DNA of 64,000 nucleotides from Mytilus galloprovincialis (Eukaryota). Positions 1 to 64,000 of the stretch are shown here, one piece after another. A program made the translations under genes and the position numbers. Numbering within the stretch: position 1 is the stretch's first letter; each line of letters begins with the position of its first letter. The stretch covers positions 74,653,723 through 74,717,722 of the forward strand of contig NC_134841.1 in NCBI RefSeq assembly GCF_965363235.1. Reading direction: 5' to 3'. Below the pieces are notes generated by a model. It saw only the letters and a program-made list of their open reading frames with translations. It made no database searches and was not told the origin of the DNA.

Positions 1-127
1 AATCGGTCTAGTTTTAGGTGAATGTTAACAACTTTTAAAAAAGTAGTGATATTTGATAGAAAGGTTGAACATTTTGCAACCAGAGATTTTCCTTTCCCCT
101 TTGCTAGCTACTAGACTATATACTTAC

Positions 128-269
128 TCAGACGTGATGAATTGTGCTGCCATATTGTTCATTTGATCGTTGTTAATTTTTACCAGTTTCATTCCAATGT
201 TTATACAGTAATCTAATGAATCATAATAATTCAAAGTGGATGGTCCTAGATAGAAATATGGGCTGAAAC
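128..269 (-). CDS. Partial internal exon encoding the N-terminal half of a C-type lectin domain; the gene continues left of the window
   Basis: Minus-strand translation FSPYFYLGPSTLNYYDSLDYCINIGMKLVKINNDQMNNMAAQFITSE fits the CTLD start pattern (CY.F....TW.EA...C...G..L..I.S.EE..F). An acceptor ttctgcag lies at 270-277 (RC) and a gtaagt donor at 122-127 (RC). Confidence 0.4.
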
Positions 270-365
270 CTGCAGAAAAATACAATAATTGAAAATTCAG
301 TCGTAGTACATTTTTCTTTCTTTGATTTTGTGTGTTTTTTTTTTTTGGTACTTTTATTTTCATGC

Positions 366-600
366 CAGGTGAAGCACACGTCCGGGTGCGGGAGTTTCTC
401 GCTGCATTAAAGACTCATTGGTGGCCTTCGGCTATTGTCTGCTCTTTGGTTGTTAGTTCTTTGTCACTTTCCCCATTTCTATTCTCAATTTTATGTAAAG
501 TTAAGAATGAATGAAAGGAGATGTGTGATACAAGTCAATGAGATAGGAACCTAACGAAACAACAATAATCAAAGTTTGAAGAGGTCCATACTTAGGACAT
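366..600 (+). mobile_element. SINE-like short interspersed repeat (family unclassified)
   Basis: Shares gggtgcggga(g/a)tttctcgc...ttccccatttc.attctcaatttta with 50738-50880 and 42890-42950. Its tail aaggagatgtg.gata.aagtcaat recurs at 32437-32520. Confidence 0.35.
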
Positions 601-2992
601 AAGCCTATCTCTGTCTTTTTACATTTTTTAAAAATAGTTCCACCCTTCTGTTATATTGTTGTATGTACAAGGAAGTGGGACGTGTTTGCAATAGCGTCAA
701 ACAGAGCATTATAGAGCAAGAACAATCTCAATCATAATTGAAATATTTTTCTACACTTTATAATTTTCGTGTGCCTGATGCGCATTTCTATGTTTATCTT
801 CATTAGGAACGCGCAAATCTAAAAATATATAGGGAGTTGGTTTCATTGGCACATTGCAGTGACTTTATTTTTTGGGAGGGCTAATTGGAACATGGGTACC
901 AATTGTCTAGTCCATTTTCTGTCACTTACGAATCTTTCACTTTATCAATTTGTGACAAGATAAATGGTAAACTTAAACTGTAAAGTTGATTCAGTGATTC
1001 AAACGAGTTTTTGAGGAAATATATGTGTATGTGCGCGTTCGCTATATTCGTAGACTTAGTTTAGGTTTTGAAATATTGATTTGACATGAAACAAATTATG
1101 AAAAAGTCGTCCTAGTATGCAAATCATACTACGGACGTCATTTGGTGTGAAAATTTGGAAGAATGATATCATAAGAACTAATAAACGAACCTTGTTACAG
1201 TTATGTATACAATTTTCCATTAAATCAGTGTATCGTTACGTATTTCAAAATGTCATACCTTTTAATAAGTAAAGTCAGTACATTCGTCGATACCGGTACG
1301 TTACATATGCGCGTATTAGTATTACATTTGCGAGAGAAATATCATTACGCTTGCAAGTATTGTACGTTTATGAAAGGACCATAATTAGACTGTCTATAGC
1401 TTAAAATAAAGGGAAGAATTCGTGTAAGGCGAAACTTAGAACTGGTGACCAATCTACCACCCGTTATGTCTTGCACTACTGGTATATATATGCAGCCAAC
1501 TGACGAATACTCTTGGCATGGACGAAACCTGTTTTTAAATTACTATTTTGAAATCCTCACATTCAAATGTAATGATATTTCACGCGCTGAAATCCGTACA
1601 TTCGAAAGGTAATGATATTTCTCGCGCAAATGCAACATTTTCCCCTGTAAATTAAAAACCATGGTCCAAATGACACCAGAAAATTGAATGGATATTCGTC
1701 AAGGAAAATATATAATAGGACTTTTAGAAAGATAGTTGTATTTTATAGCATGGCAAATATACAGGAAGATGTATAGGTTAAAGTCGCGCAAATGTTATAT
1801 TTTAATGTTCGTTAATCCCAAAATCCACCCCGCTTCTATACAGGTTTACATACCTCGTATTATGACCACTTGTAAGAAGAGCATCCAAGACAGCTTCAAA
1901 GGTATCATTGTAAAAAAAATTATTAAATTGAATAAACACTTGCAAACACTAAAATAAATGGCTTTCAATTTGTTTAAGGAGAACTGCGCCCGAGGTATAC
2001 ATGAAATGATATCCAACTAATAATCATCTAGGCTTTAAATATTCTATGTACCATGAAGCAAAAGATATGTTATTAAATTGAATTCGAAATTATAGGTCAA
2101 TTAAATAAATATATATTATATTTGTCTGGAGCTATTTGTTAGCAAATTAACTCTGGGAAGTCAAAACCTGAATACATAAACAAATACATGTAGATAACAA
2201 TAGACACAAAAACAAATTTGAATTTAAAGCCGGTATGTAAATAATAGTGTTTGGGTAAATAGTAAAAAAAGTACGTATGAACGCGTGGTCTTTGTTTCAC
2301 TTATTGAACATCGTTACAGGTTCAAATATAGTCCTCGTGTACTTGGGGCTGTTATTAAATAGTTTTTTTCCCATTCAATGCCCTTTTTTATATATTGATT
2401 TACATTGTATGTTTGTCCCAAATGGAAGAAATATAACAATTGATAAATCAATTGTACCATTCATTGACCAACAAAATATGAACTATTCGGCCGGTATCTA
2501 TTTCACTGACGTCTTCACTCGCAGTCAACATCAAAAAGTATTTGAATAGAAGGTTATTAACTCGTAGATTTTGTATATATTTGTAATGACTCTCTTTTAG
2601 TACGGTTTTTGTTTTGTATTTTTAGAAATTGTCATTCTCATCTGGTAATGCATATACCAATAGATTCTTAATACGCACCGAGAGAGCTACACTTACCCCT
2701 GAAGTTGAGGCTGTGACATTATTTTTAAAATTTTAAAGCAGGTGTTTTAAAGAGCATAAAACACTGTGGTTGAATTTGTTTCTATAATATTACATTGTAT
2801 CTTATATATACTAGTAATAAAACCCAAAGTTATTTTTACGCCGCTGAATTCAAGTTCAGTACTGTTTAGATAGCTCGCTTGCAGTCAATCAATCCAGTTC
2901 TGTTCTATAGCATTTCAGACCTTTGTCGAATTTGAAAAAAAGAGATAAACAAATATTAGTCAGAACAGTCTGAAATTAGACAGAGCATATCT

Positions 2993-3388
2993 TACAATCT
3001 AATTAAAAACCAATCTCTCATCGCTCCCGTTTTCTGATATGTCGCGTAGGAGATCTAACGAAATCCGCCGCAGTTTGAGGTCACATGTGAGTGACCTCGT
3101 AGGTGTGTCTTTTTCGACCAATGAAAATGAGTCTTCCACGATCTTGAAAGTTTATCGTGAGGTAAAGGGATGTAACTCATTTTATTTACGAAGAAATCGC
3201 CAGTCAAAAGAATTCATAAACTTTTTTGATTGGCTTATTGATAGGTCGTCAACTCATTTGCATATCATTATAAATTCATAACTTCTAGTTCACTCACATG
3301 TGACCTCAAAGCAGGTTTCGTTAGATCTCCCACGCGACATATCAGAAAACGGGAGCGATGAGAGATCGGTTTTAAATTAGATTGCATA
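2993..3388. mobile_element. MITE with ~100-bp terminal inverted repeats and possible 8-9 bp TSD (CATATCTTA)
   Basis: 2995-3098 is the reverse complement of 3290-3385 (caatctaattaaaaaccaatctctcatcgctcccgttttctgatatgtcgcg...). The flanks share gcatatctta. Confidence 0.5.
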
Positions 3389-3989
3389 TCTTATTGACTG
3401 TAATCGATGTGTCTAAATAGCACTGAATTTGCGCGAACGCTTAACTTTAACCAATGAAAGTTACAACTCTGCATGAATTCATACTACATTGTATAGGGGA
3501 TAAGTCTAAAAATGTATTTACAAACTGAAAATGATTGATTAATTTAGTGATCAGTTTCTTTTCAGATATGTTCAGATCAAACGTATCATAGCAAGGTTTC
3601 TTTTCGATAAATAAAGTTGACCTAACCTTATGGTATATTAAGAAAAAAGGTCCCAACCTGGGGCCAACCGATATAAGTATACAAGTCTCAGTTTCAAAAT
3701 TGCTATTAGTAAATTGTTAATATCCTTACTCATATAATGTAATCGAAAACATGATAAGGTCAGCTGATTGTGACAAAGTTTTGAGAGAAGGGGCCAGTGG
3801 TATCACATGAACATTTTCAGGGCATGCTATTAACAAAGCACATTGGGTAAATTGCAATTTAAAAGAAATCATCGGTGTTACCAAAACAACTAAAGGCATA
3901 TATTTCCTACATAACCAGGACTTCAACAATATTGTTATAGTATGTGTTCATACAGGAACTTCTTAGGAAGAAAGATAAGAAGTAGCAAT

Positions 3990-4448
3990 ATCCTTTAACT
4001 CTACTTTCCGCTATATAGATGATGTTCTTTCACTAAATAATTCAAATTTTGGTGACTTTGTCGAACGCATCTATCCCATTGAACTACAGATAAAGGATAC
4101 AACAGATACGATACAGTCAGTAAGTCGGCCTCATATCTTGACTTACATCTAGAAATTGACAATGAGGGTCGATTGAAAACAAAACTTTACGACAAAAGAG
4201 AAGATTTCAGCTTTCCAATTGTGAACTTTCCATTTCTAAGTAGCAACATTCCAGCAGCATCTGCATACGGTGTATATATCTCCCAATTGATACGATATTC
4301 CCGTGCTTGCATTTCCTTTCATGATTTTCTTGATAGAGGGTTGTTGCTCACAAGGAAGCTATTAAATCAAGAGTTCCAAATGGTGAAGTTGAAATCATCT
4401 CTTCGTAAATTTTACGGACGCACGAGTTGGTTGACCGTTATGGAATAA
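3990..4448 (+). pseudogene. Frameshifted reverse-transcriptase fragment, Penelope-like element (PLE) type
   Basis: Frame 1 reads FRYIDDVLSLNNSNFGDFVERIYPIELQIKDTTDT (YxDD motif). After a frameshift near 4100-4150, frame 0 reads SYLDLHLEIDNEGRLKTKLYDKREDFSFPIVNFPFL...YGVYISQLIRYSRACISFHDFLDRGLLLTRKLLNQEF, which matches the PLE RT thumb pattern FT.E.E...L.FLD...g.l.t.vyrK. There is no intact ORF and no GIY-YIG domain. Confidence 0.5.
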
Positions 4449-4867
4449 ACGTTTCACAAATGATATCGGATATGTTCCTTACGTCGTAACTACAACCCCT
4501 AGTTTTTTGGTGGGGTTCGTGTTGTTTCTTCTTTAGTTTCCTATGTTGTGTCATGTGTACTATTGTTTGTCTGTTTGTCCTTTTCATTTTTAGCCATGGC
4601 GTTGTCATTTTATTTTCCATTTAGGAGTTTGACTATCTCTCTGGTATCTTTCGTCCCTCTTTTATACGTTCATATAATTGAGAAAACAATTTCCCGTCCA
4701 CGCTGTAATGTCTCGTCTGTTTTATTGGTCATGATTCAATTAATACCAATGATAAATGCATATATTGAGATGATGGTCAGAGAATCCATGCCAGAAGGAC
4801 ATGAACGAGTCAAATAATTCCATACATCAATTAAATCTAACATATTGCAAATGTATCTTAACGCTCA

Positions 4868-5005
4868 CAGTCGGATCCAGGCTCACACCCTTTCGTGGGG
4901 GAAAATGGTTGATTATATAGGGAATCATTGAAGCATGACTGGAGGCCCCCCTATGTCAGTCAGCGGCCCCCTCTCCTTATGAACAGTTCTATATCCGTCA
5001 CTGAC
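4868..5005. mobile_element. Degenerate copy of a small palindromic MITE family with GGCGGATCC-type termini
   Basis: Core ggttgattatatagggaatcattgaagcatgactgga and flanking C/G homopolymers are nearly identical to 51911-52052. Only the left terminus cggatccagg is retained. Confidence 0.35.
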
Positions 5006-6527
5006 GCTGAACTTTAAAAATTGGGTTCTTTAATGTCAGATAAACTTGTGTTAGGACATGTGCACCTTAAAAAGACTGCATGCACCAAATATATTGGACA
5101 TTTTACTTTAAGTAGAAGACGTTGATATCGATCAATAACCCATAAATTAGGGTAAGAAGAACCCTCACAGCCAGGCACACCTTACAATCAAAGACATATA
5201 ATATGTATTATAATATGTATTGTATGTCTGTTTCGCCCAATTGATTTTTTACATGTTTAGGCCTTGTATAGCAGACTAAATGTTTTTTTCTCTCTCATTG
5301 TTGAAGGCTGTGAAGGCGGTCTATAATTGCTAAAATCAACCTCAATTAAATTTTGGTGGAAATTTTGTCGCATTGTCTGTCATACTACATATCCTTATGT
5401 TTACATGAAAATATAGCTGCAAAGTCAGCTACAGTAAGTTCGTGATTGCAGTTTTGAACTTTATTCCCAATAACATCCCAAAAGAGAAAAAATCAGGTGA
5501 AAATATATAGCCTGGCCCCAAGCGTAATTAGTCCAAAACAGGAGAGTCAGTGGTTCTGTGAGACTTGAAATTTGTTTAGTCTGGAATCAAGCTGTAAGTT
5601 TTGTTGTTTGAATTGTTTTACACTTTTTCATGTTTGGGGCCTTTTTATATAGTGAATGAACTTTGCAACCAATCCACATTTCCCGTATTTAAATTGTTGG
5701 ATTTTCTCAAGATGTTCAGGGTAATATATCTTGTTGTGCTTGTCATTTTTTCAGTTTAAAGTGTTAACCTTTTTGACTAGTTTTCAAAATTGGGCGCACT
5801 ACGTTTGCGTGCATTTGGGGATTAAAATGTTTTACGTTTGCGCTCAGCTTTCGATTACATTTGCGCGCATTCATTTTACAGGTAAACGTAGGTAAAAATA
5901 TAAAAAATAAAAATTAAATCAAGTTGTAATTGACTATATATATATATTTTTTTATTTTCATAATAAATATGACTATCAATTATTAATTTTGAAAGTATTT
6001 CTTAATTCAAATTATATATTGTTTATATCGAATACTAAAACCAATTATAAAGTGATCATTATAAACTCCGTAGTATAGCTTAAGGCATACATGTAACTTC
6101 ATTGTGAATATTTCAGGATGAAAAGTGTTTCAACTAATAGTGTTCGTTTTTAAAATTAGTAAATAATTTAAGTTCGTATGTAAAGTTACACCAAGGTACA
6201 CACATGGAGTTTCGGCACGTACCGACATGTAAAGTAATGATTTTATCAATACTTTTACCTTTATTAAAGATTAGCTATGTTTTAACATTTTAACATTTTC
6301 TAGGATTTAGTGCTTGTGTAACGGTTTATTTCTTCCTCTGTGATATTCTATCCTATACTATGAATTATTATTATTTCATATTATTTGTAAAGGATAAGTT
6401 TTTTTCTAATAACTATTCAATAAGTTTACAACCCAGATAGAATTTCACAGCAAAGGAAAAATATTCTAGGGAAACATTTTCCTCCGGATAAAAAAGTAAC
6501 AACAACTACTGTGACATTTTTTCCTCC

Positions 6528-7070
6528 GGATCAAATTTCACCCGGATATAATTTTGCTTTACACTTGTGCATACTAAAATGGACTTATCTTGCTCGAAAT
6601 CCCACTTCCACCTCATCGTTGGTGAGCAGGGGACCAAGACTAACGGAATTAGTACTTATACTTGTAAATAATTGTACAAATTATAAATAAATAAGTATTA
6701 TTACCTGTATTTAACCTGAGTTAACTTCTCAAAAAAATGCGCACAATTGTAATCAAAAGCTGCGCGCAAACGTAATGCACCGTCAAAATTAGTAAAACCG
6801 GATCAAATTTCACCCGGATATAATTTTGCTTTACACTTGTGCATACTAAAATGGACTTATCTTGCTCGAAATCCCACTTCCACCTCATCGTTGGTGAGCA
6901 GGGGACCAAGACTAACGGAATTAGTACTTATACTTGTAAATAATTGTACAAATTATAAATAAATAAGTATTATTACCTGTATTTAACCTGAGTTAACTTC
7001 TCAAAAAAATGCGCACAATTGTAATCAAAAGCTGCGCGCAAACGTAATGCACCGTCAAAATTAGTAAAAC
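6528..7070 (+). repeat. Tandem duplication, 2 copies of 272 bp
   Basis: 6528-6799 and 6800-7070 are near-identical (ggatcaaatttcacccggatataattttgctttacacttgtgcatactaaaatgg...). The unit's 3' end (gcgcgcaaacgtaatgcaccgtc) is inverted-homologous to 5800-5885. Confidence 0.7.
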
Positions 7071-7250
7071 TGACCAAACGTCAAAGGTAAGAGAATGTTT
7101 GTGTAATCTATTACTCAAATTTTTGTATACAATTGATGACTACGGTATAGGACATCAAAAGATCAAAATCTTTAAAATATCATATATGGAAAGTTGAAAT
7201 TTCTTCATCTATTGGTGAATATTTGTCTTCTGTATACCCCCTCATACCAG

Positions 7251-7399
7251 TGGCGGATCCAACCATTTCAAAAAGGGGGGTTCCAAACCCAGAGTAAAAA
7301 GGGGGGGGGGTTCCAGCTATATGCTCCCATTCAAATGCACTGATCGGCCATAAAAAAAGGGGTTCCAACCCCGGAACCCCCCCCTGGATCCGCCAATGC
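7251..7399. mobile_element. Palindromic MITE with GGCGGATCC termini
   Basis: tggcggatccaacc ... ctggatccgccaatg; an internal ggttccaacccc / ggggttggaacc palindrome with G-runs. Confidence 0.5.
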
Positions 7400-7892
7400 A
7401 TACTTGGTTTTTGTGCAATAATACTGTTTTATAGTTGCCGATTTCAAATGAGAATATATCATATCCAGATAAGAGATACAGAGCCTTTAATTTTAATTGA
7501 CAACTTATTTGTTACATTTGGAGGATGAGTCTGAACATACTAGTAGTCAGTCAGCATTCTTATTTGGAACCAAATGTGCTTCTGTTTTTCAATCCGTTAA
7601 GGCAGACTTCAAGTAACTACGAAGTTGTGTCTAACCACCTCCGCTACATTAGAGGGTCTCATACAGTCAATAAGCTTCTGTAGCTTGAGAGAAGATAGCA
7701 TTATCCTTTACTTTCGTGTCACTATATAGAGTATGTCTCCAAACTAAATATTTCAAGTTAGTTATGAAAATATTTTTATACATTTATCCAATTTAATTTG
7801 AAAAAAAGAATAAAAACACATATAGACTTACATAAAGAAATTGACAATAAAATTTGGTTTAGAACAAAACCTTTTGAAACAAGAATGTGCAT

Positions 7893-7997
7893 TAACGGAT
7901 CCAAATGGGGGGTTGGAACCCCTTTTTTTTGGACGATCAATGCATTTGAAAGGGAGCATATTGTTGGACCCCCTTTTAAAATTGCTGGATCCACCCC
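7893..7997. mobile_element. Second, inverted and partial copy of the same GGATCC-terminated MITE subfamily
   Basis: 7897-7990 is the reverse complement of about 7300-7385 (tgctcccattcaaatgcactgatcg vs cgatcaatgcatttgaaagggagca). Confidence 0.4.
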
Positions 7998-8016
7998 TGA
8001 TGTGTCCCCAGTACAT

Positions 8017-8272
8017 GCATGCCCCATCATTTTCTATGTTCAGTGGACCGTGAAAAAGGGAGAAAATCTCTAATTTGGCATTACAATTAGAAAGATCATA
8101 TCGTAGGGAACATGTGTACTAAGTTTCAAGTTGATTAGACTTCAACTTCATCAAACACTTCCTCGACCAAAAACTTTAACCTGAAGCTGGATAGACGGAC
8201 AAATGGACGAACGAATGAACACTGACCAGAAAACATAATGCCCATACATGGGGCATAAAAAAAAAAAAAGAG
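8017..8272 (+). mobile_element. SINE-like ~250-bp interspersed repeat unit
   Basis: Matches 17636-17820 and 17820-18068: ttcagtggaccgtgaaa...gtgtactaagtttcaagttgatt.gacttca.cttcatcaaa...gaccaaaaactttaacctgaa...(ggacggac)n...gaccagaaaacataatgccc...ggggcataaaa. Confidence 0.5.
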
Positions 8273-10056
8273 ATAATTTCAAATTTCTGAGTTGAGTAAA
8301 GGATATGAAGGGGAAGAGTTGAAGAAATCCTAAAGAAAGTTTCATGTATACCTTCATGGGTAGGACGACCGTCATGAAATATCTGTCACAAATGATAACC
8401 TCAATTATAGCCACAACCCGGTTCTCGTTTTCTTGATTGTACTATAACAAGATAAGACTAATCATCAAGTTTTTACTAACCAAGAGCAATATTGGTAGTA
8501 CCTAGGAGGTTGGATTTACTTAGTCAGAAGTTTTCTTTGTAGTGTTTTGAAAGCAATTTTTGTGTTAGTAATTTCTTGCTCTTTGTTGCATTTTCTTCAG
8601 GCTTTGTGTATTTTTAATTGTTTCTGTGATATCTTCCACCTCTTTTTTTAGCAAACATAATTAATGTTTCAAGTTCTTTTAACCATAAACATGTCTTAAT
8701 TTTTTAAGGCAATAGCAATAAATTGCTTTGCCAAGGGCAGCTGGATACGACTGCAGAGGTCCAACCCTGAACTGTTGGGCAAAAATAGACATAATTTTCA
8801 CGCTTGATACAGGTTTGAATTTGGATTGTAATTAAATATTTGACACATACTAGGTTTAAAACACAGAACAACTGTAGTCAAAGAACTTAGAATTGGTAAT
8901 ATGCTTAATTTTTTCTTTTGTCTAATACACAATGCTGTTGCAAATTGCCCCCCCTCCCTCCCCCCCCCCAAAAAAAAATACTCTCCCTTTATTTTATTTT
9001 ATGCAATACACTTTCAATTCAAATTTCCATCGAAGATGCAACCATAATTACCCATTTAAATATATCTTTTAATTTAAAAGTCTTATAATAAAAAAAAATT
9101 TTTTTTGCAGTCGTATAAAACACGAAATATTGATAAAAATCCTCATTTATTTAGTCTTGCCTATCATTTTTGAATTTGAAGTTTCATTCTAACAATTATA
9201 CCTATCAAGATAATAGGCTAACATGGTCATTTAAGGGTAATGCCTAGTATGTAACTGGTCTGACAGTTTTGGTGTAAGTGGACATTTGGTATATCTCAAT
9301 AATTTGGAGACATCTCTTATTTGTATTTAATATCATTTTTCTTGTCTTTGTTTCATAACATGATGCACATGTTTTTTTTTATAAACTTAAAACATATCAT
9401 GTGCTCAGAAAGTAACAATAACACTCCAGGGAATTCCTAATACATGTAGTTCTAATTTAGAAACAAAAGCTAGCAGGCTAAATATTAAACAAGAATTAAA
9501 ATCAAAATTTCAGGGGCAATAAGTTTAAAATAGCCTTGAACAGATTTTTCTGATATATTCAGTAAGTGCTTGGTGAGATGGACATTTTTACTGTTAGTTT
9601 CTCTCTAAATTCTATAGTTTTCCAGAAAATAGCTAACAAACAGCAGTTTGCTTCCTATGTTTGATCATTAGCCTTGGCGACCATGATGATCAATCTATCA
9701 AGATACAGATCACATAAAGATGCCAGACAGAACAAAAAACAATAAGGCAACTGTAGTGTTTAACAGATATGATTAATCCAGCTCTTTTTTCTTCTGAGAC
9801 AAAGTTTTATTCAAATAGCCTTGTTTGCATCAGTTTGTCATGTCTGTCTAGCAGTCTGTGACTTATTTTGTAGGCAAAACAAAAATCATTTAAATGAGCT
9901 AACAATTTATTTTCTTTCTATGATTAACAAATGTAAATTTCTCCTCAGTTAACAATGGCAAAATGTGTTCTTTGCATATAAATTTGTTTATTGTGAATTC
10001 TATTTTTTTTTTGCAGTTTTTAGTCTTTCTTCTGTGTTGGTCAATCAAATATATGT

Positions 10057-10159
10057 TTAGGTTGAACTAATCCTCCTCTTCCTTTCTGAGTCCATGTTTT
10101 TGGCCCTTCTCCACAGAGTTTGTGTAGGTGTTGATTTCAAGTAGCTGAGTGATAGCAGT
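10057..10159 (-). CDS. MCMBP: MCM-binding protein, coding exon 14 (terminal, stop TAA at 10057-10059)
   Basis: (R)LLSLSYLKSTPTQTLWRRAKNMDSERKRRISST* aligns with human CLSLSAGQTSLSRERWLRAKQLESLRRTRL. Acceptor tttcag. A possible polyA signal AATAAA lies at 9979-9984 (minus). Confidence 0.75.
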
Positions 10160-10951
10160 CTGAAATATATATGTTATAATATATAATTTTGAAGAAAAAA
10201 AATATTATTCAAGAGCAATTAAACTGGAAAAGGAATTGATGATTTCAGCAATGTTGACTATTTGTACATCTTTAAATTTTGCTGATTATTCTAGTTTTTA
10301 AAAGTTTATCTGTATTTTTGTAAAAGTTAACGACAATGGACGACGGACGCCAAGTGATGAGAAAAGCTCACTTGGCTCTTCGGGCCAGGTGAGCTAAAAA
10401 GGGTATATATTTACAGTAGTGATTGTTTTTCAATCCTAATTTACAAATTAAATGATTCAGATGCTTAATCATGTGTAAAAATCGGTGTCAAGAATCAGAA
10501 GTTGTTATGAAATTGTAATATACAGAAAGGGATGCGGCATACGGATGTGGTAACCATTCAATGATTTTACAGCTGGCACCATAGGCCTTCAGAAGACTTG
10601 AAGTCTTCTTCCACCAAAAATATTGACTATTTATTACTAATTATTGAGCTCAACAGTCTGTTCAGTTTTGTTCCAGTCAGATTTCCTCTATTTATAAGTT
10701 TTCAACAGAACATGCATTTTACTCCTTTGTTAATTTTTTGGCCATGTTGGCCATCTAGGTTGGCAGGCGGGGTCAAAGACCACATTTTTCAAATTAAATA
10801 TTCCAATGGACACATGTCTTTGAAAGAAAAATCAATGAGAACCTAATTCAGCCCTGGAGTTGGAATACACAATGACTGATGCAAACAGACAACAGATCTT
10901 ACAGCACAGTGAACATGATGAACAGCTAGCTTATTGTAATCTATTACTTAC

Positions 10952-11040
10952 CTAACTGTACACAACAGAGAATGGAAGTCATCAACTGTCATACTTTTAC
11001 TATCAACTTTTCTCATGTCTACAAAGTCGTCTTGGATGAT
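10952..11040 (-). CDS. MCMBP: MCMBP coding exon 13
   Basis: IIQDDFVDMRKVDSKSMTVDDFHSLLCTV aligns with human [29 protein letters not shown]. Acceptor ttttag, donor gtaagt. Confidence 0.8.
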
Positions 11041-11163
11041 CTAAAATAATAATTTTCATCTTTAGATAACCCTAGAAATATTCAGCTTCTTGGAATCTAC
11101 CTAAAAACTTAAACTTACTTCAAGGTCCGCTGCAATCTCAACATAAATAAAAGAAGAATGTGT

Positions 11164-11466
11164 TTGAGGACACAAATGCCGCTCTGAAGCTCTGCAAGGA
11201 CACAAGTGCCCCTCTGAAGCTCTGCAAGGACACAAATGCCCCTCTGAAGCTCTGCAAGGACACAAATGCCCCTCTGAAGCTCTGCAAGGACACACATGCC
11301 CCTCTGAAGCTCTTCAAGGACACAAATGTCCCTCTGAAGCTCCGCAAGGACACAAATGCCCCTCTGAAGCTCTGCAAGGACACAAATGCCCCTCTGAAGC
11401 TCTGCAAGGACACAAATGCCCCTCTGAAGCTCTGCAAGGACACAAATGCCCCTCTGAAGCTCTGCA
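11164..11466. repeat. Minisatellite: 30-bp unit (tctgcaaggacacaaatgcccctctgaagc), about 10 copies, intronic in MCMBP
   Basis: Direct tandem repeats with point variants. The four overlapping ORFs in the track here are repeat artefacts. Confidence 0.9.
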
Positions 11467-11938
11467 ATTTTCAAGTTAAAAAGAGGCATAACTCTTATAC
11501 AGTAAAAGATCTTACAAGCTAAATTCAATCTATGACTGCTTGTTTTTGTGCTTAGCATTGTGTATGAGTTTCATAAATTTGAATGAGGAAAACTTAAGTT
11601 AAGAGTGCAGAAACATAAATGAGATAATAGATAAACAATTTAAAGTTGGTAAAAAATTTGCATTTAAGGGCAATTAGGAGTGATATTAGCATTTTTGTTG
11701 ATTTTGTGTTGCTGTCAGATAATTGTTAAGACTTAATAAAACATGGCAAAAACTCCAATAAGGAGACATCCATCATCCAATAGTTTTGGTCATATAAAAA
11801 GTTTTATCGATCTTATATTGTTGATCATTTTTGCCATTCACAATTCCTACTTATATGTTAAGTTATTTTTATTTTATTCTGGAATAGCTCGCAACAATAT
11901 AGATAATATCCATTTTTATTTTCTGTTCATGAACATAC

Positions 11939-12103
11939 CTTCTGCAATTCATCTGTTAATGAATAATTAATCTGTTTAGCCAATGTGATGTATGTGCGTA
12001 TCTTGGTCAACAATTCTGCTGTCATCCCCGATTCTAACATGCTAAAATGGGCTATCCAATCTTCTGGCATTATCTTGGCTTCTAATGGTAATAAACAATC
12101 ACT
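11939..12103 (-). CDS. MCMBP: MCMBP coding exon 12
   Basis: SDCLLPLEAKIMPEDWIAHFSMLESGMTAELLTKIRTYITLAKQINYSLTDELQK aligns with human [55 protein letters not shown]. Acceptor ttttcag, donor gtatgt. Confidence 0.8.
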
Positions 12104-12559
12104 CTGAAAATAAACCGTCTAAGATTCAAATACCAATCAAAATAATAGTTTCATTCATGATAAATATTTACAGATTGACGATTGATTGTTGGTGTTTTAC
12201 ATCACTTTCAGCACAAAAGTCAGTTCTTATTGGTGGAAAAAGAGATCCACAAACCTTCTGAAAGAAAAATAACAATCTTTAAAAGTGATTAATGTTTGGT
12301 ATCGATTGCACCTGCCACATCTAGGGTTCCAACGCACAACATGCACAATGTCAGTGTTGACAACTCTGCCAATTCCTGGTACAGTAATGTTCATCGAGGG
12401 GAAAACACTTTTAAAACTTTCAATTCAGCAATGAATTTCATTGATTTTCACTACTTCAGAAGATGTCATCATGAGCTACACCTAAGGCAATTTTCAAACA
12501 GGACCTGGACACATAATATGGGTACCCTACTGGAGCCCCATTAGTAGCAGAGCACTTAC

Positions 12560-12693
12560 AGGTAATATAGATTTTGCCTCAGACAGAATCATTACAGCAA
12601 CATTTGCCATGAAATCTTGTTTGTGGTAACTGAAATCATACTCCACTTTCTGCCAGCTGATCAAGTTACCTAATGCTGTCATGTTCTTAACAC
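12560..12693 (-). CDS. MCMBP: MCMBP coding exon 11
   Basis: [44 protein letters not shown] aligns with human [44 protein letters not shown]. Acceptor tttccag, donor gtaagt. Confidence 0.85.
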
Positions 12694-13136
12694 CTGGAAA
12701 GACAAAAAGATCACAAAAATTACATAGACAATGACTGTATAGTGGCTTTTAATATCAGCTGTATTTGTATGAGGCTGAGAAACGTAATGTGAACTATTAC
12801 ACCTGTTTCGAGCCAAGTCTCAAAAGGACACAATAATACATCACTTAAAGTATATAATTATTGTCTTTAGCATAGCAACTGATTTCAACAGTAAATATAA
12901 ATAAATATTGCCAGATTTAAAACAAAAGTGCTTCAAAAAACTTCACTGAAAATGCTGAAATTGATATTTTTGCATGGTTGTTTTTGTGTGTTTCATATGT
13001 AAACATTCAATTTTTTTCTATCAATGATTGGGGCCATAGAATAATCTCATTATAGATACTGATCTTTCTCAAAGGCAAGTATTGGTAAAATATATATGAG
13101 CAGACCTTGATGAGATAAATGTTCAACCCAACATAC

Positions 13137-13302
13137 CCCCAGCTTCAAGTTGACCAGGTTGTAGTACTGTTTCATCTATGACTAATGATGTCCTCTCTGG
13201 TAGTTGCAAGACTCCAGATTTTAAACGGTTTGCTGTGTAGTCTTTTTCTGGACATAATCGTAAAGTATTCATGTTTTCTATTGACAAGGGCAGTAAATGT
13301 GA
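13137..13302 (-). CDS. MCMBP: MCMBP coding exon 10
   Basis: [56 protein letters not shown] aligns with human [52 protein letters not shown]. Confidence 0.85.
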
Positions 13303-13772
13303 CTGAAAATAAAAGAAATGGTTAAAAGTAATACAAACTGTGAGAGACAATTAATGTGTGTGATTCACAAAGTAATTCATCTGGTATGTAAGCTGAAAAT
13401 TTGAGTAGAGATCAAATACAGAGGTCTTAATTAATCAGAAAACTAAAATGAACATGATGCTACACATAGATAAAAACATTCCCATACAATGATGCTCTGT
13501 TCACATGATCACATTTCAATTTCAACAAAGTATTGGTCAAACCCTAGTTTTGGCATATATCAAAAACGTCCACATCATAATAAACATGAGTATTTAGTTC
13601 CAAGTGAAATTGACCACAACATCATGAACTACTGTAAGCTAAATTTAAACCAACCTGATATAAAATAACAGACTGTTACATGCCCAGACATGAAAACGTC
13701 AAGTTCTTCATTTTTAATAGGCAGGGCAAAATAGCCAAGAAATAAAGTACTCATATTGTTATTAAGGTATAC

Positions 13773-13890
13773 CTGTGAAAGCAGTCCTGCCATGAACACT
13801 TGTAATAGCTGACCATATTTAGGCGTTACTGGGCAATGACTGAGGTTCAGACTGAACTTTCCCAACGGCATCACATCGGCTCTCCCATAC
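13773..13890 (-). CDS. MCMBP: MCMBP coding exon 9
   Basis: YGRADVMPLGKFSLNLSHCPVTPKYGQLLQVFMAGLLSQ aligns with human [40 protein letters not shown]. Confidence 0.85.
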
Positions 13891-14909
13891 CTAAAAAACA
13901 TTTTTTAATTGAGTTTAAAATCAATTGCTATGGTTCAGTGTGACAAAGTAGCTTCAAATGGAACAGACTCCAAAAGCCTGCATATTTAGGTGATGCAAGA
14001 AAACAAAGATGCAGCATCAGCTTTTTAATAGTGTTGTGGATTCATTTTATTCGTTGTGTACCAAATTTCATGGGTTTAGTGGGTACTGATGAAACACAAA
14101 TTTAAATGTTAAAGGAAGTACAAATTTTCTGTAGGCTTTGTGTGCAGAAATCGGCAACACCACGGAATCAAATATCCATGAAAATGCAAAATTTTTAATC
14201 CACAAAAATTGATACCCACAACATGAATTTTTCTAGCATTCCACAGGGTCCGGTTTTCGGACCCATTCCCAACGGCAAAAAACCTACATTTTTCCCAATT
14301 TTGGGAGTAAAATTCCCAAATGATCACAAAATTAAATAGAAACGGGATATATTTTATACAGAACTCAAAATATTTTAGTTCACAAATTTTCTTGTCCAAA
14401 CAAAAAATAAAATGTAACAATCCTTTAAGAAGTTAGAACTCATTATTTTGATACTCAAATAAACTTTAAAGCCATCTTGTTATATTTAAAAACAAAGAAG
14501 GTGTAGGTAGTCCTTACTTTATTTTCACCAACAAAACAAAATTTAATGAACAAAACACATTAAAACTAACATCCGGTATATTGGTTGTTTTTCCCAATTT
14601 CATTGAAAACCGCGTTAAAAAATTCCCAAAACTGGCCAGGGTCCTTTTTCCCAAAATACTCGGATAAACCCCTGCACAAAAATCAATAAACCCACAATAT
14701 TGCTCTTCTCTTATTGGCTTTACCAAGCAAAAACTGGCAAAAAATACTGTTTTGCTAGTTCAGCCTCCAACGTCCAAAAGTAGGATTTTGTTTAGTATTT
14801 CCCATTTATTCAAGGGCAACAAGACGGACAATATATTATTGTTAACTATTGACACCCTCGCTGAAATCAGTTACCAAACATAGAACTATTATGGTAATTG
14901 AATACTTAC

Positions 14910-15033
14910 ACAGAGGATAATAGATGCAAAAGAAAAAACTCTGCAGCTAGACTGTCTCCTAGTAATGCATGTTCCAACAATTCCATTATTCTCCCTCTTA
15001 AAGTATCTATTTCTTGCTCCAGTTGCTGAAATT
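14910..15033 (-). CDS. MCMBP: MCMBP coding exon 8
   Basis: (K)[40 protein letters not shown] aligns with human [37 protein letters not shown]. Confidence 0.8.
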
Positions 15034-16564
15034 CTGAGAGAGAAAAATTGCATTAACAAGTACACTGACAATAAACATGATCAAGGTTCTTACCATGTAT
15101 TCAAAGAAGAGGTTATCATTTATTTTTTAAATAAAAAAAAAATGTTGGAACTTTGCCAGAACTATCCTTTTTAATTTGGAAAATCAAGATGCCTGATTTA
15201 TAAAGTACAAATGAAAGAAACACAGCATTTTTTCAATTTTCTTTCCGCAAACACTGTTGAGCTCAGATAAAACAGCTAGCTTCAAGATGATCATTGGCTT
15301 TATGGAAGTTCCCATTGAATGAAATCCACAGATGACAATAGCTATTATATCTATTCAATGAGACAGTTCAGCTTCCAGGCCTCTACATTAACATTTTTTC
15401 TAACTTGTCCCTTCGGACAAGTGGCAAGAAAATCAGCTTGTCCGAACTCTTAACTCACTTGCCCGAATTCATAATTGAAAATCTAACATATTGATGATTT
15501 ATGCAATAATAACACTTGGGCTTTGATTGTACCTAATAAAAGGAGCATTTTGTAATGTTATTATATGAATACCACATCAAAATACATTTCATTATTTCAG
15601 AATGAAAGTTTTTTTTGCAAGACTGTGTTCTCTGACTCAATGTCACTATCATTTGTCAATCATTAAATCATCATTTCTTCCCAAACCACTACGTTCCCCT
15701 ATGGACCTATTCATTTTTTAGTAGTGGTATGGGTTAAACCAAGGATGTAAATACACCTGGCCACCTTGAACATGTATATGAGTAAACCTTTTTAATTTAT
15801 TGATGATGTCAAAACAAGCTTTTACAATTTATTTTGATTTGTATATATACATTGATATATGATCATAAAGTACATACACATTTCACTAAAAAATCTGCCT
15901 TTTTAATTTAGATTTTTTTTTTTTTTTTTTATCTTAAATTTTTATATCATAGATCTTATCAAATAAAACCTCTTTTAATGTATTGCTATGCATAAAAGCA
16001 AAATCAAATGAAACATACTTTAATTTAATATTCTAAAGTTTAGGTAAAACTCCATATGGAGGTGCTCCTAATTCAAGGAAGCTTATACTAAGAAGATACA
16101 TTAACATTGGTTTCTTTCCCCTTACTTATATCCCCCTGGTCAATGGCTGCCAGTATGTTCAAATACTCCAAATCAGAGACATATTATACAAGTTTTATAT
16201 GTCTCTGGTTCAATCAATGAATAATTATTTCATTAAGTATGATCAATAAAACAATCATTCATATTTTTGGGAATGTATAAGTCTTGAATTTGATCTATTT
16301 TTATCTGACCTTGATTTTTCACTTGTCCCATCGGACAAGTAGTATGGTGAATCTACTTGCCCGACACCTGTGTCCACTTGTCCTGGACAATCGGACAAAC
16401 GTTAATGTCGAGCCCTGGCTTCCAAGAATTCAAATACCCTGAATAACACACACTGATTCTCATGTCATGAAAGGTTTTGTTTCCTTCAAAATGATTTGTT
16501 ATTTCTTTTGAAAGTAGCTTTAGCATATAAAGATTAAAACTGTAGTCCACAACTCTGCACTTAC

Positions 16565-16734
16565 TAGCTTTATATTCGTCTGTGTCTGGTATCTGTGGCA
16601 GCAGTGGATTATTGTGTGTCAGTTTGTTACACAAAACAGCATGTAATCTTGGTACCAATGAAGGGGGCGGGGCATGAGCATTGATCTCTTCTACAGGTGG
16701 CTGATATCCTTCTACACCAAATTCTTCAGGTTGA
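16565..16734 (-). CDS. MCMBP: MCMBP coding exon 7
   Basis: QPEEFGVEGYQPPVEEINAHAPPPSLVPRLHAVLCNKLTHNNPLLPQIPDTDEYKA aligns with human SLVPRIHVILAQKLQHINPLLPACLNKEESKT. Acceptor ttctag, donor gtaagt. Confidence 0.8.
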
Positions 16735-17073
16735 CTAGAATATTATAAAATTATTTGGTGTAATTTTCAAAATATTATAAACAGGTCAAATATGCAAATT
16801 TTATTTCTTTACTGTGGATTATTTTTGCAGCTGTTCAATATGATGATTTCACAATTTTATTTAATCTCAAAATTGGGGAAAATAATCCCCTCATTTAATT
16901 GTCCTTCTTGACAATTTATCTTGTATAAAATAAAAAAATATCTATAATCAATCAATATAAAACGGGTGATGGAAGCTTGTTGGTACTCACTTTTCTTTCT
17001 GTATGTTAAGTTACTTCATAAATTTCCCATTTTTCCACCACATTAAAATGTTTTAATTTAATAATGCACTTAC

Positions 17074-17171
17074 TTTTCAGGATTAAATTGTGCTAAGGCT
17101 GGATCCACAGATAATATTCCAATGAATTCTACCATGTCATTCACTTTAAACTTGTCAATATCATCATAAAT
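17074..17171 (-). CDS. MCMBP: MCMBP coding exon 6
   Basis: IYDDIDKFKVNDMVEFIGILSVDPALAQFNPE aligns with human [33 protein letters not shown]. Confidence 0.85.
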
Positions 17172-17494
17172 CTGAAATTACAAGATTAAAATTGTCAGAA
17201 TATTATGTCAGAAGTCTTACGATAAAAGGCCAAACAATTATTTGCATAACAAATATTGTAACTTGAGGACTCAAATGTCCCCCCCTTACTTTTCTTTAAG
17301 AAACAATCAAAAGATTCTATTTGGTCTTTTATTTGGTTCATGCATCATTATTTGATATTTTGATTTTGAATTCTTACAAACTCATAGAAAAATGGGTTTG
17401 GACCAACTTCTTATGTAAGGAGTACCTTAATTGCAAATCCTTAAACTAGAGGCTCTCAAGTGCCTGTGTCGCTCACCTGTTACTGTAGTTACTG

Positions 17495-19140
17495 ATGTCA
17501 GCCATCTTGGTTGGTAGGCGGGGTCATTAGACACTTTTTTTTTATAGATACCCTAGTAATGATTGTGGCCAAGTTTGGTTTAATTTGGCCCAGCTTTAGA
17601 AAAGAAGATTTTTGTACAAGTTACAACAAGAATGTGTCCAAAGTACACGCATGCCCCACTCGCACTATCATTTTTCATGTTCAATGGACCGTGAAATTGG
17701 GTAAAAAAGACTAATTTGGCTTTAAAATTAAAAAGATCATATCATAAGCAAAAAGTGTACTAAGTTTCAAGTTGATTGGACTTCAGCTTCATCAAAAACT
17801 ACCTTGACCAAAAACTTTAACCTGAAACTCCCATTTTCATTTTCTATGTTCAGTGGACCGTGAAATTGGGGTCAAAAGTCTAATTTGGCTTTAAAATTAG
17901 AAAGATCATATCATAAGCAACAAGTGTACTAAGTTTCAAGTTGATTGGACTTCAGCTTCATCAAAAACTACCTTGACCAAAAACTTTAACCTGAAAGGAC
18001 GGACGGACGCACAGACGAACGGAGGCACAGACCAGAAAACATAATGCCCCTCTACTATCGTAGGTGGGGCATAAAAATGACGAAAAGTAGTTAAAAATTT
18101 ACTATAAAGGGCAATAACTCTTTTAGGGGTCCTCTGACAATTTTGGTCATGTTGACTTATTTGTAGATCTTACTTTGCTGAACATTATTGCTGTTTACAG
18201 TTTATCTCTATCTATAATGGTATTCACGATAATAACCAAAAACTGCAAAATTTCCTTTAAATTACAAATTTTAGGGCAGCAACCCAACAACGGGTTGTGG
18301 GATTAATCTGAAAATTTGTGAGGGGATATTTCTTATTCTGATGGACATTTAATAAATCTTGAAAGATTTGCTCTAAATGTCTTAGTTTTAAAGATATATA
18401 GCAAAAACAGCATTTTACCACTATGTTCTAATTTTAGCCATGTCGGCCATTTTGTTTGGTAGGCGGGGTCATCGGACACATTTTTAAAACTATATACCAC
18501 AATGATGATTGTGGCCAAGTTTAGTTAAATTTGGCTTAGCAGTTTCAGAGAAGATAATTGTACAAGTTACAAAAGATGACGAAAAGTTTGTTAAAAATTG
18601 ACTATAAAGGGTAATAACTCCTTAGGGGGTTGACTGACAATTTTGGTCATGTTGACTTATTTGTAGGTCTTACTTGGCTGAACATTATTGCTGTTTACAG
18701 TTTATCTCTATCTATAATAGTATTCAAAATAATAACCAAAAGCTGCAAAATTTACTTAAAATTACCAATTCAGGGGCAGCAACCCAACAACAGGTTGTCC
18801 AAATTGTCTGAAAATTTCAGGGCAGATAGATCTTGACCTGATCAACAATTTTATCCCATGTCAGATTTGCTCTAAATGCTTTGGTTTCAAAGATATAAGC
18901 CAAAATATACATTTTACCCCTGTGTTCTATTTTTAGCCATGGTGGCCATCTTGGTTTGATGGCCAGGTCACCGGACAAATTTTTAAACTAGATACCCCAA
19001 GGATGATTGTGGCCAAGTTTGGTTAAGTTTGGCCCTGTAGTTTCAGAGGAGAAGATTTTTGTAAAAGTTTACAGACGACGGACGCCAAGTGATGAGAAAA
19101 ACTCACTTGACCTTTCAGGTCAGGTGAGCTAAAAATACTA
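17495..19140. repeat. Cluster of interspersed-repeat copies (intronic in MCMBP): a composite ~550-bp element in two tandem copies, preceded by two SINE-like units
   Basis: 18075-18560 and 18560-19140 repeat ctataaagggcaataactc...ggcagcaacccaacaac...tttagccatggcggccatcttgg...gattgtggccaagtttggtt...gacgacggacgccaagtgatgagaaaa.ctcacttg...caggtgagctaaaaa. The same family recurs at 26590-27120, 10320-10410 and 10725-10800. Confidence 0.6.
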
Positions 19141-19228
19141 ATGAACATTAATTATGTTTTGTTTTTTCTCTCCACATTTTCAAACAATTTTACATAAAAT
19201 TTAGCCATGTTGAAAAACTTGTACTTGC

Positions 19229-19302
19229 CTTCACTAAACAAGCCGTGCCCTTTTCGTCTTGCAAAGGAAAGTTTAAATCATGACCAACATTTGGAGGCTG
19301 TG
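19229..19302 (-). CDS. MCMBP: MCMBP coding exon 5 (uses a GC donor: AAG|gcaagt)
   Basis: (A)QPPNVGHDLNFPLQDEKGTACLVK aligns with human [21 protein letters not shown]. Only a GC-AG intron keeps the LVK|IYDD spacing identical to human LVKVYEDWD. Confidence 0.7.
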
Positions 19303-19850
19303 CTGAAAAATACAATAAAAGTATATAATTTTCCTTTTCCCTTAATGCAATAATAATTCCACGTTTGAGCAATATATACATATTCAAAAGTTACAGTAAC
19401 AAGATTATGCTTAAATGTACATGCCCTAGTTTCTATTTTTTAATAAAGAATAACAATTCTTATTTTCATTATTTTTATAGGTTTTCACCCTATCAATACA
19501 TTTTCCCAAAATAGTTGGTTGAAATGTATTTTTTTTTACCTTTGAATAAAATTAATAAAAAAGTAATTTTTTAATATCTTTCAACTAAATCACTCTAAAT
19601 ATTTTCCAAACATTAGTCTGTCAGATATCAGAATTTTTTTCTTAAATTTTAGCCTTGCATATTATGCTTTAGGTCTTTGAAGTTTTTGCTGCTGCCTCAT
19701 CTGAGATCTTATTCATTCAATTCAAAAGATATCAGCAACAGTCTTTCCTAAAAAAACCTGATTATAAAAGAATTTAGAAAAGTTTGTTGTTGTTTTTTTA
19801 GAATAACAGGTTGGTCTTCACACACCTCCTACATTTAAGTGTAAAAATAC

Positions 19851-20031
19851 CTTGTGTATTTTCTGTTCTTGTTCTTTTAGATTCTGCTGAATCACAGGAT
19901 TCTGTACCTCCACTTGGTTCTGAAGTCTCCATAGCAACATCTTCTGATTCTTCATCGAAGGAACGTTTATTTCTGACTGGAACATGTGACATTGATGGTT
20001 GAGCTTTGACTCCTGCCTTGTCAGCATATGT
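19851..20031 (-). CDS. MCMBP: MCMBP coding exon 4
   Basis: TYADKAGVKAQPSMSHVPVRNKRSFDEESEDVAME... aligns with human AYVNANQARVSPSTSYTPSRHKRSYEDDDDMD. It contains ORF 19798..19992(-). Confidence 0.8.
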
Positions 20032-20149
20032 CTAAAATATACACAAGAGTGCACACGCTGAAATGTCTCGCCTTCTATACTATAATTATTGATATTATGT
20101 TGATAGTCCTAAGTATACAGCTAAGCTTTATTACAACTGTCACATAAAC

Positions 20150-20975
20150 TTAACATTAACCAAGATAACTAAACAGACCAATGAACCTTGAAAATGAGGT
20201 CAAGGTCAGATGAACCATGCCAGGCAGACATGTACAGCTAACAATGCTTCTATACAACATATATAGTTGACCCATTACTTATAGTTTAAGAAAAATAGAC
20301 CAAAACACAAAAACTTAACACTGTGCAATGAACCGTGAAAATGAGGTCACGGTCTAATAAAACCTGCGCGACTGACATAAAGATCATGAAATGTTTCCAT
20401 ACACCAAATATAGTTGACCTATGGCATATAGTATTAGATAAAAAGACCAAAACTAAAAAATTTAACTATAACCACTGAACCATGAAAATGGGGTCAAGGA
20501 CACATGACTATGCTCGCTAGACATGTACACCTTACAATCATTCCATACAACAAATATAGAAGACCTATTGCATATAGTATGAGAAAAACAGACCAAAACA
20601 CAAAAATTTAACTATAACCACTGAACCATGAAAATGAGGTCAAGGTCAGATGACACCTGCCAGTTGGACATGTACACCTTACAGTCCTTCTATACACCGA
20701 ATATACTAGCCCTATTGCTTATAGTATCTGAGATATGGACTTGACCACCAAAACTTAACCTTGTTCACTGATCCATGAAATGAGGTCGAGGTCAAGTGAA
20801 AACTGTCTGACAGACATGAGGACCTTGCAAGGTACGCACATATGAAATATAGTTATCCTATTACTTATAATAAGAGAGAATTCAACATTACAAAAAATTT
20901 GAACTTTTTTTTCAAGTGGTCACTGAACCATGAAAATGAGGTCAAGGATATTGGACATGTGACTGACGGAAACTT
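20150..20975. repeat. Satellite-like tandem array, ~147-bp unit × about 6, intronic in MCMBP
   Basis: The core accactgaaccatgaaaatgaggtcaaggtcagatga...acatgtacaccttacaat...caaatatag...gaccaaaacacaaaaatttaac recurs at about 20183, 20331, 20477, 20625, 20771 and 20927. Confidence 0.8.
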
Positions 20976-21550
20976 CGTAACATGAAGCATCTATATACAA
21001 AGTATGACGCATCCAGGTCTTTCACCTTCTAAAATATAAAGCTTTTAAGAAGTGAGCTAACACCGCCGCCGCCGCCGGATCACTATCCCTATGTCGAGCT
21101 TTCTGCAACAAAAGTTGCAGGCTCGACAAAAATCAGATGACATATTTTTAAAAGAGTTAAATTGTTCATTTTATAATAAGATACTATAAGCATTATTATA
21201 AGTTGTAAAAAATATTTTTGGGGATACATTATTTCATGTTTAGGTCTTAATAGCCCATTTTGTGTAAGACTTGCTGCAAAATTTGTTATCGAAGAAATAC
21301 ATATCAAAGTTGTGAATAACATCTGTCCGAATATTCAAGGCAAAAAAAAAAGCCATCAAATCATAACAGTTGTCATTTTTTTAGGTCCAGAATATGTGGG
21401 CAAAGGCAAATGTAATATTTTTCTTCTGCATTATTAAACTGCAATTTGAATGCATAATTGTACTGTTATATAAACATGCAGCTTCAAAATATTTCTAAAT
21501 TGCATATACTTTGCCTTTACAACAATTTTACTATTATTTTCAAACCCTAC

Positions 21551-21652
21551 CTCTTTTACCCAAGTTGTCTCCCCTGGTATTGGTACACAATATATTGTTT
21601 GTCTGTCCATAGTAACATTGTCTCTGGATTCTAAATCTATCTGTTGCGATTT
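21551..21652 (-). CDS. MCMBP: MCMBP coding exon 3
   Basis: [34 protein letters not shown] aligns with human [34 protein letters not shown]. Confidence 0.85.
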
Positions 21653-22448
21653 CTGCAACATCATAAATTAAATACATTGTATACATAAATCAAAGAATTA
21701 TAAAGTCTACATGCTGAACACATATTGGCTAAACAATTAATTCAAACTAGACACAATTTTATCCACTGTTAGCTGGTTTATTCTTTTACACTGTAAAAAT
21801 TCAGTGAGGTATTCTATTTATTTGTTTTGAGTCTTTAATAAAGCATATATGTGTATATAAGCATGGATGTGCACTGACCTGCATTCACCAGTATCAGGAG
21901 TTTCATTATCTTTCATGTTGACTGGTACTTACCATGTTTGTAGGTGGTACTTTTAAATTTATTCCATGAATATCTTATATAAAAATTCCTACATTTAGGC
22001 GGTACTTGTCAATAGCATAGGAGGGTAAAAGTACCGGGTACCGCCTCCTAATGAATGGCCTGCAGTATTGAAACCAGAAGTAGGTCATGGATGTGCACTG
22101 ACCTGCATTCACCAGTATTGAAACCAGAAGTAGGTCTTGTTCAGGCTTAACTTTAATTAATGCAAATTCAGCTCAACTCTTACACTATTTAAATTCATGC
22201 TGATAGTGTTCATAAACAACAAGAAAAATAATAAAATATAAAATTTTATGACGCCATATTTGACCAAATTGAAATTGTTGATGAATAACAGGAATCTCTA
22301 CTGCTAAAGGCTAGTCCAGATTAAGATAAGCAGAGGATCTCAATGCCACCAAGATCTTGTTGTAATAATAACATAATGATAATTTATTATATTGGAGAAT
22401 GTTATGAATTTTAATGACTAAAACATTACAGCCTTCATGTAAACTTAC

Positions 22449-22631
22449 AGAACAGTCTGCGATGTCTTTATACATCCCTGATTTCTGTGTTACTTTCGAT
22501 GTTTCTAAATCCTTCACCTGATAGAGTCCAAGGTAGAATTCTGGATCATATATATCCTGGACCATACATCTAAATCTCACTAAAGAGTTTGGTTTCAGTG
22601 TATGTAGTGGAGTATCATTTAAACTTGGTAC
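22449..22631 (-). CDS. MCMBP: MCMBP coding exon 2
   Basis: [61 protein letters not shown] aligns with human [41 protein letters not shown]...HFGKYRDVAEC. Acceptor tttgcag, donor gtaagt. Confidence 0.85.
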
Positions 22632-23044
22632 CTGCAAATATAGAAAACTTCTTTTAAACAAAAGTTCTGCTTTTAAGTAGGTATTATGGAACAAAACCAG
22701 TTAGGCTATAAATAATAAATCTTCACCAGACCCTGTTAATTATGGGTTTTAGCATTTACTACTTTTTAATTGTCTTTCTTTTGGCCAATATAACTTCAAC
22801 TAATAAAAGCTCTACTTGTGCTATAATATTTAAAGACCTCTTTTCAGTATTCTCACTAGTACTTGCAATTTTTCATTCAAGTTCATGTATGACTGACAGT
22901 TATTGTATAAACTTTTAAATACATATCATAATTAACATGAAAGACACTTTCATTTGAGTGACGACTTTGGTACTTATAGGTGACTATATCATGTCTTTCA
23001 TTTATAATTATGTAAACATAATTTTGGAAGGAATTGAATATTAA

Positions 23045-23111
23045 TCCCTTTCCACTTTGCACTTGTGAGTGCTACAAGGCAGCATTCGCACCCGCAAAGT
23101 CGAAGGGATTA
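23045..23111. mobile_element. piggyBac-like TIR-only mini element flanked by TTAA
   Basis: TTAA|tccctttccactttgc ...loop... gcaaagtcgaaggga|TTAA. The terminus CCCTTTC(C/A)AC matches the 25399-26279 MITE. The loop sequence recurs at 40312-40345. Confidence 0.4.
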
Positions 23112-23164
23112 ATATAAGTTTCAAAACTTGTTTCCCAATCCACTAAAAATAAATATGTTTAAAT

Positions 23165-24193
23165 GGATAGTAGCTACGATTTTCATTAAAATTACTTTTT
23201 TAATCTGTATGCCAGATTTTGTACAAAAAGTAAAATAAGTATGATTAAAACAATTACTGGTTACTTTCCATTTAGCATTTAGAAGCTTTTTAACGTTTAA
23301 CACCAACATTTATTTATTGTCTATAGATAATAATTCGATGTTTAGCCCAACCCTTATTCCTATGACCTATGTTGACCTTTACTCTTTGGTTCCCAATGTG
23401 CAATCGCATATTGTGCCTGGAAGGGAAAACGGTCGAAGAGGGGAATGTTATTCAAATTGTACTTGAATTTACAGTTTCAGCTAGAACAGAAACAAAAAGA
23501 GGTGCAGACAAGTTATTGTAAATAATAAATAAAAAACGTTGATGAGATTGGTCATTAAAATCACTCAAAACTCCTGCGACGCAGGAAAAGTCGAACAGAA
23601 GTAGCTGACGGTTTGCATAATGTTTACATTTCTTAAATTTTCCAGATCACATGAATATAAATCGCAATGTGTTCATTATTGTCAAAAATATGTTTATAAA
23701 TTACGGGCAGTGATCTCCCACCTTAGAAGAAATTAGAAATCAACTTCCTACAAGTATTATTCTTCAAGTGTATCCTTCATGGAGGCCCCAATTTAACACA
23801 CAAACATGTGTATACATTATCGGCATGGTTTGGAGAATCTAAGGTTGGAATAATATGCCGGTTTTTGTTATATTATTTATTTACATAAATTGGGAAATGG
23901 CGTCAAATATGTACGTTTAATATAGAGTATTATCAAATACGTAAGAAAACAAAAAGCACATATTCATATCTATTTATATCTTGGTTAGCTCACTTGCTGT
24001 GTCGGAAAGTAAACCCGATGCATAATTAATGAGATGAATAGGCACGCAACACGATATAAATGATCAATTATTAACACTTCTGTAGTTTATGAAAACATTC
24101 TAGCGATCTTATTGCTTATATTTAGTACATATCTTTGATTTTAGCAGCTTTAAAACTTGTTAATAATTTTGTCAAAATCGTAGCTACTATCCC
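23165..24193. repeat. ~1-kb segment bounded by a 19-bp inverted repeat (candidate non-autonomous DNA element)
   Basis: ggatagtagctacgatttt at 23165-23183 against aaaatcgtagctactatcc at 24175-24193. Confidence 0.25.
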
Positions 24194-24716
24194 TTTAAAG
24201 TAAAGTAAGGATTTGAAAATATTCCTATTTTAGCAATGGGACAAATACATGATGTAATGGCTTTTCCCTTACTTAATGTGAAATAGCTTGTCACCAATTG
24301 GATAATTTACTCATTTACAATGAAAACTATTATTGAGAATCAGATTATCTGGAGCTGTACTTTTCAAATACAATAACCCTTTCTACTATAAATACATGTA
24401 AATCATGACTTCACACCTACTGAACTTTTCATGCAATATACTTATTTTATAAAAAATAAATGTGTGCACGCACAATTCTAATATTATGTTTGAAATTTCA
24501 ACCTCCTTAACTAAACAAACTGAAATCAAACGATTGACCTCCTTAAACTAATGTGCCACAGGCAAAAATATTTTACATCAAACTTGCATGTACCCCAATT
24601 CAATCAGGTCAATAGATTTAAACACATTAACTTACCTCCAACGAATGACATAAGAAATTAAAACACTTTTAACTTATCCCAACTTAGGGCAAAAGACTAA
24701 ACCCCTCATTACTTAC

Positions 24717-24818
24717 CCAACTCAGGGCATAGTTGGTTTGCATCTTACTGCTGAAGTATTCTTTAACACCATTATCATTTTGTTTGTTTTCTGAAAGTAT
24801 ACAAAATCCAGTCTTCAT
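24717..24818 (-). CDS. MCMBP: MCMBP coding exon 1 (ATG at 24816-24818)
   Basis: MKTGFCILSENKQNDNGVKEYFSSKMQTNYALSW aligns with human GFFAQNGVNPDWEKKVIEYFKEKLKENNAPKW and is followed by a gtaagt donor. An in-frame stop lies 8 codons upstream, so this is the first ATG. A further upstream 5'UTR exon is not excluded. Confidence 0.65.
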
Positions 24819-25398
24819 TGGATAACTTGTTACATGTACATGTTAATACATTGTAGAAGTAAATAAAAGATATATCATGTATATAATTATGTTGTTTTAA
24901 CCCTTTAATTTTAGACATATACTATTATGATTCAGGAATGTTTTCAATAAATGAATGGAAACATGTGATGTACTTTATGATCAAACAACCCAATTCAATT
25001 GATTTTTTTACTACATTTGTACTAACATAAAGAAGTCTACATCCAAAATATTTTCTATGTTGAGAAAAAAAAAAACACAAAACTTTCTGTACATATATAC
25101 ACATGCATGGTATGATCTCTGTATTGAAGGCTTTATTTTGACCTATAAGTTTGTGAACCCAAGCTCTGTGTTGAAGGCTGAACTTTGACCAATAATTGTT
25201 AACTTGTATTTTAAACATGTGACATAGATCTATAGAGAAATGTCTTATTGACACATCTTAATTGTGTTAGGCAGACACAAATACACCCAGTCATCACGTT
25301 CAACCACAAGACCAAGTTTGTAAAATTCTTTATTATTGTCTGACTTCTATATACATGTATTTGCAGAAAAAAAATCTTAAATTTTTTTTTTTTTTTAA

Positions 25399-26279
25399 CC
25401 CTTTCAACGCTATACACAGCATATGCCGCGATGACATACGCCGTCCGCCACTGCTATTCGCGGCATATGCCGCGATGACAACGGATTTTTCATCAGGACT
25501 CTTAAACCATTCGGTTTTCATTCAGGTCCTCTCTAATTTTTCCTTGTATGAATCGAGGATATGCAAGGTCTCATTTGCGCTTGAAATCCCGGCAATTTTT
25601 ATTGCAAAATCATGCAGTAGAAGGAAAATTGAAGGAAAATAAAAACAAATATTTTGACAAATGCAAATGGCGGAAATCGGAAACGAGGCTGTAAATATGG
25701 AAATATTTCAGCATTTCTATGGCGAAACTGACAACGAGGATTAGTTAAAAGGTTTCTTGTTATCTCAATGTGTTTATTACATTAAATTCGTGTGGAAAAT
25801 ATGATTTGATTGATCATTACGAGACGTAGAAAAAGGGGGGAAAACGGAGGTTGACTGAAAATTTTGAGGACGGAGCTACTGATTTGTGCCACGATTACAT
25901 AATACGTTGTGTATGGTGCAATACGCTACGGAATCGAGCAATTGGGTGTCTTCTTTATAATGTGGCAGATGAAACAACAAAATAGATGAAGACTAAAAGT
26001 AGTTTTTATTCAAAATTCAACACAAATGTAATAAATTACACCTTTTACCTGTTAATTACCTGAAAATGCAGGTAACCTGATAAAAATTTTACTGAAATAA
26101 CTGCCTAACATTACAGTTCATACTCTCCTGAGCATTTTTCATGCAATAACTTTCTCTGTATCTCTTATAATAAAAAAGATACAGCAGTTTGAAAAGGAAT
26201 ATACTGTTCTAATGAATGAACACAAAAAAATGCAGCAGCAGCAGCCATTTTTCTATTTTTTTGTGTAGCGTTGAAAGGG
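25399..26279. mobile_element. Non-autonomous piggyBac-like element (MITE) with TTAA target-site duplication
   Basis: TTAA (25395-25398) | ccctttcaacgctatacaca ... tgtgtagcgttgaaaggg | TTAA (26280-26283). Subterminal direct repeats gcatatgccgcgatgaca ×2. No transposase ORF. Confidence 0.55.
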
Positions 26280-26589
26280 TTAATTTATATTTTTTTCCCT
26301 TGCCGATGATGTTACCAGAAATTTTTATGCATAATGGTAAAATGTACTCTCTCTTTTAAACATTAAACTAGAGGCTCTTAAGAGCCTGTGTTGCTCACCT
26401 TGGTCTATGTGCATATTAATTAAACTAAAGATACAGATGGATTAATGACAAAATTGTGTTTTGGTGATGGTGATGTGTTTGTAGATCTTACTTTACTGAA
26501 CATTCTTGCTACTTACAATTATCTCTATCTATAATGAACATGACCCATTAGCATGATTAGTTACAGAGGAAATTATTTTGTTAAAATTT

Positions 26590-27120
26590 ACAAAAATTTA
26601 CAAAATTTATGAAAATTGAGTGTAAAGGGCAATAACTCTTCAAGGGGTCAACTGACCATTTTGGTCAAGCTGACTTATTTGTAGATCTTACTTTGCTGAA
26701 CATTATTGCTGTTTAGTTTATCTCTATCTGTAATAATATTCAAGATGACCAAAAACAGCAAAATTTCCTTAAAATTGCCAATTCAGGGGCAGCAACCCAA
26801 CAACCAGTTGTCTGATTCGTCTTAAAATTTCAGGGCAGATAGATCTAGACTTGATAAACAATTTGATCCATGTCAGATTTGCTCTAAATGCTTTGGTTTC
26901 AGAGTTATAAGCCAAATCTATATTTTACCCCCTATGTTCTATTTTTAGCCATGGCGGCCATCTTGGTTGGTTGGCCAGGTCACCACACACATTTGTTAAA
27001 CTATATATCCCAAGGATGATTGTGGCAAAGTTTGGTTAAATTTGGCCCAGTAGTTTAGAGGAAAAGATTTTTGTAAAAGTTAATGACGACAGATGCCAAG
27101 TGATAAAAAAAATTGACGGA
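26590..27120 (+). repeat. Additional copy of the composite interspersed repeat seen at 18075-19140
   Basis: ctttgctgaacattattgctgtttag...ggcagcaacccaacaac...tttagccatggcggccatcttggttgg...gattgtggcaaagtttggttaaatttggccc...gacgacagatgccaagtgat. Confidence 0.55.
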
Positions 27121-27920
27121 TTTTGACGAATTACATTTAATTTTCTAAATAATAACAGTAAAGATAATTATTTGAGACCTCTGACTAATAACAATTAGGA
27201 TATTTCAACAAATCACATGACATTTTTAACCAATTTGACAGTAACGGTAGCTGAAAATAACAGTTTGCAGCTTGACGATAAATTAAGGGCATTATTTCCT
27301 ACCCCCTTTATAAATGCGAAGACAGTATATTACCCTATAAGGAGCACATACAACACAACTGCACATCATTACAACATTTCCAACAAAATAAGCTTTTAAT
27401 TATAAAGTGAGCCTTTAGCAGTTATGTGTCCAGTTAATACAAATAAAGCACATGTATACCTGTAAATTATATGAATCAAAACTAATCAGGTATAATTTAT
27501 ATAAAAAAAAATACGTTGTCAATATCAGCGAATAATTGATTTACCAATAATGTTTTGAATTATAGCCAATGGGTTATTAATCCAATCATCACCAATACCA
27601 GGCATTTTTGTCTATAGTAGCAATCAACAAAATACTGAGGGACAGGAACAATGTGATGAGAAATGGCGGGAAATTAAATGGACATTCTAGAACATAAACA
27701 GCAAACCCGTAATCAACGAAATTCTTTGACAACAATGATATCATAAATTGATCGTTCTTTTTTATTTTCAATATTTAACATTTTTTTTAAATCATAAACT
27801 TGTTACAAGTATACGATTGTATTCTAAAACATGATATATTCGAGAATCAAAATATAAATAATGATTTGTTTTCTTCACTCGGAACTTCTCGGCTGGTTCC
27901 ATCCAACATATGCGAGATGC

Positions 27921-28033
27921 GGAGTGACCCGAATGTTTTGGTCTCACTAGTCAGCGACAATCAGAATTCTAGCGACAAGAAGCGTCAAGAAGCGACAAAG
28001 AGAATTATTTTAGCGACAAGAAGCGACAAGAAA
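27921..28033. repeat. Left member of a ~100-bp inverted-repeat pair (partner at 31385-31474), rich in the gcgacaag motif
   Basis: 27940-28030 (tctcactagtcagcgacaa...agcgacaagaagcgtcaagaagcgacaa...ttttagcgacaag) is the reverse complement of 31385-31465. Confidence 0.5.
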
Positions 28034-28284
28034 CTATTAAGCGAAAGAATATCTTTTTTAATCAAAATTACTTATTCCAAATAAATATTAAAAAAGAATA
28101 TGCAAAAGAAAACAATTTTAGCAACAAGAAAGCTAACATTCATTTGATAGAAAAAAATTGAAACATTTATTTACATGATATATTTGATAATCCCATTCTA
28201 AAGCATTCAAAGCCTCATTTATAACCGTTGACATGTTCCCCTACGACTATGTTCATTGACTTTGGTACTAAACAAAACAAAATA

Positions 28285-29204
28285 GGCACTGGCTACGGTT
28301 ACATGGAAATGTAACAATAATAAAAATGTTATTGTTACATTGGAGACTAATTGCCGGAATGCAAAGTTGGGTGAGGAACCGATTAATTACAAATGTAACA
28401 ATAATTACTGAGGCTACGGTTACATTACATTATTGTTACATGAAAAACAGCAATGTACGCTAGATTGATTAAACTTAAATCTTCTATAGTTGTATTGCTT
28501 CATTCTTTCATATGTACTAAACAATACTAGTCTTGTAATTTAATACTAATAAATAATCAAATATTATTATTCAACAAATGGTGTACAACTTGAATAGTTT
28601 TACTACGTATTTATGGTTTTGATGTTCTTAAAGATACTACTCAAGATTAGGAGTGTAACTGTCAAAGGCGAAAAATATAGTTCAATGGTTTCACTTTTTT
28701 AAAGTATTTAACTGCACACCTACTCTTATTACTGTCATTATACTTTGGGCCAATTTTATTTATGGTGAAAAAAATAAAACTTGGGATGCGTTTTAAACCA
28801 AACTGAAACAATATCAAGACAGACATTTCATACAGCTTTATAACTTGACGCAAATTGATAATCAAAAGCAAAGTTTGCTAACTGTAACTTAAATACTAAG
28901 AAATTCTGTATGTACACGTATCCGTGGAGGACGTTATTTCGTTCATCAAAAATGTGTCGGACTTTAAGAATAACTTGTGTTATAAATTTATGTAATAAAT
29001 GTCCTCAACTTTTATTATTTAGTACATATTACTAGTCCCATCGTACATTGCTTTTTTCATGTAACAATAACGCAATGTAACCGTAGCCTCAATAATTATT
29101 GTTAAATTCGTAATTAAACAGGTCCTTACCCAACCATGCATTCCAGCATTTAGTCCGAGGCTCCAATATTATTGTTACATTTCCATGTAACCGTAGCCAG
29201 TGCC
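28285..29204. mobile_element. hAT-like long-TIR MITE (~170-bp TIRs) with 8-bp TSD AACAAAAT
   Basis: 28285-28460 is the reverse complement of 29040-29204 (ggcactggctacggttacatggaaatgtaacaataat...). The flanks aacaaaat|a and |aacaaaat are duplicated. Confidence 0.55.
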
Positions 29205-29649
29205 AACAAAATATGCATTTATATATTATAGTGCACAAAAAAATAATTTATATGTTGTGTTTCTCAAGTTTTATTCTCGCTATTTTAAATTCATAGTACG
29301 TTTTCACAAGCAGGGAATTTAAAATATTTAAAGGAATCACTAATTCCAGAGAAATATGTCTGTTAGTTAATACATAATGTCAGTTTATATATAAAAAAAA
29401 AATCAACCAAATACTGTTCATTTATAATGAAGACTTCAGAATAAAGTAAATGTTAGTTATTCGCCGGTTGTCATGTTCATGGTGAATGAAAAAAAAAGTT
29501 AAAAATCATTCAATAAGTAATTTCAAGACCTTCGAAGGAATACACCACTAAAACAAGTGCCGTGTTACACTTTACATGTAGCATATGTTTTTCTCCTAGT
29601 TTATCCTGAAATTCGTTTGTTCAATCAATATATTTAAATATTGGATAAA

Positions 29650-30490
29650 AGTATTGAATAATAACAATTGTATATTACATGGTTGTTACAATTATTTATA
29701 TGATATGTGTTTAAAGAATCCAAATGACAAAAATAACTGGGTTTGTACTATACGAAAGGAATTGTTCCATCTTGGTTTAAATGATTTGTGGTATTCACAA
29801 AATTCTTTATGTAAAGATCATATTATTGTTATTAAACAGAGACTTTGTGATATTGTCAAACATTAGTTTGATGCTACTTTAGAAAGTTCATCAAAATGTT
29901 TTTTGTATAGATATATGATATCCAATTTTTCTTTGCAGTCATATTTGTGTAAACCCATACCCGATATTTATAAAAAAGTGTATTGTTAAATTTAGATTGT
30001 CATCACATAATCTAGCTATAGAGAAGGGAAGGTATTCCAATGTTAATAGAAACCTTAGAACCTGTACATTGTGTATTGATGATATTGAGGATGAAATGCA
30101 TTTTATTTTATCATGTCCATTATATTCTAATCTGCGTGAATGTTTGATTAAACCATATTATTGGCGTAAGCCATCTGTTTATAAACTGTTACAATTATTA
30201 AGCACTACTAATATAAAAGACTTGTGCAACTTGGGAAAATATATATTTAGAGCACTGAAGCTCAGAAATGACTGTTTTTAGTAAAATGTTTTGTAATTCA
30301 TTTGTTACAAATATTTGCTATTTGGAATTATATTTATATGTATTTATATTTTGTGTATTTAAAACTTCTGTCTGTTTTGTCATGATCGTATATTTAAAAA
30401 AAAATTGTAATATATATTTAGTATATATTGATTATACATGTACCTATATGTTGTAAAACATTTGGTTAATAAAGAATTGAATTGAATCCA
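29650..30490 (+). mobile_element. 5'-truncated non-LTR retrotransposon (LINE) 3' fragment: ORF2 C-terminal tail plus 3' UTR
   Basis: ORF 29997..30281 reads SSHNLAIEKGRYSNVNRNLRTCTLCIDDIEDEMHFILSCPLYSNLRE, the conserved Cys/His tail of LINE ORF2. ORF 29654..29866 lies upstream in a different frame. The 3' end is aattgaattgaatcc. Confidence 0.45.
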
Positions 30491-31384
30491 GCTGTCATTT
30501 TGTGGTGATTATCTATAATTCGTTGATTCGTGACCTACAACCAAATAAATGATAATCACAAAACTTATTACAAATAAACCTTAATATTTTCGTTTTTTTT
30601 CTTCTGTATTGAACATTTTGTACAGGTTTCTTTTATCCACCGAGCCAACTATATTAGAGTGTTACCTATGGCTTGGAAATATATTGGGAGCCATTAAAGA
30701 TTTGAGATGGCTTTCTGCTGGGAACAGTATGTCAATATATATATGTTCCTGCTTTCTGTAACTGTTCTGCGGAAAGTCAGGAAACTGACTTTTCATTGGT
30801 TGTCTATTAAATGTGATACCTTCACGTATTTTGTTATTTTTATAGCTTTGAGTATAGATATAGTAAGGCATATAATTACCATTATTATGATAAAATAACA
30901 TTGAACAGCAGCTATTTTTAACGATTTTTTCTTGTTCAAATTGTAAAAACCTTTATAGCTTCAGGGGTGCTATGCCCCCCTGACCCACTGCCTCGGTATA
31001 AACAGAAGGCAAGTTACGCCACTGGCAATAAAACAAGGGACACGCGTCGCGCCTCGTTAATCTCATTTGATGTTCTACATTGTGTATTACCTTAGGGTGA
31101 AGCCACACTAGCTAACGTTGGTCCTATCAGGAAAAATGAATTGAACAGTTAGAAAGGAAACAATATTTCATGTTTTTGTTTCAATAAATCCTTCAAAGGA
31201 AAGTGAAAAATCTTTGTTTATAAATATTTTCATTTTATAGCGTGTGCATTTCCTTTGCTCTTACAAATATTTAATTTCTTCATCTATCAATTAATATAAT
31301 AATAAAAAAAATCAATTTATTTCTGCCCGTATATCAAAAAAGACTAAATGCATATTTTCTTTATATTTAATAAAAAAAAAATGT

Positions 31385-31474
31385 TTTCTTGTCGCTAAAA
31401 TTATTCTTCTTGACGCTTCTTGTCGCTTCTTGACGCTTCTTGTCGCTAATTAGTGAGACCCGAATGTTTTGTTT
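31385..31474. repeat. Right member of the inverted-repeat pair (partner at 27921-28033)
   Basis: Reverse-complement match to 27940-28030. It lies immediately upstream of a candidate TEP1 non-coding exon. Confidence 0.5.
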
Positions 31475-31479
31475 GGACT

Positions 31480-31569
31480 ACGACTTTTGGTTTAGGAAAA
31501 TGTCCTGTCAGCACTAGTTCGATGGTGAAATCGTTGTGAAATACCGGCTTTCTTGATTCTTCTAACCAG
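31480..31569 (+). other. TEP1: Candidate non-coding first exon (5' UTR) of TEP1, ending at donor CAG|gtaaat
   Basis: A strong donor sits at 31570. The next exon has an acceptor (tttcag at 32239-32244) 9 nt before the ATG, implying an upstream exon. There is no direct evidence for the TSS. Confidence 0.2.
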
Positions 31570-32253
31570 GTAAATATGATATGCTCTTTATAGGAGTAGC
31601 TGCTATGACGTTTTAGTTTAAAATTGTACTACTGAAGCACATATTAGCTATTACTAGTTGTTAGCTATATATTTACAGTTGATTTTGTAGTGGGTGAGTA
31701 TCTTTTGCTTGTTTGTTGACTATTGAAAAGTGTAAAATCAGACCTGAAGAATGACTATTTTCAATTTAAAAGAATATATTTATGCAAGAAATAAGTTATG
31801 GATAAACGTCAATTAGCACATAAGACAACAATTTTCCCTCAAATTTGTTGTCAATTATAATTTATATACATGTATAATATTTGTACAGGAACAGGAGGAT
31901 CTATAGGTATATGTATGCCTATAAGCATTACGCATTAATAGGTCAATTTCTGCTACCATTAATTTAGGCTAGTGTTAAAATCGTTGATATTTTACTGTTT
32001 ATTCTTCAAAATCTCCTTATCATTATTCATCAGCGAGGGTAAATCTGTGTCCCATTGACACATTCTCCATTTATTTATTTATGGTACAACATCAATATGA
32101 AAACCATGGCATGTCTTTCACGCCAGGAGCAGTAGTTTTTTTGCTATAACTGTAAACCAGGCAATACATGTTTCTCGGGTAACAGTTATATTAAAAAACA
32201 GAACAAATATTAATAGAACATTATTTGTAAATTTTCTGTTTCAGAAATAGAAA

Positions 32254-32368
32254 ATGTTGTCAACTGACAGAAACAAACTCCTAATGGGAGACAACAAGTC
32301 TATGTTATCAGCTAATTCATCATTAATGTCGAAATGGTCTCTAAAGACAGAATTGACATCACAAACTG
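32254..32368 (+). CDS. TEP1: TEP1 (telomerase-associated / vault protein 1) coding exon 1, ATG at 32254
   Basis: MLSTDRNKLLMGDNKSMLSANSSLMSKWSLKTELTSQT. In-frame TAG 6 nt upstream. Donor G|gtatgt. Phase-compatible with the next exon. Confidence 0.6.
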
Positions 32369-33236
32369 GTATGTTTTTATTTTACAATAAAAATTTAAGT
32401 AGCATGAATTATCCTTTAAGAATGTTTTGATGATTAAAAGGAGATGTGAGATAAAAGTCAATAATACAGAAACCTGCCAACACAAAAACTCAGTAAGATA
32501 CATAGATGTCAACACACTGTCACTAGTCTAGTGTTTATACATTGTTTCTTTGAGCTATGAATTGAACAGTAAAGAGTCTAGAAAGCATTTTGCATTTCAA
32601 ACTAAGAATAACCAAGAACTCAAAATTTTCTAGCACACAATGACAAGATCATTAAAATTTAATTGAAGGCAACCAATTACAGTTGTGACAATGTTCCTAA
32701 TTTTGTGCACATGTATTATTATAAAGATAATGTTTTTCTGTAAATTTGAATATAATTATTAAAAATTATGTTACATTGATAATGTGATGACAGAGAACAG
32801 GTCTTGTATCCAGGGAACTCCAAATGCTTACTTTTTGAAATGTTTGATGGTAAAAAAAAAGTTTTAGTGTTGAAACTCAAATTTGTATGTAAATCTCTCA
32901 TCTCTAACATAAAAAAAAATCAGGAAATATCTGTCATATGTATGTAGCTGACAGAATTTCAGAAGAACAACACTAAAAAGATCTTAATAGAAAAAAAGGT
33001 TATTGGGATGACATAAAATTAGAACAAGCACACCAAAAATAAAGTCAAAGTAACAGCTCTTTTATTGCTGTTCTTCAACTCAAGAGTTATAATTAAATGT
33101 TACTGTTGATTAGAAAGTTAAGATATTTCAGTGTGTTCTGGTCATGAATACAAGGAGTAAATAACTTATATAACACTTTTCTGTGTAAATGTAAACAACA
33201 TAGCTTTTTATAGTAAACTGATACCTCTTTTTTCAG

Positions 33237-33982
33237 GTTTAGGCCTAACAGCAGGATTGGTAAAAATGGAGAAGCCATCTTCTGTGACAACATCAGGAAG
33301 AAGCAGGCTTGACCAAACTTCTTCAAACATTGGCAGAAATACTACATCTTCAGCGTTACACAATACATTACTTGGACCAACAAAGTCAAGTTTTTCATTG
33401 TCAGGAACCCCAGGATTGACATCAAATTTGACCAGCAATTTGACCACATCATCCAATTTGTCCAGTAGACTTGGTCTGTCATCGGGTTTAAGTAGCAGAC
33501 TTGGACCATCGTCTAATTTAACAAGCAGTCTTCTGACAAAGCCTGACCAATCAAAACTTAGCTCATTAAGAAGCAATGATACTAGATCTGAGCAAACTTC
33601 CTCCATGTTTAGGGAAAATTTACAATCTAATTTACTGAAGTCGACCTCACCTCTTGTCACGATAAAAATAGAACCAGTCACATCCTTTAGTTCTAGCAGT
33701 TACTCAACTCAAAGTACATTATCAAGGCAATTGAGCTCAGATAAAAAGGAGACAACCAAAAGAAAGAGTAATGATCGGGCTGCAATCAAATCAAGAAAGA
33801 AGATGGTGAATAGTGATGGGAAAGTTACTACAATTACTAGATATGAAGTCAAACCACCGCAGTATAAATTAGAAATAGACATTAAAGACAAAGGAATAGA
33901 TATACCAGACTTTGTATCACCAGCGCAGGATCCAAGTTTGAAACCTATTTCTAAACCATTACATGATGTGAATGGGATAAAG
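33237..33982 (+). CDS. TEP1: TEP1 coding exon 2: long Ser/Thr-rich, internally repetitive exon
   Basis: Open frame of 248 codons (...LTSNLTSNLTTSSNLSSRLGLSSGLSSRLGPSSNLTSSLL...), matching ORF 33257..34042. Acceptor ttttcag, donor AAG|gtatta. Human TEP1 has repeats in the analogous position. Confidence 0.7.
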
Positions 33983-34408
33983 GTATTAATTTCTCCACAA
34001 TATCTGGTGTTGAAATCAGACATATTTTGGCATTTGCCATAAGGGATCATTCAAATTATCATCCACTGGCCCTTTTTTAAATGTTTAAGGATTCTACACA
34101 CGTCAGGTTGAGTTGGTTGATACTGACTTTTATCTTTCTTAACATCTATGACAGACAATTTTAAAGTTGCAAACTTGCAACTCAATCACTTAAGTATGGT
34201 TGTTCCAATTAAATGAATCCTGTTAAAGTTATTTGCCTGAAAAATGAACTGTTCATTCAGCAAATTGGTTTTGTAAAAATTTTTGCTACAAACACTAACT
34301 ATAAATTGAAAAGAAAAATATAAGTAATTCTATTATTCTTAAGCTTGTGTTTTTTATGTGACGAAAAAAGTCATTGCTCAACATGCATGTTTAATTTTAT
34401 TATTTAAG

Positions 34409-34543
34409 CTTGGTTTCATCAATGCTGTTAGTGGATCACTTATTTGCCAACCAGATTTTAGAAATTCAGTAGACAATACTAGAATAACACTATCAAACAT
34501 GGCAAAGAAGTTGGTTGTTTATGATCCAGAGTTTGTATTGAAG
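34409..34543 (+). CDS. TEP1: TEP1 coding exon 3 (start of TROVE region)
   Basis: LGFINAVSGSLICQPDFRNSVDNTRITLSNMAKKLVVYDPEFVLK aligns with human LSLLCSTLVSEVNMNNTSDPTLAAIFEICRELALLEPEFILK. Confidence 0.8.
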
Positions 34544-34810
34544 GTAAGTTCATATTTGACATTTTTTATCCTGCACAGAGCCTCAATGGGGGATATTGCT
34601 GTAAGGCATTGATTGTGCTTAGTCCATCTGTCTGTCGAGTATGCTTTTTATGATAATTTTTTTTAAAAACCAACAGAATTTTAATGGTGGTTTATGATGA
34701 TACAAATTTGTAAATCTTGAAAGAATGTTTAGATGAAAACATCTTTTTTAGCCTAGCCAAAACTGTTGCTTAAATTTATTTGATTATTTTTATTTGTACA
34801 TTTGTTGTAG

Positions 34811-34972
34811 GTTGCACTTTATACCAGAAAGCAACTTAACATAAGAACAACAGCAAACTTTCTGTTAGCCATGGCAGCTAATATTGATTTGTGCAGACCG
34901 TTCTTAAAGAAATACTACTGTGCCTCTATAAGTTTACCATCAGACTGGATAGAAGTAGCCGAAATATATCAG
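34811..34972 (+). CDS. TEP1: TEP1 coding exon 4 (TROVE domain)
   Basis: VALYTRKQLNIRTTANFLLAMAANIDLCRPFLKKYYCASISLPSDWIEVAEIYQ aligns with human ASLYARQQLNVRNVANNILAIAAFLPACRPHLRRYFCAIVQLPSDWIQVAELYQ. Confidence 0.9.
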
Positions 34973-35824
34973 GTTAGTTCTGGTATGGTTACCAAAGGGA
35001 GATAATTTAGTTTGTGAATGTAGGGTAATTGTCATGATTGAAAAATTGTGGATGTTATGCCAAAAAAAAACTTTGCCAATTTGTCATACACCTTCTTTTT
35101 CCCACCTGAATTTGCCACTGAATTCTTTATTTTAAAGAATTAGAAGAAAGGTTTTCGAAAAGAAAAAAATATCAATTAAAGAAAAGACTTATTATAACAA
35201 TAAGAATGGTATAATTGCCAATGAGACAACTCTCCACAAGATAGAAGATGACACCAAAATTAACAACTATGCATGAAATAAAATTGAGAATGGAATGGTG
35301 AATGTGTCGAAGAGACAACAACCCGACTAAAGAGCAAAAAAACGGCTGAAGGCCACCAATGGTTCTTCAACACAGCCAGAAAAGTTTTTTTTATGAAATT
35401 GAACTGATGTCTGAATATTCAGTAAATCATAACAATAAAGAATGTACAAATCTTCAGTTTTATCTGTATTTTGGAAATTATATTATATATAGTTGTGATA
35501 TACATTTGTAACATGTATAGTAAAACATGTACGCTGATGTTTTAATTCAAACATTAAATATTAACTGTGTATAAATATAGATTCTACTACTGCATCAAGT
35601 GTGATACAATATTTATCCATTCAAGACAGTTAAATTTTCAAATTTGAAACACCATTTTGATCAAGAAATAACTGAGATCAAACAAGTCACTTGTGATTAA
35701 ATCAAAATAATCAACAAGTCATGAAAGGGATAAAATGAGTAAGAATTAGAGAAACTGTCTTATCATATTTCAGTTTCACAGTGTGCAGGTTTTAACATAA
35801 ATGTATTGTGTTTTATCTCTTCAG

Positions 35825-35921
35825 GCTTTCCATGACAGACATTTGACACAAGGGGCGTTACCCTCAGCGTTAAGAAGAGTTATGATGACTAAATTTCCTG
35901 ACTTTGATGAATACCAGCTTG
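35825..35921 (+). CDS. TEP1: TEP1 coding exon 5
   Basis: AFHDRHLTQGALPSALRRVMMTKFPDFDEYQL aligns with human SLAEGDKNKLVPLPACLRTAMTDKFAQFDEYQL. Confidence 0.85.
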
Positions 35922-36999
35922 GTAAGAAAAACATTTTGCTTTTGATATCTGTTACATTTTCAGAGCATTTATGTTTAAACTCAAAAGGCAATAGAAGGCC
36001 ATTTCAGTGACTGCCTTTTATTTTGTGTGACTGTAAAAATGTCACATGTATGTCACATGTATGCTAAACTGGTTTGATTGATAGATTATTGGTGTTTTAA
36101 CTTTACTTTTAACTGCAGCCACTTTTGGCCAATTTCATGGTGGCAAGTTTTAATTGGTGGAGGAAACAGATTCCCCGGCTTTGATAGGAAAATACACTGG
36201 TCGGAACATTTGAAAATTGAAACTACAAATGTATTTGTATAAACTATCTATTTCTGATGGTTGAAAATTGGGTAAAAGGGGAGATAATTATATTTTGACA
36301 GAGAAAATTGCTATATATAGGTAGACAGAGGGGCTTCCATATTCATGCTGGATAGTGTCTGATCTGGAGATAAAAGCATCCAAGTTACTTAAGTACAATT
36401 AACAGAAGGAAAACTTCTATTGCTGTAAATAGTTCAATGGTACTTCTACTGGTACTAGAAATATGTGCTATTTATTCCATTATTACTAATTAATAAAGGA
36501 ATAAGACTTTATTTTACGAAAACAGATATTTTTTTAGTATTCAAGATATATATACAGGGTTAGATACTTGATGTCTTACTTACTTATGCTCTGTTGTATT
36601 TCTTCAAATTTTCTGTATTTATGTGCTTTGGAATGTGGGGGAAAAGGGGGGGGGGGGCTACTTCTGTCTAGTTATTCTGTTGAATTACATTAAGTTTATA
36701 AAGTTCTATAAAATTATTTATTATATACTTAGTAGTAAATACAGATAAATTGTATGTGTAATACAATCATTTGCAAGCGTGCTGTATCAGTCACCCGTGA
36801 TGATATCGATATCAGCACGGTTGCAAAAGCTTTATCACACCTTTAATCTGTATGATGTCACGTCATAGATTGCATCATTGCAGTCACTGTTGCAAAGGCT
36901 TTCAAATCCCTAATCTGTATGACAGCATGTCAAACCTATAATCTGTATGACGTCATGTTACATAAAAACATCTACTTGAGGTATATGTATATAATAAAG

Positions 37000-37135
37000 T
37001 GTATATGATATGGCTTTTTCGATATCACACACCATATTAACCCTCAACCAATATAATCCCTTGAGCAGAGCTCTTGGGATTATATTGGTGTGTGTTTCGG
37101 GTTGATACGGATGCGATACTGAAAAAGCCATATGA
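37000..37135. repeat. Near-perfect ~135-bp palindrome (foldback element) in the TEP1 intron
   Basis: catatgatatggctttttcgatatcacacaccatattaaccc...gggttgatacggatgcgatactgaaaaagccatatgatat, with centre caatataatcccttgagcagagctcttgggattatattgg. Confidence 0.45.
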
Positions 37136-37258
37136 TATTCTCTATGTATAAATTTCACAATACTCAATATAAGGATTTTGACAAATATTCATGCCTTAAC
37201 TTCTAAAAAAGTGCATGGAGCATTTCGAGAATGATTTATTTCTTAATTTTACTTGCAG

Positions 37259-37566
37259 CCAAGTATAATAAAGAAAGTTCTAGGAAGAAGAAAAAGAAGA
37301 AGGATAGACAAAAGAAGGAGAATGAAGGTGATGGATCAGCTGTAATAGGAGGTATGGTTGGCAGAGGAGGTTTGTTTGGCAGAGGAGGTTTGATTGGCAG
37401 AGGAGGTAGAGGTCGTGGTAGAGGTAATGCACCTAGAGGAGGTTTTAGTAGAGGAGGTAGGGGAGCTAGATTTGGCAGTTTTTTACCCCCACAACCAAAT
37501 GACAGCTCATCAGATTCTTCGGATTCTTCGGATGAGGAAGAAGAAGAATCCAAGATGAAAAGACAG
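37259..37566 (+). CDS. TEP1: TEP1 coding exon 6: basic stretch, RGG/GAR-rich stretch, then an acidic Ser-rich stretch
   Basis: (A)KYNKESSRKKKKKKDRQKKENEG...GMVGRGGLFGRGGLIGRGGRGRGRGNAPRGGFSRGGRGARFG...DSSSDSSDSSDEEEEESKMKRQ. The start aligns with human AKYNPRKHRAKRHPRR. The RGG block has no human counterpart. Confidence 0.75.
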
Positions 37567-37844
37567 GTAATTTCGTAAATATTGTGTGTCTACCTACTTG
37601 GACAATTAAAAACATCTGCCTGTCTTAAAAAATAATTACAAGTTAGGATGCATCATTTTAAACTTTTCAAAGGTACGTTGTTTTCCAATGAATGTATATT
37701 TATTTTGACCTACATTTAATTGATTTTCAAGAAAAACAGTGAAATAGACAATTGAAGTGCCCGATTTTTAACCGGATTTTTGTGACAAAAATGTCGGTTA
37801 TTGATTTGGGGATGTACGGCGGGCGGGCGGGCGGGCGGCAATCA

Positions 37845-38640
37845 AATGTTGTCCGTGCATTAACTCATGAACCATTAAACCAAAGCTTTTAAAATTTTAA
37901 TATGTTATTACTGACAACTATACGAAGGTCAAGTTCAATAATGGCGATTTTGACTTTTACCGTTCAGGAGTTATGGTTCTTGAAAGATTGGAAAATGGAG
38001 TTGTCCGTGCATTTACGCATGAACTGTTCTACCAAAGCTTCCCAAATTTTAATATGTTGTTACTAATGAAAGAATGGAGGTCAAGTTCAATAATGACGAA
38101 TTTGACTTTTACCGTTCAGGAGTTATGGTTCTTGAAAGATTGAAAAATGGAGTTTCCAGTCGTGTCCGTGCATTTATGCATGAACTGTTCTACCAAAGCT
38201 TCCAAAATTTTAATATGCTGTTACTGATGACAAAATGGAGGTCAAGTTCAATAATGACGATTTTGACTTTTACCGTTCAGGAGTTATGGTTCTTGAAAGA
38301 TTGAAAAATGGTTTTTCCCGTCGTGTCCGTGCATTTTCTCATGAACCATTCAACCAAAGCTTTTGAAATTTTAATATGTTGTTACTGATGACAAAATAGA
38401 GGTCAAGTTCAATAATGACGATTTTGACTTTTACCGTTCAGGAGTTATGGTTCTTGAAAGATCGTAAAATGGCGTTTCCATTCAGGTTGTTGCATTTACT
38501 CATGAACCATTCAATCTAAGCTTTTCAAATTTTAATATGTTGATACTGATGACAAAATGGAGGTCAAATTTGATATTGACGATTTTCACTTTCACCATTC
38601 ATCAGTAATGGTTCTTGTGATATAGCCAGGACACAAATAA
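37845..38640. repeat. Satellite-like tandem array, ~160-bp unit × about 5, preceded by (GGGC)n, in the TEP1 intron
   Basis: The unit gtccgtgcatt...catgaac.gttctaccaaagctt.c.aaattttaatatg.tgttactgatgacaaaatggaggtcaagttcaataatgacga.tttgacttttaccgttcaggagttatggttcttgaaagattg recurs at about 37851, 37997, 38164, 38324 and 38496. Confidence 0.75.
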
Positions 38641-39200
38641 ATGTTAATAAATCCGGTTTGCTGTCGTTGTGACAGCCTCTTGTTTTAAGATATAATTAAA
38701 AAAAATCATGCTCTTCCATTTAAACCTAATAACAGCACATAGGGTCAAGTTCTTTCTTTTAGTTGTATAGATACCTACAAAATCTTAATCTTTATTCCAA
38801 TGAAGACCATAAAAAGAATTTTTCAATATACTGAACTGTGCAGTGGCACGACATTCCAACTAAAATATTCCAAGAAATGTACTATAATTATCTATTTCTT
38901 ATTTAATGTTTTTACCATGATAGTAGATTTTTTCGGAACCTTATGTAACAAACCTCATCAGTTATCTAAAAGTTGCTCCCCATTTTGGGACTTTAATGTT
39001 ATGGTAGATCATTGATTAGTCTCTGGTAAATTTATTCACAATTTGTTTAGTCTCTGAATGATTTTAAAGTGCTTGTAATATTGTTTGGCGCCTGTCTATT
39101 GTGAAAGACCAAATGTTCATATCTAGCAGTCTTTTTGGTTTATGCAATGATGGGTCAATGTCTAAATAATGTACATTATTTATTTGTTTGTAATTCTTAG

Positions 39201-39334
39201 ATATCAGATGTTATTTACGATGATAAAGAATCGAAAGAAGAGATTGAGAAGACGTCTTTTTCTCTGAAACAGCTGATTAGAAAACTACATATCACAGAGC
39301 CAGTGTACCATGTCATGGCTCTTATTGGTAAAAA
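39201..39334 (+). CDS. TEP1: TEP1 coding exon 7
   Basis: ISDVIYDDKESKEEIEKTSFSLKQLIRKLHITEPVYHVMALIGK aligns with human FTLKKLVQRLHIHKPAQHVQALLGYR. Confidence 0.8.
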
Positions 39335-39927
39335 GTATGCATTCTTTAAAAAATAATTAGTCTATGTGCCTCTAAAAGCTCCTCAAAAAACTGCATAATA
39401 TGATTGTCAAGTTGTATTGTTTCTGGAAAATATTTAAATTTTGTGCATAATCATAAAGGGCATGTAAAATAAAGTGTTTGTTTAACAGATAGAACAGAAA
39501 ATCCACTGCGGACTTGTTTAATGTATATTGCTGAAAATAATAATTAGAATTTATAAATTATATGTGTTGAACAAATTTTTGTCCAAAGAGTATAAATCCA
39601 TTGACTAGAAAATTGTGGATCACATTTTTGTAGAAAAAGTATAAATCTATTGACTACAAAATTGTTGGTTATACATTCTTTGTATGAAGCTAATATCTTT
39701 GTAAAACTGCATATTAAAACAAAATGAAATTTATCAAACATATATATCTTCAAAATGATTTGCCCAATAGATTTGTCCTAATTTTGTTGCTGGTGTAGAA
39801 GAGATAAAATACAGCTACCTCCCCCTGTAATGTTTTCTATTATGTTCTATGATCACTTATCATTATTTTTGCTGAAACTAATGGACAAAAACTAATTTTA
39901 ATCATTGCCTCAATTATTATTTAATAG

Positions 39928-40085
39928 GTATCCAGAGACATTAGAAGATTTTTACAAGTGTCGTCTTCCAGGACAATGGGAAGAAGAAAAGGCGGGAAAA
40001 AGAATGAAATTACCTGTCCCTGAGACTTGGGAAACTCAGGTTTCTCTTAAAGGAAACAAAGCATCAACATGGGAAGACTTAATAG
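39928..40085 (+). CDS. TEP1: TEP1 coding exon 8
   Basis: YPETLEDFYKCRLPGQWEEEKAGKRMKLPVPETWETQVSLKGNKASTWEDLI aligns with human YPSNLQLFSRSRLPGPWDSSRAGKRMKLSRPETWERELSLRGNKASVWEELI. Confidence 0.9.
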
Positions 40086-40713
40086 GTATGTGTATTTTAT
40101 TATCTTGTTTTTCTATCAGAAATTATTGTGAGGTTTATTAATACAAATAATGTAAAATAGTTGGTATCTCAATAATAAGAACTAGTATTCTGATATCTAA
40201 TACATATATATCTGTATGAAAACTTCCCTAGATCCACAACTATTAATCTCACATTTTTGTTCATTCATAAAAAATCGCCATTATAAATGCAGTAAATAAT
40301 TTCTGCATGTCTTTGCGTGTGCGAATGCTGCCTTGTAGCGGCATCACTCTTTTTAGAAATCTACAAGGGTGTCTTTTACGTACAAGAGATATGGCACTCT
40401 CTTAACACAGGTCAGCCATTTATTGTCCCCTTCTGTCGGACTATCATGGTTTCCTCAAGACCATACTCTGCATTTGCAATAATATATAATTTCATAAATA
40501 AATATACATGATAAATGTGATAGTAGTTTGTACATGATAATTTTTTTAAAAAGGTTTCTTTTTTCTCACATTTAATAATAATTTTGAAAGAGGAGAAATT
40601 GGTACAACCCTAAAGTAATGTCATCATCTTTTATAGCATTTTGTTAGCTAAATGTAGAGATTATGTATCTGATTTGAATATCAATTTAATAAATTTGTTT
40701 GTTTTTTAAACAG

Positions 40714-40823
40714 ACCATAAAAAGTTGCCTTTTATGGCAATGTTGAGGAATCTGAGAAATTTGATAAAAGCTGGCATCTCCAACAAACACCACACAGATA
40801 TTATCAATAGACTTACTAATGAG
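40714..40823 (+). CDS. TEP1: TEP1 coding exon 9
   Basis: DHKKLPFMAMLRNLRNLIKAGISNKHHTDIINRLTNE aligns with human ENGKLPFMAMLRNLCNLLRVGISSRHHELILQRLQHA. Confidence 0.9.
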
Positions 40824-41589
40824 GTATGTATAGTTCAAACACAGACACACCTACGCTTCCTTTTATATCTTTCCTTATTCGATATCCCAGCAAACAAGAA
40901 TTTAAGGTTTCAGGTTGTATATTTCGATCAGATTTGTGTCTATTTGCTTGTCTCTGGTTGAGTGATTGTATGTATTGCCTTATTAAACTTTATATGAACA
41001 GACATTTGAAATTAGGTTCCAGATACATAGATATCAATACATTTGAGACAAACAGAGGGTGGCCTAACCAGACATGTTTTTTTTTAATAGAAGTGACTGT
41101 TATGCATGGTAGGTTTCACTGTATTACTTTTATCATTTTACAAACTCTTGACATTTTTTGCCACAATTCTTGGTCAGTTGTCTGTGAAGTCTCTTTATAT
41201 ATGCTTGACCAGTACAAACTCCTTATAAATAAATAAATTTAATCTGTGATACAATGTAAATACAGAGTTAATAAAAATAAGGGACAAATTATTAAAGTAA
41301 AATTATAAAACTGCTGTGAAAATATCAACTTTGAAAAAAACTACGTCATATTATACACAGGTAAATGAACATAATTTTGTTGTTAAATATATTTCTTCTG
41401 TCTATATAATCCTCCATTTAGGAATACCAAGAAATTTCTTGTGTATCAATAAAACTAATCTAAAAATTGGTACATGTGGGGTGAATATCAACAATAAAAC
41501 TATACAATTGATGCTCATTAAAACTTTGTATTTGTTATAAGTTAAGCATGTATTTGTATTATTAATATGTGCATTTGACATAATTTCAG

Positions 41590-41680
41590 AGACAAGTTGT
41601 CAACAGTAAACAGTTCCCATTCAGATTTTTCTCTGCATATGAAGTTTTGGTTAACCTTGAGAAAGACTTTGAGGAAAGTC
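41590..41680 (+). CDS. TEP1: TEP1 coding exon 10
   Basis: RQVVNSKQFPFRFFSAYEVLVNLEKDFEES aligns with human KSVIHSRQFPFRFLNAHDAIDALEAQLRNQ. Confidence 0.85.
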
Positions 41681-41955
41681 GTAAGTAATCTCATTCCCTT
41701 TAACCCTGTTTATAATGGAATATTAGAATTAAGAATATTTTTGCATTAAACATTTAGACACGAGTGCATCATCTGAAAAGGAATAGTGCAAATCAAGACT
41801 GTTTCCTATCTATTAAAAAGAAAACTGGGTGCAAATAAATCATCCAAGCACTAAGAATCCAAAGCAACACGAAGAAATATATGATCCGTACAATTAAAAA
41901 ACAAAAGTGTAGGTTTTTTTATCTCTCAACATGTACAACTGATTTTTATTAACAG

Positions 41956-42157
41956 AAAAAAAGATTGTACAGGAGGCAGAGATTGCAGCCCAGTATGCAG
42001 CATTAGGAATTCCTCAACCAAGTGAACGAGCAAGAGGTCGTGGACGTGGTAGAGGGAGAGGTAGAGGTAGAGGACGAGGAGGAGGAGGGGCAGATGGAGA
42101 AGTACAGTGGTGGATAGAAAAGAGAAACAAAAAGAAAGCTGAAGCAGGAAAAGCAAA
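41956..42157 (+). CDS. TEP1: TEP1 coding exon 11, containing an (RG)n-rich tract; 3' boundary uncertain
   Basis: (Q)KKIVQEAEIAAQYAALGIPQPSERARGRGRGRGRGRGRGRGGGGADGEVQWWIEKRNKKKAEAGKAK. The donor GCAAA|gtatga at 42158 is chosen because it keeps phase and makes KAK+3aa+YD match human KAR-QWK-YD. The frame stays open to 42224, and a stronger-looking gtaaag donor at 42224 gives an in-frame stop with the next exon. Confidence 0.55.
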
Positions 42158-42889
42158 GTATGATAATATTAACACTGTCACATGTTTGCCATCGAAATGC
42201 AAAAAATATCTTCTTGGATTATGGTAAAGCTTTAAGGTTTTGTTTGCTATGAGTTAAGTGTTTGTCTCTGATATTTTCTTTTCTTTGTTGAATTTGTATA
42301 CAACTTGTATGGACATTGAGTGATTTAAAGAGCTTATCAAGTGGTGTGGTAACTTACCCTTTGTTTAAGATTGTATGGTGTCGTCTAGATTTTTAATTTT
42401 CTTAATTTGTGTTGTTTGGTTGCTGTCTCATAATGTTTACTTCACAGCAAGGATCCAGAATTTTTTTTTATCTAATTTCGGTCATTTTCATATAATTTAA
42501 ATGCTGACCTGCCCTTTTCAAAAAAGGATTGTCAAAATCTCATAACTGCAAGAGTATGCTCATACTCGTAGCATCATCAAACTTGTTTCACTGTTGCATC
42601 TATAGCATTTACTTCACGTTTTATCCTTCCATTTTCCTAAAAATCGATCAAGAGCATTTAAGGGAAGGCAACAGCTTAAAAATAATATGATTTTAATGAC
42701 CCAAAATAATAATTTTCTAAGCTCCTATTATTTATATAAACATTTATCTGTCATCTATAATTGAACCCATATTTCATAATTACAGCCAAATGACTTGAGT
42801 ATGTAGGTTAACAAAAAAAATCTTGCTTGTTAGCTGAACAGTTAAATCAATATTAGGTTAGGTATACTATTGCTGTTGTCTGTTCTATG

Positions 42890-42950
42890 GTAGGGTTGTT
42901 GTCTCTTTGACACATTCCCCATTTCTATTCTCAATTTTATCCATCTTTCA
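42890..42950 (+). repeat. Partial SINE-like repeat copy (same family as 366-600 and 50738-50880)
   Basis: gggttgttgtctctttgacacattccccatttctattctcaattttatcc. Confidence 0.35.
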
Positions 42951-43221
42951 GAGAATTCTAGTCCTACTGACAGATATTGGTTATCTGTCAGACTAGATGA
43001 CTCTATAAAGACAGAAGTATACCTAACCTTATAATGATTTCATGGTTCAGCTATCTAGAAAGGTAACCAAAGATTTTGTTTGAACCTACAAACTCAAGGC
43101 ATTTGGCTGTATTTATCATTTTATGGTCTCATTACCAATTGTTGTCAAGGAAAAAGCTAAATTTTATTGAAATCTGACTGCAATGCCTTCTGCAATCATT
43201 GTAAATCATATTATATTTCAG

Positions 43222-43402
43222 AGAGACTCCTTATGATCCAAATCTGATACAGAGATACAGAAAAGCCTTAGATACAGCTGTTAAAATAGCAACAGTATAC
43301 AATGTCCAGCCAATCAAAGGAAAGACAATCGTTTTCTGTGATGTTGGAGAGAATATGGATGTTAATTGTACAGCTGCTAGGGGTCTTGGAAAACCCAGAA
43401 AG
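43222..43402 (+). CDS. TEP1: TEP1 coding exon 12
   Basis: ETPYDPNLIQRYRKALDTAVKIATVYNVQPIKGKTIVFCDVGENMDVNCTAARGLGKPRK aligns with human KYDGEMLNRYRQALETAVNLSVKHSLPLLPGRTVLVYLTDANADRLCPKSNPQG. Confidence 0.85.
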
Positions 43403-44115
43403 GTTAGACCAACTACATTGGTATAAATTAACTTAAACTTCTGGTAAACATGAAAACCTAGACTGGAATCGTTATTTACTTTACATTGCTGTGATATTTG
43501 CCTAATGAGTTGCAATATTATAACACCAGTTGATGCACTTTGTCCAATCTTTAAATTGGATAGAGAAACATAGACACAAAATCAGTACATGCACAGCAAA
43601 TAATATACAAAAAACAAAGAAACAGCACTTTTATTGCTGTTCTGCATCTCAAAGTCCCAGTGAAGTAGATTAAATTTAATTTGCTTCCATCCCACTAATG
43701 CACATTTATTTGTATTTTGGACTTTGACAATCAACCAGTTAATAGGAACAATCAGAGTTATTACACTGGAAAATTAAATTTAAAAATGATAAATAAAAGG
43801 AAAGATACAGATTAAGAAGATTGGTCAAAGTTATCAAGGTTCCAGGCAAAGTTAAAAATCAATTTTTGTAAAAAAAAAAAAAAAATCATCTATCAATGGA
43901 AAATATTTCTCAATTGATTTATGACATAAATTATTCTAGTGCTGAAAATTTGACAGGTTTAACAGTCTGAAAGCAGCTGAAAGGTCTTAAAATGGCCTAA
44001 TTTTTCAAAATTGTATGTTATCATGATAAATCATTGCATGTTTGAATATGTATTAGAAAAAATGTATCAATAATTTTGTGTATTTCAGTTCAAAATAAAT
44101 TTCTTTTTATTATAG

Positions 44116-44262
44116 ATGAGAGAAGTAGCTGTGTTGATGGGTTTGATGTGTAAATACTCATGTGAGAACTGTGAATTTGTTGTATTTGATGAGTCCCGTT
44201 ACGACCTGGTCACACCAAAACCTGGAACAATTCTGAATAACATGGAAGATACGCTTACTGTT
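44116..44262 (+). CDS. TEP1: TEP1 coding exon 13
   Basis: MREVAVLMGLMCKYSCENCEFVVFDESRYDLVTPKPGTILNNMEDTLTV aligns with human LNYALLLIGMMITRAEQVDVVLCGGDTLKTAVLKAEEGILKTAIKL. Matches ORF 44116..44298. Confidence 0.8.
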
Positions 44263-44918
44263 GTAAGTAGTTTAAAAAGTCTTATGTGTCCATATTGAAG
44301 ATTTAGAATATATTATTCATGAGTGGCCTTTAAAAAAAAATAATATCTATAATTTAATAAAAACAACATTATCTATAATTTAAGAAAAAAAAGAAGCATA
44401 TAAGAATGCTCATTAGGATGCTGTGGGTGGCAATCCATGTTCATAACCAGTTTATGCATGTCATGTCATGTTCATAACCAGTTTATGCTAGTCATGCTAG
44501 TTTAATTAAAAAGAAAAAGTACTGGTTAGAAAATAAATTTAGCTTCTTTTTGGGAATAAAATCATCATAAAAACCAGTATCAAAATTTTGTACAAGCACC
44601 TTGTCTACAAAAGACACACCAATGAAGCTTGAATCAAAAAAGTTAAAAAGGCCAAATAAAGTACAAAGTTGAAAAACATTCAGGACACAAATCTCTGAGA
44701 GATTTTGTCATATACAGTTTAAGTTATATTATACTTATACAATCCTCATTATATTTGAAGATATTTTTCTTTTTACATTTGTAGGCTGTTAACAAAATTT
44801 TTTTGTCTTCATGTTCAAAATATTTGTCATTTTGAAACAAATTTACCTACATTTGTTTGAGTTAAGATGAAGTCTTTTTGTGCATAATATATATTATTTG
44901 AACACATTTTTATTTTAG

Positions 44919-45005
44919 TTGGATAAACAAATGCAGACCGGCAAGAACTTTGAATACAAAATTCCAGATTGTATATTAAATGCTGCTTTGGTGGATAGAC
45001 AACAG
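44919..45005 (+). CDS. TEP1: TEP1 coding exon 14
   Basis: LDKQMQTGKNFEYKIPDCILNAALVDRQQ; acceptor tattttag, donor CAG|gtttga. Aligns with human ...TFGKYLLSLAGQRVPVDRVILLGQ. Confidence 0.7.
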
Positions 45006-45393
45006 GTTTGAACTGTAGTGTAAAAAAGTTTGGATAAATTGTCATTTAGACAGCTACCTAACAATTATCATTCCAATATCCATGGTTAGCTTCTAGTATT
45101 TTCATGACTGTCACAATAGAATTGAAATGTTTACAGCAATAGTATATATTTTTAAACAAAATTCTTTGGATTTAGTTTGGGAATTCGCAAATGTCTTTTC
45201 ACTACTTTTTTTTATATATTTCATACATATTTGCATATTTCAAAAAAAAAATTAAAATTGAATTTCTGGAAGTTCATTTTTCAGGTATACTTTAATGAGT
45301 TCATTAAAAAATGAAGAAATTACATATGTATAAAACACATAATTTGCAATGTTTTACTGTGTTTTGATTTCCCTGACTTTGTTTGGTTTACAG

Positions 45394-45533
45394 ATTGATA
45401 ACTTGATAATTCTGAGTGGTGGAGTTGACAGTGTACAGCAGGACTTTGTCTCCTTCTTCTTGAAGAAGTTTAGACAACTGGTAAACCCTAATCTGTTATA
45501 TGCCAATATTTCATTCAGTGGAAAAGGTTGTGG
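45394..45533 (+). CDS. TEP1: TEP1 coding exon 15
   Basis: IDNLIILSGGVDSVQQDFVSFFLKKFRQLVNPNLLYANISFSGKGC aligns with human VDRVILLGQSMDDGMINVAKQLYWQRVNSKCLFVGILL. The donor GG|gtatgt at 45534 is the one that restores phase to the next exon. Confidence 0.7.
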
Positions 45534-45978
45534 GTATGTATATAATATTAATTTAAGCTAAAATAAGTCTTAAAATAACAAAGATAGGTCTTTATATTAT
45601 AAGTAGATAGAATCACAGAAATGTTGTATACAAGGTCTCTTCATTATTGATACATTGTGTAAATTAAATAGTTTAATAAAACTATCAACTATAGACATTT
45701 TTAATGAAAATCTGCCCAAAATAAAATGTTTTACATTGTTATTTTGGGGCCTTTTATAGTTGATTATGCGGTATGGGCTTTGTTCATTGTTGAAGATCCA
45801 TACAGTGACCTACAGTTGTTAATTTCTGTGTCATTTTGGTCTCTTGTGGAGAGTTGTCTCATTGGCAATCATACCAAATCTTCTTTATTAATGTTTACAA
45901 AAATTTGTTATTAGAAATGTCATTCGTGAGAGTAAATGTTTTGTATATTTAAAAAAAATAATCTTGTTATATTTTTAG

Positions 45979-46050
45979 ATTTTCTGAGAGTATCAAACCA
46001 GAGAATGATAATGACATCTATATCACAGGATTTAGTGATGCTATACTGAG
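45979..46050 (+). CDS. TEP1: TEP1 coding exon 16
   Basis: (G)FSESIKPENDNDIYITGFSDAIL(R) aligns with human STDLNPNDVTLSGCTDAILK. Confidence 0.7.
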
Positions 46051-46334
46051 GTAATACTTATCTACTAAAACATATATGCATAAGTTATATTGACTTAATA
46101 TATCAAGCTTTCAATTATTTGTCAGTATGAGACAAGAATTTTACAGAAAACTTACAGGATAAGATTTAATGTTAATTATTCATGTTGTCATGTGGTTTAT
46201 TCCCAATAAATTCCTTTTTAGTCCCTTAAACTTATTTGAAATCTTTACTATGCATGAACTATATACGACTGGATGTTAAGCAAACAAGAATCAAACAAAT
46301 ACACCAATTTATGTTTTAATTTGATTTTGAACAG

Positions 46335-46493
46335 ATTCATTGCTGAGAGAGGTGATGGAGGACAACTTATGCATGTTGATAAGATAGATGAATTCTTCAA
46401 ACTGAAACCTATGCCAATACTACAAGATGTCTCAAGACCAGCAAGGTCTGTTCCTGTTGAGAGACCACTGGCAATACCATGCAACACACCATG
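46335..46493 (+). CDS. TEP1: TEP1 coding exon 17
   Basis: (R)FIAERGDGGQLMHVDKIDEFFKLKPMPILQDVSRPARSVPVERPLAIPCNTP aligns with human KFIAEHGASHLLEHVGQMDKIFKIPPPPGKTGVQSLRPLEEDTPSPLAPVSQQ. Confidence 0.85.
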
Positions 46494-46703
46494 GTAAGTT
46501 AGATAACTTGTTACAGTAGAAATTAACTGTGTTTTCATAAATATTCAAGGAGTATCAATTTTAGAGGATCTAGTGGATATAGATAAATTATGAATAAAAA
46601 TGTTCAACAAAGTATACATTTTCTATGAAAATGATTTGGCATAAAAAATCTATCTAGTAATTGAATCATGAATGTGTGCAATACTGTTTTCTTCCTTTAA
46701 TAG

Positions 46704-46880
46704 CTGGAGAACCTTCAGAGTTTTTATATCATCAACATTTCGAGATATGCATGGAGAGAGAGATGTTTTAACAAGATATGTCTTCCCAGAGTTACGTGCC
46801 CTTGGAAAGAAACATTTTATAAATGTTTATGAAGTTGATTTGAGGTGGGGAGTAACAGAAGAAGAGACAAAACATCATAA
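46704..46880 (+). CDS. TEP1: TEP1 coding exon 18 (DUF4062-type region)
   Basis: [58 protein letters not shown] aligns with human [58 protein letters not shown]. Confidence 0.95.
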
Positions 46881-47169
46881 GTAAGAATTCTATATTAAGA
46901 CATAAGTGTAATATATTTACTGATTGACTCAAAATGTATCTTCTTTTGTAAAAACTTATCTGAATTGAATAAAGTCCCTATCGTTATTTTTTTTTAAATG
47001 AAATTGTTATAGTTATTAAAATTTTAACTTTTGTTGATTTATGTTATTGAATGATTTAAAATATAAAAAAAATAGATCACAAAGAAAATCATTTTAATTT
47101 TTGTTTTTGAAAATTTATCTCAATTAGAACATTATGCATTTAAGATTAAACTGTATTGTTCTTTTGTAG

Positions 47170-47412
47170 AACATTGGAGTTATGCTTATCAGAAGTTTCC
47201 AAATGCCAGTATTTTATTGGAATCCTAGGGGAACGATATGGGTATATGCCTGATAAATACACAGTTCCAGATACACCTGAATATGACTGGGTGAAACATT
47301 ACCCTCAAGGGGCCTCAGTGACAGAATTAGAAATGCATTTAGGAGTGTTGATGCATCCTGCACAGAAACAGGACAAAGCTGTGATGATGATCAGGAACAA
47401 TAATTTTATTAA
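47170..47412 (+). CDS. TEP1: TEP1 coding exon 19
   Basis: TLELCLSEVSKCQYFIGILGERYGYMPDKYTVPDTPEYDWVKHYPQGASVTELEMH...VMMIRNNNFI aligns with human [58 protein letters not shown]...ALIYFRDSSFL. Confidence 0.95.
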
Positions 47413-50400
47413 GTAAGTACAAATTTGGCAGTTTTTGGGGAAGACGGCTTCAAGCCGTCAATCCCCAATGGGGTTGACCAGAGTGACATTCCCTCACATC
47501 ATTCATTTTGTTTTTATAGTGTGGAAAACCCTCCAACAAATCTTACTAAGAATGATGAGATGGGGAGACACAAATGAATAAATTGACTTTAAACACTTTT
47601 TTACACATTTCCCTTCTGTTTCTCTCGAAATTATCGTATATCGAGCTCTCCTTTACACTATTTACGTTTCTTTTACAATCCGGAAAAATCAGTATGACGA
47701 GATATTCTAAATATATTCAACCTACATTATATGTTATAGTGACGTCATTGTTGGAATGCCACACTACGCATAAGCAGGGATATCCTTCACTGGTTATTTA
47801 AATCATTCTCAAAGATTGTGCACTTATTAAAAAATAGTATTTGTTGAATTTAAACATAATGATGTTTGCTGTAGATGATTTAAACATCAACATGCAATAC
47901 TTTAATTTGTAGGTCAACAACTTTCAAAGTAAACAGGAAGTCAGAGGGGCTACATGAGATCGGGGAGAGAAACGATCTTTTCCATTTTTTTCTGTAAAAC
48001 TCTGTTTTGAGAATCTTCCTCCAATTCAGGAGCACCTCAATTTATTAGCTAATTATCCACTAAAATAAACACTTAAAATGTGACATTTAGTATATGATAA
48101 GTAGTCTTTCATTACAACTAAATTTTGTGTACCAATATAATCATTGTAATAGTTACAAAAAAATTACAAATGTTGCATTTTGTAGTTTAAACCTATTTAT
48201 TCATGAAATTTTACAAATATTTCAAAATGTAGGATTTGGAAACAAGCTTCACACAGTTAACATCAATCATATTGTTATTTTTATTAGTACCTGTATCCCT
48301 GTGATGAGAGATATAACTGGGAACTTTATCAATGGAAATTTAAAACTTAATAGATTTTTCAGTCCTAACTTTCTTAAGAAAAAAATTGAAAATTTTAAGA
48401 GTACTGTCACAAAAAATGGAAAATGGCCCTAGCCTACAGTTCAGTCGTACACTATTAAGATTTCAAAAATAATTGTAGTTGTTGTTAAACAGGGTTTAAG
48501 CTAGGATTTTGAGGGCTTTAGTCACTTTTGCGCGCTATTAAAATCAACCTTATTTTGTGTAAAAGCAATGGAACAATGATGTATATTAATACTAGCTTCA
48601 TCTTTTGACTTAGTCAGATTTTAAGGGATTGAGGCACCAGCTTGATTGGCAGTTAATGTATGATTTGACTGTATTGGCCATTATTATGAAAGATTCTGAC
48701 ATGGAATCCAGAAATTTAATTCACAATTTCTCTTCAGTTTGTTCCAGGGGTCATTCCTGATCAACAAAAGTTGGATTCTAATTTTTTTTAAACAAGGAAT
48801 CACAGCAGAAATTAATTTGCAATGATTATTTCACTGCATAATCATTATCCTTATAAAACGTCTAAGTCGATATTTGGAAATCATTTCTATCAAGTTGGAA
48901 ATGTATAAAAATCCTTTCTGGAACGATTATAATGACTGAAAGGAGGTTGCAAACAAATCAACACTAGATCACTTTTACTACTTTCGGTTTTAAAATGAAA
49001 CGAAAACGGGAAGTGACACGTGGATAATAAATTCAAAACGAGTCCGGATTCATCAGGAAATTATCATTTTTCTATTTAAATTCCTTTAGTAAGAGATATA
49101 TATTTGTCTCTCTCGATTAATTGATTCTAAATGATTTCGTATTTTACGTTTTTAATGTCTATAAATAGTCAAAGGAATACTTTCACGCATGCGTAGAACA
49201 CAATACAGGAAGCACCTGTTTAAAACATTTTCTCATGAACTTTTTGAATAAAAACATTAAAGTTCTTTATTTTAAATGGAAATTTTCGAAAGTTTTTTAT
49301 GAAAATTTAAATCAAATATGACGAAAATTCCTTCGAATGACGAATCTACGACAAACTATCTTCAGATTGTGATCGTTTGGGAAATATTGAAATTCAAATG
49401 CGAACTGTCCGGGTTGTTACATTTTTGATTAAATGACGAAATTATACTCCTGGTTGTTGAAATGCCGACTGACTGATTTTCCTGGGGAAATAATAATGAT
49501 GGTCATTCAATTATGGGGTTAATTAATAAATAACGGATAAGTGACCCATCTGATGGCGATAAGCGGATTAGTTGTAATCACAACTTGTAACACCTGTTGA
49601 AAATGTTAATTACCTGGAGGTCATAAACTTGTCAAAATCATGAAGACAGGTAGATTTATAGTTTTTATTGCGAAATTCTTTTTACACTTTCAAAATTAAA
49701 GTGACGAAATTGATTTGAAAAACTTTCGTCAATGAGAAAACCCTTTCGTAAAATACGAAAGTGACGAGCGCTAGCAAAATCACTGTGTTAAATGACAGAA
49801 TTCAACTAGTTGAATTTTAGATAATTAACTATCAACTTTAATTGAATGTTTAGATTTAGAAGATGCAGATCTCTTCCATTGGTCTAAATTGAATCCTAAA
49901 CTAAAGAAACGAAATTACATTAAACAACAATTGATTCTAATAGTGTCAACCTTCCACATGTTCTAGCTGTTCTTTTTTTCATTCTTTATATGAAGACTAT
50001 CAAAAGATAACCCCCACCCCTAACCCCACCCCCAAAAAATGAAATAGAAACAAGGGCCGTCTTTCCCCTCAGAGCTATTCAGCTCTTTGATTTACTCTCT
50101 GGTCACATTCGCAATTTTACAAGTTAATGCATAGGTATTTACTGAGAAATGTGCGTCCAAACTGAACCCTAAACTACAAACTTGAATTATTTGAACTTTT
50201 GTGGTAGGACACATCTTGAATATTCCTTAATACTTTAACCCAGGTAAATGAACACCTGTCTATTCCCAATGCAATCTTCAGTCTTTCACAGTAATGAGTA
50301 GATGGTATGATACTAAACCCCTAACGGGAAGGATTGTGCCTGATGTTCATATGATGAAATCATAATCTTTCAGTCAGTTTAATTGAAGTCTGGAGCTGGC

Positions 50401-50737
50401 ATGTCAGTTAACTGCTAGTAGTCTGTTGTTATTTATGTATTATTGTCATTTTGTTTATTTTCTTTGGTTACATCTTCTGACATCAGACTCGGACTTCTCT
50501 TAAACTGAATTTTAATGTGCGTATTGTTATGCGTTTACTTTTCTACATTGGTTAGAGGTATAGGGGGAGGGTTGAGATCTCACAAACATGTTTAACCCCG
50601 CCGCATTTTTGCGCCTGTCCCAAGTCAGGAGCCTCTGGCCTTTGTTAGTCTTGTATTATTTTAATTTTAGTTTCTTGTGTACAATTTGGAAATTAGTATG
50701 GCGTTCATTATCACTGAACTAGTATATATTTGTTTAG

Positions 50738-50880
50738 GGGCCAGCTGAAGGACGCCTCCGGGTGCGGGAATTTCTCGCTACATTGAAGACCTGTTGGTGA
50801 CCTTCTGCTGTTGTTTTTTTATTTGGTCGGGTTGTTGTCTCTTTGACACATTCCCCATTTCCATTCTCAATTTTATTCAA
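50738..50880 (+). mobile_element. SINE-like repeat copy in the TEP1 intron (same family as 366-600)
   Basis: gaaggacgcctccgggtgcgggaatttctcgctacattgaagac...ggtcgggttgttgtctctttgacacattccccatttccattctcaatttta. Confidence 0.4.
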
Positions 50881-51363
50881 TTCAACGTTTCAAAATCTAC
50901 AGAACTATTGGTGATTTCTTTGTTTGTACCCCAAAATGAAAATAATGTGGCATCATTGGTTGAATTTTCATTGTTTGCAGGGATTTTACCCAATGACATA
51001 TTTAAAAATATTGCCAAAAATGTATTGGATTCTAAAAACTGCAAAATTACTTTGTGGAGAATTTTCCACTTTCAAATTACAAAGCAATCATTGGAGCTTA
51101 ACATGATGTGTCATTTATATCTGCATTTTTCAGCCATGCATTATGAGAAATAACATCCAAAATGTTACATGTAACAATAAAAAATTAGTTGCTTAACATG
51201 TTATAATAAAATCATTGAGACAATCAGGAAAAGCCTAATACAAAGTAAAGGTAAGTAAAAGTACAGTTAAGGTACATATGGAACAATTAACCCTAAAACA
51301 CATGAATGTTTGTCAAAACATGGTCTTATATTTTGTAAAATTCCCTGTTACATTTGATTTCAG

Positions 51364-51477
51364 AGATGTACCAAAAGAATTCCTATCTGATTTTGTAGCA
51401 GAAAATCCAGAAGCTGAAAGCAAGATGGCTACCCTAAAGAATAGGGTCAAGAATTCACCTCTAGAAGTTATTGAAGG
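51364..51477 (+). CDS. TEP1: TEP1 coding exon 20
   Basis: (K)DVPKEFLSDFVAENPEAESKMATLKNRVKNSPLEVIEG aligns with human [39 protein letters not shown]. Confidence 0.85.
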
Positions 51478-51910
51478 GTAAGTATTTCATGTAAATGGTC
51501 TAAGAAAGATACAGCTAGGGCTACATATGCACATGAGATTTGAATAAAAATAAAGTGTTTTGAGCTATTCAATATATGATTCAAGCAATTAGCAGAAAAT
51601 GACTGTACCAGAGATATTTCATGTTGACACATGAGTGCTGACTACTGGGTGGGTGGTACCTTTAAGGAAAAAATGTCTTCCAGTAGTGACATACATTGAC
51701 CCAGTGAGTGTAAAAACTCACCAAAGATCCCTTTATTAACTTGTGTGAAATATAGCTTAGATCATTTATACATGGGAATAGAAAAATACAATTGATTTGA
51801 ATAATTCAGCAGTCAGTTTCCTTGTTAGTGGTTGTCTTTTGTGATATATCAATATTGTTAATCAGATTATAATATAATCAGGCACCCTTTACATTATTAC
51901 ATTATTACCA

Positions 51911-52052
51911 TAGGCGGATCCAGGGGGCCCCCCCCTTTCATGGAAAAACTATGGTTGATTATATAGGGAATCATTGAAGCATGACTGGAGCGCCCCCCCC
52001 CCCTTTAGGTCAGTCAGCGGGCCTCCCTTAGGAAAAGTTCTGGATCCGCCAC
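51911..52052. mobile_element. Palindromic MITE with GGCGGATCC termini, in the TEP1 intron
   Basis: taggcggatccagggggccccccc...ggttgattatatagggaatcattgaagcatgactgga...ttctggatccgccactga; same family as 4868-5005. Confidence 0.5.
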
Positions 52053-52132
52053 TGATTACATGCCTAATAATAATCTTCTTGTACTTCTTCCTTTATTCTT
52101 ATTACATAAATAAATATTATCTTACTTTGTAG

Positions 52133-52253
52133 GTACGATTGTAGATGGGGAGGATCTGTTGATGGGAAGCCCATTGTTTCAGGACTAGAGAAGTTTGCCA
52201 TGCCAATCATTAACTCTGTGTGGAATTCTGCCAGGAAGCAATGCCCAGATGAG
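52133..52253 (+). CDS. TEP1: TEP1 coding exon 21
   Basis: (G)YDCRWGGSVDGKPIVSGLEKFAMPIINSVWNSARKQCPDE aligns with human [39 protein letters not shown]. Confidence 0.85.
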
Positions 52254-53632
52254 GTTAGACAACTCTTGCAAAAAAATAAAGTTAAACAAGGTCATTCAAC
52301 ACCAAATGAAGGACTGAGCAAGAAGAAGCCCACAAAACCAGGGGTATCTTAGGTACTCTGCAAAGATTAGCAGATACTGCTCCACATGTGACACCCATCA
52401 TGTAACTGTGGGGCCTCAGGGACTGGTGGTCTAAGTAGTAACTACTTTTATCACTAGCCAGTCAACATTGATGTTGTGAGTTCCAATACTTCTCGTACGG
52501 GTGCACTCGACTCCAATCTTAATTTACTAGAATTTATGAGCATTATGTTTTCTGGTCTGTGCGTCCATTCGTTTTCTAAGTCTGTCTGTTCTGCTTCAGG
52601 TTAAAGTTTTTGTTCAAGGTAGTTTTTGATGAAGTAGAAGTTTAATCAACTTGAAACTTAGAACCTATGTCCCCTATGATATGATCTTTCTAATTTTAAT
52701 GCCAAATTAGAGTATTTACCCCATTTTCATGGTCCACTGAACATAGAAAATGATAGTGCGGATGGGGCAACCTTGTACTATGGACATTTCTTGTTCTATC
52801 AAAGGTCTGTGATTTTCTCAGGGCAGTCCAGATTCCTCCACCAATAAAAACTGGCAGCCATGAAATACCCCAAAAGCGGTGCTGAAATGTGGCGTTCAAA
52901 CATTAAAATCAAATCAAAATCAAATCATGTAACTATAATGAAATATTTTTAAAACTTTACTAAACATTTAGAATGAATACAAAACCAGACAAATGAAAAA
53001 CTATGAACTGTAGGTTGCAGTCTAGTAATTGACTGCTCCTAAGGCTTACATGCAAAACAGTTGATCTTTGAAAATAAAAAAAAAAAAAAAAAAAATGCTA
53101 CATAGAAACAAAAATTCATGTTCATATCATGTTTGTACTAATGTGAAATTGTGATTCAATCGAAAAAAAAAGTGGGTCATGCCACGAAGAATATAAAGTT
53201 ATGTAACCCTGAAGTCAAAACATTTTTTTTTCTACTCTCTGTTTGCTGTATTTACTAGGCCGCACCACTTCCAGTAAACATGATATCCTTCCCCTTTCCT
53301 GAATTGATATCCCCAAAAAGATGCAAGATTTTTTTTAATCTATATATATGTTTCAATTCAGCATAAACTTTTAATCAAACAGAAAAAATTGAGTCTAGTA
53401 AAAAAAGCAGAAAAAATTGAGTTGTAATACAAACTGGTACCTGTATTTCAAAATGATCATGTTTAGTCTGTCAAACATTGAATATGTACACTTATTTATT
53501 AGAAACGGAAGTGATTTTACAATACAAATCTTAAATTTTATATATATAAAACCTGTGCACAACTTCATTTTTATATAATAGAGCGATAAAATACAATCAT
53601 TTAGCCAATCAAATTGCTGTCTTTTACTACAG

Positions 53633-53818
53633 GATGCCATGTTGGATGAAACAACCCATGCCACAAAACAACATGAGGCAATGGTAGAGAACCACAGAGC
53701 TAGATTTGTGGGGAGGAAAACTCTGATCAAAGAATGTCTCAAAAAAATGTCAGAAATGACATCTGGTGGAGTTATCTCCCTTACAGGAAAACCAGGCACA
53801 GGAAAATCAGCCCTTTTG
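53633..53818 (+). CDS. TEP1: TEP1 coding exon 22 (NACHT domain Walker A / P-loop)
   Basis: DAMLDETTHATKQHEAMVENHRARFVGRKTLIKECLKKMSEMTSGGVISLTGKPGTGKSALL aligns with human ...RLMLPHGRLSLVTGQSGQGKTAFL. Contains the GxxxxGK[ST] motif. Confidence 0.9.
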
Positions 53819-54342
53819 GTAAGAATTTTTTTTCTCGATTCAAAAGATATTTATTCAGATAAATAATCAGATAACAATATAATACACTTGAACTAAATAT
53901 CTGAGATTCAGAAGCAACTTTGCAAACAAGTAAAGTTGTTTTTACAAATCTGTCTCCTAGAACAAAAACAATAGACTTATTGAGCGATACATACATTTAG
54001 AGATTGGGCAAGCTATGTAATAGATATGAAAAAAGTAAAAAGCACAATACAAGGGGAAAAAAGAATAAACATGAAATTTTGTAATGTATCAAGTGTGAAA
54101 TGCTTGGGTTCGTATTGGATGATGAAGCAGTAACATCAAGGTTAAAATGTTAACATTTGATCATTGTGTCTTATCATGCATTATTTTCAGAATTGTTATT
54201 TTGGCAATTTCATAACTTTTTTTTTCAGTTTTGAAATGTCAAAAGGTGCCCATTTTGTCTCTATATATTAAACTTTCCAGAACTTGACCAGATGAACAAA
54301 TTTCAAATATCGGCTTATATAATTATGTCTGTTACCTTGTAG

Positions 54343-54518
54343 GCTTCACTGGTGACATCTTACAAAGACTCAAGCCAGTGTGATAGTCCAGCCAACATCT
54401 TGGTCCATATATCTGGAGCAGCCCCAGGGTCTACAAATATCCTGGCCACTCTAAGGAGACTGTGTTATGAGATAAGAAGACAATTTGGACTGACAACTGA
54501 TATTTCTGAAGATTATAA
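54343..54518 (+). CDS. TEP1: TEP1 coding exon 23 (NACHT)
   Basis: ASLVTSYKDSSQCDSPANILVHISGAAPGSTNILATLRRLCYEIRRQFGLTTDISEDY aligns with human ASLVSALQAPDGAKVAPLVFFHFSGARPDQGLALTLLRRLCTYLRGQLKEPGALPSTY. Confidence 0.9.
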
Positions 54519-56347
54519 GTAAGTTTTTATTTTGCATTACAGCTTCAATTGACCATAGGCTAGTGTTGGATAATCGGTTGAAATTACCAACCGATTATCT
54601 ATTACAATCGTTTGACAGCAACCAACCGACTATCGGTTATAATCGCATCAGAATACTTTGCCCTTTTTTTAAATGAAATCATGCATTTTAGTCTCATTGG
54701 TCATGTCTAATGTGTATATTCCATTTCATTGCAGAGTTTTATATGTTAATATTTTATCTTCTGTTTCCTTTTCATATTTTATTTAGCAATTATAAAAATG
54801 AATTAATTAGAATCCAGATTCAGATTGAACATATTTTATCTCATAATTACAACATTAATTACCAAGAGTGACACTAACTTTTCTAAATTTCAATGGTGTA
54901 ACTCACATTATAATTTCAATAACTTAGCAGTATAAACATTTGAATGTTTCACAGTAAGAAAAGATATATATAAAGTATTTTACTTTAAGAAATTTAAGAT
55001 TAACAGAAAAAAATAAAACAATGCATTTGCATTGAAATATATACAGTAAACAAAGAGGATCCAGCCAATGTCTGTTAATTCGTGTAGAATGCTTTTTTTT
55101 TCACTTTATGATCATCATTTTTCTGTCAATTGTGTCAAGCGAGCGTCTGAACTTATAATTGCAAAAATGCGGAATTATTACATAGTTGAACCGTATCCGA
55201 TCCGTGATTCTAATGTATTTCAATGGCGGACAAATTTCAGAAAATTTACAAACATAAACGATGTTTGACAAGCAATTTGGGAAGGAATATGACGCTTTTG
55301 ACGCTACTAATGGATAAAACATTAATAAAAGGCAATTTGCGACACGCTCTAATGAAGTAAAGAAATTATTTTGTCTAAAATCTGAAGGATTTCATGTACG
55401 CTCTCAAGTAACAAGTATCCGGTATTGAGAGAGTATTTCATACAAAGTTATTTATTTTAAAGATCAATCTGTATATATATAGTCAATACTTTTGTCACGT
55501 TTTAAAGGGGAAAAAATGGTTTTGTCTTTAATTATAGGATGTTTGACATTGTTATTGTCATCCACTGATATTTTTTGTTGCAATTTGTTTGACTGAGCAT
55601 ATAAAATTCAAACCGCAAACGGACCGGAAGTTGATACGCAAAAAGTCCGGAAACTATAGCGACAATCGATTGAACAAAATCCCAATCGATTATCGACATC
55701 GTGAGGCCCAACCAACTGATTTCCGACTTATTCCGATCATCGGAACAACGCTACCATAGGCTATCTTGCATTGCAGTGTTTTCCTAAGAAGCCAGTAGTG
55801 CGTTAGATAGCTAGCTTTCTGGTTCACCATATTGGCCATCTTATTTTTTCTATCAATTGTAAAGTAATAACTGTGAACAGTAATACAAGCCCTCCTTTGC
55901 CTTAAATTTTTTAAAATCAGTTTGTTTGTCATGAATTCTACGTAATCACTGTATTGGTAAGACTATTATAAATTAACAGTCCATTGTACTCTTAAAATTG
56001 ACATATATCTAAGGAACTGTTTTCTTCAAATTGAAAAGTCAGTAGAACTGTTTGAGAATGATATAACTCTGACGAATCTTGTAATTAGTTTTAATTTCCA
56101 AAGTGTTTGCAATGTTTTAACTATTTCTAAAGTTGTGAGGGGATAGGTTTTTACGAAAGTAAAATTTTGATCTTTATTTAAATTCAGCATCTTCTAAGAA
56201 ATTAATAATTAATATCTTTCTTTTTTGTTAATTGTTCAACATTTGGAATAAAAAAAAAAGGGACTAGCTTTGGTAAAAATTGAATAAGTTCTAGAAACAT
56301 TACATGAAATAAATTTGTATGTAATAAGAGCTATATTATCATTTTAG

Positions 56348-56495
56348 AAACATAACACAGAAGTTTAGTGAGATGTTGACTGAAGCTGGATCTCTATCTG
56401 GTTCCCCAGTGGTCATATTCATGGATGGTTTAGACTTGATGGAGAACACACTTCTGCCCAGTACAATGGATTGGCTACCTAATCCTGTACCAAAG
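56348..56495 (+). CDS. TEP1: TEP1 coding exon 24 (NACHT Walker B region)
   Basis: (K)NITQKFSEMLTEAGSLSGSPVVIFMDGLDLMENTLLPSTMDWLPNPVPK aligns with human LQQRLLPKSAESLHPGQTQVLIIDGADRLVDQNGQLISDWIPKKLPR. Confidence 0.85.
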
Positions 56496-57167
56496 GTAGG
56501 AGATTCATAGTGTAGACTGGTTCCCTATCCCTAAACTATTCAGGTTCCCTTAAAAATGTTACGAAAATTTACATAGGTAACATCAGATATTTGAAATGAA
56601 AACATGTTATATACTGAATTAAATGCATAGAAAACATATGCTTGAATAATCTTCATCAGGTGTGCTAAAGACCAAAAGTTTGGAAGCTTAAACAGAATAT
56701 ATAAACATTCTAAACATCCTAGAGTATGGATTAATTTAGAGGTTAAGAATTTGTCATTTAAGGTTTATGTAAACTCTTTTAAATTTTTGACAACAATGAT
56801 TAACTTCTTTGTAATAGCTGATTTAAACTGAGTTCTGGGTGATCAATTATCATATATCTTGTAGGGTGTTATTTTAGCGGGTGTAAAACTTCACGATTTT
56901 CATTGAAAAAAGGTTTACGAAATATTTTGGTGGTAATTATTTTGGCGGATTCAAACTTTTAGCAATACCTTTGCATATACATTTTTAAATTGGCTGAATT
57001 TATTTTGGCGATTTTGTTCTTTCTGCGAAAATTGCACCCTGAGAAAATAACCAGCTATACGGTAGCTATGTCATAATAAATAGACCTTATCACTATTCAT
57101 GTATTCTTTTGTTGCAGGAAAATAATGATTAGATGTTTGAATTTTCAAAATCGTCTTTTAATTTCAG

Positions 57168-57344
57168 AATGTAATATTTGTGATAACTGCATTGGAGGAT
57201 GGAAAATTCAACAGTTCTCTGAAGAGACTTGGAGCTGTCAATTTAAGTGTAGGTCCATTAGACATGTGGGACAAAGCTGATGTTGTCAGGAACAACTTGG
57301 CAGTACACAGGAAGGCTTTAGATGAATCACCATTTAACAACCAG
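57168..57344 (+). CDS. TEP1: TEP1 coding exon 25
   Basis: NVIFVITALEDGKFNSSLKRLGAVNLSVGPLDMWDKADVVRNNLAVHRKALDESPFNNQ aligns with human CVHLVLSVSSDAGLGETLEQSQGAHVLALGPLEASARARLVREELALYGKRLEESPFNNQ. Confidence 0.9.
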
Positions 57345-57610
57345 GTAAAACTTAGAAGTAAAAGAAAGGCGAAAGATACCAGAGGACATTCAAACTCATA
57401 AGTAAAAAAATTAATTGAAAATGCCGTGTCTAATAAAAGAAAAAGACAAACAGACAAACTATAGTAGAAGTAAAATGGATTATAGAGGTCTTAGATGAGT
57501 TTGTGATTTGTGCTGCACCTTTGTTGACCAATACAGAAACAATATATTTTTATACGACCGCAAAAATTTTAATTTTTCGTCGTATATTGCTATCACGTTG
57601 GCGTCGTCGT

Positions 57611-57636
57611 CTGCGTCGTCGTCGTCCGAATACTTA
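57611..57636. repeat. (GTC)n microsatellite
   Basis: gcgtcgtcgtctgcgtcgtcgtcgtcc. Confidence 0.8.
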
Positions 57637-57640
57637 TAGT

Positions 57641-58265
57641 TTTCGCACTCTAACTTTAGTAAAAGTGAATAGAAATCTATGAAATTTTAACACAAGGTTT
57701 ATGACCACTAAAGGAAGGTTGGGATTGATTTTGGGAGTTTTGATCCCAACATTTTAGGAATTAGGGGCCAAAAAGGGCCCAAATAAGCATTTTCTTTGTT
57801 TTCGCACAATAACTTAAGTTTATGTGAATAGAAATCTATGAAATTTTGACACAAGGTTTATGACCACAAAAGGAAGGTTGGGATTGATTTTGGGAGTTTT
57901 GGTTCTAACACTTTAGGAATTAGGGGCCAAAAAAGGGCCCAAATAAGCATTATTCTTGGTTTTCGCACAATAACTTTAGTTGAAGTAAATAGAAATCAAT
58001 GAAATTTAAACACAAGGTTTATGACCACAAAAGGAAGGTTGGTATTGATTTTGGGAGTTGAGGTCTGAACAGTTTAGGAATTAGGGGCCAAAAAGGGGCC
58101 CAAGTAAGCATTATTCTTGGTTTTCGCACCATAACTTTAGTTTAAGTAAATAGAAATCTATGAAATTTAAACACAAGGTTTATGACCACTAAAGGAAAGT
58201 TGGGTTTGATTTTGGGAGTTTTGGTCCCAACAGTTTAGGAATAAGGGGCCCAAAGGGTCCAAAAT
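57641..58265. repeat. Tandem array, ~160-bp unit × about 4, in the TEP1 intron
   Basis: The unit ttttcgcacaataactt.agtt.a.gt.aatagaaatc.atgaaattt.aacacaaggtttatgaccac.aaaggaaggttggg.ttgattttgggagtt...ttaggaattaggggccaaaaagggcccaaataagcatt recurs at 57641, 57800, 57960 and 58121. Confidence 0.8.
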
Positions 58266-58530
58266 TGAACTTAGTTTGATTTCATCAAAAATTGAATAAT
58301 TGGGGTTCTTTGATATGCCAAATCTAACTGTGTATGTAGATTCTTAATTTTTGGTCCCGTTTTCAAATTGGTCTACATTAAGGTCCAAAGGGTCCAAAAT
58401 TAAACTTAGTTTGATTTTGACAAAAATTGAATCCTTGGGGTTCTTTGATATGCTGAATCTAAACATGTACTTAGATTTTTGATTATGGGCCCAGTTTTCA
58501 AGTTGGTTCAAATCAGGATCCAAAATTATT
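58255..58530. repeat. Two tandem copies of a ~135-bp unit
   Basis: ggtccaaaattgaacttagtttgattt.a.caaaaattgaat.attggggttctttgatatgc..aatctaa...gt...agatt.ttaatt.tgg.cc.gttttcaa.ttgg recurs with a period of ~135. Confidence 0.7.
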
Positions 58531-58539
58531 ATATTAAGT

Positions 58540-58787
58540 ATTGTGCAATAGCAAGAAATTTTCAATTGCACAGTATTCAGTAATAGCAAGAAATCTTCAA
58601 TTGCACAGTATTGTGCAATAGCAAGAAATTTTCAATTGCACAGCATTGTGCAATAGCAAGAAATCTTCAAATGCACTGTATTGTGCAATAGCAAATATTT
58701 TCAATTGCGCAGTATTGCACAATAGCAAGAAATATCTAATTGCACAATATTGTGCAATAGCAAGAAATTTTCAATTGATTGGAGTTA
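58540..58787. repeat. Tandem array of a ~36-bp partly palindromic unit × about 7 (satellite, not CRISPR)
   Basis: attgtgcaatagcaagaaat(t/c)ttcaattgcacagt is repeated back-to-back with no intervening unique spacers. Confidence 0.85.
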
Positions 58788-59501
58788 TCTTTCTTTGTCC
58801 AGAATAGTAGTTGAATCAACTTAAATCATTGTTTTATACAATATACAATGTATATTCACTTTTACTACCAACTGATAAATTAAAACAATCTTTACCATTC
58901 AGTGATAACAAGCACCTTTTGTTACATTTTAATATTTTATGATGTATTTAAATGAGTAGTTATTGTTGCAAACTCCATTAGAAATTTGAATTGAGATCAG
59001 TTTTGGAAAAAGGGAAAGGGGGATGTGAAAAAAAATGGGGGGGGGAGGGGGGGGTTGAATTTTTCTCATTTCAGATTTCATAAATAAAAAGAAAATTTCT
59101 TCAAACATTTTTTTGAGAGGATTAATATTCAACAGCATAGTGAATTGCTCAAAGGAAAAAAAAATATTTTAAGTTCATTAGACCACATTCATTCTGTGTC
59201 AGAAACCTATGCTGTGTCAACTATTTAATCACAATCCAAATTTAGAGCTGAATTCAGCTTGAATGTTGTGTTCATACTTGCCCCAACCGTTCAGGGTTCA
59301 ACCTCTGCGGTCATATAAAGCTGCGCCCTGCGGAGCATCTGGTTTATTCTGTGAATACACTTTTATTGTAATAAGAGTTTGTATACAATCCCATTTCAAT
59401 AAGATAAGAAGGAAGCTGTCATTTTGATACAAATTTGAATACATCTTAATTTAGTTTTAAATGAAATGAAATAATGTGTTTCTTTTTACTTTTTTCTTCA
59501 G

Positions 59502-59594
59502 ATGAAGTTATTGCTATCAAAGAGGGAAGGAGCAAATCCTCTTTTCTTGAAGCTTGCATGTGAAGAACTAAGAGTTTTTGGAGTGTTTGAAAGG
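59502..59594 (+). CDS. TEP1: TEP1 coding exon 26
   Basis: MKLLLSKREGANPLFLKLACEELRVFGVFER aligns with human MRLLLVKRESGRPLYLRLVTDHLRLFTLYEQ. Confidence 0.9.
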
Positions 59595-60270
59595 GTATGT
59601 TAAAATATAACTACTTTTAATTTAGAATTGTTGTGTGCATTTATTATTTATTGGAATTGAAGGAAATACTACATAGTTATGATTCTATCAAATTGTGTGC
59701 AAGATTGTATTTTAGAAAATCATCTTCTTGCAATTTTTGCAAAGATAAAAACATATAAAAAATTCTGAATTTACAGTACTTTTTTTGCCAGTTTGAATAA
59801 AGTACCAATTGGTTTACAGTATTGTAAATATGTATTTGTTGATCTGATAAGGACTGGCAAGAAACAGGGGTATTTTTGTTTGTGTATTTATGTCCAACAG
59901 TTTTTAAACTGCAAGCTTTCAGACTTTCTCATGTAAAAGAAGGGACATAGTTTATTTTTAAACTCTTTTAATAATTCATGACACGAAATCCTTGCATGAA
60001 CTCAACAAAGAAAAGAAATAGAGCTTGTAATAATATTCTCCATCTCAAAGACTGTTTTGATGAAATTATTTGCTAAAAGTAATATATGAATTTTTAACGG
60101 AGTGCATTACAACTGTGATAAATGTACAAACTGAAAGACTAAAGATTTCATTAGAACACAATAACATAAGAAAAGTTATTTCAAGTATAAATGTTTCATC
60201 ACGATAATGCTGGTTATCAAATATATTTAAAACTGTTTGAATTTGCTAACAGGTATATTTTTTTTACAGA

Positions 60271-60403
60271 TTACCAATAAACTGAAATCCTTACCACATA
60301 CCACTCCTACACTCTTACAAGAAGTACTCTCCAGAATAGAATCAGACTTAGGACTTGATCTGGTATCTACAGCATTCTCATTGTTAGTGTGTTCAAGAAA
60401 TGG
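60271..60403 (+). CDS. TEP1: TEP1 coding exon 27
   Basis: ITNKLKSLPHTTPTLLQEVLSRIESDLGLDLVSTAFSLLVCSRN aligns with human VSERLRTLPATVPLLLQHILSTLEKEHGPDVLPQALTALEVTRSG. Confidence 0.85.
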
Positions 60404-60684
60404 TAAGTTCTAAGAAAATTAGAAACCTTTGTTGTGTTCTAGAATGTTCAAAAGAACATTGATGTCAGTATTATATATAATGCATAAAGTTGAGTAGCAG
60501 GCTAGTCAAAAGTTGGATAAACAAAATGGTAATCACCTTATTTTGAAATATGAAACCAAATAAATACCCCTTATTACTGCTTCTGCAGAAAATCACAGAT
60601 CTCTTCCTTGAATTTGGACATCACAAAGCTTAGTTTTAAGAAGAGATGAGTATTCTGTATTTTCACATTTTTTTTGATTTTCAG

Positions 60685-60862
60685 GCATACAAGTGGAAGA
60701 ATTACATGACTTACTAAGTATTCATGATATCTTAACAAATGATAAACTCAAAATGGACGATATAAGAAACATTAAATTGACACCTGAACAGATGTTACCA
60801 GCTGCTGTGTTTGGGCACTTGAGGAGGTCCCTAGAGACATTCCTAAACCCAACTGATAGTTG
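60685..60862 (+). CDS. TEP1: TEP1 coding exon 28
   Basis: (G)IQVEELHDLLSIHDILTNDKLKMDDIRNIKLTPEQMLPAAVFGHLRRSLETFLNPTDS aligns with human LTVDQLHGVLSVWRTLPKGTKSWEEAVAAGNSGDPYPMGPFACLVQSLRSLLGEGP. Confidence 0.85.
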
Positions 60863-61300
60863 GTAAGTCTTCTATATTTTCATAAAAGTGTAACAGTCAA
60901 GACGATGAATTTCTATCCTTTTTCCACTCATTTATTCTCAGTAAAACCAAAAGTCATGAAATGTCAGTTACTTTTGAAATGAATATTTGATCTTTTGAAA
61001 GAGTGATAAATGTAAATATTCTCAAAATGTTCCTTGTTTATAGGATCACAAAATTTAACTAATCACCACATTTTTTCTAGTGATGAACAAACAACCCTTC
61101 TCTAGCCATCTGTTGAGCATGAAAAGCTTACCTTTTTGGAGTGCTTCATTTAACCACCATGTTTTTGTGTGTGCAGGATTTCTGTAGTGTTTTGAAGGCT
61201 GTGTTGTTTACATTGCCCTTTTTTATGTGCTGTCTGTCCATTATTTAAACTTAATATGTGATTTCCTCCTTAATATATTCTTATTTTTTTGTAATAACAG

Positions 61301-61407
61301 GAACAGTAGACTAACACTGGCTCATAAAGACATAGAGGCTGCAGTGAGACAGAGGTACATGAAGGGTTCTTCAGACTTGGAAACTAAATACCATTCTTTA
61401 CTGGCAG
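61301..61407 (+). CDS. TEP1: TEP1 coding exon 29
   Basis: (W)NSRLTLAHKDIEAAVRQRYMKGSSDLETKYHSLLA aligns with human ...LCLPDGPLRTAAKRCYGKRPGLEDTAHILIAAQL. Matches ORF 61227..61430. Confidence 0.8.
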
Positions 61408-61936
61408 GTAAGTTCATGAAAATGTTTTAATTATCATATATTAACCCTCTTAGTTACCCAGTCATTAAATATCTGTGAAACAAACCTGATATTTTACATA
61501 TATTCATGAATTATTATAAAGTGGGAAATTTTCATGAGGGTGTATTTTTGCTAACTTTCTGTTAAAAATGAAATAAGTAAATATTCCATCTTGTACATTT
61601 TATCTTGTAGGAGGATTACAATAAGGGACTAGAAACTTGAAAATTAGAAAATGGAACAAGAAACATGAAAATATAATCTCTAAAAAAGTTTTTTTTAACT
61701 CTTCTAACTTTTTGATAACTTTTTTAAACCTTTGAAGTTTTACGAGTAAACAGCTTTGTTGTTCAACACTACAGCTTTTGATTTGAATATGTTAAATGAA
61801 ATAAGTCACCTAATTAAAGTAGCTAAAGGTAAAGGAACAGAAATATTTACAGAAAAAACAACATGAAACATAACACTTGTTCTGGAAGTTGAGAAGTGAT
61901 GCATAGATGTTGATTTTTTATTTTTTATTTTGATAG

Positions 61937-62025
61937 GCTACTTTTTCCAACTTGCTGATCCAGGTAAAACCAATAGTTTCAGTGGAAATAATCCTAGAGC
62001 CTTTACAGAATTGCCATTCCATTTG
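61937..62025 (+). CDS. TEP1: TEP1 coding exon 30
   Basis: (G)YFFQLADPGKTNSFSGNNPRAFTELPFHL aligns with human ...GTFRSCPPEALGDLPYHLL. Acceptor tgatag, donor TTG|gtgagt. Confidence 0.8.
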
Positions 62026-62417
62026 GTGAGTGTGTATTTTATAGTGAATAAGTTTCAAAGAAACTAAAATTTTATACCTGCAGCAACAAAATTATGGGCT
62101 ATATTGCATTAACCTTGTCTGTTTGATTTTCCATCCGTTCATCTTAATCTTGAGAGGCAATGATAGATGGGCAATGGACCTACCTAGGAGTCCCCAGTGG
62201 TTAAGCCACATTAATTTGTTAGCATTTCACATAAGTTGGACAGATACTATTAATTGTTTTCCTATCCTTTAATTCTCAATATGTTGAATATACTAAAAAA
62301 ATATCTTCATACATTTCTAGATACTTTTGATCAGATTTTTATCGAGCTTTCGATTTAGTGGAAAAAGCGAGACTAAGCGATCCAACATTCCGTCGGCGTT
62401 GGAGGCGTCCACAAATA

Positions 62418-63125
62418 TTCACTCTGTGGTTGAAGTTTTTTAAATTTTGATAACTTTCTTAAACTATACTGGATTTCTACCAAACTTAGACAGAAGCTTG
62501 TTTATGATCATAAGATAGTATCCAGAAGTAAATTTTTTTTAAATAAAATTCCATTTTTTTCGTATTTTACTTATAGATGGACTTTTTCTGCGGGGAAACA
62601 TAAAATTCACTCTGTGGTTAAATTTTAAAAAATTTTAATGACTTTCTTATACTATTTTTAATTTGTACCAAAGTTGGACAGAAGCTTGTTTATGATCATA
62701 AGATAGTATCCAGAAATAAATTTTGTAAAAATATAAATCCCTTTTTTCCGTATATTACTTTTAAATGGACTTAGTTTTTCTGTCAGGAAACAACACATTC
62801 ACTCTGTGGTTAAATTTTTAAAATTTTGATGACTTTCTTATACTATTTTTAATTTGTACCAAACTTGGACAGAAGCTTGTGTATGATCAAAAGTTAGTAT
62901 CTAGAAGGAAATTTTGTTGATATTTTGTACCTGTGTATCTGTATTTTACTTATAAATAGACTTAGTTTTTCTTCCAGTTAACCTTACATACAGTCTGCAG
63001 TTAAATTTTTTTAAACCTTTTTTAGATTCATAAACTATCCTTGATTTTTACTAAACTTGGACATAAGCTTCTTACAATCAAAAGATAGTATCAAGAGGAA
63101 TATTTTTATTGATTTGTTTCCTCAT
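62418..63125. repeat. Tandem array, ~190-bp unit × about 3.7, in the TEP1 intron
   Basis: The unit ttcactctgtggtt.aa.ttttttaaattttgat.actttctta.actat....tt.taccaaa.ttggacagaagcttgtttatgatcataagatagtatccagaa.taaatttt recurs at 62418, 62607, 62797 and about 62990. Confidence 0.75.
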
Positions 63126-63579
63126 TTTTGTTGAGCCTGCCATTTACATCAAAGTTAGGCGAGACACTGGGTTCTGCAGAACCCTTACAATTTTGTTTTC
63201 ATTTTTGGTCAGCAGCTTGACCATGATTAGTTGTCAAATATGAGCAGAATTGCTAGTTACTTACTTTCTGTTTGCCATTAGTTTTAATTACGATTGTTGG
63301 CGCAGACTTAGAGCAACAACAAATGCATTCTTGTTTAATCCTGATCTGTTATTTAAAATCAAGATTTGCTGCTCATTCAAAAACTAAGATAACAATAAAT
63401 TTTCTTTACACATTAAAAGAAAACCTGTTTCAAAAAATGAGATCATTCTCTCGTTTTAGTCTGCCACAAGTCAAGAGAAATGAAAATTAGTATAACATTG
63501 GTCTAATATTATGATATATAAAAGGTTCTGTGTAACAGTATTTTGCTGAACTTGTAATAAAATGCTTCTTATATTATAG

Positions 63580-63694
63580 GTTTATTGTGGTGAATTTAAA
63601 GAGCTACAACGTTTACTTTGTAATTTGAATTTTATACATGCCAAATGTCAGCTAGGATTGGCCACACAGTTAATGGACGACTATCAAGATAAAG
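63580..63694 (+). CDS. TEP1: TEP1 coding exon 31 (last exon visible in the window)
   Basis: VYCGEFKELQRLLCNLNFIHAKCQLGLATQLMDDYQDK aligns with human LQSGNRGLLSKFLTNLHVVAAHLELGLVSRLLEAHALY. The donor AAAG|gtatag is at 63695, so the WD40-encoding remainder lies beyond 64000. Confidence 0.8.
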
Positions 63695-64000
63695 GTATAG
63701 AAATATACATGACCTGCTTGTATCCCTTCAAAAACTAATTATTCATTTATGAAGAAGAGAATATTTTTTACATTAAATCTGATCATAAAAGTAAACAAAG
63801 AAAACAGACATAAATAGGTCTCTAAACACAATAGTTCAAATGGGATTCTTTAACCAATCCTTTATCACCTAACTAAAAAATATCTAGTGTGAATTAGTGA
63901 ATAGTGATTATGATAGAGACTAATTATCCATGTAGGTTATGAGGCTAATTTACATTTGAACAGTTGATATCTTACTGTCCTGCATTAATTGTATTGATTG

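Follow-up and report, generated by a model that had tools for sequence, protein, structure and literature searches.

Telomerase protein component 1 (TEP1), also called vault protein p240 (UniProt Q99973 in humans), has the mammalian domain order TROVE, von Willebrand factor A (vWA)-like, DUF4062, NACHT, winged helix and helical domain. Two groups of proteins resemble parts of this arrangement. Ro60 (RO60/TROVE2) and bacterial Rsr have the TROVE plus vWA-like RNA-binding module and presumably recognise Y RNA, vault RNA or other small structured RNAs in the same way as TEP1, but Ro60 ends after the vWA domain (the whole protein is ~540 aa, with no NTPase). NWD1, NWD2, NPHP3 and the bacterial DUF4062/NIR defence proteins (Swarozyc, Avs-NIR, Vulcan and Vesta) have the DUF4062 TIR-like NADase fold and its catalytic Glu, located N-terminal to a STAND ATPase, but lack TROVE; the bacterial proteins differ further in being triggered by phage proteins. 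The DUF4062 domain of human TEP1 has been described as an active TIR-like NADase in two 2026 preprints. One of them (10.64898/2026.05.01.722283) defined E1008 as the NADase catalytic Glu, together with the active-site Arg residues, and found no in vitro activity on NAD+ for the full-length human proteins NWD1, NWD2 and NPHP3.

Gene model and homology

We rebuilt a gene model of 31 exons on the + strand of the window, as we refer to the whole 64-kb stretch of DNA analysed, running from an ATG at 32254 to position 63694 (Table 1). From its sequence, we put the probability that this locus is the 5′ part (~60–65%) of an intact protein-coding TEP1 orthologue at roughly 0.92; the genome would be that of a lophotrochozoan, most probably a bivalve. 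The predicted spliced coding sequence is 5,101 nt (1,700 aa) with no in-frame stops, and all 30 introns are GT..AG. This frame stays open over 31 exons although the 32% G+C background is stop-rich, and exons are richer in G+C than introns (39% vs. 30%). The first-pass annotation had proposed at least 31 coding exons encoding about 1,700 aa, with every junction keeping phase, and the rebuilt model agrees with it on each count. Its view that the 3′ end is incomplete also held: the model leaves the window in phase 1, with the donor GT of exon 31 at 63694, and homologues extend past that point into WD40 repeats, as seen in the longer homologues P0075, P0088 and P0099, which were aligned past the model end. 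No further homologous exon was found in 63695–64000. What is left of the gene, namely its WD40 repeats at the C-terminus and its stop codon, would sit downstream of the window.

Fourteen TEP1 homologues compared with the window by tblastn gave 187 HSPs, all on the + strand, all within 32245–64000 and collinear with the queries, vs. none when the window was reversed as a control. Pan paniscus TEP1 aligned in order from aa 283 to aa 1372, and the ESPFNNQ|MKLLLSKRE motif, which crosses the exon 25/26 junction, corresponds to gorilla ESPFNNQMRLLLVKRE. The collinearity with human TEP1 that had been claimed through the TROVE, DUF4062, NACHT and ESPFNNQ regions was therefore borne out against ape TEP1 (Pan paniscus and gorilla), with ~1,300 aligned residues collinear with mammalian TEP1 at 36% identity. 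In the protein search, the top-ranked named matches were almost all TEP1, TEP1-like or p80-like, the others carrying uninformative labels, and the lowest E value among TEP1 matches was 1e-279. The predicted protein was 60% identical to an oyster protein, 56% to that of Solemya and 36% to that of gorilla. We compared it with the mollusc and brachiopod predictions from Saccostrea cucullata ("telomerase component p80-like"), Solemya velum (a hypothetical protein), Elysia marginata, Octopus sinensis and Lingula anatina (TEP1); identities were 51–60%, or 42% for Octopus, and the RGG and RG inserts, the N-terminal motif and the junction spacing were common to all. Among the matches listed, overall identity did not exceed ~60%, so the protein of the species itself is absent from them. 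No entry longer than ~1,600 aa was seen among these matches, and full-length TEP1 models may be missing from the listing.

The splice choices are predictions based on homologous proteins, splice signals and comparison with L002, a genomic contig from another species. Homologous proteins crossed 27 of the 30 junctions without a gap. The least supported are the homology-poor 28/29 junction and the acceptor of exon 14, the least certain of all, for which 44919 is preferred and 44937 and 44946 are possible. Exon 14 was missed by tblastn and was found from an alignment gap; its length fits the 26–31 aa present in homologues at the same point. Exons 1–5 and their splice positions recur in L002, and the introns do not align. 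The ATG and donor of exon 1 fall at matching positions there and its peptide is 68% identical, the exon 2 acceptor (33237) is at an identical position with 58% protein identity, and DNA conservation around exon 3 is limited to 34399–34564. This confinement of conservation to exons points to purifying selection.

Table 1. Predicted coding exons of the TEP1 gene model and repeats within its introns
Feature	Coordinates	Strand	Content
Exon 1	32254..32368	+	ATG start, aa 1-39; conserved SKWSL motif
Exon 2	33237..33982	+	aa 39-287; Ser/Thr/Leu-rich N-terminal region
Exon 3	34409..34543	+	TROVE start
Exon 4	34811..34972	+	TROVE; 91% protein identity to L002
Exon 5	35825..35921	+	TROVE; homologue and L002 support
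Exon 6	37259..37566	+	Insert within TROVE: Lys-rich run, RGG box (37360-37476), acidic Ser/Glu run
Exon 7	39201..39334	+	TROVE; junction peptide RQ|ISDVIYD matches oyster RQLSDVVYD
Exon 8	39928..40085	+	TROVE; junction crossed by 100 homologues
Exon 9	40714..40823	+	TROVE; donor GAG|GTATGT
Exon 10	41590..41680	+	TROVE; FPFRFFSAYE motif
Exon 11	41956..42157	+	Second RG-rich insert; RG run 42027-42089
Exon 12	43222..43402	+	TROVE end, vWA-like region start
Exon 13	44116..44262	+	tblastn homology
Exon 14	44919..45005	+	29 aa, ...IPDCILNAALVDRQQ
Exon 15	45394..45533	+	DUF5920 / vWA-like
Exon 16	45979..46050	+	DUF5920
Exon 17	46335..46493	+	DUF5920 plus linker
Exon 18	46704..46880	+	DUF4062 / TIR-like NADase domain, first half; R1028 at 46741-46743
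Exon 19	47170..47412	+	DUF4062; R1096 at 47234-47236; catalytic Glu E1128 at 47330-47332
Exon 20	51364..51477	+	TIR-like domain, C-terminal part
Exon 21	52133..52253	+	TIR-like domain end
Exon 22	53633..53818	+	NACHT start; Walker A at 53786-53809
Exon 23	54343..54518	+	NACHT
Exon 24	56348..56495	+	NACHT; Walker B at 56409-56435
Exon 25	57168..57344	+	NACHT; terminal ESPFNNQ
Exon 26	59502..59594	+	Begins MKLLLSKRE
Exon 27	60270..60402	+	tblastn homology, homologue-spanned junction
Exon 28	60685..60862	+	NWD1-type winged helix
Exon 29	61301..61407	+	Winged helix; Lingula P0014 residues 770/771 abut at junction
Exon 30	61937..62025	+	tblastn homology, homologue-spanned junction
Exon 31	63580..63694	+	APAF1-like helical domain start; phase-1 end, donor AAG|GTATAG; gene continues beyond window
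Satellite, 161 bp, 4.8 copies	37850..38617	.	Intron 6
MITE-like element, 341 bp	42776..43116	.	Intron 11
Composite tandem-repeat block	57639..58777	.	Intron 25; 161 bp x3.8, 135 bp x1.9, 35 bp x6.9
Satellite, ~190 bp, 3.6 copies	62413..63096	.	Intron 30

Domain architecture and alternative identities

The predicted protein runs from a Ser/Leu-rich N-terminus through TROVE (with two RG/RGG-rich inserts), a vWA-like DUF5920 domain and DUF4062 (TIR-like, "NIR") to a NACHT-type P-loop STAND ATPase; an NWD1-type winged helix follows, and an APAF1-like helical domain begins before the model ends. Among the families compared (Ro60 and NWD1/NWD2/NPHP3), the order TROVE-vWA-DUF4062-NACHT-winged helix is unique to TEP1. 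Past the point where Ro60 would end, the window gene encodes over 700 aa more, including DUF4062 (NADase) and NACHT, and ~1,000 aa including TROVE precede its DUF4062, which is N-terminal in NWD1, NWD2 and NPHP3.

When the concatenated translation was searched against Pfam, the check proposed with the first-pass annotation, TROVE and DUF4062 were found well above their cut-offs and NACHT itself fell short, although related STAND models were matched. TROVE (PF05731) scored 354 bits (cut-off 23; E 1.6e-105), its match divided in two by the RGG insert. DUF5920 (PF19334), directly after it at aa 884–990, scored 38.2 bits (cut-off 27; E 1.6e-9), and DUF4062 (PF13271), which separates the vWA-like domain from the NTPase, scored 59.8 bits (cut-off 24.7; E 3e-16). 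HTH_NWD1 was matched at E 2.6e-8. The P-loop STAND models above cut-off were AAA_16 (34.1 vs. 32.6 bits), NPHP3_N (28.1 vs. 24.8) and AAA_22 (27.3 vs. 27). NACHT (PF05729) remained below its gathering score (21.5 vs. 26.7 bits; E 2.2e-4), with profile positions 2–162 of 167 covered; PF05729 is present in many homologues from the protein search, and we read the shortfall as a divergent rather than an absent NACHT. Walker A (GKPGTGKS, aa 1285–1292) and Walker B (VVIFMDGLD, aa 1375–1383) are both intact and, like the ESPFNNQM(K/R)LLL motif, are common to human TEP1.

The best PDB match was 11gz_A, a human TEP1 fragment containing the TIR-like domain (E 2.1e-61), and the residues corresponding to human 886–1113 were 45% identical to human TEP1. 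The human catalytic Glu E1008 is conserved as E1128. Two of the human active-site Arg residues R908, R954 and R976 are identical (R1028 and R1096); R954 is conservatively replaced by K1074, which thus takes the place of one of the three sulphate-coordinating Arg of human TEP1.

Several features differ from mammalian TEP1. The TEP1_N 30-aa repeats (PF05386) gave no Pfam match in the spliced translation, and the N-terminus is instead Ser/Thr/Leu-rich with the mollusc-conserved SKWSL. Since PF05386 was listed only for mammalian entries in the protein search, these repeats are a vertebrate feature rather than one that defines the family. Mammalian TEP1 has Arg/Pro/His-rich basic segments where the window TROVE has its two inserts. 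A counterpart of the exon 6 insert, AKYNKESS...RGRGG...SDSDEE, was found in Saccostrea, Solemya and Elysia TEP1, and that of exon 11 is kept as RGRGRG...WWIEKK in oyster and Solemya proteins.

Domain order, profile matches and named database matches together support the earlier assignment to a TEP1 orthologue. It is improbable that the locus represents a lineage-specific TEP1 paralogue ("TEP1-like") with a possibly diverged role rather than a single orthologue: several invertebrate matches are labelled "TEP1-like", amphioxus has more than one entry (P0004, P0057 and P0074), and one 64-kb window cannot give gene copy number or one-to-one orthology, but the full TEP1-specific architecture and catalytic residues are kept (R954 to Lys aside), the 51–60% identity to mollusc TEP1 is as expected for orthologues at such distance, and the exon structure is repeated in another species (L002, exons 1–5). 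We see very little chance of an unprocessed pseudogene, or of a gene inactivated beyond the window, whether through recent decay that does not yet show or as what is left of a truncated copy. The 3′ third beyond the window could carry a disabling lesion, and the model rests on genomic sequence; against this, the coding sequence has neither stops nor frameshifts, every intron is canonical, functional motifs are conserved and the exon-only conservation with another species indicates purifying selection. Confusion with Ro60 or with NWD1/NWD2/NPHP3, which have TROVE or DUF4062, NACHT and HTH_NWD1 in common with TEP1, can in effect be dismissed on domain order, as known Ro60 lacks DUF4062-NACHT and NWD/NPHP3 proteins lack TROVE in published domain schemes, PDB Ro60-type TROVE-only chains reached E 1e-4 over ~80 residues vs. 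2e-61 for the human TEP1 domain, and the best named matches are almost all TEP1. The locus is an ordinary TEP1 orthologue, a gene already known, and its description is routine annotation rather than discovery.

Proposed function and intron repeats

The first-pass annotation had called TEP1 a scaffold; the TEP1 identity stands, and the scaffold function is outdated given that the human DUF4062 domain is an active TIR-like NADase. By analogy with mammals, the window TEP1 would be a vault-associated NADase. From work on mammalian TEP1, including the 2026 preprints, the TROVE module would bind a small non-coding RNA (vault RNA), placing TEP1 inside the vault particle, and the NACHT and WD40 part would work as a switch resembling APAF1, turning on the TIR-like domain when it oligomerises. 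Neither vault RNA nor any other Rfam family was found in the window.

Bivalves lack adaptive immunity, and their innate immune gene repertoires are greatly expanded. Oyster, Solemya, Elysia and amphioxus all keep the two RG/RGG boxes inside the TROVE ring. As a speculation that we think unlikely to hold, invertebrate TEP1 may bind RNA unlike mammalian TEP1 and act in bivalves as an NLR-like immune effector that senses RNA and depletes NAD+; the intact catalytic and P-loop residues are compatible with this.

The introns had also been described as packed with satellites and MITEs. Both kinds of element are present, but "packed" overstates their share: sizeable tandem arrays, found in three of the 30 introns, amount to 10.5% of intron bases, and all repeats detected account for at least 17.1%, a lower bound as repeats were detected by comparison within the window rather than against a genome-wide library. 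The single MITE-like element found, in intron 11, carries long inverted arms as two nested pairs (43 and 47 nt, 83–86% complementary) flanking a core that also occurs in dispersed copies.

Exon structure of the TEP1 gene

The window is AT-rich (G+C ~32%), and long open stretches are therefore rare in it. On the plus strand, between 32.2 and 63.7 kb, open segments with TEP1-like translations nonetheless follow one another in series. A protein search with a rough concatenate of these segments returned 269 proteins at E <= 1e-10, and the best-ranked named entries were almost all annotated as "telomerase protein component 1" or "-like". Named matches included Elysia marginata (E 1e-279), Branchiostoma, Lingula, Octopus, Saccostrea ("p80-like") and many vertebrates, and a hypothetical protein of Solemya velum was also among the best-ranked. 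When 14 homologues were aligned to the window by tblastn, all 187 HSPs fell on the plus strand inside 32245-64000, collinear with the queries, whereas the reversed window, searched likewise, produced no HSP. Across the whole product, identity was 60% with Saccostrea, 56% with Solemya, 55% with Lingula, 51% with Elysia and 36% with gorilla, as for a gene of a bivalve or a near relative.

To choose junctions, we listed, for every homologous core, the flanking GT/AG pairs that keep phase and rated each pair on its splice consensus and on the fit of the junction peptide to 120 homologues, reading the DNA directly where the result was poor; the splice sites of introns 9, 10 and 25 were set in this way. 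The final model, starting at the ATG at 32254, has 31 exons (5,101 nt, 1,700 aa) joined without a stop codon, separated by 30 introns of 210-3,951 bp, all of them GT..AG. Exon 31 ends at 63694 in phase 1; no 32nd exon was found in 63695-64000, where tblastn gave no HSPs. The first-pass annotation had proposed at least 31 coding exons, about 1,700 aa, junctions that keep phase and an incomplete 3' end, and the model agrees with it on each point. Exons are richer in G+C (39%) than introns (30%), and 16% of the locus is coding.

Exon 14 is a micro-exon, which we recognized because a 30-exon model lacked 26-31 residues between exons 13 and 14 that are common to 10 homologues. Its acceptor is the least certain of the model: 44919, with a proper polypyrimidine tract and the right exon length, is preferred over the possible sites at 44937 and 44946. 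Across the gene, 27 of the 30 junctions are spanned without a gap by at least one homologous protein, often by dozens (BLOSUM62 score >=20 over 13 residues). Junction 28/29 is backed by abutting HSPs at Lingula residues 770/771. The conserved ESPFNNQ/MRLLLVKRE region noted earlier was recovered as ESPFNNQ/MKLLLSKRE, straddling the exon 25/26 junction and matching gorilla ESPFNNQMRLLLVKRE.

A search with exon 2 found metagenome contigs from the TEP1 locus of another, moderately related species (protein identity 54-59%). One of these, L002 (7.2 kb), carries exons 1-5 in unchanged order; its start codon (ATG), the donor of exon 1, the acceptor of exon 2 and the three introns that follow are all placed as in the window. 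The equivalent position of its acceptor settled that of exon 2 at 33237, and candidates at 33243, 33405 and 33414 were ruled out. DNA similarity between L002 and the window is confined to exons (33365-33984, 34399-34564, 34805-34978 and 35811-35927), the pattern that would be expected under purifying selection. Between exons 4 and 5, the related species has an ORF (5136-5381 in L002; 3153-3398 in a second contig, L003) that weakly matches the hAT transposase dimerization domain. Window intron 4 does not align to it, indicating that introns are rapidly remodelled in content whereas the positions of the exons are kept. As one modest benefit, the window yields an exon model of TEP1 from an invertebrate that was checked by hand.

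Features of the TEP1 locus and its neighbor (aa numbers refer to the spliced 1,700-aa translation; E values are from Pfam and tandem arrays from TRF)
Feature	Window position	Strand	Product position (aa)	Details
TROVE				two stretches, E 1.6e-105
Exon 6 insert	37360-37476 (RGG box)	+	453-491 (RGG box)	Lys-rich run, RGG box, acidic Ser/Glu run
Exon 11 insert	42027-42089	+	710-730	(RG)n run
DUF5920, vWA-like			884-990	E 1.6e-9
DUF4062			1020-1113	E 3e-16
AAA_16, NPHP3_N, AAA_22			~1257-1390	above their cut-offs
NACHT (PF05729)				E 2.2e-4; 21.5 bits, under 26.7-bit cut-off
Walker A GKPGTGKS	53786-53809	+		intact
Walker B VVIFMDGLD	56409-56435	+		intact
HTH_NWD1			1508-1623	E 2.6e-8
APAF1_C			very end of model	weak match
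Micro-exon (exon 14)	44919-45005	+		encodes ...IPDCILNAALVDRQQ
Intron 6 array	37850-38617			161 bp x4.8
Intron 25 composite block				161, 135 and 35 bp units
Intron 30 array				~190 bp x3.6
MITE-like element, intron 11	42776-43116			341 bp; nested inverted arms; core recurs at 364-494, 35277-35382 and 50740-50877
Dispersed short family	364-494, 35277-35382 (-), 42880-42960, 50740-50877			core GGTTGTTGTCTCTTTGACACATTCCCCATTTC(T/C)ATTCTCAATTTTAT
MCM_bind in open segments	22314-22700, 16356-16742, 13126-13350	-		E 5e-24, 1e-8, 1e-24

Domain order and the predicted NADase domain

A Pfam profile search of the spliced product gave the domains listed in the table. The first-pass annotation had named TROVE, DUF4062 and NACHT; the first two were matched, but the NACHT model itself scored below its cut-off. 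The order TROVE, vWA-like, DUF4062, NACHT is unique to TEP1 among the families compared: Ro60 ends after its vWA domain, and NWD1, NWD2 and NPHP3 lack TROVE in published domain schemes. Together with the names of the best matches, this bears out the earlier identification as TEP1. The earlier observation and its interpretation both hold, and the gene is an ordinary orthologue of one already well known. Mollusc TEP1 predictions are already in public databases, and the NIR domain has already been reported across Metazoa. TEP1 being an old, widely conserved metazoan gene, the weight of the finding lies mainly in correct annotation.

DUF4062 has been described as a TIR-like NADase (Osinski et al., 10.64898/2026.05.01.722283, preprint). 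In that study, human TEP1, both full-length and as the isolated domain (886-1113), hydrolyzed both NAD+ and NADP+, yielding nicotinamide along with ADP-ribose or its phosphate; this activity depended on E1008, was lowered by R908A and R976A, and was also seen inside reconstituted vaults. [quoted passage not shown] The E1008-dependent NADase activity of the human domain was shown independently by Le Mouellic et al. (10.64898/2026.09.04.749371, preprint), who found the domain in 88% of metazoan genomes.

A PDB sequence search with our product matched a fragment of human TEP1 of solved structure, its TIR-like domain (11gz_A, E 2.1e-61), across the DUF4062 region. We mapped the functional residues by alignment to gorilla TEP1, whose numbering equals that of the quoted human residues. 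Human E1008 corresponds to E1128 of the model (GAA, 47330-47332), R908 to R1028, R976 to R1096 and R954 to K1074. Since these residues align and the domain is 45% identical to that of gorilla, conservation of the TEP1 architecture and active-site residues is shown at the sequence level. By homology, the mussel protein would be an active NADase that resides in vaults and binds vault RNA. Conservation of the NADase residues in a lophotrochozoan fits the claim of an ancient enzymatic function for this vault protein.

RG/RGG inserts in the TROVE domain

Exons 6 and 11 each add an insert to the TROVE domain. Both inserts also occur in the oyster, Solemya and Elysia proteins, and the second is found in amphioxus as well, whereas ape TEP1 has Arg/Pro/His-rich basic segments in their place. 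In the PDB sequence search, these RG runs account for weak hits to SmD1 and uS5. The inserts are a lineage difference in low-complexity linkers and no new architecture. The linkers probably contact RNA, and they may give invertebrate TEP1 an additional surface for RNA binding or arginine methylation. We put these inserts, absent in mammals, on record.

Introns, repeats and the neighboring MCMBP gene

The introns had been described as packed with satellites and MITEs. Sizeable tandem arrays do occur in three introns, and there is one MITE-like element, but the description was overstated: with a few short arrays, tandem repeats amount to 10.5% of intron bases, and adding every segment with a second copy inside the window raises this to 17.1%, a lower bound for dispersed repeats as only copies within the window were counted. 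No repeat was detectable in 17 of the 30 introns, and self-comparison of the window found no repetitive exon bases. The length of the gene, formerly attributed to repeats, is mainly due to many introns of ordinary size (median ~640 bp) and a handful of 1.3-4 kb. A literature string search with the core of the dispersed short family gave no match; the copy at 42880-42960 lies within the MITE-like element. The satellites at 37850-38617 and 57639-58254 have an equal 161-bp period and no cross-similarity in self-BLAST; the agreement in period, at nucleosome size, could be fortuitous or not. A second dispersed family (unit ~170-215 bp; 8000-8249, 17622-18049 and 52532-52798; 82-86% identity) is tandem at 17668-17996 and occurs singly in the upstream region and within intron 21 of TEP1.

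Upstream of TEP1 lies the gene for the MCM-binding protein, MCMBP (minus strand, 13126-22911). Its MCM_bind segments place the two genes head-to-head, with a repeat-rich spacer of ~9.5 kb. With MCMBP fragments as the query, Logan contig SRR29152237 matched 19790-22911 at 92-98% DNA identity, so that its source would be either a closely related species or a diverged haplotype. Inside MCMBP we observed ~500-bp repeats in tandem (18073-19101), with a further copy in the spacer (26559-27112), and an intronic 147-bp satellite (20177-20818; 4.4 copies, 75% identity). No RNA genes were found in the whole window by Rfam at gathering thresholds or by ARAGORN; vault RNA, Y RNA, intronic snoRNA and tRNA were all among those not recognized.

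Two plus-strand ORFs, at 29919-30278 and 4083-4445, are probable transposon relics. One ends in a Cys/His motif that recalls the zinc-binding tail of reverse transcriptases from LINE elements, where Pfam zf-RVT reaches no better than E 0.06; the second, of 121 aa (...YLDLHLEIDNEGRLKTKLYDKREDFSFPIVNFPF...), has no Pfam match. A 30-bp minisatellite at 11167-11467 (10 copies, 95% identity) is open in several frames, with AELQRGICVL-type repeats, and showed no coding evidence. At 6526-7070, a 272-bp unit is tandemly duplicated with 100% identity; the duplication is young, or could instead be an assembly artefact.
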